64,000 bases of DNA from NCBI GenBank assembly GCA_965216325.1, contig OZ244160.1, positions 352,001 through 416,000 of the forward strand. The letters run 5' to 3'. The notes under the pieces were generated by a model. The model worked only from the letters and a program-made list of their open reading frames with translations. It made no database searches and was not told the DNA's origin. The position numbers were made by a program, and so were the translations under genes. Source of the DNA: Coraliomargarita sp. Lineage in GTDB: Bacteria; Verrucomicrobiota; Verrucomicrobiia; Opitutales; Coraliomargaritaceae. Below, one piece after another: positions 1 to 64,000 of the stretch. Numbering within the stretch: the first letter of the stretch is position 1; each line of letters starts with the position of its first letter.

Positions 1-25
1 CTTCACGCAAGTGGGGGCTTTTTTT
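1..25 (+). terminator. Partial rho-independent terminator at window edge
   Basis: GC-rich GTGGGGGC followed by a T-run; the 5' arm is largely cut off by the window start. Confidence 0.4.
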
Positions 26-109
26 GTCGCTGGGAGTCAGAGATGAGTTCCGAGCGTAGCGACATGACCGGGCCGCTGCTAGGAACCGGACCAGCTGCGA
101 AGCAGATTA

Positions 110-198
110 CGTATCGCCATTCCGATTGCTACCGATGGGGATACTTTTGCATTATAAGAGAAATAGAAACGGTTCGTGATGCCATCCCCGTAGGCCGA
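110..198 (+). repeat. 89-bp imperfect direct repeat, copy 1 (upstream of fic)
   Basis: Ungapped alignment to 1301-1389 with 70/89 identities counted by hand. Confidence 0.85.
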
Positions 199-300
199 TT
201 TCCATCAGTAAGCCCAGCCAACCATGGCTGGGCTTACTTGTATCTGATTTCCAAATATTGCACCTCGACAAAACCGTAAAGTAATGCTTTATGGTTATCT

Positions 301-1287
301 GTGGATTTAGACGGAGTATCAAAAAAGAAGGAGCGGCTGGATGTTTATCGCCCTCTGCCGCCTGAACTTGTGCGTAATCTTGAGGAGTGGTTCTTAGTTG
401 AGCTGACTTATACGAGTAATGCGCTTGAAGGGAATACCTTGTCACGTAAAGAGACAGCGGCAGTTGTGGAGAAGGGGCTTACTGTTGGTGGCAAGACCTT
501 GGTTGAGCATCTTGAAGCAACGAATCACGCCAAAGCTTTGAAGGATGTGCTCCGTTTGTCACAAACCCCAACTGGCGAACTTAGATTGGTAGATGTGCTA
601 CAGATTCATGAAACGGTTCTACGTGGGATTGATGATGACAATGCGGGGCATTTTCGAACGATTCCTGTTCGTATCTCGGGTTCCCCGGTGATTCTCCCAA
701 ATCCTGTGAAAGTGCCAAATATGATGGAGGCGTTCATCGAATGGGTGGTCACGAGCACGCATCTACATCCTGTAGAATTGGCTGCGGAGGCGCACTATCA
801 GTTGGTGACGATTCATCCATTTGTGGATGGAAATGGGCGGACCGCTCGACTGTTGATGAATTTGATCCTGATGCAGAATGGCTATCCACCAGCGATCATC
901 CGAACGCGAGACCGATTGAAGTATATCGGCGGTTTGGAAAAGGCGCAGCTAGGTGGCCCCAAGGGCGACTACAACAAAGTGATTGGAGATGCTGTTGATC
1001 GATCACTAGACATCTACCTAAAGGCTGCTGGAGGGGAAGTCGCTGATACAGATTCGGGTCGAGCGCCGGACTTGCTCCGTATAGGCCAATTGGCTCGTGA
1101 GACTGGGGAGAGCAATGCGACAATTCGCTACTGGACGAAGGAAGGCCTTTTGAATGTGGCCGATACAACGGATTCCGGTTATCAGCTTTATCACCCAGGA
1201 ATGATTCAGCGTGCTGCGAAGATTCGTGAGCTTCAGGGACAACGATTCACTCTAAGTGAAATTAAAGGCCAACTTGATAAAGAATAG
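301..1287 (+). CDS. Fic-domain protein with C-terminal MerR-type HTH
   Basis: Canonical Fic motif HPFVDGNGRTAR; N-terminal inhibitory motif SNALEG; C-terminal RIGQLARETGESNATIRYW...GLL...SGYQLY is MerR-like. Confidence 0.92.
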   Translation: MDLDGVSKKKERLDVYRPLPPELVRNLEEWFLVELTYTSNALEGNTLSRKETAAVVEKGLTVGGKTLVEHLEATNHAKALKDVLRLSQTPTGELRLVDVLQIHETVLRGIDDDNAGHFRTIPVRISGSPVILPNPVKVPNMMEAFIEWVVTSTHLHPVELAAEAHYQLVTIHPFVDGNGRTARLLMNLILMQNGYPPAIIRTRDRLKYIGGLEKAQLGGPKGDYNKVIGDAVDRSLDIYLKAAGGEVADTDSGRAPDLLRIGQLARETGESNATIRYWTKEGLLNVADTTDSGYQLYHPGMIQRAAKIRELQGQRFTLSEIKGQLDKE

Positions 1288-1300
1288 ATTCTTCTAATTT

Positions 1301-1389
1301 CGTATCGCTATCCCCATTGCTACCATTGGGGATGCAAGGTCATTTTTAGAAAATTAGAATCGGTTCGCAATGCCATCCCTGTAGGCCGA
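1301..1389 (+). repeat. 89-bp imperfect direct repeat, copy 2 (downstream of fic)
   Basis: Matches 110-198; contains the hairpin ATCCCCA...TGGGGAT. Confidence 0.85.
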
Positions 1390-1517
1390 CCACCGAGAAA
1401 CTACCTAAGCTTCTCATTTAGAGCAGCTTAGGGATTTTTATGCCTAGATTTCTCGGTTCACAATGTCGCACAATGGGCTGTTTTGAGCCAATACTGTGTA
1501 GATTTAGCTACACAACT

Positions 1518-1610
1518 TTATGCTGCTATTTCTTGGTTCTCGTCTTGTTCGATCCATTTGAAGAGCGAATCGCGTCTTATGAGGACACGCTTACCTTTCC
1601 TCAGGGTAGG
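1518..1610 (-). pseudogene. C-terminal remnant of an excisionase-like (HTH_17-type) protein
   Basis: Frame reads PTLRKGKRVLIRRDSLFKWIEQDENQEIAA*, resembling the end of excisionase-like HTH proteins; no recognisable N-terminus. Confidence 0.4.
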
Positions 1611-1785
1611 CTGCGGGGGTATAGAAGTGAAACTTCGCATTTAGATAGATGGTTTGGTTCGCTGGATTTTCGGGTAAGGTTTTTACTGAAAGGTCGCCTA
1701 TAGTTTCGGAGGCAGAGGTTGGCTGCTGAGCATTTACGTGCAGCAACAATTGCGTAAAACAGATAAATAGGAAATGCGTCTTCAT
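1591..1785 (-). pseudogene. 5' fragment of a secreted protein, truncated
   Basis: MKTHFLFICFTQLLLHVNAQ signal-like start just after the sulfatase; ends after about 64 codons at the junction with the excisionase-like remnant. Confidence 0.5.
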
Positions 1786-1825
1786 TACGGTCTGTATCAG
1801 TGACGATCTGTGGGCGAATGTCTGT

Positions 1826-3688
1826 TTAGTCTTGTCCATGCTTAAGATATTCCATCCGCCAGAGGGCAAAGTTGCCCTTGCGTGGTCCCTTTGCCCACGC
1901 GGTTTTTTTCAATGGTTCAGCATTAATCGTGAAACCTTTGGTATCCTGCAGGAGGACTGCAGTGTTGAGGATCAGGTTCGCTCTGCCAGAGTCTGTCTCG
2001 GCTTGGAGGGCTTCCATTAATACCGGACGTGGATCCGCTTGTTCGTTGAGTGCAAGGAACTCGGCGGCTCGAGTGCGCACTAGTGAGTCCTCATTCTCGT
2101 TCTGGGCAATGCTGGCTGCCTGTTCGTAGAAGGGAGCTGCTTGACTGCCGAAATTGCTGCAAGTGATCAAGCCCCAGTAGCGCTGCATCGAGTCGTCGGA
2201 ATTGAGCGCAGCTTGAATCGACGACTTGGCTTCGGGGAAGGGCTGCAGACTAAGGTTGGCGATGCGAAGTAGCTCACCGATTCGGTCATGATTTGCCGCA
2301 CCATATGCAGTTGGATTGCTACCGCCTTCCTTCAATAGAATCGGTTCAGGAATAAAGCTTAGGTCGGGCATGGATTGTAGACGTTCATTGAGTCGTCTGC
2401 GCAGCTCGAGTAGCTTATTCGTATAGGCAGGATCGTTGGCGAGGTTGACGAGTTCGTGTGGGTCGTTCTTGAGGTCGTAGAGTGCCTCGGGCAGACGAGG
2501 CTGGAAGAACTGACTTTGTGCTTCGTTGAGCTCACCTGCTTCAAACAGTTCACGCCATTCCTGATACGCTAGCATCTTGTAGCGATAGTTGTTTTGCAGC
2601 CCATCGATGTTAAAGGGCTGGAAGTTACGCATGTATTTAAACTGACCTTTGCGCAGTGTGCGCACGAAGTCATACTTTTCGTCGAAACGGTCGGCATAGC
2701 CGAACGCTTCGTCGCGACTGTTGAGCTCATCGAGTGTGACTCCCTTACCCAGGAAGGCGGTGCCATCAATTGCTTCAGGGATTTCAGCATTGGCCAAGTT
2801 GAGCACGGTCGCAGCGAGGTCGACAAATTCAACAAAGCCATCAATACGGCTGCCTGCGGGGGCGGGCGACAGGTGCTGCCACTTTTCAGGAATATATACC
2901 ACCATCGGCACACGTAGACCGCTTTCATAGATGTAACCTTTGCCACGTGGAAGAACGCCACCATGGTCGCCGTAGTAGAAGATGATTGTGTCGTCCATCA
3001 GACCTTCTGCTTCGAGTTCAGCAACAACTGCGCTCATTTCTTGGTCCACTTTACTATGTAGGCCCAAATAGCGCGCGTAGCTGTAACGGAAGGTCTCGCT
3101 GTCGGGGTGGTAGGGGAAAACTTTGATGTCGTCAGGATTGATGTCTGTCGACGTGTTCATGTTGCCGAAATGCATTCGGCTCTCATGGGTGGTTGCAAAA
3201 TTCTTGACGTGGAAGAACGGCTGTCCTGGAGCACGGTCCTTGTAGGAAAACTTTCGGTTGGTGCTATCCCATGCGTCCTTAATGGTTTCCGGGTTAAAGT
3301 TGTAATCCATTTTACCCGGGTTGGTGGTATAATAGCCTGCTTGGCGCAAATAGTAGGGGAACAGCTTCAGGCCTTCCGGCATCGGAACGGTTTGTTGCTT
3401 ACGATGATAATGGGCACCGACCCGAGGGCCATAGCATCCTGAGATGATGGTGCTGCGGGCGGTTGAGCAGACAGGAGCACAGGAGAATGCGTTGTTGAAG
3501 ACGAGGCCTCCCGCAGCGAGGCGTTCGACTGTTGGCATGGCTGCGCCTTGTTCCGGATTATAGAGACGAAGCCAGTCGGCGGAGTTGTCTTCGGTGACGA
3601 GCCACACGATATTGGGTCTGTCTTGTTCAGCGTGAGTGCAGAGCGTTGCGACTAGGTAACTGACAATGAATAGTAAGGTTGTCTTCAT
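1826..3688 (-). CDS. Secreted S1 sulfatase with helical C-terminal extension
   Basis: PNIVWLVTED, CSTAR motif, GDHGG, ALYDLKNDPHE; likely start MKTTLLFIVS at 3688. Confidence 0.9.
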   Translation of the reverse strand: MKTTLLFIVSYLVATLCTHAEQDRPNIVWLVTEDNSADWLRLYNPEQGAAMPTVERLAAGGLVFNNAFSCAPVCSTARSTIISGCYGPRVGAHYHRKQQTVPMPEGLKLFPYYLRQAGYYTTNPGKMDYNFNPETIKDAWDSTNRKFSYKDRAPGQPFFHVKNFATTHESRMHFGNMNTSTDINPDDIKVFPYHPDSETFRYSYARYLGLHSKVDQEMSAVVAELEAEGLMDDTIIFYYGDHGGVLPRGKGYIYESGLRVPMVVYIPEKWQHLSPAPAGSRIDGFVEFVDLAATVLNLANAEIPEAIDGTAFLGKGVTLDELNSRDEAFGYADRFDEKYDFVRTLRKGQFKYMRNFQPFNIDGLQNNYRYKMLAYQEWRELFEAGELNEAQSQFFQPRLPEALYDLKNDPHELVNLANDPAYTNKLLELRRRLNERLQSMPDLSFIPEPILLKEGGSNPTAYGAANHDRIGELLRIANLSLQPFPEAKSSIQAALNSDDSMQRYWGLITCSNFGSQAAPFYEQAASIAQNENEDSLVRTRAAEFLALNEQADPRPVLMEALQAETDSGRANLILNTAVLLQDTKGFTINAEPLKKTAWAKGPRKGNFALWRMEYLKHGQD

Positions 3689-3692
3689 CAAT

Positions 3693-3908
3693 CTATTGGT
3701 GATTAAAGCGGAGAGGATACAGCGATTCGGCGGTTTGACGGATGGCAGCCACCATTTCAACATAAGGCGTGTCGCACACATCGACCAGCCCGACTTGGAA
3801 GTTTTCTCCGTCTCCGCGGCCAGTGTAGGCCTGCTCGCGGAAAGTTAACCAATGTGCGCCGACAATGTTGTCGCGCTTCATGGATTCGCGCATGTAGAAC
3901 GTGTAGGA
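3693..3908 (-). pseudogene. C-terminal remnant of a GH50 beta-agarase-like gene
   Basis: IVGAHWLTFREQAYTGRGDGENFQVGLVDVCDTPYVEMV matches the GH50 C-terminus; 5' part replaced by an ISL3 fragment. Confidence 0.75.
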
Positions 3909-4145
3909 GGCAACTCTGCCGACAAACACTGCAAAAAGCGACAGAATCGACCTGAAGCCTGAAAAGCAAGTGCTCCGGGCTGATTAAATCATACGATTCA
4001 AGGCTGTAGCCTTTCCAAAACAGAGCGCATAGATCAAAGTCCATTCATTGAAGCGGGGTTGGTGTGGTAGGTTTTGTGTGAGAACTTTACCTATAACACC
4101 TTCTCCGCTTCTTTGCATACATCCCCCAGAAATCGGCGATGAACC
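3909..4145 (-). mobile_element. ISL3-family left-end fragment
   Basis: Terminal GGTTCATCGCCGATTTCTGG followed by MDFDLCALFWKGY...FCSVCRQSC, like an ISL3 transposase N-terminus with first CxxC; truncated. Confidence 0.55.
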
Positions 4146-4955
4146 TTATTTTTTGTATCCGGGGCTTATCTGGCCATCTTTATCCAGCTTGTCCGCGGCC
4201 CAAAGAACACCTAGGGCTATCATTTTTTTGTAGACATCTTGTTCCATAGTTGAGGTGTCATGACCTAGTGTTGTACCAAACATTTTAATCCCCAAATTAG
4301 TGTGAGAAAAAATACATTCCTCGGTATATTTATCGCCCTGCAGAGTGGTTCCAGTTGCCAGAGATTGAGTCGTTTCTTTCAGAGTTGTTTCGTAGAGTTC
4401 GCCTTTTTCTGATTGCCAGCCATCGGAGCCGAGAGCCTTCATGACCGGGTGAGTTTTGTCCGTAACTTCAATTTTAAGCGGGGAAGGGTGGTGGTGACGA
4501 ACGCTGTTAAGACCGCAGATTCTATCCCATGCTTCACGTTTTGTTTTAAACCAAGTATGGAAAGAACCATGAGTCATGATCACACCGACTTTGTTTTTGA
4601 TATGATTATCGATCACTTTATCAATGGCGTCATCATCCTTAAAGAAGACTTGGCAGTGATTGTGAAGAACCACATCATAACCTTTGCAGAAGTCACCCTT
4701 GAAAACTTCCGGAAGTTTGTCTTCAGTGGGGGCAACTGGATGCTCTTTGGTAGATGTCCACTTTATGGTAACTTCAGCATTAATCTGACTTTCGATAGCC
4801 TCTTTTAATACAGGGGCTTGTTCTTCATAATCATGCCATCCACCACCAGTGATCATTAAGACTTTTATGGGATTAACTTCAGTGCTTGCACAGGCGAGAC
4901 TGGTACAAAGTATGATTAGCAATGTTGTTATTTTTTTCATTTTTTTTGTGGTCAT
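4146..4955 (-). CDS. Secreted ThuA-like (class I glutamine amidotransferase-like) protein
   Basis: VLMITGGGWHDY, HPVM, GELY, TTLGHD motifs; signal peptide. Confidence 0.85.
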   Translation of the reverse strand: MTTKKMKKITTLLIILCTSLACASTEVNPIKVLMITGGGWHDYEEQAPVLKEAIESQINAEVTIKWTSTKEHPVAPTEDKLPEVFKGDFCKGYDVVLHNHCQVFFKDDDAIDKVIDNHIKNKVGVIMTHGSFHTWFKTKREAWDRICGLNSVRHHHPSPLKIEVTDKTHPVMKALGSDGWQSEKGELYETTLKETTQSLATGTTLQGDKYTEECIFSHTNLGIKMFGTTLGHDTSTMEQDVYKKMIALGVLWAADKLDKDGQISPGYKK

Positions 4956-5000
4956 GGCATTCCTCCTTATAACGTTTTAATGTTTATACTTTGAAGCTGC

Positions 5001-6929
5001 TTACTTAATGCCCAGGTGTACTTCGGCGAATTGAAGACCAGAGGACTTTTTCACGGATTCTGTAATCAGAAGTTTGTATGTGCTGAATGCCTGGCCAGTG
5101 GCTAGTTTGAAATCACGTGCTTGAAGGCGGGAGGTGAACTGCTCATCCGTACGTTTATCCAGCGACGTCCAGTTTTTTCCATCATTTGAGCCCAAAAGCT
5201 CCCATGACTTCGGATCGCGCTCAGGCATGTCATTGCCACTGACAATGGTGTATGTTGTTGCTGTCAGTGACGACCCTTTTAATGAGAAAACAAAGGAGGC
5301 CGGAAATGTGGGGTTGCCATGGTAATATTTGGTGCCGTAGTTCCCGTCCACCAGTGTCTCTGGTCTGTGTTTGCCTTCAGTGTTTGCACTGGCAGTAACC
5401 GACGCATCCAGTCTTGGTTTTGATGATTTTGTGGCAGCATTCTTATGCCCTTTATTCGCAGCCCAATGGCTCGTCAATTTGTCAGCGGATCCTTTGTTTT
5501 GTGACTCCCAAGTAACCAGTTTACCGGGCTTATCAACATCGAGTGGATCTCCCATCTCTTTCTGAAGTTCAACAAATTCTCTCTTTAACTCCTGTATCTT
5601 TGTGGCGTACTCAGGGTTATCGATTAAATCATTCATCTCAGCCGGATCGTTCTTAATGTTGAACAGGCGCATTTTCTTTGCGGCATGTGGATAGAAGATA
5701 AGTTTCCAGTTATCCTTCAGAATCATGCGCTGAGAGTTCATGTACTTGCCATAAATTCTATCGTACTGAACCGTCTTCTCTCCCTTGATCAAAGGCATCA
5801 GACTTTTGAATTCCACATGGTCCGGTTTTTCGACACCAGCAATCTCAATTGCTGTAGCCATCGCATCCTGAAGGTAGATAGGCGTATCAATTTTGGAATC
5901 TGGTTTTATTCCCGGTCCGACAATAATAAAGGGAGGACGCATCGAGTGTTCATACATACTCTGTTTGCCCATCAAACCGTGATGGCCTGCCGCCAGACCG
6001 TGGTCCGCAGTAAAGATAATGTAGGTGTTGTCCGCTTTTCCACTCGCTTCCAAAGCATCCAGCATGCGCCCGATATGGTGATCCATATAGGTGATTGATG
6101 CATAGTACTCCTGACGGTTGCGCTTTACCGCATACTCCGTTCGAGGATAGGGTGCCAGAACTTCGTCTCGTAGTTTTTTTCCGCAAATCTCTGCTGCATA
6201 CGGGTACTCAGGCATATAGTTCTCCGGGATTTTGATAGAATCAAGCGGGTACATATCCACATACTCTTTTGGAGCCTGACGCGGGTCGTGCGGAGCATTA
6301 AAGGCCAGGTACATGAAGAAGGGCTTGTCATCATTCTTGACCTTGTCAAAGAACGTAAGGGTATTATCGGCCACCACCTGAGTCCAGTGGGTCCCCCCTC
6401 TCCAAAACCCTTGCTGTCTTTTGTCCCAGGGCAACCACTCGCTCTCATAGAGCTCCGGCTTAAAGGTACGCTTGTAGCGTGCAGGTGTCTGGTTCGGCAT
6501 ACCACCACGTACATCCTTCTTTACGTCAAAACGCGGGTTAGCGTGTACGTGCCATTTACCTGTCATGTACGTGGTATAGCCGGCGCTATTCATGATTTGA
6601 GACCAGTGCGGGTACTGTTTGACACCTTTCTCGGCCCGGTTAACAAAGCGGCCCGAGTTGAGCATGGCCCGGCTGGCAACACATACTGCTCCGTCCCAAG
6701 CTCCCATATTATAGGTATGGGTAAACGACACCCCACGTTTCACCAAACGGTCAAGATTCGGCGTTTTTATATTCAATTGTCCGTACGCACCGATCGATTC
6801 ATAGGTCTGATCATCGGCAAAGATGAACATCACGTTGGGCTTTTCCGCAGCACCTTCCGCGGCTGACAACTGACCGGCAAAGGCCAGTGCTGCTGCCGTT
6901 AGGATGGTTTTTATTTTTTGGGTGATCAT
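5001..6929 (-). CDS. Secreted S1 sulfatase with C-terminal F5/8 type C (discoidin-like) domain; shared leader
   Basis: PNVMFIFADD, CVASR, GKWH, ADHG; C-terminal DGNYGTKY...DPKSWELLGSNDGKNW. Confidence 0.92.
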   Translation of the reverse strand: MITQKIKTILTAAALAFAGQLSAAEGAAEKPNVMFIFADDQTYESIGAYGQLNIKTPNLDRLVKRGVSFTHTYNMGAWDGAVCVASRAMLNSGRFVNRAEKGVKQYPHWSQIMNSAGYTTYMTGKWHVHANPRFDVKKDVRGGMPNQTPARYKRTFKPELYESEWLPWDKRQQGFWRGGTHWTQVVADNTLTFFDKVKNDDKPFFMYLAFNAPHDPRQAPKEYVDMYPLDSIKIPENYMPEYPYAAEICGKKLRDEVLAPYPRTEYAVKRNRQEYYASITYMDHHIGRMLDALEASGKADNTYIIFTADHGLAAGHHGLMGKQSMYEHSMRPPFIIVGPGIKPDSKIDTPIYLQDAMATAIEIAGVEKPDHVEFKSLMPLIKGEKTVQYDRIYGKYMNSQRMILKDNWKLIFYPHAAKKMRLFNIKNDPAEMNDLIDNPEYATKIQELKREFVELQKEMGDPLDVDKPGKLVTWESQNKGSADKLTSHWAANKGHKNAATKSSKPRLDASVTASANTEGKHRPETLVDGNYGTKYYHGNPTFPASFVFSLKGSSLTATTYTIVSGNDMPERDPKSWELLGSNDGKNWTSLDKRTDEQFTSRLQARDFKLATGQAFSTYKLLITESVKKSSGLQFAEVHLGIK

Positions 6930-7016
6930 TTTATGCTCCTTTGTTAACTTTTTTTCGCCCGCGTTTATCTGCTATTCAGATGTGGACTATTTTTTCCACT
7001 TAACTTTCTTATCAAA
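6930..7016 (-). repeat. Type-A spacer repeat with orphan CBM6 gene end (FDKKVKWKK*)
   Basis: Homologous to about 13545-13627, 21105-21168, 23547-23626 and 25945-26022. Confidence 0.85.
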
Positions 7017-7194
7017 ACAAGGCCTGTCCGCTTTGTTTTTACTCAATTTATTAAAATTTAAAATTGCCGGGTAACTTATTGTTAATGTTCCAGCTTTTGC
7101 GAAATTTTATTTTAACATGAAGGCTCGTTTCACTCGCTCGGTATTCGCCTTCAAATGCTTTTACTTCTTTTTACTGTTCTTCTTGCCCATTTTC

Positions 7195-9009
7195 TTATCT
7201 GTTGGTCTTTGAATGACAGATATCATCGTGCGTGAAATCGGCCAACGGCAGTCCAAGCCCTTCACGAGTTTGCCATCCTCTCTTATCCCCAGTGTAGATA
7301 TCACAATTGAGAACATATGCATATTTTGCAGCCTGACGTTTTCCGTTGACGACAAATCCAGTACGCAGTTCATTAGCAACACCTTTTTTAAGCGATACTT
7401 TAAATGTCACCTCTTTTGCCCCTTCCGGGATAGCAATTTCCTGTTTGTTTCCGGCAAAGTCGATGTATGCTTTGTCTGCTCCAAGTGCTTTTCCACTGTA
7501 TTTAGCATTGATCGCCTGATCTGCTTCCGCAGCCCAGCGACGGATTGAGACTTCGTAATTACCATCGATAAGAACATCAACCATCCATGGAGCATCGACA
7601 GTTGGTTTGCTTGGAATATGAGTTTGATTCCAGCAAGGCAATCCTTTCGGCACCATATGGTCATGCGATGTAAGTACAGTTGGATTCTGTTCCTTTGCTC
7701 CCAATGCGACACTGCTGAAAATATGGTGTTCCTTGGACACATCAGACCAGAACGACTCATACTGTCCACGCATCATATTAAACACTTCTGGGAACTTCTG
7801 AGCAACATCATTTTTCTGCATCGGATCATTTTTGATATCGAACAACTGTTTTCCATTAACTAGACGCCACTTGTCGGTCATCACCGATGATTGCCTCCAT
7901 TTTCGAGGAGTTACGACACGCTGTGATTCCACAACGAGAGAACGATTACGAAGAGAGTTTTTATCACCGTAAATTATATTCTTAATGCTTGTCCCATCGA
8001 ACTTTACTGACGGTGCTTTAAGATCCAGCATATCAATAAATGTTGGTAGAATATCAAGGTGTGCAGTTAGCTGATTCACATCTTTACCACCACCAATTTT
8101 ACCTTCCGGCCAACGCATGAACCACGGCACACGGTGCCCACCTTCGTACTGAGAACCTTTTCCGCCACGCATACCCCCAGAGTTATAGCGTGCCCCAGCC
8201 GAGCTTCCGTTATCTGTTGTATACACAAGAATCGTGTTCTCCTCAATTCCTTCAGCTTTAAGCATTTCGCGCAGTGCTCCAAAGTTATCGTCAATATTGG
8301 TGATCATCCCGTAAAAACCTTCTGGAGTTTTAGTGTGATTGTACATATCCAGATATTTCTGGGGAGCGCGCATTGGTCCATGCGGAGCATTCGGTGCAAT
8401 ATAGGCAAAAAACGGCTTACCGCTTTCTTTACTCTGTTTAATAAATTTCTTCGCTTCGCCGAACCAGTTATCAGTACAGAATCCTTCAAACTTTTTAAAT
8501 TCACCATTAACATAATAGGTATCGTTAAAGTAATCATTCCCCCAGAAATCTGGAGTCTGCCCCACTCCGCCACCACCGTGCATTGCCACATAGGTGAATC
8601 CACGGTCTTCAGGACGATATGGGAACGCGTCTCCAAGATGCCATTTGCCGAATAAACCTGTCTCGTAGCCATTTTCAGAAAATACATTTGCCATTGTGAC
8701 TTCACGTGTACGCAGCATGTTGCGGCCAAGAACTGTATGCCATACTCCAACGCGGCCTGAATAACGTCCCGTCATAAGAGCAGAACGAGTCGGTGCACAT
8801 GTCGGATCCACGTGGTAGTTTGTCAATCGCACACTGTCTGTGTAGAACGAATCAATATTCGGTGTTTTTATCATATCATTCCCATGACACCCCATATCAC
8901 CATATCCCTGATCATCGGTGAGAACGATAATTACATTCGGCTTATCAGCTGCAGTTGCAGCGCACCCCAATATGCCTAACCCCAAAAGCCCTAAACAATG
9001 TTTGTTCAT
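7195..9009 (-). CDS. Secreted arylsulfatase (S1)
   Basis: PNVIIVLTDDQGYGD, CAPTRSALMTGR, GKWHLG, TDNG, YEGGHRVP. Confidence 0.93.
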   Translation of the reverse strand: MNKHCLGLLGLGILGCAATAADKPNVIIVLTDDQGYGDMGCHGNDMIKTPNIDSFYTDSVRLTNYHVDPTCAPTRSALMTGRYSGRVGVWHTVLGRNMLRTREVTMANVFSENGYETGLFGKWHLGDAFPYRPEDRGFTYVAMHGGGGVGQTPDFWGNDYFNDTYYVNGEFKKFEGFCTDNWFGEAKKFIKQSKESGKPFFAYIAPNAPHGPMRAPQKYLDMYNHTKTPEGFYGMITNIDDNFGALREMLKAEGIEENTILVYTTDNGSSAGARYNSGGMRGGKGSQYEGGHRVPWFMRWPEGKIGGGKDVNQLTAHLDILPTFIDMLDLKAPSVKFDGTSIKNIIYGDKNSLRNRSLVVESQRVVTPRKWRQSSVMTDKWRLVNGKQLFDIKNDPMQKNDVAQKFPEVFNMMRGQYESFWSDVSKEHHIFSSVALGAKEQNPTVLTSHDHMVPKGLPCWNQTHIPSKPTVDAPWMVDVLIDGNYEVSIRRWAAEADQAINAKYSGKALGADKAYIDFAGNKQEIAIPEGAKEVTFKVSLKKGVANELRTGFVVNGKRQAAKYAYVLNCDIYTGDKRGWQTREGLGLPLADFTHDDICHSKTNR

Positions 9010-9044
9010 ATTACATACTCCCTTATTTGTTAACTTTTTTCGAT

Positions 9045-9636
9045 TGATGTGCCCTGAGATTGTTGGACAGAGGATTCCGTTATTTTGATGTTTGGTGTTT
9101 ATGGACTAGTTGTAGTTGATGCAAGCCGTTAGGCTTGTGTTAATGCCCCCCATGGGGGGCGCGGATTTTTCCTCGAACTGAATCGGGTTTTTATAGCCCA
9201 GCGAGGAGTGTTTCCGGAAGCGGTTATAGAACACTTCGATATACTCGAAGGCGTTGCTGCGGGCCGCATTTTCGTCGAAGAAGACTTCATCGCCGACTGT
9301 CGATGTCTTGTATCGACCATAGAAGGATTCCTGAGCGGCATTGTCATAGCAGTTGCCTTTAGCGCTCATGCTCTGCTCGATTCCGAAGCACTTCAACATG
9401 GCTTCGTAATCGTAGCTGGCATACGTGCTTCCACGGTCACTGTGATGGATCAGTCCCTTTGGCAGTTCGCCGCCGCGGGTCAGCACGGCAGCCTGTAGCG
9501 CTTGGCAAACCAACTTTGAGTCATTGCGCGAAGAGACACTCCAGCCAATGATCCGGCGACTATACAGGTCCATTACTGTGGCCAGATAACACCAGCCATG
9601 TTGCACCCGAAGATAGGTCGTGTCCGCAACCCAGAC
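9045..9636 (-). mobile_element. IS3-family right-half remnant, inverted relative to the copy at 36511-37833
   Basis: IR TGATGTGCCCTGAGATTGTTGGACA at 9045; near-identical to the DDE region of the full copy; breaks at 9636 against IS1380 sequence. Confidence 0.92.
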
Positions 9637-10831
9637 GGGGCGGAAGCCTTGCTGCAGATCAACCGTGAGTTCATTGTCTGGGCGATGGATCGCATTGTGC
9701 CCGGGCGGCTCTTGCATGGTGGAGAACTCGAGTGGTTTTTCGACGACACGCAATTGGAGGTGACTGGCAAGTGCTTCGAATCAGCGGTGATCAACTACGA
9801 GGGCAATACGACTTTGTCCTGCAGACGCTGTGGGTTGGGCCGTTTCTGGCCTGCGGTTGGCTGGGCAAAGGCAGTCGCGATTGCAGCGAACTTTTGCCCG
9901 AACAGTTGGAGCAATGCGAAGCCCTGCTTGGCAGCTACAAGAGTTACCTGTATGCAGACAGTGGGTCCAGTGCCGGGGTCTATCTCAACAAACTGGGCGA
10001 AACAGTGGATCGTTTCAGCGTCAGTTACAACAAGTGGACTGAAGGACCGGAGCGCTGCGCCAAAGAGTTGCCGGAGTCGGCGTGGAGCGACGAGCAGATC
10101 GTGCGTTGGCGCGATGGCAAAGAACACCGTGCCCAGCACGCTTGGCTGCGCTATCAGCCGGAGGGCTGCGAGCAGCCACAGCTCTTTGCGGTGACGCGTC
10201 ACCAACTGGCCGATGAGGAACTGTTCGGGCGCTATGCCTTCATCTGCTGTGAGTCGGGGCGTGAGGGGCGCGCCGATATGGCCGTGGAGCGGCACAAGCT
10301 CAAAGGCGACCGGGAGCGCCAGTTCTCACAAGTGCTCACCGACATGGATTTGCACCATCCCCCATGCAAGAGTCTGGCAGCCAATCAGGTCTTCTATGCA
10401 ATCGGCGCGCTCGCGCACAACCTGCTCCAAGCGATCAAACTGATTCACCTGCCCGACCACGAGCAGCCCATACGTATCCGCACCCTGCTGCATGTGCTCA
10501 TGCTCATCCCTGTAACCTTCAAGCGCCATGCCCGTCAGCTCAAAGCAGTGTGCTGTGTGAACAGCCGTTGGCTGCCATGGTGGCGCAAGTTTGCCCACGA
10601 ACTAGACGCACTCTCGGCGCTCTACAAGTTGCGCCCCTCGCCAGGCTGATGCCGATCAAATTGCCCCGATACCCCTACGCGGACGCTGAGCCGCTCGCAC
10701 TACCAATCCGCCCGAATCCCGTAACCCGAAGCAGGTATCACGATCCGAACTACCCGTTCGGATGCGCCAGCTTGCGCGAAACGAACAAAACACTCTACAC
10801 AGAGAAAACTTTTACACTGCTAAGGATCGGG
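9637..10831 (+). mobile_element. IS1380-family remnant (5'-truncated, frameshifted transposase)
   Basis: FFDDTQLEVTGK...INYEG, frameshift near 9820, then YLYADSGS, HKLKGDRERQF, AANQVF...LAHNL; putative end ...AAGGATCGGG. Confidence 0.8.
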
Positions 10832-10844
10832 GCGTATTTTTCCC

Positions 10845-13541
10845 TCATTGCTTTAAGATTTTGATATAATCAATATTCATACAGTATACCGAAGCAGATT
10901 CCGCTTTTAGTTCTACCTTGTTCACACCAGCTTTTAGCGTAATTGACTCTGAATGATCTTCCCACTTGCCCCAATCTCCGGTGCGTTTACAGTGAAGCGT
11001 TTTTATCTTTTCACCATTTATGTGGAGAGCGACAGATTTACTATCCCCACTGCCAGACGCATATCTCAGAGTCATAGTATGGGTGCCAGCCTTTGATGCC
11101 TTAACAGTAAAGGTCATATTTCCCCGGGTCGTGTTGTAAAAACCCTCGACAAAACCTGTTCCGGAGTAACCAGCGTGATTGTTAGCAGTGCTACATTCAT
11201 CCAATTTTGCATATTCAGCCTCATAAACACCGCTTTTTTCAGCCCTTTCTATTTCTATCAGAGAGACATCGATGTACTGACCTCCGCCTGCGTTCTGGCA
11301 ATGAACAGCCAAGGTGTTTTGGCCCTTTTTGAGCGCCGCCTGGGCTTCGGGCGAGATTTTAACAACCTTGTATTCAGTCGTATAACCAACAAGCTTTGCG
11401 GCCTGTACACCATTGATATAGACAGTTGCGTCCTCATCCCAAAACGCATCGAGCATAAGTGATCCCTCTCCCGGATCAAAGCTGAAAGAACTCCTTATCC
11501 AGATGTTTGGCGTGGTCCACTCGGTTTTGATGAAAGTACCTGGAGTATTTCTACTCCCGATTCCGGCAGGACCCTCAGTCCAGTTGTTTGCTGTGAACTC
11601 AGGATTCATCCAATTTTTAGCCGGCTTCGTTGTCGTATAGCGCACGGGAACTTTGTTGGCTTTGGCGCGTTTGATGACGTACTTGCGAGGCACCACTTTT
11701 TTATAGAGCGGCGCGTGAATTTCCTTCAGGGTTTCGGCCGGAATCTTGATGACCTTGCGGTCATAACTCATCAGGCCGTTGATCTCCAGTTCAACATCAG
11801 ATGTTTGTGTATAGATCCCACCGGCAACACCGCTGCGTTTGAGGTCGAGTAGACGCCTGGCCGACTCTTTATATCGGTCAAGAAGTTCGTTCAGACTTTT
11901 AGGCACCGAGCCGTAGCTGTATGGTCTTCCTTTTGAAGTCCAACGGTTTTCTTTTGGCACAAAAAAGCCGTGTCCGCCATATTCACCGACAACCTTAATG
12001 TAATCATCGAAGCGGGGATCTTCGGTAGGGAATTTAGGATGAGGATACTGGTGATGATCGGCCACATCGCCGACAGGCCAGAAGTTTCCTCCGCTTGCAC
12101 CATTCACCAGACGGCTGGGATCATAATCGACAGTCCATTGGACCACCTTCATCGTCCTGTGCTGCGCCCATCCTTCATTGAACGGGACCCAGGACACGAT
12201 GCTCGGGTAATTGTATAAATAGTCGATCATTTCCTTGAGTTCATACATAAACTGTTGGTGAGCAGCTTCCGGCCAGTTGGGCTCGGTTGGATTCGGTTCC
12301 AAATGGGAATTCCACTTGGCATGAGGTGATCCCGAGACCTGATCCTGCCAGACCATCATGCCGACCTTGTCGCAGTGGGCGTAATAACGGCGCGGACGGA
12401 CCTTGATGTGATTGCGAATACAGTTGAATCCGGCCGCCTTGAGGTAATCGATATCGAAACGCATAGCCTCGTCTGACGCAGGGGTCAACAGCCCATCGGG
12501 AAACCAGCCCTGATCCAAAGGCCCGAGGTGGAAAATTTCCTTTCCGTTGAGGGTAAAGCGCCAGTTGCCAGCCTCGTCCTGCATCTTGCCAACGGTGCGC
12601 AGTCCCGTGTATGACTCAACGGTATCAACGGAGTCCTTACCAGAAAGAAGTTCAACCTTTAGCTCATACAGGTGCGGGGTGTCCGGTGTCCACAGCTTAG
12701 CGTCTTTGATGGGAAGGACTGTATTTTCAAGAGAGCCCGTGGCCGAGGCCACCTCTTTGCCCTCATAGAATGCCGTCACCTTCACACTGGAGGCTTTAAC
12801 CGCGGCGTCATTAATAAATGTCTTTACCGAGATGGCAGCGGGTGCAATTGTTGTATCAATCTTAATGCGCTTGATGTAGGTCTGCGGTACGGATTCCAAC
12901 CATACAGTCTGCCAGATACCCGATACGCGAGTGTACCATATGCCATGTGGTCTGCGTGACTGCTTACCTAATAGCTGGTATTTTTCGGTTTCGTCGATGA
13001 CCTTAACGGAGATTGTATTCTCGCCTTCGATAGCGGCATCGGTAATGTCAAAGGAGAAGGGGGTGTTGCCGCCCTTGTGGGTTCCAACCAAGGTACCGTT
13101 GACCCAGGCCGTGCACTCATAGTCTACCGCTTCAAAATGCAGGAGATGACGATGGTCCTTTTTCTTTAAATCGAATGTCCGCTGATACCACAGTTCTTCA
13201 CTAGGTTCGAGAAGGCGTTGTACTCCGGAAAGGCTCGACTCAATGCAGAACGGCACCAAGATATCGCCATTCCATTTATCGGGAGCACTGCTACTCGCAT
13301 GCTTAGAGCGCTTTAAGACGGCGTACTGCCATAGTCCGTTAAGATTCTGCCAGTTCTCGCGAACCATCTGCGGACGTGGGTACTCCTGCCAGACATTCTC
13401 CGGCGTCACCGATTCAGCAAATTTCGTTTTGATATTATCACCTGCCGGTTTCCAATCTGTGGTAGTTTCAGCGGCTGATACTTGACCGGCAAAGGCCAGT
13501 GCAGCTACCGCGAAGATGTTTTTTATTTTTTTTGTGATCGT
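10845..13541 (-). CDS. GH2 glycoside hydrolase with C-terminal CBM35-like module; start codon is ACG
   Basis: WQNLNGLW, LHFEAVD, SGIWQTVWLE, WVPFNEGW, GEYGG; tail VYEAEYAKL...GYSGTGFV; frame open up to the shared leader, which begins ACG at 13541. Confidence 0.88.
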   Translation of the reverse strand, partial: TITKKIKNIFAVAALAFAGQVSAAETTTDWKPAGDNIKTKFAESVTPENVWQEYPRPQMVRENWQNLNGLWQYAVLKRSKHASSSAPDKWNGDILVPFCIESSLSGVQRLLEPSEELWYQRTFDLKKKDHRHLLHFEAVDYECTAWVNGTLVGTHKGGNTPFSFDITDAAIEGENTISVKVIDETEKYQLLGKQSRRPHGIWYTRVSGIWQTVWLESVPQTYIKRIKIDTTIAPAAISVKTFINDAAVKASSVKVTAFYEGKEVASATGSLENTVLPIKDAKLWTPDTPHLYELKVELLSGKDSVDTVESYTGLRTVGKMQDEAGNWRFTLNGKEIFHLGPLDQGWFPDGLLTPASDEAMRFDIDYLKAAGFNCIRNHIKVRPRRYYAHCDKVGMMVWQDQVSGSPHAKWNSHLEPNPTEPNWPEAAHQQFMYELKEMIDYLYNYPSIVSWVPFNEGWAQHRTMKVVQWTVDYDPSRLVNGASGGNFWPVGDVADHHQYPHPKFPTEDPRFDDYIKVVGEYGGHGFFVPKENRWTSKGRPYSYGSVPKSLNELLDRYKESARRLLDLKRSGVAGGIYTQTSDVELEINGLMSYDRKVIKIPAETLKEIHAPLYKKVVPRKYVIKRAKANKVPVRYTTTKPAKNWMNPEFTANNWTEGPAGIGSRNTPGTFIKTEWTTPNIWIRSSFSFDPGEGSLMLDAFWDEDATVYINGVQAAKLVGYTTEYKVVKISPEAQAALKKGQNTLAVHCQNAGGGQYIDVSLIEIERAEKSGVYEAEYAKLDECSTANNHAGYSGTGFVEGFYNTTRGNMTFTVKASKAGTHTMTLRYASGSGDSKSVALHINGEKIKTLHCKRTGDWGKWEDHSESITLKAGVNKVELKAESASVYCMNIDYIKILKQ

Positions 13542-15947
13542 GGTGTTTTTCTTTATTAAATGTTTCTTGATTACTTCTACTTACTTTTCAGATGCGGACT
13601 ATTTCTTCCACTCAACTTTCTTATCAAACTGAAACCAATCCAGGTTAAACATGCCGCCCCCTTGTCCGGTAAAGACCAGGTAGAGATCCTGCTTGCCGCT
13701 CAGGCCGCTTACCTCGCAGGACATCTCATCCCAGAAACCCCAGTTTCCAGTAGGTTTCACGCGACAGGAACCGAGCAGTTTGCCGCTTGCGCTACCCAGC
13801 CTCAGCTCAATGGTGCCGCCGTTTTTGTTGCCGCATGCTACCCGAGCCGTAAACGTTTTGATTCCCTCAGGGAACTCCATGCCCTCGAACATAATCCAGT
13901 GACCGTTGTCGATATATCCAAGGTGATGCCCAGAACCTGAGCTTTCTTTTTTCGTGCCGGAATTTCTTGTGTACGCCTCTGCCTGGATACCGGAAAAAGG
14001 CTTTGGTTTATAAACGGGAATGTAGACATTCTCCTCCGGAGAACCCGCATGGTTCAACCATCCTCCTCTTGAATCAGTATAGTCGTTGATCTTGTTCACC
14101 AGCGCATCGTAGCCATCAGGCTTAGATTTAGAGACGAGCGTGTTTTCTATGATATTTGTTGCATTCTTACTGATATCTTTACGCCAACTCCCTGTCGCAT
14201 TCGTCCAGAATATATTATTTGTGAATTTATTCTTCCACGTTCCATGATCCGCATAGATGCAGTGGACTCCCTTAAGACTGGCATTGAGGGCTTTGCCCAC
14301 ATTATACTGCCATAGGGTATCCTGTCCGGCTTCCCAGGTGTAGAGGGCACCGCCATCTCTCATTCTGGTCATCCAGTCTTCCAGAATGTTGTATTCAATA
14401 AGGTTATTGCTGACATGGAGTTTGGCAATCATTGAGGCATGGGTATAGGGACGGTCTTTTTTTAGTTCATCCCAGCGAGCCTGATACATGGCCTGCTTGT
14501 TGCCGTAGGAATCGGTGGTATCCACTTTCTCTTTGTCATTCATCTGGTCGGGTTTCATGCCGACGATAGAAACTGCTGCGTAGGGCATCTCTTTGAACCA
14601 GTTATACCTAACCTTGTTATTATGGCTGCCATATATTTGGACTGGATTGGAATGCATATAATCGAGCCCCATGTGGTGGATGTAGTTTCGTTCAATCAGG
14701 TGACTGTGGTTGAGATCGACATCTCCCGGGCCATAACCGGTAATACTGACTCCGCCTGAATTGTTGTACGCGATCTCATTGCCTGTAATAAATACTCTCT
14801 GCGCATAGTGATCCAGAGCAATTCCCTGTGACCCGGAGTTGGCGATCACACAGCTGTCAATGACAATATCCCGTACACCCTGGAGGAATATCATCGCATC
14901 CGAGCTCTCCCCATTTCGAGTGAGCCATTTCGGGTCGTACTCATGCTCACGAGTAAAATCACTGTACCTGAACACCAGATTGCGCAGTTCCACATGATGC
15001 ACCTGCCGCTTCCACGCCTGCTCCTCTTCATCCCCCTGAAAGCGGACGAGTTCACTCAATGAGGGAGAAAACGTCTTCTTGCCATCCATGGTGCCGTCTG
15101 CAGGCCAGTAATAGATCTTGCCCGCAGCTGAATCCACCACATATTCATTCTCTGAATCCAGAAGTGGAATGGCATTGCGTAAGTTATAGTAGCCTCCGTC
15201 GAGCCACGACCAGCGATTTATAGGGTTATACTGAACGGTTAAATCGCTGTGCAGTCGTGCCGTACTCTTTTCCGGATCGATATCGCTCAACGTACCTATA
15301 ATGTTCCACCACATGGCGGTGGTCATATTGATTTCGGCATCATCGTTCTTGGGGAAGTTCTTAAGCGCTCCGGCGGGAAATCTCAATAGGCGCCCTTTAA
15401 CCGCCTCAGGACTACCAGCTGTCAATTGTGGCCATTTCTTATAATATGTCTCGACTTGAGCCTGAGCGATCTGCTGTCTCACACCGTTCACAAAGAGATA
15501 TTGCGGACGCCAGCCTTTCTCAATGCTGGCCTCGAAAAGCTTACCCTTGGCAAGGTCTGGCAGTCCCGCCGGGTAGTCGCTTACTTTCTTCCAGCCGGTG
15601 ACGTATTTCTTGCTGGTGATGCGGGCTGTCTCTTTGGGGTAGGAGCGGTATACCACAGGCTTTCCCTCTTCGCCGGAATCCTGAGGGGTCAGAACAAAGG
15701 TTTCGCTTAGATTGTATTCGCCCTCGCGCAGATAGACCGTGATGCCACCCGCGGGCAGCGGATTCGTCTTGCGGTACGCTCGAATCGCATCGCGCGACTT
15801 GGCAAGGGTCAGGAATGGCTTGGCTTCGGTGCCTGGATTTGTGTCTTTTCCGTCCAGGGCGACGTAGAACGTTTCCGCCGCTGACAACTGGCCGGCAAAG
15901 GCCAGTGCAGCTACCGTGATCATGGTTTTTATTTTTTGGGTGATCAT
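11259..15947 (-). repeat. About 4.7-kb duplicated block, copy A (GH2 core + beta-helix/CBM6)
   Basis: Aligns to 21258-25937 at offset 9999, shifting to 9990 past a 9-bp indel. Confidence 0.95.
13599..15947 (-). CDS. Right-handed beta-helix protein (GH141-like) with C-terminal CBM6
   Basis: FYVALDGKDTNPGT..PF.TL..SRDAIR N-terminus, beta-helix repeats, DGGALYT; CBM6 IQAEAY...GYIDNGHW...FNLDWF. Confidence 0.8.
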   Translation of the reverse strand: MITQKIKTMITVAALAFAGQLSAAETFYVALDGKDTNPGTEAKPFLTLAKSRDAIRAYRKTNPLPAGGITVYLREGEYNLSETFVLTPQDSGEEGKPVVYRSYPKETARITSKKYVTGWKKVSDYPAGLPDLAKGKLFEASIEKGWRPQYLFVNGVRQQIAQAQVETYYKKWPQLTAGSPEAVKGRLLRFPAGALKNFPKNDDAEINMTTAMWWNIIGTLSDIDPEKSTARLHSDLTVQYNPINRWSWLDGGYYNLRNAIPLLDSENEYVVDSAAGKIYYWPADGTMDGKKTFSPSLSELVRFQGDEEEQAWKRQVHHVELRNLVFRYSDFTREHEYDPKWLTRNGESSDAMIFLQGVRDIVIDSCVIANSGSQGIALDHYAQRVFITGNEIAYNNSGGVSITGYGPGDVDLNHSHLIERNYIHHMGLDYMHSNPVQIYGSHNNKVRYNWFKEMPYAAVSIVGMKPDQMNDKEKVDTTDSYGNKQAMYQARWDELKKDRPYTHASMIAKLHVSNNLIEYNILEDWMTRMRDGGALYTWEAGQDTLWQYNVGKALNASLKGVHCIYADHGTWKNKFTNNIFWTNATGSWRKDISKNATNIIENTLVSKSKPDGYDALVNKINDYTDSRGGWLNHAGSPEENVYIPVYKPKPFSGIQAEAYTRNSGTKKESSGSGHHLGYIDNGHWIMFEGMEFPEGIKTFTARVACGNKNGGTIELRLGSASGKLLGSCRVKPTGNWGFWDEMSCEVSGLSGKQDLYLVFTGQGGGMFNLDWFQFDKKVEWKK

Positions 15948-15986
15948 GCTATATCCTTTTATTATTTTTCTCGAACGCTACTGAAA

Positions 15987-17801
15987 TCATTTCACTTCCA
16001 ACTTTAGCAGTTTGCCTTTGAATTTTTCTTTAGGCGATTTGGGGTCTACCGGATTCCTATGATCGAAGCCGACGCTTAGGTCTCCGAGAGGCCACTTGCT
16101 TATCCAATGACCGCCAGATTGAGAGCTCACGGCCTCGCTGTCTCCAACCTGCACAAACAGGTGCCCTTTATCATCCATACCCGCCGCAAAGCTGAATTTC
16201 CCTGCTGGTGCGGAGGTGCTGACGCGTTCAAGGTGGTTCATACCTGTTGATACGGCAAACACCAGTTCGCCGCCGTTGAGATAGAGAGAGTAGCCGACTG
16301 CGGTTCCACCGTGCGCCAGCACAACCTGCTTGGCATCTGCAGGGACTTCCATCTCACCGCTGATTTTAAACGCTTTTTTCACCATGGCTGGTGCGCTCTT
16401 TGATGCATAAACGTCACCCACCTTGACCTTTGACCAGTCGAGTTTTGCGGCAACTTTTTCTTTGCTGCCACCAGCTATCGTTTTTCGGAGTTCATCAATG
16501 ACTGACTTTAATTTGCTTAATTCAGTTTGTTCACGCTCCATGAGTGAATCATAATTAAGATTTTTCTTTTCAAAATGACCCGTGAATTTCTGATAGGTGT
16601 ATTTATTATTCTTGTTCAAAACACCGTAGTCGACATTACGAGCCCAGGTTTCACCTCTATACCAGACGTATACATGCTCCTTAACGCGCTCACCTTTTCC
16701 GGATAGTACGGGCCACAAACTTACCCCATCTCCCGGATAATTCTCGGGCAGTGGAGCTCCGGACACTTCACAAAGAGTCGGCATGATATCGGAGAACTCA
16801 ACCAGTTCTTTGGATTCAAGTTTCGGAGAAATGACACCCGGCCAGTTAACCACTAGTGGAACGCGCGTCCCCGTTTCTGCAACTTTACCTTTGCCTCCTT
16901 TGATCTCACGCCCGGACCACTTGGTCTTGATTGGCGCGTCGGTTCCGTTATCGCCTGTAAAGATCACCATGGTGTTGTCGCGAATACCAAGTTCATCGAG
17001 TTTGGCCACGATCTTCCCAACCACCTTGTCCACATGCTGCACCATGTCTCTAAAGTGTTTCTTCTGGAGGTCATAGCCGCCCGGCCCCTTGTAGGTTTTT
17101 GATCCAGGCGATTTGGGATCCCAGTCATCGGAATCGGGTGTGGCATCAAAAGGGCAATGGGGCAGGACCATCGGGTAATAAGCAAGGAAAGGTTTATCCT
17201 TGTTTGTCTCGATAAAATCGCAGATGAAGTCTGACATCACATCCGGGCCGTATTCGCCCTTGTTGTAATCTACCGGTTTACCGTTAATCTCAAGGTGCGG
17301 GTTGGGATAACGGGAGTCAAACTGGGTTCCCTTTTTTTCTCTGGGACGTGTATGTTGCCAGAGGCAGGCCTGGTCAAAACCGAAGTGCTGAGCTGCGTCC
17401 GGTTGTCTACCCAGTTGCCATTTCCCGGCAATGACCGTCGCATATCCGGCCTTCTTCAGTTGATGGGCAAAGGTTTTCTGTGAGCGGTCAAGTACACCGA
17501 ACGTTTTGTAGTTTCTAACATTGTACTGACCGGTCATGATTTTGACTCGTGACGGCGTACACAGCGGGTTGGCAAAGCACTGCTCAAAGCGAACACCCTC
17601 TGCTGCAAGCTTGTCGATGTGGGGCGTGTTGTAATCTTCACAGCCGTTGGCACTGATACACTCATAGCCCATGTCATCGGCCATGATCAAGATGATGTTT
17701 GGTTTCGAGTTTTCTGCTCCAGCTAATATACTCATAGAGCAAGCAAATAGAACTACCATCTGCCTTACTATCTTGTGAGTGTTACTTATCTTTGTAGTCA
17801 T
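15987..17801 (-). CDS. S1 sulfatase with C-terminal LamG/concanavalin-like module
   Basis: PNIILIMADDMG, CTPSR, GKWQLG, GDNG; translationally coupled (TAATG) to the upstream gene. Confidence 0.92.
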   Translation of the reverse strand: MTTKISNTHKIVRQMVVLFACSMSILAGAENSKPNIILIMADDMGYECISANGCEDYNTPHIDKLAAEGVRFEQCFANPLCTPSRVKIMTGQYNVRNYKTFGVLDRSQKTFAHQLKKAGYATVIAGKWQLGRQPDAAQHFGFDQACLWQHTRPREKKGTQFDSRYPNPHLEINGKPVDYNKGEYGPDVMSDFICDFIETNKDKPFLAYYPMVLPHCPFDATPDSDDWDPKSPGSKTYKGPGGYDLQKKHFRDMVQHVDKVVGKIVAKLDELGIRDNTMVIFTGDNGTDAPIKTKWSGREIKGGKGKVAETGTRVPLVVNWPGVISPKLESKELVEFSDIMPTLCEVSGAPLPENYPGDGVSLWPVLSGKGERVKEHVYVWYRGETWARNVDYGVLNKNNKYTYQKFTGHFEKKNLNYDSLMEREQTELSKLKSVIDELRKTIAGGSKEKVAAKLDWSKVKVGDVYASKSAPAMVKKAFKISGEMEVPADAKQVVLAHGGTAVGYSLYLNGGELVFAVSTGMNHLERVSTSAPAGKFSFAAGMDDKGHLFVQVGDSEAVSSQSGGHWISKWPLGDLSVGFDHRNPVDPKSPKEKFKGKLLKLEVK

Positions 17802-19126
17802 TATTTATTCTTACCAGATTGGCCGTTGTCGGCCTGTTGTTTCATCCAGACCGCGAGCTGCTCGCGCATCTCCTTGAGAACTTGTTCGTACTCTGGATTA
17901 TGAACTAAGTTATTCTGTTCGTAAGGATCTTTATCAATGGCAAACAGCATCTCTTTCGGGGGAGTGATTATATCGTCCATAGTACTCTTTGCCTTAGAGT
18001 CTGTTTCCGCCAGTGCGTGCCACGACGCTAAGGTTTCTTTGGGACCTGTCTTGCCCCAGGCTTTGCAGGAAAACTTTGCTCCGGGCTTTGTGTTCAAAAT
18101 GTATTTGTACTTTTTCGAACGCACACTGCGTAGAGGAACTCCGGGGTTGGTCTGAATGCCGTAGGTCCATTGTGCGTGCTCCTTCTTCGTGCCCTTAAGC
18201 ACATCGGCAAAACTGAAACCGTCAAAACCACGTCCGCCGTCGGCTGCACCATCCCGTCCCGTATCGATAACCTTTGGATCTCCGCCAGCAAGCTCGACCA
18301 GGGTCGGTACCACATCCACATAGCGCACCATAGCATCGGTAACCGTTCCGGCTTGAACCTGTCCGGGCCAGCGGGCAATCAATGCCGTGCGCAGTCCCAT
18401 ATCGTAACAAGTCCATTTTGCGCGAGGAAAGGCGGAGCCCTGCTCACTGGTAAATAGAACGAGCGTATCCTGATCCTTATTCGTCGCTTTAAGGGTATCG
18501 AGAAGTCCCTTAACCTGCTTGTCCAGGGCAGAGATCTCCTTGTAATACATACTTAGTGCAGTACGGGTCTCTGGTGTATCCAACAGGTAGGGCGGTATCG
18601 TAAAGCTCGCGGGGTCATAGGAAATATTCTTTCCCTCAGTCCAGGGTAAATGCGGATTGTGTGAGCAGAAGATGTAGGCAAACGGTTTCTCTCCTTCACA
18701 AAGTTTCTTGAGAGATGCGTTTTTAAAAGGGAACGATGTCTTTGGCCCGAAGTGTGTCTTTCCCTGCAGCGCTACGGTGTAGCCCAAGGCCTCCAGATGA
18801 TGCACGACGCTCTTGGTTCCCGGGTGGACTTTGGTATGGTTGGCAACGGCTCCGTTGCGTTTAGGGAAAAGACCGGTATAAAGCTGCTGTCGGGTGGGCG
18901 CACACATGGCTGTGGCAGTGAAACAGTGGGTAAAACGCTTCCCTTCCTTCGCCAGAGCATCCAGAGTCGGTGTTTTGACATCTTGATTCCCGTAACAACC
19001 AACATCGGCCCAGCTCATGTCATCGGCAACGATCAATACAATGTTGGGTTTATTACCTGCTGACAACTGACCGGCAAAGGCTAGTGCAACTACCGTGAGC
19101 ATGATTTTTAGTTTTTGGGTGATCAT
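17801..19126 (-). CDS. Secreted S1 sulfatase; shared leader
   Basis: PNIVLIVADD, CAPTR, GKTH, SEQG, AKWTCYD. Confidence 0.92.
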   Translation of the reverse strand: MITQKLKIMLTVVALAFAGQLSAGNKPNIVLIVADDMSWADVGCYGNQDVKTPTLDALAKEGKRFTHCFTATAMCAPTRQQLYTGLFPKRNGAVANHTKVHPGTKSVVHHLEALGYTVALQGKTHFGPKTSFPFKNASLKKLCEGEKPFAYIFCSHNPHLPWTEGKNISYDPASFTIPPYLLDTPETRTALSMYYKEISALDKQVKGLLDTLKATNKDQDTLVLFTSEQGSAFPRAKWTCYDMGLRTALIARWPGQVQAGTVTDAMVRYVDVVPTLVELAGGDPKVIDTGRDGAADGGRGFDGFSFADVLKGTKKEHAQWTYGIQTNPGVPLRSVRSKKYKYILNTKPGAKFSCKAWGKTGPKETLASWHALAETDSKAKSTMDDIITPPKEMLFAIDKDPYEQNNLVHNPEYEQVLKEMREQLAVWMKQQADNGQSGKNK

Positions 19127-19166
19127 GCTATATCCTTTTATTCACTTTTTTCGATCGCTGCTGAAA

Positions 19167-21098
19167 TCATTTCACGCTCAACTTTAGCAGTTTGCCTTTG
19201 AATTTTTCTTTAGGCGACTTGGGGTCTACCGGATTCCCATAATCGAAGCCGACGCTTAGGTCTTCGACAGGCCACTTGCTTATCCAATGATCGCCCGCTT
19301 GGGAACGCACAGCCTCGTTGTCTCCAACCTGCACAAACAGGTGCCCTTTATCATCCATTCCCGCCGCAAAGCCGAATTTCCCTGCTGGAGCCGGAGTTTT
19401 GACGCGTTCAAGGTGTTTCTTGCCTGTTGATACAGCAAACACCAGCTCGCCGTTGTTGAGGTAGAGAGTGTAGCCGACTGCGGCTCCACCATGGGCCAGA
19501 ACAACTTGCTTCGCCTCGGCAGGGACTTCCATTTCTCCGCTGATTTTAAACGCTTTCTTCACCATGGCTGGCGCGCTCTTTGATGCATAAACGTCACCCA
19601 CCTTGACCTTTGACCAGTCGAGTTTTGCGGCAACTTTTTGTATTCCTTTGCGGCCACCAGGCTTAATACCACTACCAATCTCCTTTTGCTTTTCGCCAAT
19701 GAGACCCTCGAGGCGTTTGAAGACTTCAGGATACTTGTCTGCAAGATTCGTTTTTTCTCCTGGATCAGACTCTAAATCGTACAAGGCTTTTTGTCCTGCT
19801 TTCCTCTTTAAGCCCCAGGAGCCTCCACCGAGGGCCTCCTGCAACTTCCATTTGCCACTGCGAACGGCCTGTACATCCCAGCCATAGAGATAAAAGAAGT
19901 CTTTTTCAGGCACCTCTCCTTCTTCAAGGGCAAGGAGCGGCCAAATGTTCTGCCCATCGATCACTCTGTCGTTCGGCAGTGGCTGCCCCGCCAGTGTGGC
20001 GATTGTCGGGAATAGATCCAACATGGAGGTAACTTGGGTACATACTCTGCCGGCAGCCACCTTCCCGGGCCAGCGGATGATCATCGGCACACGCTGTCCA
20101 CCCTCATGAGTTGAGAACTTCCCTCCTTTTAGGGGCTTGGCGCTTCCACTCAGCTCCCCCAACCCAAGCCAGGGGCCGTTGTCTGAGGTGAAAATGACCA
20201 GAGTATTGTCGTCAATATTCAATTCTTTCAATGTTGTCAGCAGACGCCCGACATTGGCGTCCAGCTCCTCAATGGTATCTCCATAGAAGCCCTGCTTGCT
20301 TTTGCCCCGGAATGGGTTGGTTGCTGCAAGGGGGATGTGGGGCATCGCGTGCGGCAGATAGATAAAAAACGGCTTATTTTCATTTGCATTGGTTTTGATA
20401 AATGTAATGGCCTCATCGGTATAACGCTGGGTCAGAGTCGTCTGATCCACCGGAAACTCAATTACCTCTTCATTGAGCATTAGAGGTAATTTAAATTTCT
20501 CATGGGGAGATTTTAAGCCACCGCCTTTCTTCGAATAGGCACCAGATTGAATTTTCTGCACCGTCGCTCCGCCGTTGAGCTTTAGGTCAGATGCCAGGGG
20601 TGCTGTTTTATCAATCCACATATCGTTGCTGTAGGGAATACCCAAATAATAATCAAAACCCTGTCGAGTAGGGAGAAACTCGGACTTGTGGCCCAGGTGC
20701 CATTTGCCGATACAAGCCGTCGCGTATCCGGCGTTCTTAAGAACTTCTGCAATGGTCACCTCTGTTGTGGGAAAGCCATGGGAGTCATGAGGGAACAATA
20801 CGTTTGGTACCTTACAGCGGGTGGGATAGCGACCCGTCAACATTGCAGCGCGCGAAGGTGAACACACGGCATTTGCCGAATAAAAATCGGTAAAACGAAC
20901 ACCTTCAGCAGCCATGCGGTCGAGGTTGGGGGTATTGATATCTTGCGCGCCGTAGCACCCCGCATCGGCATAGCCCATATCATCGGTGAAAATTACTATC
21001 ACGTTGGGGCTTTTTGTGGTGGCTTCACCGGCGAACAACTGGCCGGCAAAGGCCAGTGCAGTTACCGTGAGAATCATTGTTATTGTTTTTGTGCTCAT
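19167..21098 (-). CDS. Secreted arylsulfatase (S1) with C-terminal LamG-like module; shared leader
   Basis: PNVIVIFTDDMGY, CSPSRAAMLTGR, GKWHLG, GIPYSNDM, SDNGPW. Confidence 0.93.
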   Translation of the reverse strand: MSTKTITMILTVTALAFAGQLFAGEATTKSPNVIVIFTDDMGYADAGCYGAQDINTPNLDRMAAEGVRFTDFYSANAVCSPSRAAMLTGRYPTRCKVPNVLFPHDSHGFPTTEVTIAEVLKNAGYATACIGKWHLGHKSEFLPTRQGFDYYLGIPYSNDMWIDKTAPLASDLKLNGGATVQKIQSGAYSKKGGGLKSPHEKFKLPLMLNEEVIEFPVDQTTLTQRYTDEAITFIKTNANENKPFFIYLPHAMPHIPLAATNPFRGKSKQGFYGDTIEELDANVGRLLTTLKELNIDDNTLVIFTSDNGPWLGLGELSGSAKPLKGGKFSTHEGGQRVPMIIRWPGKVAAGRVCTQVTSMLDLFPTIATLAGQPLPNDRVIDGQNIWPLLALEEGEVPEKDFFYLYGWDVQAVRSGKWKLQEALGGGSWGLKRKAGQKALYDLESDPGEKTNLADKYPEVFKRLEGLIGEKQKEIGSGIKPGGRKGIQKVAAKLDWSKVKVGDVYASKSAPAMVKKAFKISGEMEVPAEAKQVVLAHGGAAVGYTLYLNNGELVFAVSTGKKHLERVKTPAPAGKFGFAAGMDDKGHLFVQVGDNEAVRSQAGDHWISKWPVEDLSVGFDYGNPVDPKSPKEKFKGKLLKLSVK

Positions 21099-21171
21099 GG
21101 TGTTTCCCTTTATTAAATGTTTCTCGCTCGCATCTATCTGCTATTCAGAAGCGGACTATTTCTTCCACATT

Positions 21172-21197
21172 GATCCGCGCGCTGACGCGCACGGATC
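21172..21197 (-). other. GC-rich stem-loop downstream of GH2 copy B
   Basis: GATCCGTGCGC-GTCA-GCGCGCGGATC on the minus strand, 11-bp stem with one G-U pair. Confidence 0.55.
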
Positions 21198-21236
21198 GTT
21201 TATGCGATCACTTCGTGTCTTTATCTTCTGTGGGTA

Positions 21237-23540
21237 TTATTCTGCATCTTCATATACCAGAGAGACATCGATGTACTGACCACCGCCTGCGTTCTGGCAA
21301 TGAACAGCCAAGGTGTTTTGGCCCTTTTTGAGCGCCGCCTGGGCTTCGGGCGAGATTTTAACATCCTTGTATCCAGTCGTATAACCAACAAGCTTTGCGG
21401 CCTGTACGCCATTGATATAGACAGTTGCGTCCTCATCCCAAAACGCATCGAGCATCAGTGATCCCTCTCCCGGATCAAAGCTGAAAGAACTCCTTATCCA
21501 GATGTTTGGCGTGGTCCACTCGGTTTTGATGAAAGTACCTGGAGTATTTCTACTCCCGATTCCGGCAGGACCCTCAGTCCAGTTGTTTGCTGTGAACTCA
21601 GGATTCATCCAATTTTTAGCCGGCTTCGTTGTCGTATAGCGCACGGGAACTTTGTTGGCTTTGGCGCGTTTGATGACGTACTTGCGAGGCACCACTTTTT
21701 TATAGAGCGGCGCGTGAATTTCCTTCAGGGTTTCGGCCGGAATCTTGATGATCTTGCGGTCATAACTCATCAGGCCGTTGATCTCCAGTTCAACATCAGA
21801 TGTTTGTGTATAGATCCCACCGGCAACACCGCTGCGTTTGAGGTCGAGTAGACGCCTGGCCGACTCTTTATATCGGTCAAGAAGTTCGTTCAGACTTTTA
21901 GGCACCGAGCCGTAGCTGTATGGTCTTCCTTTTGAAGTCCAACGGTTTTCTTTTGGCACAAAAAAGCCGTGTCCGCCATATTCACCGACAACCTTAATGT
22001 AATCATCGAAGCGGGGATCTTCGGTAGGGAATTTAGGATGAGGATACTGGTGATGATCGGCCACATCGCCGACAGGCCAGAAGTTTCCTCCGCTTGCACC
22101 ATTCACCAGACGGCTGGGATCATAATCGACAGTCCATTGGACCACCTTCATCGTCCTGTGCTGCGCCCATCCTTCATTGAACGGGACCCAGGACACGATG
22201 CTCGGGTAATTGTATAAATAGTCGATCATTTCCTTGAGTTCATACATAAACTGTTGGTGAGCAGCTTCCGGCCAGTTGGGCTCGGTTGGATTCGGTTCCA
22301 AATGGGAATTCCACTTGGCATGAGGTGATCCCGAGACCTGATCCTGCCAGACCATCATGCCGACCTTGTCGCAGTGGGCGTAATAACGGCGCGGACGGAC
22401 CTTGATGTGATTGCGAATGCAGTTGAATCCGGCTGCCTTCAGGTAATCGATATCGAAACGCATAGCCTCGTCTGACGCAGGGGTCAGCAGCCCATCGGGA
22501 AACCAGCCCTGATCCAAAGGCCCGAGGTGGAAAATTTCCTTTCCGTTGAGGGTAAAGCGCCAGTTGCCAGCCTCGTCCTGCATCTTACCAACGGTGCGCA
22601 GTCCCGTGTATGACTCAACGGTATCAATGGAGTCCTTACCAGAAAGAAGTTCAACCTTTAGCTCATACAGGTGCGGGGTGTCCGGTGTCCACAGCTTAGC
22701 GTCTTTGATGGGAAGGACTGTATTTTCAAGAGAGCCCGTAGCCGACGCAACCTCTTTGCCCTCATAGAATGCCGTCACCTTCACACTGGAGGCTTTAACC
22801 GCGGCGTCATTAATAAATGTCTTTACCGAGATGGCAGCGGGTGCAATTGTTGTATCAATCTTAATGCGCTTGATGTAGGTCTGCGGTACGGATTCCAACC
22901 ATACAGTCTGCCAGATACCCGATACGCGAGTGTACCATATGCCATGTGGTCTGCGTGACTGCTTACCTAATAGCTGGTATTTTTCGGTTTCGTCGATGAC
23001 CTTAACGGAGATTGTATTCTCGCCTTCGATAGCGGCATCGGTAATGTCAAAGGAGAAGGGGGTGTTGCCGCCCTTGTGGGTTCCAACCAAGGTACCGTTG
23101 ACCCAGGCCGTGCACTCATAGTCTACCGCTTCAAAATGCAGGAGATGACGATGGTCCTTTTTCTTTAAATCGAATGTCCGCTGATACCACAGTTCTTCAC
23201 TAGGTTCGAGAAGGCGTTGTACTCCGGAAAGGCTCGACTCAATGCAGAACGGCACCAAGATATTGCCATTCCATTTATCGGGAGCACTGCTACTCGCATG
23301 CTTAGAGCGCTTTAAGACGGCGTACTGCCATAGTCCGTTAAGATTCTGCCAGTTCTCGCGAACCATCTGCGGACGTGGGTACTCCTGCCAGACATTCTCA
23401 GGCGTCACCGATTCAGCAAATTTCGTTTTGATATTATCACCTGCCGGTTTCCAATCTGTGGTAGTTTCAGCGGCTGATACTTGACCGGCAAAGGCCAGGG
23501 CAGCTATCGTGCCTAATGTTTTTACTCTTTTTTTGATCAT
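21237..23540 (-). CDS. GH2 glycoside hydrolase, copy B, lacking the CBM35-like tail
   Basis: Near-identical to 10845-13541 up to IDVSL, then ends VYEDAE*. Confidence 0.92.
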   Translation of the reverse strand: MIKKRVKTLGTIAALAFAGQVSAAETTTDWKPAGDNIKTKFAESVTPENVWQEYPRPQMVRENWQNLNGLWQYAVLKRSKHASSSAPDKWNGNILVPFCIESSLSGVQRLLEPSEELWYQRTFDLKKKDHRHLLHFEAVDYECTAWVNGTLVGTHKGGNTPFSFDITDAAIEGENTISVKVIDETEKYQLLGKQSRRPHGIWYTRVSGIWQTVWLESVPQTYIKRIKIDTTIAPAAISVKTFINDAAVKASSVKVTAFYEGKEVASATGSLENTVLPIKDAKLWTPDTPHLYELKVELLSGKDSIDTVESYTGLRTVGKMQDEAGNWRFTLNGKEIFHLGPLDQGWFPDGLLTPASDEAMRFDIDYLKAAGFNCIRNHIKVRPRRYYAHCDKVGMMVWQDQVSGSPHAKWNSHLEPNPTEPNWPEAAHQQFMYELKEMIDYLYNYPSIVSWVPFNEGWAQHRTMKVVQWTVDYDPSRLVNGASGGNFWPVGDVADHHQYPHPKFPTEDPRFDDYIKVVGEYGGHGFFVPKENRWTSKGRPYSYGSVPKSLNELLDRYKESARRLLDLKRSGVAGGIYTQTSDVELEINGLMSYDRKIIKIPAETLKEIHAPLYKKVVPRKYVIKRAKANKVPVRYTTTKPAKNWMNPEFTANNWTEGPAGIGSRNTPGTFIKTEWTTPNIWIRSSFSFDPGEGSLMLDAFWDEDATVYINGVQAAKLVGYTTGYKDVKISPEAQAALKKGQNTLAVHCQNAGGGQYIDVSLVYEDAE

Positions 23541-25937
23541 GCTATATCCCTTTATTAAATGTTTCTCGCTCGCATCTATCTGCTATTCAGAAGCGGACTA
23601 TTTCTTCCACTCAACTTTCTTATCAAACTCAAACCAATCCAGGTTAAACATGCCGCTCCCTTGCCCGGTAAAGACCAGGTAGAGATCCTGCTTGCCGCTC
23701 AGGCCGCTTACCTCGCAGGACATCTCATCCCAGAAACCCCAGTTTCCAGTAGGTTTCACGCGACAGGAACCGAGCAGTTTACCGCTTGCACTACCCAGCC
23801 TCAGCTCAATGGTGCCGCCATTTTTGTTGCCGCATGCTACCCGAGCCGTAAACGTTTTGATTCCCTCAGGGAACTCCATGCCCTCGAACATAATCCAGTG
23901 ACCGTTGTCGATATATCCAAGGTGATGCCCAGAACCTGAGCTTTCTTTTTTCGTGCCGGAATTTCTTGTGTACGCCTCTGCCTGGACGCCGGAAATAGGC
24001 TTTGGTTTATAGACGGGGAAATACACATTCTTCTCAGGAGAACCCGCACGGTTCAACCATCCCCCTTTTGAAGCGGCATAGTTATCGATTTTTCCGCGCA
24101 AGGCATCGTAGCCGGCAGGTTTTGTTTTCGAGACGACGATATCCTTTATGATATTGGTTTTGTTTTTACTATTATTGTTGAGCCAGAGATCTGTTTGATT
24201 GGTCCAGAATATGCAATTTCTATACGTATTCTTGTAGGTGTCATCATCCAGATGCAGGCAGTGTGATTGGTCAGCACCCACGTTGAGAGCTTTGCCCACA
24301 TTATACTGCCATAGGGTATCCAGTCCGGCTTCCCAGCTGTAGAGAGCGCCACCATCTCTCATCCTGGTCATCCAGTCTTCCAGGATGTTATACTCAACAA
24401 GATTATTGCTGGAGTGGAGTTTGGGAATCTTTGATGCGAGACCATAGGGCCGGTCTTTTTTCAGCTCATCCCAGCGTGCCTGGTACATGGCCTGCTTGTT
24501 GCCGTAGGAATCGGTTGTATCCACTCGTTTCGGATCATTCATCTGGTCGGGCTTCATGCCGATGATGGAAACTGCCGCGTAGGGCATCTCTTTGAACCAG
24601 TTATACCTAACCTTGTTATTATGGCTGCCATATATTTGGACTGGATTGGAGTGCATGTAATCGAGCCCCATGTGGTGGATATAGTTTCGCTCAATCAGGT
24701 GACTGTGGTTGAGATCGACATCTCCCGGGCCATAACCGGTAATACTGACTCCGCCTGAATTGTTGTACGCGATCTCATTGCCTGTAATAAATACTCTCTG
24801 CGCATAGTGATCCAGAGCTATTCCCTGAGATCCGGAGTTGGCGATCACACAGCTGTCAATCACAATATCCCGTACACCCTGGAGGAATATCATCGCATCC
24901 GAGCTCTCCCCATTTCGCGTGAGCCATTTCGGGTCGTACTCATGTTCACGGGTAAAATCACTGTACCTGAATACCAGATTGCGCAGCTCCACATGGTGCA
25001 CCTGCTGCTTCCACGCCTGCTCCTCTTCGTCTCCCTGAAAGCGGACGAGTTCACTCAATGAGGGAGAAAACGTCTTCTTGCCATCCATGGTGCCGTCTGC
25101 AGGCCAGTAATAGATCTTACCCGCAGCTGAATCCACCACATATTCATTCTCTGAATCCAGCAGTGGGATCGCATTGCGCAAGTTGTACCAACCACCGCCA
25201 TACAGCCTTATGTTACGGTATTGCACCGTTATATCGCTGTGCAGTCGTGCCGTACTCTTTTCCGGATCGATATCGCTCAACGTACCTATGATGTTCCACC
25301 AGACGGCGGTGGTCATAACGATTTCGGCATCATCGTTCCTGGGAAAGTTCTTAAGCGCTCCGGCAGGAAACCGCAACAATCGTCCTTTTACGGCTTCAGG
25401 GTGGCCACCGCTCAATCGGGGCCATTTCTTGAAGAATGTCCGGACCTGCGCCTGGGCGATCTGCTGTCTCACACCGTTCACAAAGAGATATTGCGGACGC
25501 CAGCCTTTCTCAATGCTCGCCTCGAAAACCTTACCCTTGGCAAGCTCCGGCAGCCCCGCCGGGTAGTCACTTACTTTCTTCCAGCCGGTGATGTATTTCT
25601 TGCTGGTGATTCGGGCTGTTTCTTTGGGATAGGAGCGGTATACCACAGGCTTTCCCTCTTCGCCGGAATCCTGAGGGGTCAGAATAAAGGTTTCGCTTAG
25701 ATTGTATTCGCCCTCGCGCAGATAGACCGTGAAGCCACCCGCGGGCAGCGGATTCGTCTTGCGGTACGCTCGAATCGCATCGCGCGACTTGGCAAGGGTC
25801 AGGAATGGCTTGGCTTCGGTGCCCGGGTTTGTGTCTTTTCCGTCCGGGGCGACGTAGAACGTTTCGCCGGCGAACAACTGACCGGCAAAGGTCAGTGCAG
25901 CTACCGTGAGGGGCTTCATTAATTTTTGGGTGATCAT
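21258..25937 (-). repeat. About 4.7-kb duplicated block, copy B
   Basis: Aligns to 11259-15947. Confidence 0.95.
23598..25937 (-). CDS. Right-handed beta-helix protein (GH141-like) with CBM6, copy B
   Basis: Paralog of 13599-15947; DGGALYS and LHLDDD motifs. Confidence 0.8.
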   Translation of the reverse strand: MITQKLMKPLTVAALTFAGQLFAGETFYVAPDGKDTNPGTEAKPFLTLAKSRDAIRAYRKTNPLPAGGFTVYLREGEYNLSETFILTPQDSGEEGKPVVYRSYPKETARITSKKYITGWKKVSDYPAGLPELAKGKVFEASIEKGWRPQYLFVNGVRQQIAQAQVRTFFKKWPRLSGGHPEAVKGRLLRFPAGALKNFPRNDDAEIVMTTAVWWNIIGTLSDIDPEKSTARLHSDITVQYRNIRLYGGGWYNLRNAIPLLDSENEYVVDSAAGKIYYWPADGTMDGKKTFSPSLSELVRFQGDEEEQAWKQQVHHVELRNLVFRYSDFTREHEYDPKWLTRNGESSDAMIFLQGVRDIVIDSCVIANSGSQGIALDHYAQRVFITGNEIAYNNSGGVSITGYGPGDVDLNHSHLIERNYIHHMGLDYMHSNPVQIYGSHNNKVRYNWFKEMPYAAVSIIGMKPDQMNDPKRVDTTDSYGNKQAMYQARWDELKKDRPYGLASKIPKLHSSNNLVEYNILEDWMTRMRDGGALYSWEAGLDTLWQYNVGKALNVGADQSHCLHLDDDTYKNTYRNCIFWTNQTDLWLNNNSKNKTNIIKDIVVSKTKPAGYDALRGKIDNYAASKGGWLNRAGSPEKNVYFPVYKPKPISGVQAEAYTRNSGTKKESSGSGHHLGYIDNGHWIMFEGMEFPEGIKTFTARVACGNKNGGTIELRLGSASGKLLGSCRVKPTGNWGFWDEMSCEVSGLSGKQDLYLVFTGQGSGMFNLDWFEFDKKVEWKK

Positions 25938-25993
25938 AGTAGATCCTTTATTAAATGTTTCTCGCCCGCGTTTATCTGATATTCAGAAGCGGA

Positions 25994-28813
25994 CTATTTC
26001 TTCCACTCAACTTTCTTATCAAACTCAAACCAATCCAGGTTAAACATGCCGCCCCCTTGTCCGGTAAAGACCAGGTAGAGATCCTGCTTGCCGCTCAGGC
26101 CGCTTACCTCGCTGGACATCTCCTCCCAGTTAGCCCATCCTCCAGTAGGTTTCACGCGACAGGAGCCGAGCAGTGTGCCGCTTTTACTACCCAATCTCAA
26201 CTCAATGGTGCCGCCATTGTTATTGCCGCATGATGCGTGAGCCGTAAACTTTTTGATTCCCTCAGGGAACTCCATGCCCTCGAACATAATCCAGTGACCG
26301 TTGTCGATATATCCGATATGGTCACTTTGATCGTTGCTTTCAATAACCATTCCCTTGGATTTCTTACTAAATGTTTCCGCCTCAATTCGGTCGGCAACAG
26401 CTTCCGGGGAGGGGGTGAATCTCTCAAGCATCTCTTTTTGTATCGCAGCAGCGGAGGCATGAGGACTTTTGACTCCCGAATAGATCACCAGGTCGTCGCT
26501 TTTATCAATGCCATTGCTGGAGACTGTTGCGGTAACGACAACCCGACCTGTGCCCTTCAGAGTCACCAATCCTTTACTGTCAATTGACGCTATGGCAGGG
26601 GCGCTACTAGTGTAGGTGAGTTTGGCAGATGAGAGATCGGCCTCATACCATTTTTCCGTCTTGCCGCTTATACTTGTCTGCAGCGTGTCACCGGGCTTGG
26701 CTTCCAGGTATGTATCATGACCTTTGCCCTTAAGGAACACACGGTGCAGTTTGCCATTCTTTGGTGAAAAGGAGAAACTTTTGAGCAGGCCGACTTTACT
26801 GGTATCAATGGATCTCATCCCCATCGCCAAAGCAGGAGAGTTCTCTTTTAGACGGTAATCACGTTCTTTGGCGTTGATAAAATGCGGGTCCGTCATCTTA
26901 CTGTTTTGGTCGGCATTTTTTTTCTTTGTCGCATCCTGCCAGGCGCTTAGTGAACTTCCCCCTTTTGGAAAGTTAAATTTTCCCTGCTTGTTAAAGTAGA
27001 TGTTGTAGTCCATCTCACCAAGGGATCTGATATCTTTAAAGCGGAAGGTAAGGCGGTCTGCTCCGTTACCATGCACACCTCCATCGCCATGGACTTTTTG
27101 TGCATGATCGCTGTAGATGATATTGTTATAGAAGAACAGCTTTCTCGCTGGTTCAATATAATGGGAGAGGTTAGCTGCTCCGTGTTCAGACAAACTTGCA
27201 TCAAATACATTATTATAAATCAGATTATCAACGCCTTTTGACATGAGCTGAGCATTGACTGCTGGTGTCTTCGTGTCATAGACAATATTATTCCTGATTG
27301 TCCAGTAATCAGAACCATCGTCCAGAAAGATACTATGTCCGCGCCATCCGCCCTTGGGGCTTCCCGTGTAAGCGTTTATGATGATGTTGTTGTCAACGAC
27401 ATTACCACGGCCTCCTCCCCAACACTCGATACCCCCGCCATCGGCAGAATCGGCGCCAAGGTCATACATGTAGTTGTAGCGAAATATATTTTTGTTGGAG
27501 TGTATATATTTATCCCAGTCAGAAAACTTCACGTGTCCCAAGCCCACAGTATTGCGTACGCCATAACGGGCTCCTTTCAGCGAGATCCCATAACGTCGTG
27601 ACTGATGAATGAGGTTGTGTTCGATAATATTCTCAGCGCTCTGATAAATCTGCACACCTGTTGCGTGATTCACAGTTGCCATGATATTAGAGATTTCATT
27701 ATTGCTGATGATGTTGCCTTTATTGATCACTTCGGTGTTGTCTTTATGAAGCAGTAGGCCGGCTAGGTAGACTCCGCTGTAACCGAGGTTTGTCATTTTA
27801 CAGCCGGATACCGTGTTGTTCTGTGCCCAACCGTACAGGGAGACTGCGTGGAGGGGGGCATCATGGAGATCGCAGTCAAGAACCTGAATATTCTTGGCGT
27901 TTTCCATCAGGATAAGCGACGTACGCAGCGTTTCCGGGTAGTCGGCATTTTGACGTTCATACCCATCAATTGTTGTTCCACTGTAACAGGGCATGCTGGC
28001 ATTAAAGTCAGTTAAGAGTATTTCCAGTCCCTGGATTTTTATGTTGCTGACTGGCTGCTTGCCACTTTCACCCTTGAACGTAAAGACGCTCTTGGCCGTT
28101 GGCCGGATCACAGCATCCAGTTCTTTTTTGTTTTTGGGATAGTAGTAGAGATATCCGGCATCAGAATTGACCGCCCATTCTCCAGGTTCATTGATAAACT
28201 CAACATCGCCGCTGTAGTGACGTAATCCTCCGCTGAATTTGCTTTTGGGATAATCGCTGACAGGCTGGTTCTTGTCATTCAACTTGATTTTAAGGTATTC
28301 AGACATCCATGCGCCTTGATAGTAGGCCTGAACGTTGCGGATCGACTTCGGCTGCTTCCATTTGTTTTCCTTAGCGATTGAGGCAAGCTTCCCATCGACA
28401 AGTAAAGACCAAAACTCAATGTCTTTACCAATGTTGGCTTTCATGATGCCGTCTTTATACGGCTCCCAGTTTGTTACGGGCACCCCACCAATGATGACAG
28501 GTTTTTCATCCTTGTAGTTCCGGTACGTGATATACTGGCCGTCTGGGCCGCTGTCACGGTGATCAAAACGGATGCTCTCTTTGATGTGGTACACGCCACC
28601 TCGTATGTTCACGACGACGGATTCTTTTGAATCTTTATTGAGCTTCCTCACCGCATCCCGGGCCTGGGTTATGGTGGCAAAGGGGCTCTTTAGGGTTCCC
28701 GAGTTTGTGTCTTTTCCGTCCGGGGCGACGTAGAATGTTTCGGCGGCTGATAATTGACCGGCAAAGGCCAGGGCAGCGATCGTGAAGATGGTTTTTATTT
28801 TGTGGGTGATCAT
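25994..28813 (-). CDS. Right-handed beta-helix protein (GH141-like) with Ig-like (Big_2) domain and CBM6
   Basis: FYVAPDG..., DGGGIECW, IFLDDGS; YTSSAPAIASIDSKGLVT Ig-like segment; same CBM6 tail. Confidence 0.8.
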   Translation of the reverse strand: MITHKIKTIFTIAALAFAGQLSAAETFYVAPDGKDTNSGTLKSPFATITQARDAVRKLNKDSKESVVVNIRGGVYHIKESIRFDHRDSGPDGQYITYRNYKDEKPVIIGGVPVTNWEPYKDGIMKANIGKDIEFWSLLVDGKLASIAKENKWKQPKSIRNVQAYYQGAWMSEYLKIKLNDKNQPVSDYPKSKFSGGLRHYSGDVEFINEPGEWAVNSDAGYLYYYPKNKKELDAVIRPTAKSVFTFKGESGKQPVSNIKIQGLEILLTDFNASMPCYSGTTIDGYERQNADYPETLRTSLILMENAKNIQVLDCDLHDAPLHAVSLYGWAQNNTVSGCKMTNLGYSGVYLAGLLLHKDNTEVINKGNIISNNEISNIMATVNHATGVQIYQSAENIIEHNLIHQSRRYGISLKGARYGVRNTVGLGHVKFSDWDKYIHSNKNIFRYNYMYDLGADSADGGGIECWGGGRGNVVDNNIIINAYTGSPKGGWRGHSIFLDDGSDYWTIRNNIVYDTKTPAVNAQLMSKGVDNLIYNNVFDASLSEHGAANLSHYIEPARKLFFYNNIIYSDHAQKVHGDGGVHGNGADRLTFRFKDIRSLGEMDYNIYFNKQGKFNFPKGGSSLSAWQDATKKKNADQNSKMTDPHFINAKERDYRLKENSPALAMGMRSIDTSKVGLLKSFSFSPKNGKLHRVFLKGKGHDTYLEAKPGDTLQTSISGKTEKWYEADLSSAKLTYTSSAPAIASIDSKGLVTLKGTGRVVVTATVSSNGIDKSDDLVIYSGVKSPHASAAAIQKEMLERFTPSPEAVADRIEAETFSKKSKGMVIESNDQSDHIGYIDNGHWIMFEGMEFPEGIKKFTAHASCGNNNGGTIELRLGSKSGTLLGSCRVKPTGGWANWEEMSSEVSGLSGKQDLYLVFTGQGGGMFNLDWFEFDKKVEWKK

Positions 28814-28814
28814 G

Positions 28815-31097
28815 CTATTCTCCTTTGTTATTTTTAGGGATTATATTTAAAGAATCTGATTTCAGTTGTAGACGTGCTCCCTTGGGAATGGATACTACTT
28901 GCCAACTTTGGTTGGCATTAAGCGTTAGGGCGTCTTTCGCATTGCGGGCCGATTCAACCAAGACCTTTACCTCAGCATCAAAGGGTGTGGGATTGTAAAG
29001 GCTGAGGGTGACTGTTGATCCCTCGTGCTCAAGCGACTCGAGTTCGATGTTGTCGAAAACGGTGACGTGGCCGGTATCAGGCTGAATATAGATTCCCGGA
29101 ATTTCCAAAGTCGTCAGCATAAACGCCGTCTCTGGCCAACTGCTGGATCCAAAGAGCGAGCCACCGACGCCATCAGGACCTTCCCAGTCACTGAGATTTA
29201 CCCGTTCACACATCCAGCCCGGCTGCATGTGTGAGCTTAATGGTCGATCGGCACGGGACAGGTATTGTGGAATTCCATGGGCGATATCTTTTATGAGATC
29301 CAGAGCCACTTCATCGCCAGTTAATCTCCAAAGCCTGAATAGAGAATCTCCAGAGAATGTACAGATCCCCGGTGCACCGTGTTTGTTCTGAATGTTGGCC
29401 CATACCGCGCCGGTACTACGGGCATCATCCTGCCCAAGTGACGAATCGGTCGGAAAGCTATAATCGTAGGACACTACCCAGGTGGCAGCTTGACGAAGCA
29501 TCTCTTGGGCGGCTTGAGCCCATTCAGTCGATCCGGTTTTCTCCAAAAGAGCAACAAACGACTCCACCAAAGCAAATGCGGCTTCAGAATCAGGAGCAGA
29601 TAAAATTTCTCCCGGACCACCTGTGGTGATGCCCTGAACAACAAAGTCCTGATAATATTTTCTCGCAGAAGCTTCGGCTACTTGCAGATACGTGTTGTCA
29701 TTAAAAAACTCAGAAGCAAGTACCAGTGCACCTGGAACAATACCACCGGATGCTGAACCGCCAATGAGCAGTTCTCCGGTCTCAACATCGACCCATTGAC
29801 CAAACTGGCCAGATTGTTCCCATAAACGGACAAATGCATCGGCGAGTTTTTTGAGAGAGTTGCTCCAGGATTCAGGTACTTCCACGCCCTGCTTCTTGAG
29901 CAGATCGAGTTGTTTGATACCAAAATAGAGCCAGTCACCGCTTTTACGCACCATGTGCAGGTTGTGCTTGTAGGGGGTGTCTACACCGTCGCTGTAAAAT
30001 GCTTGGCCGTCGCCCAGGCCCATAAAAAATCCTGAGGGGGCCTGTGTCTTCTCAAAGATCATCTCAAGGTTACGCATCGCTCGGGCACGGGTCTCGGCAC
30101 TCCCCTGTGCCAGCATCGGCAGCGTCATGATGCCGCCGCCTACCCAGCCAATCTGCCAGAGAAAGCAGAGTGGTTTGCTTGCAGTCTCAAAGGTGGTGTG
30201 AAAGTTGGGAGCCAGTTTGTAGTAACCATCCTCTTCCACCCAGTTGTCGCGGTTGTATTTCTCTTCGATGATTTTCCAGCCTGCGCTGTAAGGAAGTTTG
30301 CAGCGGGGTTCAGAAGTATAGAGAGAGCACTTGCGAAGATCACAAAAGCGATCGAATAATCCCTGCAGTTGCGGTGCTTCAAAAGCTGTTACCACAAGTT
30401 TGAGGGTGATTTCGTCACCTGCTGACCAGGCGACACCTCGGTCGTCGCTGGGCGTCGGCTCTTTGCAGTGATTATGGTAAAGCTCTCGCACCGAGGGAGC
30501 AGTCAGCAGAAATCGGCATGAACCTTTTCCGCAACGCTCTACTGTAAGGCCATGGTTGCCGAAGCAGGATCCTTGCTCGGAAAAGAGTAAAAAGCCCTGC
30601 TTCTGTGAAGGGGAGTAAAATCCCATACAGGGAACGGATGTATCGCCGGTGGTCTGCTCTATGCGCCCCGAATCCTTGCTCAACTGAGGCACAGGGGTCG
30701 TGGTCGTCGGCATATCAGGCCGGAATTGTGATCTATCCTTCCACATAGGTGGGTAGGGGGTGTCATAGATATCGAAATCGTTTCCGTTGTAGACCGCACA
30801 GGGCAGCATTGTATAGTTATCATCCTGCCAGCCGGCAAACTCAAAGGCCACGCCAACCCCGGCAGAATCAATACTCCCGGATACTACTTTAAAGTTCACC
30901 TCCAGTTCCAAATATCTAGTATCGCCCACGTGGTTTTCTGAGACCTTCACCGCAGACTGCCATTGGGCACCGCCAAAGGAGACTTGTTGATCAGCTTCAG
31001 CGCTAGCTTCTTCTTTCAGGCAGTTCTGATCGTAGCGTCGCAGAACCGGAGTCATACTGCCCTCGAGTGAACCAAGAGTTTTTTGTAGATAATCCAT
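28815..31097 (-). CDS. Uncharacterised cytoplasmic protein, probable (alpha/alpha)6 glycosidase-like
   Basis: 760-aa ORF coupled (TAATG) to the MFS gene; no signal peptide; helical C-half with GGPGEIL..PDSE and ERVNLSDWE. Confidence 0.6.
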   Translation of the reverse strand: MDYLQKTLGSLEGSMTPVLRRYDQNCLKEEASAEADQQVSFGGAQWQSAVKVSENHVGDTRYLELEVNFKVVSGSIDSAGVGVAFEFAGWQDDNYTMLPCAVYNGNDFDIYDTPYPPMWKDRSQFRPDMPTTTTPVPQLSKDSGRIEQTTGDTSVPCMGFYSPSQKQGFLLFSEQGSCFGNHGLTVERCGKGSCRFLLTAPSVRELYHNHCKEPTPSDDRGVAWSAGDEITLKLVVTAFEAPQLQGLFDRFCDLRKCSLYTSEPRCKLPYSAGWKIIEEKYNRDNWVEEDGYYKLAPNFHTTFETASKPLCFLWQIGWVGGGIMTLPMLAQGSAETRARAMRNLEMIFEKTQAPSGFFMGLGDGQAFYSDGVDTPYKHNLHMVRKSGDWLYFGIKQLDLLKKQGVEVPESWSNSLKKLADAFVRLWEQSGQFGQWVDVETGELLIGGSASGGIVPGALVLASEFFNDNTYLQVAEASARKYYQDFVVQGITTGGPGEILSAPDSEAAFALVESFVALLEKTGSTEWAQAAQEMLRQAATWVVSYDYSFPTDSSLGQDDARSTGAVWANIQNKHGAPGICTFSGDSLFRLWRLTGDEVALDLIKDIAHGIPQYLSRADRPLSSHMQPGWMCERVNLSDWEGPDGVGGSLFGSSSWPETAFMLTTLEIPGIYIQPDTGHVTVFDNIELESLEHEGSTVTLSLYNPTPFDAEVKVLVESARNAKDALTLNANQSWQVVSIPKGARLQLKSDSLNIIPKNNKGE

Positions 31098-32608
31098 TAC
31101 ACTGCTCCTCCGGCATCTGATGGTGCTGTCGACTTGGCGTCGATTTCGTCACGGATTTCCTCACATCGCTTCTTAGTCAAAGGGTAGAACCAAATGGCCG
31201 ACATGGCAATCAGGAAGCCTACCGGTTGAGAGATGACCAGTGCCAGTAACCAGAACTTGATGGTAGCCGGGTCTTGGATATCCAGTTTGCTGTCAAATCC
31301 GGAAGCCACCAGAAGAAAGCCCTGTAGGCCCATGGCCACTCCAAGCGCCAGTTTGTCAGCAGTGCTGAATACGGCACTGAAAAAAGCTTCGCGGCGATGT
31401 CCAGAGTTGAGTTCATCCAGATCGCATACATCGGCAAGCATGGAGTTGTTGATCATTGGCATGGTGTTGGTGAATATACCAATCAGGATGCCGGTAATAA
31501 GGCAGGGCCATTGCATGGATACTTCACCCAGGAAGGGAAGGGTGGTGGTCAGGAAGGCGCCATCGGCGTCGGTAAAAGTAAACCAGAGGCTCAAGTAAGC
31601 CACAGTACTCATGCCTAATAGCGTTAGTAGGCACCGCTTCTTTCCCAGGTAATCCGCAAGCTTGGCGATAAAGGGCATGGCGACAAGGCAGGTGATGTTG
31701 ATCGAGTTGAAAAAGATAGCCATGTACGCTGACCCAACCTTTTGGTCGCCTTTGCTGATGTAATAGAGAAAGATGTACATGAAGAATATTCCGGTCACCG
31801 CCATACAGAACTTGGCTATGAAATTGCTCACCACAATCAGCCAGAAAGGCTTGTTGTGTAGAGTAAACTTTATCGCATCGAGAAAGCGCACTTTCTCTTC
31901 TTTCGGCGTATGGACAGTCTTCCCCTCCTTACAAAACAGGACTGAAGGAAGACCCGATAGAACCAAAAGTAAAGCAACACCAGCACTGACATAAAGGACA
32001 CCTTCTGAACCTTTCAGAGCCTGAGCCTTATCCCCTTCCACCCACATGCAAAGCGGCAGCAGCCAGGGTGTCAAAAAACCTGCTCCTGAATAGATGAGCT
32101 GTCGCCATTTGAACAGGTGGGTACGCTCATCATAGTCTGTTGTCATCTCGTACCCCATGGCGATATGGGGAACGTTAAACATGGTATACCCCATTGCATA
32201 GAGGAGGCTGATCATAACGGCCAGATAGATGAATATGGACCAGATCCATTCGTCACCGTTAGGGCCGGCAGCGACCGGGGGGTGCCAGATCGTCATGGTT
32301 AAAATTGCCGATACAATCAGGCCGGCCAGCATCCAGGGGCGCCTCCGTCCCCAACGAGATCTGGTGTTGTCCGACAGATACCCGATAATGGGATCCGATA
32401 TGGCATCGAATATTCGAGGCAGCGCAACCGCGAGGCCGACCATTGCAGCACTGAAATGTAGACCATTGACGTAAATGACACTTACCAGGCTTACCGTTCC
32501 GTAGATGATGATATGGTCAGTAAATCCCCCCATCCCCCACATAACCCTCTTACTGGTGGATACATTCTCGCGAGATTCTCGTTCTTTGCTTATTTCATCT
32601 TCTATCAT
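31097..32608 (-). CDS. MFS sugar transporter, GPH (MelB-like) family
   Basis: RIFDAISDPIIGYLSDNTRSRWGRRRPW, EMTTDYDERT, LADVCDLDE..SGHRREA; many hydrophobic segments. Confidence 0.93.
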   Translation of the reverse strand: MIEDEISKERESRENVSTSKRVMWGMGGFTDHIIIYGTVSLVSVIYVNGLHFSAAMVGLAVALPRIFDAISDPIIGYLSDNTRSRWGRRRPWMLAGLIVSAILTMTIWHPPVAAGPNGDEWIWSIFIYLAVMISLLYAMGYTMFNVPHIAMGYEMTTDYDERTHLFKWRQLIYSGAGFLTPWLLPLCMWVEGDKAQALKGSEGVLYVSAGVALLLVLSGLPSVLFCKEGKTVHTPKEEKVRFLDAIKFTLHNKPFWLIVVSNFIAKFCMAVTGIFFMYIFLYYISKGDQKVGSAYMAIFFNSINITCLVAMPFIAKLADYLGKKRCLLTLLGMSTVAYLSLWFTFTDADGAFLTTTLPFLGEVSMQWPCLITGILIGIFTNTMPMINNSMLADVCDLDELNSGHRREAFFSAVFSTADKLALGVAMGLQGFLLVASGFDSKLDIQDPATIKFWLLALVISQPVGFLIAMSAIWFYPLTKKRCEEIRDEIDAKSTAPSDAGGAV

Positions 32609-32650
32609 ATATTTAACCTATCGGTATTTAACTTAGTGATTTAATCACAA

Positions 32651-34915
32651 TTAATCCATCCACAGTTCAGCACATACGGCTATTCCATCAAACCCTTCTT
32701 CAATGGTTACCTTCTCTATCAGTTCGGGCTCCATTTCATCGGTACAGGCCACCGGCTGATTGGAAAGAGGGATTTCGGCCCCCCGTTTCACAAACAAGGG
32801 CATCCGGTGTAATGGGCTTTGCAGATCTCGAATCCAGGTTTGACCCGTCATAGGTTTGCCTGTCCAGAAATCGATCCATTCGCCCGCAGGCAGGTACACA
32901 TCCCGGCACCCCAGATCATTCATTACCGGCGCAACCATAAACGCTTCGCCAAACATATACTGATCATCGATATGCCAGCATGTTGGATCATTCTCATCTT
33001 CCATCACCAGTGCGCGCAACAGAGGCATCCCTGCTTGAGAGGCGATCTCTGCCTGTTCCACGATGTAGGGAATCATGGCATAGCGCAGTTTCCACCAACT
33101 CCTAACGGTATCGGCAACATTGGGGTACTCATAGGGTTCCCGCGGAGAGGTCCCATGATAACGGAAATGAGATGAAAAGACGCCAAACTGGGTCCAGCGC
33201 ACATACAGCTCATCCGAAGGCCAACTGTTCATAAAATCGGGCGTGCCATGAAAGCCAGGCACATCGTGCGACCAATAGGTAAAACCAGACAAGCCCAGGT
33301 GCAAGCCACCCTTGAGTGAACCAGCCATCCCCTCCCAGGAGCTTTCCGCGTCACCTCCCCAATGCAAGGGATAGCGCTGGCATCCAGCCCAGCCGGCTCT
33401 GGCCCAAACTAAGGATTGGCCCTCACCATAAACTTCCTGAGTGACTTCAAAAGCATTTTTTTGGTAAAGCAGGGCATAGAGGTTACGCAATTTTTCGGCG
33501 GGAATAGAATGGTAATCAGCTTCCATGATTATATTTTCGCCGAAATCTGTTTTTATCGCTGCAGTGCCCATCTTAAGTAAAGGCTTTAAGAGTTCGTTTC
33601 TATACCACTTACAGGCTTCGGGATTGCTGAAATCTATTTGACCAATGAGTTCCTGCATGGAGAAATCAGAGCCGGATTCTCCAGTATCGTTTAATTGAGG
33701 GACATATCCTTCTTCTTGTGCAAGAGGAGCTCTGTCACTTTTTGAAGAAATATCAGGGGTTTGCCATAGTGTGACACGATAACCTTGATCTTTTAGGTCT
33801 TTGATAAACTGGCTTGGGTTTGGAAAACGCTCTGCACTGAATTTCCATTCACAAACCCAGTCTTTTTCAAACCACCCAGTGTCGATGTGTAGGACATCAC
33901 AGGGGAAGTCCTCTCTACGTAAACGTTGGCCGATCGTGGTGATCTCATCTGCAGAAAAATAGCTCATGCGACTCATCCAGATGCCGTAACTCCACAATGG
34001 CAACTGTGGTGAAAAACCGGTTATACCGCAGTAATTGCGAAGAATATTTTTGAGATTTCCACCACCTATAATAAATAAATCGAGTTCACTATCTTCAATC
34101 AAACCCTGTGCGGAACGGGTTGAGATATCGGCTAAAGATAAGTGGGTTTTAGAACTCGTGTGAACAAATAGGCCATAGGGGCGGTTGGACATGTAAAATG
34201 GGATATTTTTATAAGTCCTGTGGGAGTTAACACCCAAGCCATCGGTGTTTTCTAAGGTGATCGTCTTCCCAGCTAAATCCATTTTGGAAAAGCGTTCGCC
34301 GGTGCCAACAAAACACTCATTATGCCGAGCCTCAAATGAAAAGGTAGTACGTATGATTTTACCATTTTTCTCAACATAAGCAAGAGGCAGTGAATCGCTT
34401 GAGCCATGGGCAAACATATCATAAGATTTAAAGGGGACAGCTACTTTACCGTCAGGGATCCACTCAATTTCCAGTGATTTTTCTCTTGCAGGAAGTAAGT
34501 CGCTCCAATGTTTGGTGGCAATCTGCTTGCAATTTATTTTTGCACGAATGTTTTGGTGGCTATCTATGATTTCGAATCCGGTAGAGGTCTCTACTACTGA
34601 CAGCTTGACTTTACTTGCCATAGTCGCCGGGTTTAGCATGTCGGAGTTGTCACTCATACTTTGAGTAGACGAAAGAGATATTCTTAGGCAGTCGTGGCCA
34701 TAGGCACTCACACATAAGAATTGTATGATCGGCTGAGTTGACTCGTTTCTAGAAAGGCAAGTATTACCAGAAATTGCTTTTACTGTGTATTCATTAAATG
34801 GAACCTCTATAATAACACTGTCGTTTTGCTCATAAACCCTTTGGGGGACATCTCCAACGCGCAGTTTTTCTGTTTTATCTAATTCGAGAAATGATTTCAT
34901 AACATTTATTTGCAT
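32651..34915 (-). CDS. GH31 glycoside hydrolase (alpha-xylosidase YicI-like), cytoplasmic
   Basis: YKNIPFY, HIDTGW, KTDFGE, HWGGD, WSHDVPGF, ELYVRWTQFG. Confidence 0.92.
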   Translation of the reverse strand: MQINVMKSFLELDKTEKLRVGDVPQRVYEQNDSVIIEVPFNEYTVKAISGNTCLSRNESTQPIIQFLCVSAYGHDCLRISLSSTQSMSDNSDMLNPATMASKVKLSVVETSTGFEIIDSHQNIRAKINCKQIATKHWSDLLPAREKSLEIEWIPDGKVAVPFKSYDMFAHGSSDSLPLAYVEKNGKIIRTTFSFEARHNECFVGTGERFSKMDLAGKTITLENTDGLGVNSHRTYKNIPFYMSNRPYGLFVHTSSKTHLSLADISTRSAQGLIEDSELDLFIIGGGNLKNILRNYCGITGFSPQLPLWSYGIWMSRMSYFSADEITTIGQRLRREDFPCDVLHIDTGWFEKDWVCEWKFSAERFPNPSQFIKDLKDQGYRVTLWQTPDISSKSDRAPLAQEEGYVPQLNDTGESGSDFSMQELIGQIDFSNPEACKWYRNELLKPLLKMGTAAIKTDFGENIIMEADYHSIPAEKLRNLYALLYQKNAFEVTQEVYGEGQSLVWARAGWAGCQRYPLHWGGDAESSWEGMAGSLKGGLHLGLSGFTYWSHDVPGFHGTPDFMNSWPSDELYVRWTQFGVFSSHFRYHGTSPREPYEYPNVADTVRSWWKLRYAMIPYIVEQAEIASQAGMPLLRALVMEDENDPTCWHIDDQYMFGEAFMVAPVMNDLGCRDVYLPAGEWIDFWTGKPMTGQTWIRDLQSPLHRMPLFVKRGAEIPLSNQPVACTDEMEPELIEKVTIEEGFDGIAVCAELWMD

Positions 34916-35070
34916 ACTGGGATAAGCCTTCTTTCCCTTTTAGGGTGTACCTCAGAATTATTACTTTTGACTGGGTTAGAATAGGCCAAAATGTGAGTGA
35001 CAACCTTAACGATTCTCCAAAAAAACAGCATTATATGAACATAGAAAAAAGGGCAATTTATTGGCCTCAG

Positions 35071-35537
35071 TGAGCCGGTCTGGTAACGTTGGATAGGCTG
35101 CGACGACTAAATTAAGGTAAGCAACCAATGAAAAAGAGACGTAAATTGGGGGATGTCGCTACGCTTGGGGACACCGCAGATTTCAAAAGCAAAGTGGCGC
35201 TGAAGCGCTGTGCGAGCAACAGCCGATTCACGTACCGAGGAGCTTGCGACGACAAATCCGCAGGGCCCAATCGCGAAGCGCTATCAGATCCATCCGACTC
35301 AAGTGACCGAGTGGAAGAAGGCGTTGCAGGGCAACGCCAGTAGTGTCTTTGAAAGCACGAGCGCTAAGTACGATGAGGCGTTCAAGCAGAAGCTCAAAGA
35401 AGACCGTTTATTAAAGCAGATTGGCCAGCTCACACAACACAATCAACCCATCTCCGCAGTTTGGACTTCCATCCGGAACTCCTCCAGACTACATCTAAAC
35501 AATCGCCGCGACCTGTCCAAGGTTCAGGGCCAGCTCA
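35071..35537 (+). mobile_element. Internally deleted IS3-family element with 3-bp target duplication
   Basis: IRL TGAGCCGGTCTGGTAACGTTGGA, IRR ...TCCAAGGTTCAGGGCCAGCTCA; CAG on both flanks; degenerate OrfA (FKSKVAL, YQIHPTQVTEWKK, KQIGQL). Confidence 0.8.
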
Positions 35538-35580
35538 CAGATCAAAGCTCTGACTTAGAGGAGTAAGCGGGTAATTAGGC

Positions 35581-36471
35581 TTAAATTCGCTTGTGTTTTT
35601 GCCTATATTGCCGCGGTGACTGACCGTTGATTTTTTTAAAATGTCTAGTGAAATAGTTACTGTCATTAAAGCCGATATTATAGGCGATTTCGGTAATTTG
35701 CATATTTGTGCTTCTTAAAAGGCCCATTGCTTTTTGAATGCGTAAATGAATGAGATAGTCAATGGGAGATTGCTCAGTGGCTTCTTTGAAAATACGCATG
35801 AGGTTACCTTCAGACATGCAAGCGATTTTGGCTAATTCAGCTAATTTCCATTGCTTTTGGTAATTGCCTTCAATTTCTCCTATAACTTCCGTGACTCTTT
35901 GCAATGATTGACCGCGAGCACCAGTATCCATGTGAGCATATTGACGAGAAAGATAAACAATGAGTTCAATAAGTTTAAAATAAAGACTTGCCTCAAAGCC
36001 TTGGTTTTTCTGCTGAGCTTCGGCAATCATTCCGTCCAAAATTGTTTGAACATAGGCTAATCGTTTGCGAGAAAGGTGAAGCATATTCTCATATTTCTGT
36101 TTTAGACTGGATTTAGGAGATAGAATGAACATGGCATGGTAGCCAGGGATTTTTTTCAATTCATCAATGGGCAGTTTGAGTTCATCGACTTTGAACATGA
36201 CATTATAAAAAATGAGTTCATTAAGTTCTTTGAAGTAATGCTCTTGATTACCCTGAACGAGTAGGACATCTCCTGACGTGACGGGAAACTCAATGCCTTC
36301 GACCCAGTGAATACCATCTCCACTGAGAATGATGACTAACTCATGAAAATTATGTGAGTGCTTCTTTTCGGTTAAATCTCGTTCCTCATTAGGATCTCTA
36401 TCAACAACTTTCTTTAAAGTAATGTGATAATTTGTGTCACAAAAGTAATTTTGTCCATTAGCCTGTTGCAT
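35581..36471 (-). CDS. AraC-family regulator (RhaR/RhaS-like)
   Basis: HSHNFHELVIILSGDGIH cupin; C-terminal ITEIAYNIGFNDSNYFTRHFKK. Confidence 0.93.
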   Translation of the reverse strand: MQQANGQNYFCDTNYHITLKKVVDRDPNEERDLTEKKHSHNFHELVIILSGDGIHWVEGIEFPVTSGDVLLVQGNQEHYFKELNELIFYNVMFKVDELKLPIDELKKIPGYHAMFILSPKSSLKQKYENMLHLSRKRLAYVQTILDGMIAEAQQKNQGFEASLYFKLIELIVYLSRQYAHMDTGARGQSLQRVTEVIGEIEGNYQKQWKLAELAKIACMSEGNLMRIFKEATEQSPIDYLIHLRIQKAMGLLRSTNMQITEIAYNIGFNDSNYFTRHFKKINGQSPRQYRQKHKRI

Positions 36472-36510
36472 AGAGTTTTAAACCTCTCTTTTAGAATTGC
36501 TTATGTACCA

Positions 36511-37833
36511 TGATGTGTCCTGAGAAAAATGGACATGGGATTCTCTTAAGTAGAGGATCACATCATGCAAAGATGACGATACACTGCCGAGTTTAAAAAC
36601 GAGGCCGTAAAGATGCTATTAATCGAGGGGCTCTCCGTGAAGGAGGTCTCTGAACAACTCGGGGTTCCGAAGGGGATGCTGTATGCCTGGAAGGCGAAGC
36701 ATCTCGACGATCTGGAAGCACAGACTCCAGAAGGAGCTCAAAGTCCGAAGGCCTTGGCCGCAGAGAACGATCAGCTGCGCAAGGAACTGGCCAAGCAGAA
36801 GCGGATGAATGAGATACTAAAAAAAACGGTCGGCTACTTCAGCAACCCCGAGTGATGCGTTACCGCTGTATTGATAAAGAGAGGGTTCGTTTCGGAGTCG
36901 ACGAACTGTGCGAGTGCTTCGGCCTGGCTCGTAGTGGCTATTACGACTGGCAGGTTCGGGGGCCGAGTGCACGCAGTCTGCAAGACGCGGCCTTCAAAGA
37001 GCGCATCGTAGAGATCCACAAGCTGGCGCGTGGTCGTTACGGACATCGACCGATCCATGATCATCTCAAGGACGAAGAGCTGGACTGCGGTCGGGACAGA
37101 ACACTTAGACTCATGAAGGAACTGGGTATCGAAGGTAAGCAGCAGAAAGGCTTCAAACCACTTGGAACGAACAGTAAGCACAACTTTGGCTATAGTCCGA
37201 ACCTCTTGAAGCAACTCGGAGCACCCACGCGCTGCGATCAAGTCTGGGTTGCGGACACGACCTATCTTCGGGTGCAACACGGCTGGTGTTATCTGGCTAC
37301 AGTAATGGACCTGTATAGTCGCCGGATCATCGGCTGGAGTGTCTCTTCGCGCAATGACTCAAAGTTGGTTTGCCAAGCGCTACAGGCTGCCGTGCTGACC
37401 CGCGGCGGCGAACTGCCAAAGGGACTGATCCATCACAGTGACCGTGGAAGCACGTATGCCAGCTACGATTACGAAGCCATGTTGAAGTGCTTCGGAATCG
37501 AGCAGAGCATGAGCGCTAAAGGCAACTGCTATGACAATGCCGCTCAGGAATCCTTCTATGGTCGATACAAGACATCAACAGTCGGCGATGAAGTCTTCTT
37601 CGACGAAAATGCTGCCCGCAGCAACGCCTTCGAGTATATCGAAGTGTTCTATAACCGCTTCCGGAAACACTCTTCGCTGGGCTATAAAACCCCGATTCAG
37701 TTCGAGGAAAAATCCGCGCCCCCCATGGGGGGCATCAACACAAGCCTAACGGCTTGCATCAATTACAACTAGTCCATAAGCACCAACCATCAAAATAACG
37801 GAATCCTCTGTCCAACAATCTCAGGGCACATCA
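36511..37833 (+). mobile_element. IS3-family element, full length, orfA carrying a nonsense codon
   Basis: IRs TGATGTGTCCTGAGA / TCTCAGGGCACATCA; orfA from ATG 36565 (TGA at codon 4), A8 slippery run 36819-36826, orfB 36852-37772 with VWVADTT, HHSDRGSTY, DNAAQESF; no target duplication. Confidence 0.93.
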
Positions 37834-38718
37834 GAAACCTATTACCAGGCGGATCATCAGCACAGCTGTTCGGTAATCAACGGAATTGGCCGTATCGGAT
37901 ATATGTGGGGCGGTAAGTCTGCATTGTGGAATGATGAAACGATGGCCGATGAATTTGTTAATCAGGCAAAGAAATATATATCTTCAAAAAAGGATAAGCC
38001 GTTCTTTCTCTACTTTTCATCACAGGATATTCATGTGCCACGCGCACCGCATCCTCGTTTTCAGGGCAAGACAAAGCTCAGTCACCGTGGCGATGCGATG
38101 GTCCAGTTTGACTGGAGTGTCGGCGAAATTATGAGATCCCTCGAGGAAAATGGCATCAAAGATAATACCATTGTAATCTTCTCAAGTGATAACGGCCCGG
38201 TTTACGATGACGGATACAAAGACGGAACAACAGTTCGCACGTCAACTAAGGAGTCAGATGGCGGCCATGACGGATCGCGCCCATACCGTAGCGGAAAGTA
38301 CCAGATCTATGAAGGTGGTACCCGTGTGCCGTTTATTATCAGCTGGCCGGCTCAAATAAAACCAGGTAAATCATCGGCATTGGTTAATCAGATCGATTTT
38401 ATGGCTTCTCTGGGGAAACTGATCGGCGTTGAACTTGCTGATAACGAAGCGCGTGACAGCCGCGATATTCTGGGCACGTTTCTTGGAAAGAATGAGACAG
38501 GAGTTCCATATATGATTGAAGAAGCAAATGGGCTTGCTCTCCGCCGTGGTGACTGGAAATATATTGCCCCAAGGGGAGGGGGAAAGAATAAAGGACAAGG
38601 TCAGCTTTATAACCTCGGGTCTGATATTGGTGAGCGGAATAATATAATCAAAAGCAATCCGGAAGTTGCCAAAGAGATGTCAAGCATTTTGGAGAAGATT
38701 AAAAAAGAGGGGTATTAG
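37834..38718 (+). pseudogene. 5'-truncated arylsulfatase
   Basis: Frame open from the IS3 end: NGIGRIGYMWGG, SSDNGP, YEGGTRVP; the catalytic CxPxR half is missing. Confidence 0.85.
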
Positions 38719-38787
38719 TAGCTCTTTCAGGTCGTTTCTATTATTTACCATGACTGGTGAATAATACAAATAATTACAATAGGTAAA

Positions 38788-38806
38788 CCTCCGGGTCTCC
38801 CGGAGG
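38788..38806. terminator. Perfect 8-bp GC hairpin between convergent genes
   Basis: CCTCCGGG-TCT-CCCGGAGG. Confidence 0.45.
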
Positions 38807-38915
38807 ACTAACAGAGTTTTACTTATGCGGCAGTGTTCAATTTTATTAAATAAAGATTGAAAATTACTTTTAACCACGCGCTACGCCTCGAACGCCGGAC
38901 TGGAAATGGACATCG

Positions 38916-39030
38916 AAAAGCGGTTTCGAAAACCGCACTCCAAAGCGAACGTTGTTCGCCATTCCCATGGACGTACAGATTTTGCTGAGCGAAGCGAGGC
39001 TTTGGAGTGCGCGTGCTACGCACCGCTTTT
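38916..39030. repeat. Inverted pair of REP-like palindromic units
   Basis: AAAAGCGGT...CGCACTCCAAAGC at 38916-38946 and an inverted copy at 38999-39030. Confidence 0.7.
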
Positions 39031-39068
39031 AGATACATACCCGACTGTTTTTAGCCGCACCCCAAAAA

Positions 39069-39269
39069 TCACTTTTGGGTGGCCTTCTTCTTTTTAAAGT
39101 AACGCACGTAATCGATTTCGTAACGGGCTTTCTGTAGCTTGGGATCGATTGTACCACCCCAGGCGCCGCCCATGGCCAGATTGAGTAAGAGGTAGGGAGG
39201 CTTGCGAAAGGGATTGGAACCATCGGCTTGATTGGCGAGCTCGTTGCCAGTTTTTTGAACCCGCCTCAT
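39069..39269 (-). pseudogene. Internally deleted GH16 gene
   Basis: GGAGG + ATG followed almost at once by the GH16 C-terminus NPFRKPPYLLLNLAMGGAWGG...YEIDYVRYF. Confidence 0.75.
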
Positions 39270-39280
39270 AAACCTCCAAC

Positions 39281-42805
<3,525 letters not shown>

Positions 42806-42931
42806 TTAGATGGGGATGTCCCATCCAAACACCTTATAGTCTAAATATTTCATTTTTACTTGGAAAGGGGCAGTACTTTTGCCCATTTGCAGTAATCCAT
42901 GAAATATTGTGCATTAAATTCCCCCGAGAGG

Positions 42932-42957
42932 GCTACCTACCGAAAAGCGGTAGATAG
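42932..42957 (-). terminator. Intergenic hairpin after the 1314-aa gene
   Basis: CTACCTACCG-AAAAG-CGGTAGATAG. Confidence 0.45.
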
Positions 42958-42965
42958 AGCTTGTT

Positions 42966-45900
42966 TTATTTAACTAACATTGGCTTGTCTTTGACAATGA
43001 ACTGACATTCGAGCCAAGGTGATTGTTTTTGTTCTTCAGCGTTGATGACGACACGGTTGTTTCCTTTTGCGGCAACAAAGGTGTTCTTTACAACCGGCAG
43101 ATCTTTGAGCTTATTCCAATTCTGGTCATAGACGCCAGCGCTTGATCCCCCCTTGAACCAAAGGTACTGATCCGTTTTAATACTGCCCTTGACCTGCAGG
43201 CTGCCTTTTCCGATCTTGATCTCCGGGTTCTTAAGTTCAGTTGCCTGCTCCACAAGTAATCTTAGATTGGATACTTGAATATCGATGTTTGTTTCTTTTG
43301 GAATCATTCCCAAGCCAAGGCTTACCTGGGAAACTGAAGCATAGTTCATATGCTTGGTTCCGAAGCGCCAACCCCATCGCAAATCACTCCAGGATACTTC
43401 ACCGCAGGGGATCACGACATCTTTCTTTCCTTTAAAATCTATGGGAACAATATAATCGCGATGGCCCCCGGCAAACACCTGTACCACCAGCACGGCTCCG
43501 CTTCCATCACCGTCAACGGTTAAGCCGATTCCACGTGCACCCCGCATACTACCGCTTGCCCGCCAACTTGGGAATTTTTCGTTCTTTATGACTTGGGATC
43601 TTTGATTGTTATAACGCAAGCGCAACGCATTGCCTGCATCCGAGAATTGATAGTCACCCAGATTTCTGATTTGTCTAGCCTTTGGCTGCAATGTGTAACT
43701 TGGAGAAACCGGTTGCATACTCACTTTGGGCCAGACGCTCTTCCCAAAGGTAGCAACAATATGGGCACCTTTCCATTTTGAATCATCGAATTTAATTTGA
43801 TTCCATTCACTCTGTGATTTTGAACTGGTCAACCAGGTCTTATCCGTAAGAAAACTAAGCGTTTCTTTACCGGTCTCGATCGTTATTGCACCAGTAAAGC
43901 AGCCATCTCCGGCAGTGTTGTGTACCTTGGCTGCAAGGAGATTATCCCCTTTTTTGAGGTATTTATGCACGTCCACTATATATCCGGATTCCCACCCACC
44001 CATATGGGTAGCTTGATGTCCATTTACAAATACTTCTACGGAATCATCGGCATGAAAAAACAAAAAGCCTGACACGGGTTGCTCTTTTAGGGTGAATTTT
44101 TTCCTCATCCAGCAATGACCCACTTTAGGTTCACCGCCAGCGACCCAGATATGCTTCGCGCTTTCAAGTGGGTGCCGTTCCTTTTTCAGTCCGGCTCCGA
44201 TATTATAGGTGCTAATCGCATCATTTGCTTTTTTATTAATCTCTTGTCTTTTTTGAGGCGAATTAGTTTGACCCTCTCCTTGTGCGGGAAGCACTCGAAC
44301 AATAACTTCTGGCTCGGACTCTGGATATGGATTGTTCAGCTCCAAGGCGTCTCCGGACTGCACGTATTGTCGGGGAGTTATCGCGCCGAATTCTGAGCCT
44401 GTGGCCCATGGAATTTCAATCCCCTCACGACGCATCAATTGTTTGGGAGTGATTGCATATCCAAGGTCAGTCTTGTCGATATCAAAAATTTCATGGGTAG
44501 CAGATCGATGATAAAGTACTTCTCGCTTGCTTAGAATTCGTTTGCGCTGGGTGTCGTCCAGAAGCTTAGTTGCTTTTTTCCAGTGGTTTTGTTTTTCTAT
44601 AAACGTATCTACTAATCCATGGCTGGAAAGAATGTCACGGGTGATACCGAACATGGGCTCATTCTTCTGCATCGAATATGTCAGTTGTCCGTGAGCCGCG
44701 GCGGCAGACCATGTTGGACTATTGTCATATGGCCCGGTAGACACACGAGCATGATAGTCAAGGTTTATGCCGAACGTTGAGCCTGTGCGGTTTTTCACAA
44801 CGCCCTGGGATGACCGGAATTTATACTCCATTTGGCTGGGCATTGGACCACCTCCGGAGTTATTGCTGGTCACCATATGGCCAAGGTTCTTATAGACGTA
44901 CTCGGTAAATTTATGATACCCCCAGGGGTTTTCTGCACGATGCACTTCCCCTCCATCCTGTTCGCAATGAGTGACACCGTTGCGCTCACAGAATTCTGCA
45001 TAGCGTCTGGCGACCTCTTCGACCAAATCGGTGTCATTGCCGGGGACAAAAACAATACCGTATGACTTGAGTAAGCCCTTTGCTTTTGTCCCGACCTTAT
45101 GCTCAGAGGCTTTTGTATGATAACTACCGCGGTTGCAGTTATTCAATTTCCAAACACCGGTATCTGTCTCGGAAAAACTCTTTACTGCTATAAGCTCATC
45201 CCCAATCTGAAAGGTGTTGATATTGTTCCAGGGCTCAACACTTTCAGGACCTGCTATTGCTCTTTCAATAGTCGGCAACTCTGAACCAGGAGGTGCTTTG
45301 AAGTAAAGTGTTTTGTCGGTCGCAGAAGCTGGTTTTGCCAGTGTGCCGTTGATCCAACCTGCAAGTCTCGGGTCTATCGTAGGCTTGATATAGTCCGGGT
45401 CGGCATTGGCAATAGGACAGCTGAGAGTGTGAATGGCTAAACCTATGTTTTTTTCTTTTAAATATCCTGAGAAACGTTGAAAATCTTTTTCCCCATTAGG
45501 AAATATTTTGGGGTTAACGGTTAAAAAACCTCTTTGGGTGGGCCAGTATTCATCTCGCCAGGTATCTGTGTGCAGGTAGATCTCTTTCATGTCGAGTTGT
45601 TCTGCCTTATCTGCAAGATAAAAGAGGTCATCCATGGAATGGGCCGTTAGAAGAAAACGGCTCCGGTCCATATTTTTTTTCTGCCATTCTTTCACCCATT
45701 GTTTTGACCTTTCAACGGTCCACTCTCCTTTTATTTTGGGGTGAGGCAGGTTTTCCTTCACCCAGATATGGTGAAGCGCTTCATCGTATTCATCATCTGT
45801 TGCTGCAGGTATAAATGCGAAACCACCACGGGGAAGGTCTTTCCCTGTGGCCCACATCCATTTCCATCTGACGTGAGCTTCCCCCCAGGGTTTTTTTTCG

Positions 45901-46910
45901 CAATCGGTCATGTAGTCGAGCGGAAAGAGATTGGCAGCCCGTTCGAGATGACTGGAGAAGCCGAAAGTTGTTAAATCACTGCTATGGAAGCCCTTTGTAT
46001 TTAGGATTTTAAATGCAAGGTAATGCTCTTCTGCTTTTACTTCAAAGAGCACAGCAAATGGGCCATTCGTAAGTAAAAGTTTACCGTTTTTAAATTGGGC
46101 ATTGCCAAGTCGATAGTTTTCAAAGGCCTTAGTTTCATGATTAAATCCGCTGACTTGGAATTCAGGTAAATCCTTGTTCTTTTTAATTAATTCTTTTCCG
46201 CCATACTTAAATGATGTGAATTGACCATTATTACTGATTTCCAGGGAGTACCTACTTGTTTCTATACGGATGGGGTCTGCCTTGGATTTTACTACTTTTT
46301 GTACTTTTTTATACCATTTACCTTTCACCAACTTTGCCTTGAGGTCATTCCACTTTGCTTTGCCCGGCACCTTAATACTTTGTGAGCTTGGAATCAGTGC
46401 AAAGCTACCCATTGGAACCGTTTCACTTCTTTTCCATAACCAGGGCAGGGATACTTCTATACCCTTCTCAGCCTTATCACATTCTGTTACATAGTCGAGG
46501 GGGACTGCTTTAAGCGATGCGTCACAGTTAAGTCCCAATTTCAGCCAGAGTTGATTTTTCTTTGAAAGCCCTTGCACGCGTTTTACACTAAAAACAAGTC
46601 CACCATGCTTTTCTGTCACTTCAATCGTGATGCTGATGTGGTTATTTTTTGCTATTAAGTTGCTACCATCGTAGCTTAGTTGATTGAGATGAATGCTTAG
46701 TGGGCGAAACTCGTTGTACGCAAAACCACACACTTCAAACCCTTTACCAGGATCACGAACATTGAGTAATTCTTTGCCATGGTGGGTGAGGGACTCTGGC
46801 TTACCATCTGACGCAAATTTCATCGTCATATTTGCCGTTTTTATTTCAGTGGCATTGACGTATGAGAACGCCATAGCGATCATTGCGAGTTGTAATAGTA
46901 ATCTTTTCAT
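42966..46910 (-). CDS. Large secreted hypothetical protein (candidate glycoside hydrolase) with a galactose-binding-like module
   Basis: Signal peptide; duplicated N-terminal domain; core homologous to 61898-64000; HADDSVEVFVNG...LKKGDNLLA...TDKTW...FDDSKW module. Confidence 0.75.
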   Translation of the reverse strand: MKRLLLQLAMIAMAFSYVNATEIKTANMTMKFASDGKPESLTHHGKELLNVRDPGKGFEVCGFAYNEFRPLSIHLNQLSYDGSNLIAKNNHISITIEVTEKHGGLVFSVKRVQGLSKKNQLWLKLGLNCDASLKAVPLDYVTECDKAEKGIEVSLPWLWKRSETVPMGSFALIPSSQSIKVPGKAKWNDLKAKLVKGKWYKKVQKVVKSKADPIRIETSRYSLEISNNGQFTSFKYGGKELIKKNKDLPEFQVSGFNHETKAFENYRLGNAQFKNGKLLLTNGPFAVLFEVKAEEHYLAFKILNTKGFHSSDLTTFGFSSHLERAANLFPLDYMTDCEKKPWGEAHVRWKWMWATGKDLPRGGFAFIPAATDDEYDEALHHIWVKENLPHPKIKGEWTVERSKQWVKEWQKKNMDRSRFLLTAHSMDDLFYLADKAEQLDMKEIYLHTDTWRDEYWPTQRGFLTVNPKIFPNGEKDFQRFSGYLKEKNIGLAIHTLSCPIANADPDYIKPTIDPRLAGWINGTLAKPASATDKTLYFKAPPGSELPTIERAIAGPESVEPWNNINTFQIGDELIAVKSFSETDTGVWKLNNCNRGSYHTKASEHKVGTKAKGLLKSYGIVFVPGNDTDLVEEVARRYAEFCERNGVTHCEQDGGEVHRAENPWGYHKFTEYVYKNLGHMVTSNNSGGGPMPSQMEYKFRSSQGVVKNRTGSTFGINLDYHARVSTGPYDNSPTWSAAAAHGQLTYSMQKNEPMFGITRDILSSHGLVDTFIEKQNHWKKATKLLDDTQRKRILSKREVLYHRSATHEIFDIDKTDLGYAITPKQLMRREGIEIPWATGSEFGAITPRQYVQSGDALELNNPYPESEPEVIVRVLPAQGEGQTNSPQKRQEINKKANDAISTYNIGAGLKKERHPLESAKHIWVAGGEPKVGHCWMRKKFTLKEQPVSGFLFFHADDSVEVFVNGHQATHMGGWESGYIVDVHKYLKKGDNLLAAKVHNTAGDGCFTGAITIETGKETLSFLTDKTWLTSSKSQSEWNQIKFDDSKWKGAHIVATFGKSVWPKVSMQPVSPSYTLQPKARQIRNLGDYQFSDAGNALRLRYNNQRSQVIKNEKFPSWRASGSMRGARGIGLTVDGDGSGAVLVVQVFAGGHRDYIVPIDFKGKKDVVIPCGEVSWSDLRWGWRFGTKHMNYASVSQVSLGLGMIPKETNIDIQVSNLRLLVEQATELKNPEIKIGKGSLQVKGSIKTDQYLWFKGGSSAGVYDQNWNKLKDLPVVKNTFVAAKGNNRVVINAEEQKQSPWLECQFIVKDKPMLVK

Positions 46911-46916
46911 TTTTGA

Positions 46917-48217
46917 GGCTATTCGTAAAATCTTGTGAAGGAAGCGGTATAGATGTTCAAGACAGAGATGACATCACAGGAAGAACACTACGAGCAACTA
47001 TTGGGTTTGAGCGGAGCTTGGAAGGTATCCGCAGTGCAATTGGATTTAGGAGCTAAGCGTGTAGTGGTCGAGATTTACTATGACTTGTCACAGTCGCTGG
47101 AGTGTCCTGAGTGCGGAGGAGTCTGCCCTCACTATGACGACCGGGAGATGCGTGAATGGCGTCACCTGGACACAATGCAGTTTGAAACGATCCTGCGCTG
47201 TGAGGTGCCTCGCTGCAATTGCCCGGAACATGGCGTGAAGACCGTTCGTGTGCCTTGGGCAGGGAAAGGCTCAAGATTTACTCTGCTGTTCGAGTCCTTT
47301 GCCATAGACGTGCTTCAGGCCTGTTCGAGCGTGAAGGCCGCAGCTGAGTCAATGGGGCTAAACTGGCATCAGGTAAATGAGATCAGGCGTCGTGCAGTGG
47401 CCAGGGGGCTGGAGCGAAGACAGGCCGTGCCAGTCAATTACTTGGGCATTGATGAGAAGAGTTTTCGCAAGGGACACAACTACATCAGTCTGTTGACCGA
47501 TCTGGATCGCAGTCGGGTTCTGGATGTCGCCGAAGGTCGCGACGAGTCGGCATGCGACAAGCTCTTTGAGGGGCTAACCGAAGAGCAGCTAAAGGTAGTC
47601 AAAGCAGTCGCTATGGATATGTGGCGTGCCTATATCAAGGCCGCTGAATCCCACTTACCCGATGCGGACATCGTGCATGACCGCTTCCACATCAGCGCGC
47701 ACCTGAATCAGGCAATCGACAAGGTGCGTCGGCAAGAACACAAAGTCCTCTCCAGCCAGAACGACGACACGCTCAAGAAGAGTAAATATCTCTGGCTGAC
47801 GGGCTTTGAGAACCTCAGCGAAGAGATGCAGGTTCGCTTTGACCAGCTGCAGTCGCTCGGGTTGAAGGTGGGTCGTGCCTACGCGATCAAGGAAACCTTC
47901 GACCACTTTTGGGACTACACGTATCCGGCCTGCGCACGGAAGTTCTTTAACAAGTGGTATGGGTGGGCTCGCCGCAGCAAACTCGACCCCGTCAAACGCG
48001 TCGCCAAAATGATCAAAGAACACTTCGAGAACATCATCACCTATCTGAAACACCGAATCACCAATGCGGCAACAGAAGGCTTTAACGGTGTTATCCAAAG
48101 CATCAAAGCAAACGCCAGAGGCTTCAGGAGCTTTGAGAACTACAGAGTCGCCATCCTGTTCCAATGCGGAAAACTAGACCTCAACCCCTGATTCCTCACA
48201 GGAATTTACGAAGAACC
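46917..48217 (+). mobile_element. Intact ISL3-family element, transposase 46953-48191
   Basis: IRs GGCTATTCGTAAAAT / ATTTACGAAGAACC; 8-bp TSD ATTTTTGA; CPECG, WRHLD, GIDEKS, MDMW, DRFH, TNAATEGFN. Confidence 0.96.
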
Positions 48218-48307
48218 ATTTTTGATTACCCTCAGGTGGTCTCATTCTTTAGACAGGCGACCCCTGCGTTGCCTTTTGTTTAATGGAAGGGGAGGCTGTC
48301 AGTTAAC

Positions 48308-50377
48308 TTAAAAGTCGCCCTTTGGGAATAGCGTGGTCCGCAGTAAGGTGGCGCCTGAGGGTTCGAGTGTGAGTTCTACTTGCGCACTCTCCACTTCGAG
48401 AGAGGTGGGGAAATCCGTGGCAATCGCACCTTTATTCAGTCCCCATGCTTGATCGCCTTCACCAAGCTCCCAGTTGGTCACTTTTCGGGCGGGCACGTTG
48501 ATTTGAATGGGGGATTGGCCGAAATCCCATGGATATCCCTGTCGCGGTGATTGGATGACTGTTATGTCGTCTGGGGTGAGCGTTGAGGAAAGCGCATAGG
48601 CCCAACCCACAGGATTCACCGGTAGGTATTGATAGGCCGGAAACTGAGGGCTTGCTTTACCCGCTGGAGAGTCCGTGGTGACGATCTGCTTGGCAGGTAC
48701 GGGATAGGAGAAAACCAGAGGGCCATAATTGATCGCCTGACCACGGCCAATGCGGTCGATGACGGGTGCTGCCTCAAACGCGATTGCCACTTGATCGCCG
48801 GCTTTGAAGACTCGCTTCAGTTCCGCAAAAAAGCTGCTTTCTTTGCCGCTAAGGATCGTTTTGCCGTTTAGGTTGATACTGTAGGATTCAGCCCAGCCAG
48901 GAACTCTGAGTGCCAGGGTGATCTCATTGGCTGGCGCATGATCGATTGCGATATTCACCGTGTGCTCAAAAGGATAATTGGTTTTCTGAGTCAGGGTCAG
49001 TTTGCCTTGTGGCATCGGTAGCTCGACCGTGCTTGGCAGGTAGAGTGCGACACTGGCACGATCGCCTTCGACCAGGCACATACGGTTGAGGAAGGTGGGG
49101 AACATACGGTGCACATTCCCGGTGCAGCACTCGGTATCATGGCCGGGGCGGTAACACATGCGACCTTGCCCCAACTTGCCCCAACCAGAGTCATTATTAT
49201 AGAAACTTGAGTCGTTTCTGCTGATGGGGACATTGGGGGTGCCGTAGTATTGGTGCGCCTTAAAATCGCTGGTGATGGAGCCAAATCCGGCGTTGTAGAG
49301 CACCTTCTCCATTTTATCCGCATACTTGGCATCTCCAGTCGCGAGCAAGGCATAGCCGGCACTCCAGTTGAAGTCGATGGCATTGCAGAGTTCGTGTGCT
49401 TGAATGGGGCTTTTGCCGCTTAATTCCTCAGTCGCGCTCGATAAGCCACATGCCAATTCATGTTGCTCGCTGAGCATCTCGAACGCGCGCTCGAATCCTT
49501 TGCGGTAGATCTCTTTGCCTGTAGCAGTGTAGAGAATCGCGGGAAGCTTTAGGAATTCGTGATAGGTAACCGCGTGTCCTTCCGGATCGACACCCTCCGC
49601 CATACCTTTGGCCGTCACCGTTGCGAGATCGGGGCCCGCTGTATGATAGAGGCGCTCCGCTGCATCGATATAAAACCTGTCCTGTGTAATTTCGAACAGC
49701 GTGCACAGGTGCTCAACATGGAGCAGCGCACGGGCATTGAAATCAAGCTTCTCCACCTTTCTGAAACTGGCGTTACGACTGTAGACCGTGCGATAGTGTT
49801 TTTCGATGGCAGCAAGGAGTTCTGAATCTTGAGTGTTTGCATATTCCTCAAACAAGATCCGCATAAAGACAACCATCGGCCACCAGTCATCCTCGATATT
49901 TTCGGCTCTCAGGGTTCCGTCCGCATCGGCATGATCCAGCACATAACGGATATTTTTTCGGACTCTTTCGAGCATTTCCGGCGACTCGTTTATATAGCCG
50001 CAGCGCAGTGCGCCATCGAGATAGTAACCGGTCTGTTCATAGGGCCACCAGCCGGATCCATATTGGCCGAACTCGCGATCTGCGACGTCCATGGGGCCGG
50101 TCCACATGCCGGTGTTGAACGGAAAGCCACTCTGCTCCGGGTGACCGGTGAGGCCGTCTTCCTGGCGCTGCATGAACTCCTTGGCCCAGCCATGCAGTCG
50201 AATCGAGCTGCTCTTCAGGTCATGACGTTTTGTGACCGTCTGTTCATTTTCTTTGTCTGATGTATTTGTCGTCGAACATGCCACAAAAAATGAAGCGCAT
50301 GTAGTGATTACAATTGAGGCTAGAGTTGCACTTGTTTTGAGGAAGCGACGGGGTGTGCGTGTGGGCGATGGATTCAT
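48308..50377 (-). CDS. GH127/GH146-like (DUF1680) glycoside hydrolase, exported
   Basis: WWPYEQ, HAV, HELCNA, EKVLYNA, ECCTGNVHR, TNYPFE, LRVPGW, GPLVFS. Confidence 0.85.
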   Translation of the reverse strand: MNPSPTRTPRRFLKTSATLASIVITTCASFFVACSTTNTSDKENEQTVTKRHDLKSSSIRLHGWAKEFMQRQEDGLTGHPEQSGFPFNTGMWTGPMDVADREFGQYGSGWWPYEQTGYYLDGALRCGYINESPEMLERVRKNIRYVLDHADADGTLRAENIEDDWWPMVVFMRILFEEYANTQDSELLAAIEKHYRTVYSRNASFRKVEKLDFNARALLHVEHLCTLFEITQDRFYIDAAERLYHTAGPDLATVTAKGMAEGVDPEGHAVTYHEFLKLPAILYTATGKEIYRKGFERAFEMLSEQHELACGLSSATEELSGKSPIQAHELCNAIDFNWSAGYALLATGDAKYADKMEKVLYNAGFGSITSDFKAHQYYGTPNVPISRNDSSFYNNDSGWGKLGQGRMCYRPGHDTECCTGNVHRMFPTFLNRMCLVEGDRASVALYLPSTVELPMPQGKLTLTQKTNYPFEHTVNIAIDHAPANEITLALRVPGWAESYSINLNGKTILSGKESSFFAELKRVFKAGDQVAIAFEAAPVIDRIGRGQAINYGPLVFSYPVPAKQIVTTDSPAGKASPQFPAYQYLPVNPVGWAYALSSTLTPDDITVIQSPRQGYPWDFGQSPIQINVPARKVTNWELGEGDQAWGLNKGAIATDFPTSLEVESAQVELTLEPSGATLLRTTLFPKGDF

Positions 50378-50386
50378 GTTTTTTCT

Positions 50387-50674
50387 AGACTACAGAAGCA
50401 TTCCCATCCTGTAAATACGGCCAATCGACCGTGTTTACAATATGACTTGTTGGGTGTAATCTTCGTGGTAATTTTGGAATCCAAGTAATTAATTATGAAA
50501 AATACGACGCGCTCGAACGCGCGCTGCCACAACGACCTTTTCCGAGGTGCTTCCAACTCTAACGCGGCGATGCAGTCGATCCCCCGTCGGGCATTCATTA
50601 AAGCTGCTGCTGCCGCTACGGGCGCTTTCGTCCTGCCGCGCTTCAGTATCGGCCAACCCGGCCCGGCTGCCAAC
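50387..50674 (+). repeat. 288-bp upstream region + Tat-leader repeat, copy 1
   Basis: Near-identical to 53428-53715 (offset 3041). Confidence 0.95.
50410..50439. promoter_or_regulatory. 11-8-11 inverted repeat, putative operator (second copy 53451-53480)
   Basis: TGTAAA(T/C)ACGG-CCAATCGA-CCGTGTTTACA; perfect in copy 2. Confidence 0.55.
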
Positions 50675-51931
50675 AGCAAGATCAACCTAGCCTGGGTGGG
50701 TTTCAACAACATGGGCTTTTATGATCTGAATATCTGCGCCCACGGAAACAATGTGGTGGCCCTTTGCGACGTGGATCAAGAGGTTTTAGAGAAAGGAAAG
50801 AAGAAGTATCCCAATGCAAAGGTCTATACGGACTTCCGCAAGATGCTGACAGAGATGGACAACCAGATCGATGCCGTCGGTATAGCAACACCAGACCACA
50901 CCCATTTTGCCATCACGGCCATGGCCATGGGCATGGGCAAACACGTGTTCGTAGAAAAGCCCTTGGCTCACTCCGTGAGCGAGGTCAACGCCCTCAAAAA
51001 GCTGGCGACTGAAAAGCAGGTCGTCACTACAATGGGCAATCAGGGACACGCCTTCGAAGGGGCCTTTATGACCAAGGAGTGGTACGAAGCTGGTTTGATA
51101 GGCGAAGTACGCGAGGTGGTGTGTTGGACCAATCGTCCCGCAAATGGATATGGGTTCAGGATGGGGGACTGGAAGGGGTATCCCGAGGCAACCCCTGTGC
51201 CAAACCACCTCGACTGGGATCTTTGGAAAGGCCCTGTGACCAAAGATATCCCCTACAACGGTGCATTTCACCCCGGGTTCTGGAGGGGCTGGTGGGACTT
51301 CGGCTGCGGCGCCCTTGGGGATATCGGTTGCCATACCATCGACGCCCCCTACTGGGCATTGGGTTTGGATCAACCCGAAAGGATCGAGGTCGAGATGGAC
51401 GGAGAGCCCAACCCCTTCTTCACCCCAGCTGGTTCCATCGTAACCTACCACTTCCCGGCCCGGGGCAAGCAGCCTCCCGTCAAAGTCAAATGGTTCGAGG
51501 GCCCAAAACGACCACCTAAACCACCGGGATTCACCGGCAAAATGTCGCACGAAGGCGGTATGTTCATGCTGGGCTCAAAGGGCATGATCTTCCATAACGG
51601 CATGAGGCCACAAAGCGTTCGCTTATACCCCGATGATTTTTGGCAGGAGTATCGCACCAACGTTTCCAAGCAGGTTCCCAAAACCCTCAAGCGGATCCGA
51701 GGAGGCATCCACGGCCACTGGTTAGACTGTATCCGATACGGTGGCACCGCCCACTCCGACTTCAGCTATACCGCTCCCCTCACCGACATCATCATCAAGG
51801 GGACCTTGGCAATCCGAACCGGAAAAGGCATCAAAGTCGCTCCCGATGGAACCATCAGCGGTAATCCTCAAGCTGAGGCTCTGGTGGATGTTCCCGCCCG
51901 CAAAGGTTGGAGATTGGAAGACTTGGTTTAG
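50495..51931 (+). CDS. Tat-exported Gfo/Idh/MocA oxidoreductase
   Basis: RRAFIK, ATPDHTH, HVFVEKP, MGNQGH, WRGWWDFGCGALGDIGCH; exact start uncertain. Confidence 0.93.
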   Translation: MKNTTRSNARCHNDLFRGASNSNAAMQSIPRRAFIKAAAAATGAFVLPRFSIGQPGPAANSKINLAWVGFNNMGFYDLNICAHGNNVVALCDVDQEVLEKGKKKYPNAKVYTDFRKMLTEMDNQIDAVGIATPDHTHFAITAMAMGMGKHVFVEKPLAHSVSEVNALKKLATEKQVVTTMGNQGHAFEGAFMTKEWYEAGLIGEVREVVCWTNRPANGYGFRMGDWKGYPEATPVPNHLDWDLWKGPVTKDIPYNGAFHPGFWRGWWDFGCGALGDIGCHTIDAPYWALGLDQPERIEVEMDGEPNPFFTPAGSIVTYHFPARGKQPPVKVKWFEGPKRPPKPPGFTGKMSHEGGMFMLGSKGMIFHNGMRPQSVRLYPDDFWQEYRTNVSKQVPKTLKRIRGGIHGHWLDCIRYGGTAHSDFSYTAPLTDIIIKGTLAIRTGKGIKVAPDGTISGNPQAEALVDVPARKGWRLEDLV

Positions 51932-51942
51932 GGGGAACGATC

Positions 51943-52671
51943 ATGAGAAACTGGCTTGTGGCGATGGTTGTGAGCGTGAGCATCATCATGCCGATGACTC
52001 TTACGGCGACTGAAAAAGACGAAGCTTGGGTCGATCTACTGGAGGATGGACTGAACGCATGGGGAGATTCACGGGGCTGGACCACGGCAGACGAGGTCGT
52101 GGTCAACCCAGACCATGAACAACAGCTGAAGGTGACCAAGGCCGGCAAATCCATAGCGGTGGTGGCAAAGAAAAGCCGAGCTGCCTACTTGCTGACGAAG
52201 GAGATGCATGGAGACCTTGAAGCAAAGATCGAGTTTATGGTACCGAAAGGTTCGAACTCTGGAATCTACTTCATGGGCCGATACGAGGTTCAGATTTTTG
52301 ACAGCTTTGGCAAAAAGAATGTCAATCACAGTGACTGCGGCGGAATCTATCAACGTTGGGGCAAGCACCGCGATAACGGTCATCCACCGAGAGTCAACGC
52401 ATCTAGCGCCCCTGGAACTTGGCAAAGCTATGAAGTGATCTTCCGCGCACCCCGCTTTGATACCAAGGGCAAGAAGACCGAGAACGCAAAGTTCATCAAG
52501 GTGGTGCACAACGGCAAAGTGATCCACGAAAACGTAGAGGTCACTGGACCTACTCGGTCGGCCATGAAAGAGATGGAACCAGAAGAAGCAAAAGGCCCCA
52601 TCCGAATCCAGGGCGATCACGGCCCCGTCGCTTTTCGCCTATTCAAGATTCGTCATATCCAATCAGACTGA
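51943..52671 (+). CDS. DUF1080 (3-keto-disaccharide hydrolase-like) protein
   Basis: GSNSGIYFMGRYEVQIFDS, CGGIY, WQSYEVIFRAPRFD, GPIRIQGDHGPVAFR. Confidence 0.92.
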   Translation: MRNWLVAMVVSVSIIMPMTLTATEKDEAWVDLLEDGLNAWGDSRGWTTADEVVVNPDHEQQLKVTKAGKSIAVVAKKSRAAYLLTKEMHGDLEAKIEFMVPKGSNSGIYFMGRYEVQIFDSFGKKNVNHSDCGGIYQRWGKHRDNGHPPRVNASSAPGTWQSYEVIFRAPRFDTKGKKTENAKFIKVVHNGKVIHENVEVTGPTRSAMKEMEPEEAKGPIRIQGDHGPVAFRLFKIRHIQSD

Positions 52672-53064
52672 AGGCTTTTTCATCTCTCACAGTATCTCTA
52701 TCGTCTTAAAATCACTATTTTCTATGACATAGTTGGTACCTTGTCGGTGATTTTGATGTAAGAACTATTAAACCCGAGCAAATCGGTTTCAATCCAGAAG
52801 CTCAGGGCATGGATCAGTAGGTCATCGGGGGCCAGGTGCACCTCGAAAGGATCGATTGCCACGAGATACAATCCATCTGGAGGAGTATGATATCACCACC
52901 GAAACGACTCACCCCTTGGCACCTAATGTCTATATTGAAAAGGGAGTGTCCTTTTCGCTGCTAGACAGGGCAGAGGGCAAAAAGTCGTCTTTAAGCTCTT
53001 TCGAGTGAATACGCCAGGAAGATAGGTTGATTAATTTGGTACAACTTCTCTTATAAGCAAAATC

Positions 53065-53352
53065 CTATCCTTTTATACCCTTCTCCCGCGAAACCACTTT
53101 GCTTCTAGAGCCCGTGGTTCTGGGATTCGATTGGGTCGAGGGGCGGATTGAAGGCCGAGTCGGCTTAATGGCTGAGGGCCTTTCCATTTTCTTTTTAGGA
53201 GTGATATTGCTTGTGGTGGCTGAAGATATGCTAGTTGGTTCTCGAGGCTCATCATCCTTAACCTCAAGGACAAAAGAATGCCCGCAAGCCTTGCATGTCA
53301 CACTCTGTCCAAGCCATGACGATTTGATTTGGTGGATTTTTTGGCACTGGGG
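53065..53352 (-). pseudogene. N-terminally truncated zinc-ribbon protein
   Basis: (F)PQCQKIHQIKSSWLGQSVTCKACGHSF; first Cys lost at the junction with a sulfatase-derived fragment. Confidence 0.5.
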
Positions 53353-53427
53353 AAGCTCACATGTACAAGACTGCGATATCCTGATCTTGCAGCGCTTTAA
53401 ACTATGGGTGTCCTTGTTTCCTTTCCC

Positions 53428-53715
53428 AGACTACAGAAGCATTCCCATCCTGTAAACACGGCCAATCGACCGTGTTTACAATATGACTTTTGGGGTGTAG
53501 TCTTCGTGGTAATTTTGGAAGCCAAGTAATTAATTATGAAAAGTACGACACACTCGAACGCGCGCTGCCACAACGACCTTTTCCGAGGTGCTTCCCACTC
53601 TAACACGGCGATGCAGTCGATCCCCCGTCGGGCATTCATTAAAGCTGCTGCTGCCGCTACGGGTGCCTTCGTCCTGCCGCGCTTCAGTATCGGCCAACCC
53701 GGCCCGGCTGCCAAC
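53428..53715 (+). repeat. 288-bp upstream region + Tat-leader repeat, copy 2
   Basis: Near-identical to 50387-50674. Confidence 0.95.
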
Positions 53716-54972
53716 GGTAAGTTGAATCTCGCATGGATTGGTTTAGGGGGGCAAGGTTCGCGTGATATCCGCGCTTGCGCAAATGGTAATAATGTGGTGG
53801 CCTTAGTGGATGTGGACCCCAGAGCCTTAGAAAAAGCAAAGGCTGCCTTTCCGAAGGCCAAATTCTACCAGGATTTCCGTGTCATGTTTGAGGAAATGGG
53901 AGATTCCATAGATGCTGTCGGCGTCGGGACCCCGGATCACACTCACTTCGCTGCCACCTATATGGCCATGAGTATGGGGATGCATGTCTTTGTGCAGAAG
54001 CCGCTGGTTCATACGATTCAGCAGGCCCGCATTTTGCAGGAGCTGGCAATTGATAAAAAGCTGGTGACCCAGATGGGTAATCAGGGGCATGCCTCGGGGG
54101 GAGCCCGCCTGGTCAAAGAATGGTATGAGGCTGGCCTGATCGGCGAGGTTCGAGAGGTCGTGGCATGGACCATTCGGCCTAGTCATGGTTATGGATTCGG
54201 CGGGAAGGTTCAAACTGCTTTTCCGGCGGCTGAACCCATTCCCGAAGGAATGGACTGGAATCTCTGGTTGGGGCCATGTGACAAGGAGATCGCATTCAAT
54301 CGCTCGTTCCACCCAAGGGGATGGCGAAAGTGGTGGGATTTCGGCTCCGGTGGACTCGGTGATATTGGTTGCCACACCATCGATACGGCCTACTGGGCGC
54401 TCGGTCTCGGTGCACCTGATAGCGTTGACGTGGAGATGCATGACGAGGTGAATCCAATCTTCACGCCCTATGGGTCTGTTGTCCATTTCAACTTCCCCGC
54501 ACGCGGCAAGCAACCACCCGTCACGGTAAAGTGGTATGAGGGGCCGACCCGCCCGCCGCTTCCTGAAGGCTATGACCAGGGATTGGAAGGAGAGGGTGGA
54601 TTGATGATTGTTGGTGAAAAGGGCGGAATTTGTCATCACGGGATGCGTCCAGATAGTCCAAGGCTCTATCCGCAGGAAAAATGGGACGCATACAAGGCGA
54701 ACCCTGAGCTCCGCGTCGCCAAGACACTCCCACGAACAAAAGGGATTTATCGAGATTGGATCGATGGCATCAAGAACGGTAAGGAAACATGCTCAGATTT
54801 CAGCTACGCAGCACCGTTGACCGAGACGATTCTACTCGGTACCCTTGCTATTAGAACCGGGCAAAAACTCACGTGGAATGCGAGTGATATGACAATCCGC
54901 GACAACGAAGCTGCTTCGAAGTTGATCAACCCTGAAGCACGTAAAGGTTGGCGCATTGAAGACCTCGCCTAG
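53536..54972 (+). CDS. Tat-exported Gfo/Idh/MocA oxidoreductase, paralog 2
   Basis: IGLGGQG, GTPDHTH, VFVQKP, WRKWWDFGSGGLGDIGCH. Confidence 0.93.
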   Translation: MKSTTHSNARCHNDLFRGASHSNTAMQSIPRRAFIKAAAAATGAFVLPRFSIGQPGPAANGKLNLAWIGLGGQGSRDIRACANGNNVVALVDVDPRALEKAKAAFPKAKFYQDFRVMFEEMGDSIDAVGVGTPDHTHFAATYMAMSMGMHVFVQKPLVHTIQQARILQELAIDKKLVTQMGNQGHASGGARLVKEWYEAGLIGEVREVVAWTIRPSHGYGFGGKVQTAFPAAEPIPEGMDWNLWLGPCDKEIAFNRSFHPRGWRKWWDFGSGGLGDIGCHTIDTAYWALGLGAPDSVDVEMHDEVNPIFTPYGSVVHFNFPARGKQPPVTVKWYEGPTRPPLPEGYDQGLEGEGGLMIVGEKGGICHHGMRPDSPRLYPQEKWDAYKANPELRVAKTLPRTKGIYRDWIDGIKNGKETCSDFSYAAPLTETILLGTLAIRTGQKLTWNASDMTIRDNEAASKLINPEARKGWRIEDLA

Positions 54973-54994
54973 AGTTCGGGGAGGCCGCGATCGG

Positions 54995-56515
54995 ATGAAA
55001 ACTTCTCATCACTGCGTCATCTCGACCTGGCTTGCATCCACTATTTGGGTCTGTGGTGTTAGCTTCGCTGAAACGAACATGGAGGGCGTGCCTAACATCG
55101 CAACAGTGCCTTCTCCCAATATCATTGTTATCGTAGCTGATGATATGGGGTGGGGGGACACTGGCTATAACGGCAATCAAATACAGCAGACCCCAGCTCT
55201 GGACCAAATGGCCCAGGAAGGCATCCGGTTCGACCGCTTTTACGCCGCGAGCACAGTCTGTGCTCCGACCAGGGCCTCGATTATGACTGGGCAGAACGGT
55301 GCGCGCTTGGGGATTTGGCACTGGGGAAGCTCACATGTACAAGACCGCGATATCCTGATCTCACGTACGCTAAAAGAAAAAGGCTATATCACGGGGCATT
55401 TCGGAAAATGGCATCTGGGCCTGCTCGATGAAGCGGGCACACACGACTATACCAGTGGGCCGCGCACCCATGAAAAAGACTTCAGCCCGCCATGGCGGAA
55501 CGGGTTTGACATCTGTTTTAGCACCGAGAACGTCACCCCGACGTGGGATCCTATGATACTCCCGGATCAGGGGAAGTGGGGGGATCCCAGACGCGAGGCG
55601 ACTGGGCTTTGGGGTAATAACTACTGGAATGAGAAAGGTGAGATGATTGATCATGACGATAATCTCTCAGGCGACGACAGTCGAGTGATCATGGATCGCG
55701 TGATCCCCTTCGTGGAAGCACAATCCAAAACACCTAGCCCTTTCTTTGCCTATATCTGCTTTCATACGCCTCACACTCCAACCGTCAGTGGCGGCAAATA
55801 TCTAGAAATGTATGAAGGCCATGAAGGGCGCCACCATTATGGTGCCATTACTGCGATGGACGAGCAAATCGGACGTTTGCGCCAGACCTTACATGAACTA
55901 GGTGTCGAGAAGAATACCCTGATCTGGTTTGTTTCAGATAATGGAGCCGCTAAAAACAATAGCAAACACTTTGGTGAATACGGCGGTTTCGGATCAAATG
56001 GACCATACCGTGGATGGAAATGTTCGTTATACGAAGGAGGAATACGAGTGCCGTCAATCTTAGTGTATCCGAAGCGTTTCAAGCAACCTTCTGTGGTAAA
56101 AATGCCGTGTGTAACGTCGGATATGTTCCCTACAATAGCGACAATTCTCGGCGATTCGCAAACGCCACGCAGTCAACCCCAGGACGGCATAGATATACTG
56201 CCCGCAATAGATGGGACAATGAATTACCGGAAAGAACCGATCGGGTTTGCCTATGAAAAGAAAGCTGTCTGGATGACCCAGCAGTATAAACTTGTTGTCG
56301 CTCCCGGTAATAATACCGACCTCACTGAGCTGTACGATCTGAAGAACGACCCCTATGAAACAACTGACCTTGCCGGTAAATATCCTAAAAAAGTATCGCA
56401 GATGAAAAATGAACTCACCAAGTGGATACAATCCTGCAACCGCAGCAGCGGCACCCGCTACAAACACCTGTCATTGCCAAAAGATCCTCAGATAGGGGGA
56501 GACAATAACTTATGA
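54995..56515 (+). CDS. Secreted S1 sulfatase
   Basis: GGAGG upstream of ATG 54995; PNIIVIVADDMG, CAPTR, GKWHLG, SDNG, YEGGIRVP. Confidence 0.92.
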   Translation: MKTSHHCVISTWLASTIWVCGVSFAETNMEGVPNIATVPSPNIIVIVADDMGWGDTGYNGNQIQQTPALDQMAQEGIRFDRFYAASTVCAPTRASIMTGQNGARLGIWHWGSSHVQDRDILISRTLKEKGYITGHFGKWHLGLLDEAGTHDYTSGPRTHEKDFSPPWRNGFDICFSTENVTPTWDPMILPDQGKWGDPRREATGLWGNNYWNEKGEMIDHDDNLSGDDSRVIMDRVIPFVEAQSKTPSPFFAYICFHTPHTPTVSGGKYLEMYEGHEGRHHYGAITAMDEQIGRLRQTLHELGVEKNTLIWFVSDNGAAKNNSKHFGEYGGFGSNGPYRGWKCSLYEGGIRVPSILVYPKRFKQPSVVKMPCVTSDMFPTIATILGDSQTPRSQPQDGIDILPAIDGTMNYRKEPIGFAYEKKAVWMTQQYKLVVAPGNNTDLTELYDLKNDPYETTDLAGKYPKKVSQMKNELTKWIQSCNRSSGTRYKHLSLPKDPQIGGDNNL

Positions 56516-59500
56516 AAAACATATTTTATCAGGTGTGCCTCGCCACGCTTCTCTTGCTAGTCGTCACCGCTACGGCGGCTGACAATAAAATGGAGGAAGC
56601 TTCAAAAGAGAATCAGTTTCAGGTAGTAAGCTCAAATCTTTTACAAGAATACGTGAAGCGTTTTAACGCAGATGATGAGGAGCTCTACTCGAACATCAAA
56701 AACAAGGATGCCTTTGAATACCTTAACAACAATATTCCGCTGTTTGAATGCCCGGATGAGGATTTTCAGCGCAACTGGTATTTCCGCTGGTGGACCTTTC
56801 GTAAGCATATAAAGTCTACACCGGATGGTTATGTTGTCACCGAATTTCTACCCAAAGTACCTTGGTCGGGAAAATATAACACAATCAGTTGTCCGGCGGG
56901 GCATCAATACTATGAAGGTCGCTGGCTTCATGACACCAAAATCCTGGATGACTACTCATCATTCTGGTTGCGCAAGGGCGGAGAGCCGCGACGCTACAGT
57001 TTCTGGATCGCCGACTCATTTTATAAGCGTCACCTTGTGACTCCGAACAAGGACTTTATTATCGGTTTTCTGGATGATTTAATTAAAAATTATCAGGCAT
57101 GGGAAAAATCTCATAAAAAAGGCAACGTGCTATTTGCTCAATCCGCAGACAGAGATGGCATGGAAATGGCAATTGGCGGCGACGGGTTCAGACCGACGAT
57201 CAACTCCTATATGTACGGTGATGCTCTAGCTATTGCTGAAATTGCCAAGCTTGCTGGCAAAACTGATATCTCACAAGAATACAAGGCTAAAGCTTTAGAG
57301 ATTAAGCATGAAGTTCAGGCGAAACTCTGGGATAATGACGCAAAGTTCTTTAAAGTTCTGCGACCTCATAAAAATCAATTAGAAAAAGTTCGTGAGCTTC
57401 ACGGCTACACTCCGTGGTACTTCAATCTGCCGGACAAAAACAAGGGCTACGAAACGGCTTGGGAGCAACTGATGGATGCCAAGGGATTTTACGCACCCTA
57501 TGGTCCAACCAGCGCAGAGCAACGTCATCCTGGATTTCAAATATCCTACAGGGGTCATGAATGTCAGTGGAATGGACCGTCATGGCCATTTGCAACATCT
57601 CAAACTTTAACAGCTCTCGCCAACGTGCTGAATCATTACCCGCAGAATGTAGTATCTAAAGAGGACTACTTCGAAACCTTGAAGATCTACACCAAAAGCC
57701 ACCAATTTAAGCGAGAAGACGGAGAGGTGGTTTCGTGGATTGACGAGAACCTGAATCCATACACAGGTGATTGGATCTCCAGAACAAGGTTAAAGCAATG
57801 GAACAACGGAACCTGGGATAAAGGCAAAGGTGGCAAGGAACGCGGCAAGGATTATAATCACTCTACTTATAATGACTTGATCATCACTGGATTGGTGGGG
57901 CTGCGCCCCCGTGCTGACAATGTGATAGAAGTAAATCCCTTGCTGCCAGAGAATACCTGGGACTATTTTTGTTTGGATAATGTCCGCTATCACGACCGAA
58001 TCCTCACGATCATCTGGGATAAGACCGGAGAGAAGTATGGCAAAGGAAAAGGACTTTCCGTATATGCAAACGGTGAAAAGATCGCGGCAGCCCCAACCCT
58101 GACAAAGCTTACGGGAACGCTTGACGGTATCGCGCCTATTCCCTACGCGCAAAGAGCTCCTATTGCCACGGATGACTCCACTCATTTGAAAGTGCTGGCG
58201 GTAAGAGCTTCGCATACAAACCCAAGTGACACGACAAGCGGTCTGATCCAAAACAGTATCCCCTATGGCTCAGGTGACGAGAGCATCAAACGATGGACCT
58301 CATGGCCGCAGACAGGCAAAAGCCAGTGGGTAGAGTTGGATCTCGGCGACAAAGCATCGGTTAAATCGCTCGGGGTATTCTGGTTTCAGGACAATGCTGG
58401 TGTCAAAGTTCCTGCGTCGTGGCATGTCGAAGCTTCTGATGATCAGGCCGGCCCATGGGTTAAAGTGCCCTCGACTGGTGGTGACTTCGGCGTCAAGCTG
58501 GATGTCTATAATACCGTTCAATTCGGAGGAACACTAAAGTATCGCTATGTGCGCATCGTCATGAAACCCACCAAGGGTAAAGCACTCGGGATTCTATCAA
58601 TAGATGTTACGGGAACGCCTGACGGTACTGCGGTTATTCCATACTTGCAAAAAAAAACTGTTGCCGCGGATCGACCTAACATCGTCATCATTCTCGCTGA
58701 TGATGCGGGATTCTCGGATCTCGGCTGTTTCGGTGGAGAGATAGAGACCCCCAACCTTGACTCCCTGGCGGCCAACGGACTTCGCTTCACCGAGTTTTAT
58801 AACTCGGCACGCTGTTGGCCGACACGAGCTAACCTCATGACCGGACGTTATGACAATTTTCTCAATAAAAACAGTATCACCATACCTCAGGTTCTTAAGA
58901 CAGCAGGATATAATACGGCCATGGTTGGAAAATGGCACCTCGGGGGGCATACATTTGATCCAAACGGTCCGAACGCTCCGATTAATCGGGGGTTCGATGA
59001 CTTTTACGGCACCCTGCATGGAGCTGGCTCCTACTATGATCCAATGACTCTGACTCGCAATAGAAAGAGCATTGAGCCCGATAATGAGAGTTTCTACTAC
59101 ACCGACAAGATCGGCGAGGAGGCTGTTCGCCAGATAAAAGCTCTGGCCAAGGCAGAGAAACCCTTCTTCCAATACGTTGCCTTCACTGCACCACATTGGC
59201 CCATTCACGCTCCGGAAAAAACCATTCAGAAGTATATCAAACGATACGAGGGTGGCTGGGAGAAACTGCGCCAAGACAGGTATGCGCGCATGCTCAAGAT
59301 GGGGATCATCGATGAAAAGCGCTTCCCTCTGCCGCCGATGGAGCCGAACGTCAAACCATGGAATGAGGTGGATCATAAACCCTGGCGTATCCGCAACATG
59401 GCAGTCTACGCCGCAATGGTTGACCATATGGACCAGGCTATCGGCCGAATCATTGATGCTCTGAAAAGCTCCGGACAGTTTGACAACACACTCATCTTCT

Positions 59501-60636
59501 ATGCTTCCGACAACGGTGCCTGTCCTGAAGTACTTCACGGAAAAGGCTGGGGTACTGCCGACAACATCCTGGCTAAGGCCAAACAACAGGGCAAAAAAGT
59601 TGCCGTGGGTAATGTTTACAGTGTCCCGATGGGGGGACCGTTGACCTACGGCAGTGTGGGGCCGAATTGGGCCTGCGCCCAGAACACTCCGATGCGCCGT
59701 TACAAGAAGAACGTCCACAATGGCGGCGCATGCACACCCGCAATCATGCACTGGCCCGTCGGTCTAAAGACGGAACCTGGCTCCATCTCCCGGCAAAGGG
59801 GGCATGTGGTCGACTTGATGGCTACCTGCCTTGAGCTTGCAGACGCCAAGTATCCCGAAACGCTTAACGGAATTCCCCTCAAGCCGCACGCAAGCCTCTC
59901 TCTGGTTCCTGCCATCGTCGGCAAGGACCTGCCGCGGGATCATGCTTATTTCTTTAATCACGAGGGCACGCACGCCGTTGTAAAAGGCAATTACAAGATT
60001 GTTCGCGAACCCAATAGCGCCTGGGAGCTCTATGACCTGTCTGAAAACCGAACCGAGACCAAGAATATTGCGCAGAAACACCCTGAAGTTGTCAGTGAAC
60101 TCTCCAAGCTATGGGAACGCTGGTCCAAGGGGAAAAAAACTCCCGTTGCCGCGGCTAACCGGGACGTGCAAAAAGCTCCTGCTGCCGCGGATAAATCCAC
60201 TCATTTGAAAGTGGTGGCGGTAAGAGCTTCGCATACAAACACAAGTGACACGACAAGCGGTCTGATCCAAAACAGTACCCCCTATGGATCAGGTGACGAG
60301 AGCATCAAGCGATGGACCTCATGGCCGCAGACAGGCAAAAGCCAGTGGGTAGAGTTGGATCTCGGCGACAAAGCATCGGTTAAATCGCTCGGGGTATTCT
60401 GGTTTCAGGACAATGCTGGTGTCAAAGTTCCTGCGTCGTGGCATGTCGAAGCTTCTGATGATCAGGCCGGCCCATGGGTTAAAGTGCCCTCCTCTGATGG
60501 TAAGTTCGGCGTCAAGCTGGATGTCTATAATACCGTTCAGTTCGGAGGAACACTAAAGTATCGCTATGTGCGCATCGTTATGACACCAACTGAGGGTAAA
60601 GCACTCGGAATTCTATCAATAAAAATAAAGGAGTAG
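56512..60636 (+). CDS. Fusion: six-hairpin glycosidase (MGH1/GH142-like) + F5/8C-like + S1 sulfatase + F5/8C-like
   Basis: NIPLFECPD...YFRWWTFRKH, DGME, RPTINSY, WNGPSWP, DYNHST; PNIVIILADD, CWPTR; two near-identical binding modules. Confidence 0.85.
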   Translation: MKNIFYQVCLATLLLLVVTATAADNKMEEASKENQFQVVSSNLLQEYVKRFNADDEELYSNIKNKDAFEYLNNNIPLFECPDEDFQRNWYFRWWTFRKHIKSTPDGYVVTEFLPKVPWSGKYNTISCPAGHQYYEGRWLHDTKILDDYSSFWLRKGGEPRRYSFWIADSFYKRHLVTPNKDFIIGFLDDLIKNYQAWEKSHKKGNVLFAQSADRDGMEMAIGGDGFRPTINSYMYGDALAIAEIAKLAGKTDISQEYKAKALEIKHEVQAKLWDNDAKFFKVLRPHKNQLEKVRELHGYTPWYFNLPDKNKGYETAWEQLMDAKGFYAPYGPTSAEQRHPGFQISYRGHECQWNGPSWPFATSQTLTALANVLNHYPQNVVSKEDYFETLKIYTKSHQFKREDGEVVSWIDENLNPYTGDWISRTRLKQWNNGTWDKGKGGKERGKDYNHSTYNDLIITGLVGLRPRADNVIEVNPLLPENTWDYFCLDNVRYHDRILTIIWDKTGEKYGKGKGLSVYANGEKIAAAPTLTKLTGTLDGIAPIPYAQRAPIATDDSTHLKVLAVRASHTNPSDTTSGLIQNSIPYGSGDESIKRWTSWPQTGKSQWVELDLGDKASVKSLGVFWFQDNAGVKVPASWHVEASDDQAGPWVKVPSTGGDFGVKLDVYNTVQFGGTLKYRYVRIVMKPTKGKALGILSIDVTGTPDGTAVIPYLQKKTVAADRPNIVIILADDAGFSDLGCFGGEIETPNLDSLAANGLRFTEFYNSARCWPTRANLMTGRYDNFLNKNSITIPQVLKTAGYNTAMVGKWHLGGHTFDPNGPNAPINRGFDDFYGTLHGAGSYYDPMTLTRNRKSIEPDNESFYYTDKIGEEAVRQIKALAKAEKPFFQYVAFTAPHWPIHAPEKTIQKYIKRYEGGWEKLRQDRYARMLKMGIIDEKRFPLPPMEPNVKPWNEVDHKPWRIRNMAVYAAMVDHMDQAIGRIIDALKSSGQFDNTLIFYASDNGACPEVLHGKGWGTADNILAKAKQQGKKVAVGNVYSVPMGGPLTYGSVGPNWACAQNTPMRRYKKNVHNGGACTPAIMHWPVGLKTEPGSISRQRGHVVDLMATCLELADAKYPETLNGIPLKPHASLSLVPAIVGKDLPRDHAYFFNHEGTHAVVKGNYKIVREPNSAWELYDLSENRTETKNIAQKHPEVVSELSKLWERWSKGKKTPVAAANRDVQKAPAAADKSTHLKVVAVRASHTNTSDTTSGLIQNSTPYGSGDESIKRWTSWPQTGKSQWVELDLGDKASVKSLGVFWFQDNAGVKVPASWHVEASDDQAGPWVKVPSSDGKFGVKLDVYNTVQFGGTLKYRYVRIVMTPTEGKALGILSIKIKE
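58177..60621 (+). repeat. Intragenic 426-bp domain duplication
   Basis: 58177-58602 vs 60196-60621 (offset 2019, in frame), few substitutions. Confidence 0.95.
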
Positions 60637-60638
60637 AG

Positions 60639-61772
60639 ATGAAACGGTTTATAGCATTAGCAATGGCTGGAGTACTTGTTACAGGGTGCACCACGACAAA
60701 ACAGAGTGGTAGTTTAAAACTGAACAAGGCAGAGTTTGTAAAAACTATCGACGGCAAGAAGACAAATCTGTATATACTGAAAAACAGCAACGGCGTAGAA
60801 GTTGCTGTAACCAACTACGGAGCCCGTACAGTCGGTATATCTGTTCCCGATAAAAATGGTCAATTCGAGGATGTTATCAGCGGTTTTAATACCCTCGATG
60901 AATACATCAACTGCCCGGAGCCTTTTCACGGTCCCATAGTAGGTCGTGTAGGCAACCGTATTGCCCGAGGTAAATTCAAGCTAGACGGCAAAGAATACAA
61001 TGTGTCGATCAACAACGGGCCAAATCATCTGCACGGCGGCCTCAAAGGGTTCCACCATCGTGTCTGGGATGTAAAAAGTGTGAGCGATAAGGCAATCGCC
61101 CTGCACTACCTGTCAAAAGATGGTGAGATGGGCTATCCCGGTAACCTCAGCGTCGATGTACGCTACGCCCTCAACGATAAAAATGAATTGTCCATATCCT
61201 ATAAAGCAACAACGGATAAGAAAACAGTCGTCAACCTGACCTGGCACCCCTTCTTCAATCTTGCAGGAGAAGGGACGACCATCAATGATCACATCATGGA
61301 AATCAATGCCGATGCCTATACTCCGGTTGATGAAACTCTGATTCCTTTCGGGGAAAATGTGACCGTGAAAAATACTCCTTTCGATTTTCGCAAACCAAAG
61401 GCCATCGGCCGTGACCTGGATCAGCAGAAAAACAACACACAGCTCCAACACGGTGCCGGGTATGATCATAACTGGGTACTTAAGCGCCCTGATGACAAGT
61501 CTATGGCATTTGCCGCACGTATAACGGAACCACAAAGCGGACGAGTTATGGAGATCTACACTCAGGAACCTGGACTCCAGTTTTACGGAGGAAACTTTTT
61601 CGATGGAAAGACGAATGGTAAAAACGGAAAGCCGCAGATCCATCGCGGAGCAATGGCACTTGAAACACAAAAGTTCCCCGATGCACCGAATCAGCCGAAT
61701 TTTCCGTCAGTCGTTTTGAAACCGGGCGAAGTATACGAAACCAGCTCTATCTATCGCTTTTCGGTTAGGTAG
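60639..61772 (+). CDS. galM: Aldose 1-epimerase (mutarotase), lipoprotein
   Basis: GRVGNRIA, HLHGG, GYPGNL, NLTWH, YDHN, ETQKFPD; lipobox VTGC. Confidence 0.93.
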   Translation: MKRFIALAMAGVLVTGCTTTKQSGSLKLNKAEFVKTIDGKKTNLYILKNSNGVEVAVTNYGARTVGISVPDKNGQFEDVISGFNTLDEYINCPEPFHGPIVGRVGNRIARGKFKLDGKEYNVSINNGPNHLHGGLKGFHHRVWDVKSVSDKAIALHYLSKDGEMGYPGNLSVDVRYALNDKNELSISYKATTDKKTVVNLTWHPFFNLAGEGTTINDHIMEINADAYTPVDETLIPFGENVTVKNTPFDFRKPKAIGRDLDQQKNNTQLQHGAGYDHNWVLKRPDDKSMAFAARITEPQSGRVMEIYTQEPGLQFYGGNFFDGKTNGKNGKPQIHRGAMALETQKFPDAPNQPNFPSVVLKPGEVYETSSIYRFSVR

Positions 61773-61897
61773 TCCCAGAGAAATTAACAAGAGCAGAATA
61801 AGACCCCAGTCAAATCCGGCTTAACTCTTGAGGCAAAGCCGTTACAATTAGCTTCAGCCCACCTCGCCCCAAAAATGAAATATCGCTCATAAATAAT

Positions 61898-64000
61898 ATG
61901 CTGAAAAGACTAACAGTCTTCACCCTGGCCTTGTTATGTGTCATCCGATTTTGCGCAGGTGCAATCAGCTTCGGAAACGAAAACTTAACGTTTTCGATCA
62001 CTGATGATGGATTGGTTCAGAGTGTTACCAGTAATGGAGAACATGTAAAGGGGGCACACGAAAGGTTAGGTCCTCTTTTTAAGGTCACGCTTTTAGAGAA
62101 TGTCTTTGGTCTAGATGAAGGCCGACGCAGGGAGGTCGGTCTACGCCCCATTTCTCAGGACAACCAGTTGATCACTCTGGCGCCAGAGAGAGGAGAACTC
62201 CCCCAGTTTACCTTCACGACCATTGATAAGGGGTCCTACTTTGTCCTCAAGCTGGTTTCCATGAGAAACCCTAAGGATGAACACGCTATTCAGCTAAAGA
62301 TGGGGAGGGTCAGCGGCACGGATTGGTTACCTCTTGATGACGTGACTAAGAAGACCTATCGTCGGGGAAACGAACCGCATTTCTTTGGTGTGTTACAGCG
62401 GTCTCCCAGTCTCCCCTTAGGGAGTATTGCGATGTGGGCGAATGGCGGGGATCACGATGAGAGGCTTTACCAGATTTGGACGACAGAAGACATACCACAT
62501 CCAAAGGTTGATGGTGAGTGGACTGTTGAACGAGCCAAGCAATGGAATGCGGAGTATGCCCGCGATGTTCGCAATGGTTATAAGAATATGATGATCATTG
62601 GTCCCCGTAAACCAGAGGATTTAAGGCCGCTGGTGGATATCGGTGAGAAATTTGGCATGAAGCAAATATACATGCACCTGAATACTTGGGGGGGTAGATA
62701 CTGGGCTTCGGATCGGGACAACCTAGACGTGAATAGGAACATCTTTCCTACGGGGACTGACGGGATGATCGATTTCGCTAACTATCTTGATCGCAAAGGG
62801 ATGCAGTTAACATTCAGGACAGTCAGTTACGCGCTGGGTGCGAAACACCCGGACTATCTTTCGGAAAAAAGGATCGATCCCCGGTTGGCTTCATGGTGGC
62901 AGGGGACTTTAGCGGAAGATGTGGATGCCCAGGCAACACAAATCAAGGTAGCTGAGGGGAGGGAGCATTTTACTCACTATAACGCAAACCGACGCTGGAA
63001 AGAGATCTTTGGCATGCGTTGTATGCAAATTGGCAATGAATTGATCACTTTCAAAGAGTATGCCAACAATGGTGATGGCACGTGGACTCTGAAGGGGTGC
63101 AAGCGCGGATTTGGTAGAACTGAAGCGAGCGCTCACCAGGGAGGTGTCATCGCGAAGGGGCTATACCGTATTTATGGGATCGCCTTTGCTCCGGATCCGG
63201 ATAGCAGCATGATGCATGAAATGGCGAAACGCTTTGGTGAATTTCATAATGAGGTGCATGCGGGAATCGTCAATTTTGATGCCATGGAAGTACAGGAAAT
63301 GATGTACTACTATGGTGACACGAAGTTTACCGGAGAGGTGTATCGTCACATCGACCACCCAGTGAATGGCAGTACGTCTGGACCTGCGCTGACCTGGGGA
63401 TATTATGAGCCGTTGTTTCATTCCGTGCGTAACAGCGGAGTGCAAAGCGATGTGGCAATACCGAAGACGATTCCTGCTGCCCGTGATATGAAGATTGGAC
63501 TGCACCAGAGCCATTGGTCCGCTAGTAGTCCTTACGCGTATGTGTGGGCGATTCCTGGTAATGCGGCAGCTGGTAGGGGGATTGACTTAAGTGCACAGGC
63601 GGGGTTTCATGATGTCACTATGGAGATGGTCAATCAACACGGACTGATTGATTATTACGCAAACGTCTTTCAGCAATGGAGTCAGTATGGCTCACAACTG
63701 CCAAAAGCAATAAAGCAGCGCATCTTCTCATCATTTATTCCCCATGGCCGTTATAGTCTGATTGATGAAGTGTTTCGATTTGAGGGGGAAGGAGATAACC
63801 TCAGTGTCGTGCCCTTTAGAGTCATGAAACGAGAGGGTGTTGATCGGGGGTGGACCTATCACCAAGAGCACGGCACAGTATATCCATACCAATACATTCG
63901 TCCTCGCAGTAATTCATTTTCTGGCAGCATCTTAAAGGTTAAGAACCCCTATAAAGCTCAGGTCCCAGAATTCATTATTCGCGTGATGCCTGACTTTAAT
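61898..64000 (+). CDS. Secreted hypothetical protein, paralog of 42966-46910, runs off the window
   Basis: Not in the ORF track (no stop in window). MLKRLTVFTLALLC start; IPHPKVDGEWTVERAKQW, IYMHLNTW, IDPRLA, QIGNELI, NPYKAQVPEFIIRV align to the paralog. Confidence 0.8.
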   Translation, partial: MLKRLTVFTLALLCVIRFCAGAISFGNENLTFSITDDGLVQSVTSNGEHVKGAHERLGPLFKVTLLENVFGLDEGRRREVGLRPISQDNQLITLAPERGELPQFTFTTIDKGSYFVLKLVSMRNPKDEHAIQLKMGRVSGTDWLPLDDVTKKTYRRGNEPHFFGVLQRSPSLPLGSIAMWANGGDHDERLYQIWTTEDIPHPKVDGEWTVERAKQWNAEYARDVRNGYKNMMIIGPRKPEDLRPLVDIGEKFGMKQIYMHLNTWGGRYWASDRDNLDVNRNIFPTGTDGMIDFANYLDRKGMQLTFRTVSYALGAKHPDYLSEKRIDPRLASWWQGTLAEDVDAQATQIKVAEGREHFTHYNANRRWKEIFGMRCMQIGNELITFKEYANNGDGTWTLKGCKRGFGRTEASAHQGGVIAKGLYRIYGIAFAPDPDSSMMHEMAKRFGEFHNEVHAGIVNFDAMEVQEMMYYYGDTKFTGEVYRHIDHPVNGSTSGPALTWGYYEPLFHSVRNSGVQSDVAIPKTIPAARDMKIGLHQSHWSASSPYAYVWAIPGNAAAGRGIDLSAQAGFHDVTMEMVNQHGLIDYYANVFQQWSQYGSQLPKAIKQRIFSSFIPHGRYSLIDEVFRFEGEGDNLSVVPFRVMKREGVDRGWTYHQEHGTVYPYQYIRPRSNSFSGSILKVKNPYKAQVPEFIIRVMPDFN

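Follow-up and report, generated by a model that had tools for sequence, protein, structure and literature searches.

A shared signal-peptide module on unrelated enzymes, probably grafted by recombination within a horizontally transferred island of marine PVC bacteria

Eight co-oriented genes of unrelated families in a Coraliomargarita genome begin with one common 69-nt leader, which aligns without gaps and is accompanied by about 25 nt of homologous ribosome-site DNA. We think it probable that this leader is an ordinary Sec signal module derived from one DNA sequence, grafted by recombination within an island that has moved horizontally, and that it acts there as a recombination handle. All eight genes lie on the minus strand of the stretch of DNA that we analyzed (64,000 nt, called the window here), and each gene starts at the higher coordinate of its leader. 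The leader is found on sulfatase A (leader 6861..6929; gene 5001-6929, sulfatase plus F5/8 type C), a GH2+CBM6 frame (13473..13541; 10845-13541), a beta-helix+CBM6 gene (15879..15947; 13599-15947), sulfatase B (19058..19126; 17801-19126), sulfatase C (21030..21098; 19167-21098), a GH2 without CBM6 (23472..23540; 21237-23540), another beta-helix+CBM6 gene (25869..25937; 23598-25937), and a long beta-helix+CBM6 gene (28745..28813; 25994-28813). Assignments were made by translation and Pfam, with alignment in addition for sulfatase A, and by alignment and Pfam for the GH2+CBM6 frame, which starts with ACG instead of ATG, has a degenerate ribosome site, and is predicted to be silent or unexported. 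The first-pass annotation had described three sulfatases, two GH2 genes, and three beta-helix genes with an indel-free 69-bp leader; the gapless alignment agrees, and the families were borne out by Pfam (sulfatase, 3; GH2, 2; beta-helix+CBM6, 3). Outside the leader, the pairwise identity of the three sulfatases is only about 28%. Two other minus-strand sulfatases inside the array, at 7195..9009 and 15987..17801, were recognized by translation and Pfam and have other signal peptides; by homology, the second shares with sulfatase C both its 3′ junction and a C-terminal domain about 140 aa long.

The peptides encoded by the eight leaders are MITQKIKTILTAAALAFAGQLSA-like, and the ending GQLFAGE is indeed found on both the sulfatase at 21098 and the beta-helix gene at 25937. 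In the window, the 10-mer CCTTTGCCGG is present 9 times, where 0.16 would be expected and no more than 2 were seen in any of 100 shuffles. Eight of these nine occurrences take an equivalent position in the 5′ ends of minus-strand genes; the ninth, at 59790, is no leader. The reported invariance of CCTTTGCCGG holds for 9 of the 10 copies in this genome but not for the tenth, which carries a stop, nor for 3 of the 9 copies in Lentisphaera marina. Between unrelated bodies, homology runs from about −13/−30 to +64/+77 at 72-93% identity and stops at the end of the signal peptide. It reaches about 13-30 nt upstream into non-coding DNA, and stretches to 64-527 nt where the 3′ ends of the upstream genes are related; spacers in the array are 39-138 nt long, and the ribosome-site box AAGGA(T)ATA(A/G)C is common to the copies. 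The non-coding reach of this homology shows that the leaders were copied from a single DNA module, as the first-pass annotation had supposed. The unit would be an export signal with its ribosome-binding region, about 100 bp long (roughly −25 to +75) and derived from a single ancestral DNA sequence.

Trees of the leaders disagree with trees of the bodies. In L. marina, the leaders of sulfatase C and sulfatase A are identical at 68 of 69 positions and stand on bodies of different types, and orthologs of the long beta-helix gene have a leader identity of 74% versus 93% for the body. Orthologous leaders are 0.74-0.90 identical, and two ortholog pairs with 91-93% identical bodies have unrelated leaders. 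Sulfatase B hardly differs from its ortholog in an Opitutia metagenome-assembled genome (MAG) once the mature KPNIVLIVADD begins, but their leaders and spacers are unrelated; the L. marina GH95 carries the module, and the Coraliomargarita copy (91% nucleotide identity) carries another signal. A 924-aa GH95-like gene of L. marina has the leader followed by ETFDVAPDG, which is the start of the mature beta-helix protein. Some leaders are chimeric, and that of the L. marina GH29 resembles the family just to about nt 53. The switch is abrupt in the GH2 pair, where identity is 69% over nt 1-42 and 99.2% from there on (13 differences in 42 nt against 18 in the 2,244 nt from 43 to 2286; Fisher p = 6e-16), so that the two copies do differ in the N-half of the leader as first noted. 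The leader is present in one of the 120 best GH2 homologues, the 88%-identical one. The 39 of the other 119 whose N-termini were read (≤66% identity) have unrelated signals, mostly followed by a conserved WKPAGD start. Mean leader identity is 0.80-0.82 within genomes versus 0.79 between them (permutation p = 0.014), and this weak homogenization suggests that most of the grafting is older than the split of the three islands.

In carrier genomes, the module is restricted to one island. An nhmmer search of the 3.06-Mb Coraliomargarita genome returned nine strong leader copies and one weak copy, and profile model R1 counted 10 module copies in this genome, 9 at a single locus of L. marina, and one in the Opitutia MAG. 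Genome-wide self-BLAST revealed no other short repeat family at equivalent starts of ORFs of 200 aa or more. Forty relatives gave no true leader hit, with two pattern matches, neither of them a leader. The first-pass annotation had proposed to scan the genome and PVC genomes for the leader. All 10 copies lie in the one island, and the leader profile found no strong match and no array in 150 further genomes of the phylum. Single weak matches (20-34 bits) occurred in 12 of the 150, and the best 5, when inspected, were ordinary signal peptides. A pattern search of 185,579 species genomes yielded 12 matching stretches, 4 of them genuine: three in L. marina and one in the Opitutia MAG. A pattern scan of metagenomes pointed to at least 119 loci; among the matches listed, two were true leaders (L110 and L121) and two were weak look-alikes. 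Beyond the families in the window, the module stands in relatives before GH95, GH29, PA14/beta-helix, and a sulfatase of a fourth type.

The island has been transferred horizontally among distant marine PVC bacteria. Its identity among the three genomes is 85-94% for DNA and 83-96% for proteins, and the flanking and housekeeping ORFs of L. marina and the Opitutia MAG are just 28-42% identical to those of the Coraliomargarita genome. Compared with the L. marina locus, the minus-strand region 4996..36513 of the window is 85-94% identical in DNA, patchily and in a different order. By NCBI taxonomy, the carriers, a Lentisphaera and an Opitutia MAG, belong to different phyla. The island contains sulfatases, GH2, GH29, GH95, GH31, beta-helix/CBM6 proteins, an AraC regulator, and an MFS transporter, a gene content that would suit the breakdown of a sulfated, fucose-containing glycan. 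A tRNA scan of the window found no tRNA.

The order of the array, which the first-pass annotation had proposed to compare among strains, changes between genomes, and the module is located where it does, with breakpoints in or beside it. Several fall at nt 42-55 (GH2 pair, 42/43; L. marina GH95, 51; GH29, 53; second sulfatase A copy, 55), and others are spread from −87 to +183 (−87, −70, −24, −5, about +75, +84, about +100, and +183). Relic 3′ ends of earlier upstream genes move along with the module. One such relic, a CBM6 3′ end (VEWKK stop), forms a perfect 64-bp direct repeat together with spacer and ribosome site; on the minus strand, copy 1 lies upstream of sulfatase C (21105..21168) and copy 2 upstream of the GH2 gene at 23540 (23547..23610), and the two bracket a 2,442-bp GH2 unit. 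Contigs of two metagenome runs from different studies (X5 and X9) lack this GH2 and have an exact joint from 21106 to 23549 across the repeat, the GH2-less contig being merely 286 nt long. A beta-helix gene and a GH2 at 10845..15947 (minus strand) are a segmental duplicate of 21237-25937, with GH2 bodies 99.2% identical from nt 43. Beside the ACG-start GH2 copy, the array is broken up by IS remnants (9106..10649), among them an rve integrase-core ORF (9106-9753, minus strand) and a weak DDE transposase match (9732-10649, plus strand; 26.1 bits, under the Pfam cut-off of 34.7). Logan contigs from 4 of 24 sequencing runs caught no rearrangement in progress. Three joints in isolate run X2 (13527 to 15940, 15947 to 25944, and 21005 to 28737) were left uncounted; their sides are 21-75 nt long with extra letters between, and they may be repeats placed in the wrong copy.

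A mechanism consistent with these observations is that recombination within the island repeatedly put the module before unrelated catalytic bodies, by 5′-end replacement, by deletion fusion, and by unequal or Campbell-like crossovers, with neither a dedicated recombinase nor dedicated export machinery. Where several co-oriented genes carry it, the module and, next to it, the 3′ ends of binding domains encoded upstream would be the sole homology between unrelated genes. The breaks of duplications, deletions, and replacements would therefore fall at this place, and the genes would stay intact and exportable. The leaders of different genes have identical runs of just 11-27 nt within +1..+100, and such runs are of marginal length for RecA-type recombination. 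The benefit may be a ready-made start for translation and export.

Such an array provides a concrete case of how a secreted enzyme repertoire can be assembled against a recalcitrant marine glycan, with unrelated catalytic bodies placed behind one ready-made start that also marks gene gain, loss, and duplication. The island identity documents that the capacity to degrade glycans has recently been passed between distant PVC bacteria, and the module can be used as a marker to trace the island through metagenomes. It further suggests itself as a portable secretion tag for PVC groups that are hard to engineer. A bolder reading, to which we give rather little credence, is that the whole junction (binding-domain 3′ end, spacer, ribosome site, and leader) serves as a cassette scaffold, favored by selection and independent of any integrase, at which marine PVC bacteria gain, lose, and swap exo-enzyme genes through homologous recombination, possibly via circles. 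If so, catalytic domains would become exportable merely by landing behind the module, the perfect 64-bp repeats around the GH2 would be the footprint of a fresh insertion, and the island would carry the resulting enzyme sets across phyla.

Selection for function, rather than recombination history, might instead account for the sharing. The module would then be retained for regulation or translation: an open, A-rich ribosome site and the leader mRNA, perhaps with a hairpin, would set how each gene of the operon is translated or coupled. The −30..+40 regions of seven leader genes are 64% A+T with a mean fold of −5.4 kcal/mol, versus 53% and an average of −10.3 kcal/mol for 600 sampled long-ORF starts, a rough background in which the first ATG was used; however, the seven regions all go back to one sequence and hence are not independent. 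The common ribosome-site box is in keeping with such a function. RNAalifold predicts a single 5-bp leader hairpin, TGGCC/GGCCA, with a middle pair that varies (GU:10, GC:9, AU:1), but this hairpin is short (consensus, −6.9 kcal/mol), and some copies have it broken. The first-pass annotation had claimed that synonymous sites in the leader are specially conserved. This was not found: in 10 of 12 same-family pairs, conservation is lower in the leader than in the body, and third codon positions of the leader are kept no better than those of the bodies. These comparisons of leader and body identity reject a strong synonymous constraint on CCTTTGCCGG. Orthologs manage without the module. A role for the module as a putative expression unit is plausible. 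Since function cannot explain how unrelated genes gained homologous DNA, the regulatory view supplements grafting by recombination more than it replaces it, and as the source of the sharing we find it unlikely.

A site-specific, integron-like cassette system, with the leader or the inverted repeat CTGGCC-N6-GGCCAG as the recombination site, would fit the co-oriented genes whose content differs in relatives, the perfect 64-bp direct repeat flanking one gene, and the several breakpoints at nt 42-55, which adjoin the inverted repeat. However, the other breakpoints, from −87 to +183, are scattered, and the relic 3′ ends that travel with the module favor homologous or illegitimate events that lack precision. 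The genome has 10 matches to the tyrosine-recombinase family PF00589, the closest of them at genome position 287,956, 64 kb ahead of the window. The only transposase-like genes of the array are the IS remnants, and the hairpin is merely 5 bp. We consider such a system very unlikely. The recombination handle suggested in the first-pass annotation is retained for the gene-order breaks at and in the module, and the precise cassette is not.

Another possibility, raised for export in the first-pass annotation, is that the leader directs this set of enzymes to an export or sorting route of its own. Indeed, one conserved peptide stands on enzymes that act on one substrate, and the h-region motif ALAFAGQ is retained in most copies. 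The peptide itself has a Lys-rich n-region (M-I-T-Q-K-I-K-T), a hydrophobic core (ILTVAALAFAG), and an A-x-A-type end (QLSA/AE or QLFA/GE); the eight leaders have no Cys and no RR, and so no lipobox and no twin-arginine motif. From its composition, it is best read as an ordinary Sec-type export signal that would be exported and cleaved by signal peptidase I. A cleaved Sec signal is unable to guide steps beyond the inner membrane. Unlike motif-bearing special signals, the leader is not genome-wide, with only 10 copies, all within one island, and the leader-bearing proteins match no Pfam or NCBIfam signal-domain model (YSIRK, ESPR, KxYKxGKxW, Tat, and the like). Two sulfatases of the same array and the Coraliomargarita GH95 have other signals, orthologs with 91-93% identical bodies bear unrelated leaders, and the likeness is at the level of DNA, non-coding DNA included. 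A dedicated route is highly improbable on these grounds. Convergence or chance among ordinary signal peptides, such as the similarly composed signals behind the weak single matches in 12 of 150 phylum genomes (for example MKKILTAAALAFACTLFAAQ), has next to no likelihood and is refuted by the non-coding homology. The indel-free 72-93% leader identity that runs on into the untranslated spacer, the excess of the 10-mer, and the usual signal diversity of distant GH2 homologues also speak against it.

Our literature searches turned up no account of the module itself, nor of leaders shared between genes in CAZyme or sulfatase loci. Within these searches, the earlier statement that no named system is known holds for CAZyme loci, but a close analogue has been published. 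The closest is the erp family of Borrelia burgdorferi (ospE/ospF/elp, with an "upstream homology box"), in which conserved upstream and leader DNA precedes mature parts of independent origin and recombination is frequent (PMC10016077). Here, too, conserved upstream and leader DNA stands before mature parts of unrelated origin. The erp genes have a promoter/operator and a lipoprotein leader with sorting residues, occupy allelic sites on cp32 prophages, and encode surface adhesins, whereas the present module consists of a predicted intra-operon spacer, a ribosome site, and a non-lipoprotein Sec-type signal (no Cys), heads tandem catabolic enzymes in a chromosomal island common to different phyla, and shows no promoter signal above chance. 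Over positions 4000-23999, promoter-like sites (21 versus 21.1 expected) and terminators (26 versus 20.5 expected) are at chance level.

Partial, 5′-restricted gene conversion or concerted evolution is similar in its sharp within-gene switch of identity (69% to 99.2% in the GH2 pair) and in near-identical leaders on different bodies of one genome (68/69 in L. marina), but the bodies here are not paralogs and genome-wide homogenization is weak. Integron arrays, too, consist of functionally unrelated genes in one orientation with a repeat at every gene boundary, and their content varies by host. Unlike them, this array has no nearby intI-type recombinase, no attC, and imprecise breakpoints, and its repeat is at the 5′ end of the coding sequence rather than at the 3′ end, with only a 5-bp hairpin inside the leader. 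Mycoplasma vlp/vsp lipoproteins and the toxin superfamilies of cone snails also combine a highly conserved 5′ region and signal sequence with divergent mature parts; there, the mature parts are either variable members of a single family or small peptides shaped by diversifying selection, in organisms and with functions unlike those of the present array.

A second leader type (MKRISKLF...) heads two genes outside the window. As a second case of unrelated bodies it was ruled out, since both bodies are GH29, and the two genes lie inside an 853-nt duplicated junction.

The 10-mer CCTTTGCCGG occurs nine times in the window, where 0.16 occurrences are expected by chance. Eight of the nine share one position within the 5′ ends of genes on the minus strand, with starts at 6929, 13541, 15947, 19126, 21098, 23540, 25937, and 28813; no leader surrounds the ninth, at 59790. 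The eight 69-nt (23-codon) leaders align without gaps and encode peptides resembling MITQKIKTILTAAALAFAGQLSA. Pfam assigned the bodies behind them, all on the minus strand, to sulfatases (A, 5001-6929; B, 17801-19126; C, 19167-21098), GH2 enzymes with CBM6 (10845-13541) and without it (21237-23540), and right-handed beta-helix proteins with CBM6 (13599-15947, 23598-25937, and 25994-28813). Past the leader, the three sulfatases share 28% identity; between the short and the long beta-helix proteins, identity is 25% in the core and 78% in CBM6, and their first 40 residues are near-identical. The first-pass annotation had described eight genes of unrelated families with one indel-free leader, and the gapless alignment and Pfam bodies bear this out. 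It had also placed GQLFAGE on both a sulfatase (21098) and a beta-helix gene (25937) and noted that the two GH2 copies differ in their leader N-halves. Both points hold, the GH2 copies differing at 13 of the first 42 nt versus 18 of the following 2244 (Fisher p 6e-16). Two sulfatases within the array (7195-9009 and 15987-17801) bear other signal peptides. In the first GH2 gene, the leader copy and ribosome site (13473-13571) depart from the seven others: the start-codon position reads ACG instead of ATG, and the ribosome site is degenerate, with GAA in place of GG. The earliest canonical start of this gene is GTG at 13409, and IS remnants (9106-10649) adjoin it; the gene is possibly a duplicate that is decaying or not exported.

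Similarity among the leader genes reaches beyond the coding leader. In pairs with unrelated bodies, the high-scoring alignment covering the leader spans about −13/−30 to +64/+77 from its start at 72-93% identity, from an A-rich ribosome-site box (AAGGA, then TATAGC/TATAAC) to the signal-peptide end. Where the preceding genes' terminal domains are related, upstream homology is longer: it extends to −70 to −87 and −378 if that domain is CBM6 (ending in ...VEWKK stop), and to −527 to −1973 if it is the C-terminal domain, about 140 aa long, that two sulfatases have in common. Ahead of 21098 and 6929, the current upstream gene lacks a domain of this kind, yet relics of one are present. The unit of homology is therefore the gene junction, which has moved along with scraps of former neighbours. 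The sulfatase domain (KVAAKLDWSKVKVGDVYASK...KLLKLEVK; 15987-16400 and 19167-19600), common to two otherwise different sulfatases, is covered by no Pfam model, and its 3′ end is part of one repeated-junction class.

A nucleotide profile of the leader found nine strong copies and one weak copy in the own genome (3.06 Mb, one contig): the eight of the array, one just past the window at genome position 427879, and the weak one near 431100. A broader model built from 21 junctions gave 10 copies. The copy at 427879 (428061 at its other end; 11879-12061 of L032, the own-genome stretch past the window) comprises the leader and 183 nt of a sulfatase C-type gene, followed by unrelated DNA. Lying immediately past a GH95 gene, it is a truncated remnant, and at the matching place Lentisphaera marina keeps an intact sulfatase C-type gene. 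The copy near 431100 (genome 431078-433142; L032 15078-17142) belongs to a second sulfatase A gene, which past leader nt 54 is 96% identical to 5001-6929; its leader is divergent (MIKTLIFTVIALTMTG) and has an in-frame TAG at the Gln codon. The claimed invariance of CCTTTGCCGG therefore stands for nine of the ten own-genome copies, this stop-bearing one departing from it, and fails in L. marina, where three of nine copies vary. Genome-wide self-comparison yielded no other short-repeat family on equivalent start codons of long ORFs.

Scanning other genomes, as the first-pass annotation had suggested, recovered copies in two of them and no array among the relatives searched. The leader is absent from all 40 of these, which include 24 members of the family and 3 of the genus; their two pattern matches are not leaders. 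Another 150 genomes of the phylum gave no strong match and no array; a single weak match (20-34 bits) occurred in each of 12, and the five best of these, on inspection, were ordinary signal peptides. When 185,579 species were scanned for the pattern, each represented by one genome, 12 stretches came up, four of them true: three belong to L. marina IMCC 11369 and the fourth to an 'Opitutia bacterium' MAG. With the broader model, L. marina has nine copies, all at one locus, and the MAG one, close to a contig end. A metagenome pattern scan added at least two further true leaders, and a search with residues 1-40 found five matches among 5.8 billion proteins, all metagenomic. The L. marina copies head nine consecutive genes encoding a PA14/beta-helix protein, sulfatase A (three copies), GH29, sulfatase C, GH95 (two), and a long beta-helix/CBM6 protein. 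One of the sulfatase A copies is fused to GH43 in a single 811-aa ORF behind the common leader (11380-13815 of L028, the L. marina stretch). Among metagenome proteins, P0125 is a fourth sulfatase type with the leader, and P0124 is another beta-helix/CBM35 protein with the leader shortened.

At the DNA level, parts of window 4996-36513, as well as genome 425-436 kb, match the L. marina locus with 85-94% identity, and the last 4.3 kb of the MAG contig match 16582-21131 with 92-93%. Island proteins are 83-96% identical between carriers; the ORFs flanking the island in those genomes have best own-genome matches just 28-42% identical. NCBI taxonomy places L. marina in Lentisphaerota and Opitutia in Verrucomicrobiota, different PVC phyla. 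These comparisons show an island shared by horizontal transfer. In addition to the array it contains GH29, GH95, GH31, an AraC regulator, an MFS transporter, and a conserved 760-aa protein; its enzymes point to a sulfated, fucose-containing glycan as the substrate. The gene for the 760-aa protein (28815-31097) is directly upstream of the array; the protein is 90% identical to its L. marina counterpart, has no signal peptide, and matches no Pfam or NCBIfam model. IS elements lie within and beside the island, and the window holds no tRNA.

Several comparisons bear direct marks of grafting. The own and MAG versions of sulfatase B are almost identical once the mature KPNIVLIVADD begins, and their leaders and spacers are unrelated; a metagenome ortholog (locus L110) has the family leader. 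The L. marina GH95 gene carries the module, and the own gene, with a 91% DNA-identical body, carries another signal, homology beginning about 100-125 nt into the gene. An L. marina GH95-like gene of 924 aa has the leader and then ETFDVAPDG, its DNA matching the mature beta-helix start and then GH95, a pattern that a deletion fusion would leave. L. marina GH29 shares with the family the spacer and about the first 53 leader nt and diverges after. A motif search over the best 120 GH2 homologues found the leader in the closest alone (88% identity); of the first 40 N-termini, which we read, the distant ones have diverse unrelated signals, mostly followed by a conserved WKPAGD start. The GH2 gene at 23540 lies between the two copies of a perfect 64-bp direct repeat (21105-21168 and 23547-23610). 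In two metagenome runs, each from a different study, contigs connect 21106 with 23549 and so apparently lack this gene; the contig inspected is just 286 nt long. Relative to a leader start, the stretches that are syntenic with L. marina break off at −87, −24, −5, −1, +52, +84, +91, and +183.

The common leader is thus confirmed, and its interpretation as a handle for adding, deleting, or swapping genes is supported in part: gene order changes at or near the module, but the breakpoints are scattered, with no tyrosine recombinase within 64 kb of the window. We keep a small probability for an integron-like site-specific system, since four breakpoints at nt 42-55 lie beside a small inverted repeat in leader nt 44-59, (C)TGGCC-TTTGCC-GGCC(A/G) (e.g., 15889-15904). 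Its hairpin has 5 bp, and the middle pair varies GU/GC/AU, some variation being pair-preserving. Such a system is nonetheless unlikely given the scatter, the lack of a recombinase nearby, and the relics of former neighbours carried along.

The leaders themselves have a Lys-rich start, a hydrophobic core, and an A-x-A-type end, with no Cys and no twin-arginine. Such a composition is that of a Sec signal processed by signal peptidase I; no curated signal-family model in Pfam or NCBIfam matches. The first-pass annotation had offered a dedicated export route for leader-bearing enzymes as its alternative, but this is improbable: copies are few, other leaders serve array neighbours and orthologs, and the DNA itself is homologous, non-coding stretches included. 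Homology in ribosome-site and spacer DNA upholds the claim that leaders are copied DNA and rules out convergence among signal peptides.

Leader and body histories proved incongruent. Nearest-neighbour leaders often head different bodies, and those of L. marina sulfatases C and A match at 68 of 69 positions. The proposed special conservation of synonymous sites did not hold up: in 10 of 12 same-family pairs the body is better conserved than the leader, third codon positions are kept no better in the leader than in the body, and we saw no sign of extra selection. Long beta-helix orthologs are 74% identical in the leader versus 93% in the body. Leader identity is 0.80-0.82 within a genome versus 0.79 between genomes (permutation p 0.014), a slight excess. 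It follows that leader similarity reflects common ancestry of a module that dates from about the time when the three islands split, or from before it, and that there has been some exchange since.

We propose that recombination put an ordinary export start onto unrelated genes, and that each gene of this long co-oriented array would be translated from its own ribosome site. Spacers between most array genes are 39-138 nt, and promoter-like and terminator-like sites over 4000-23999 are at chance level. The module region is A+T-rich and weakly folding (seven values, not independent), which fits an open translation start. Because the module is the only homology between neighbouring genes, it would channel later duplications, deletions, and replacements to gene boundaries. 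Selection of the module for a recombination role or for expression is possible. The literature searched describes no module of this kind at CAZyme or sulfatase loci, and within it the claim that no named system exists holds for CAZyme loci; the closest published case is the 'upstream homology box' of Borrelia erp genes (PMC10016077), where a conserved upstream-and-leader segment is reported to precede mature parts of separate origin, with frequent recombination. As presented there, the erp signal is of lipoprotein type and the module a promoter, whereas the Coraliomargarita signal is not lipoprotein and the module is an intra-operon junction. Also unlike erp, the cargo consists of catabolic enzymes and the whole array is common to different phyla.

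Other features of the region were noted. The MFS genes (window 31097-32608 and L028 16766-18148) have no DNA likeness and lie on opposite sides of the 760-aa gene, the result of either a replacement or an independent insertion. An IS3-type transposase and a 5′-truncated sulfatase (36852-38718), just beyond the end of L. marina homology at about 36513, are a possible island edge. A 1314-aa ORF with no Pfam match (42966-46910) adjoins an ISL3 transposase (46953-48191). Finally, an 853-nt junction is duplicated at 95.4% identity (L032 16576-17428 and 18966-19806; genome 432576-433428 and 434966-435806). It consists of a C-terminal-domain 3′ end, a spacer, and a different 28-codon leader (MKRISKLFPVVALFTGLSLCTTHAVDVI), and it heads two GH29 genes with unlike mature N-termini.
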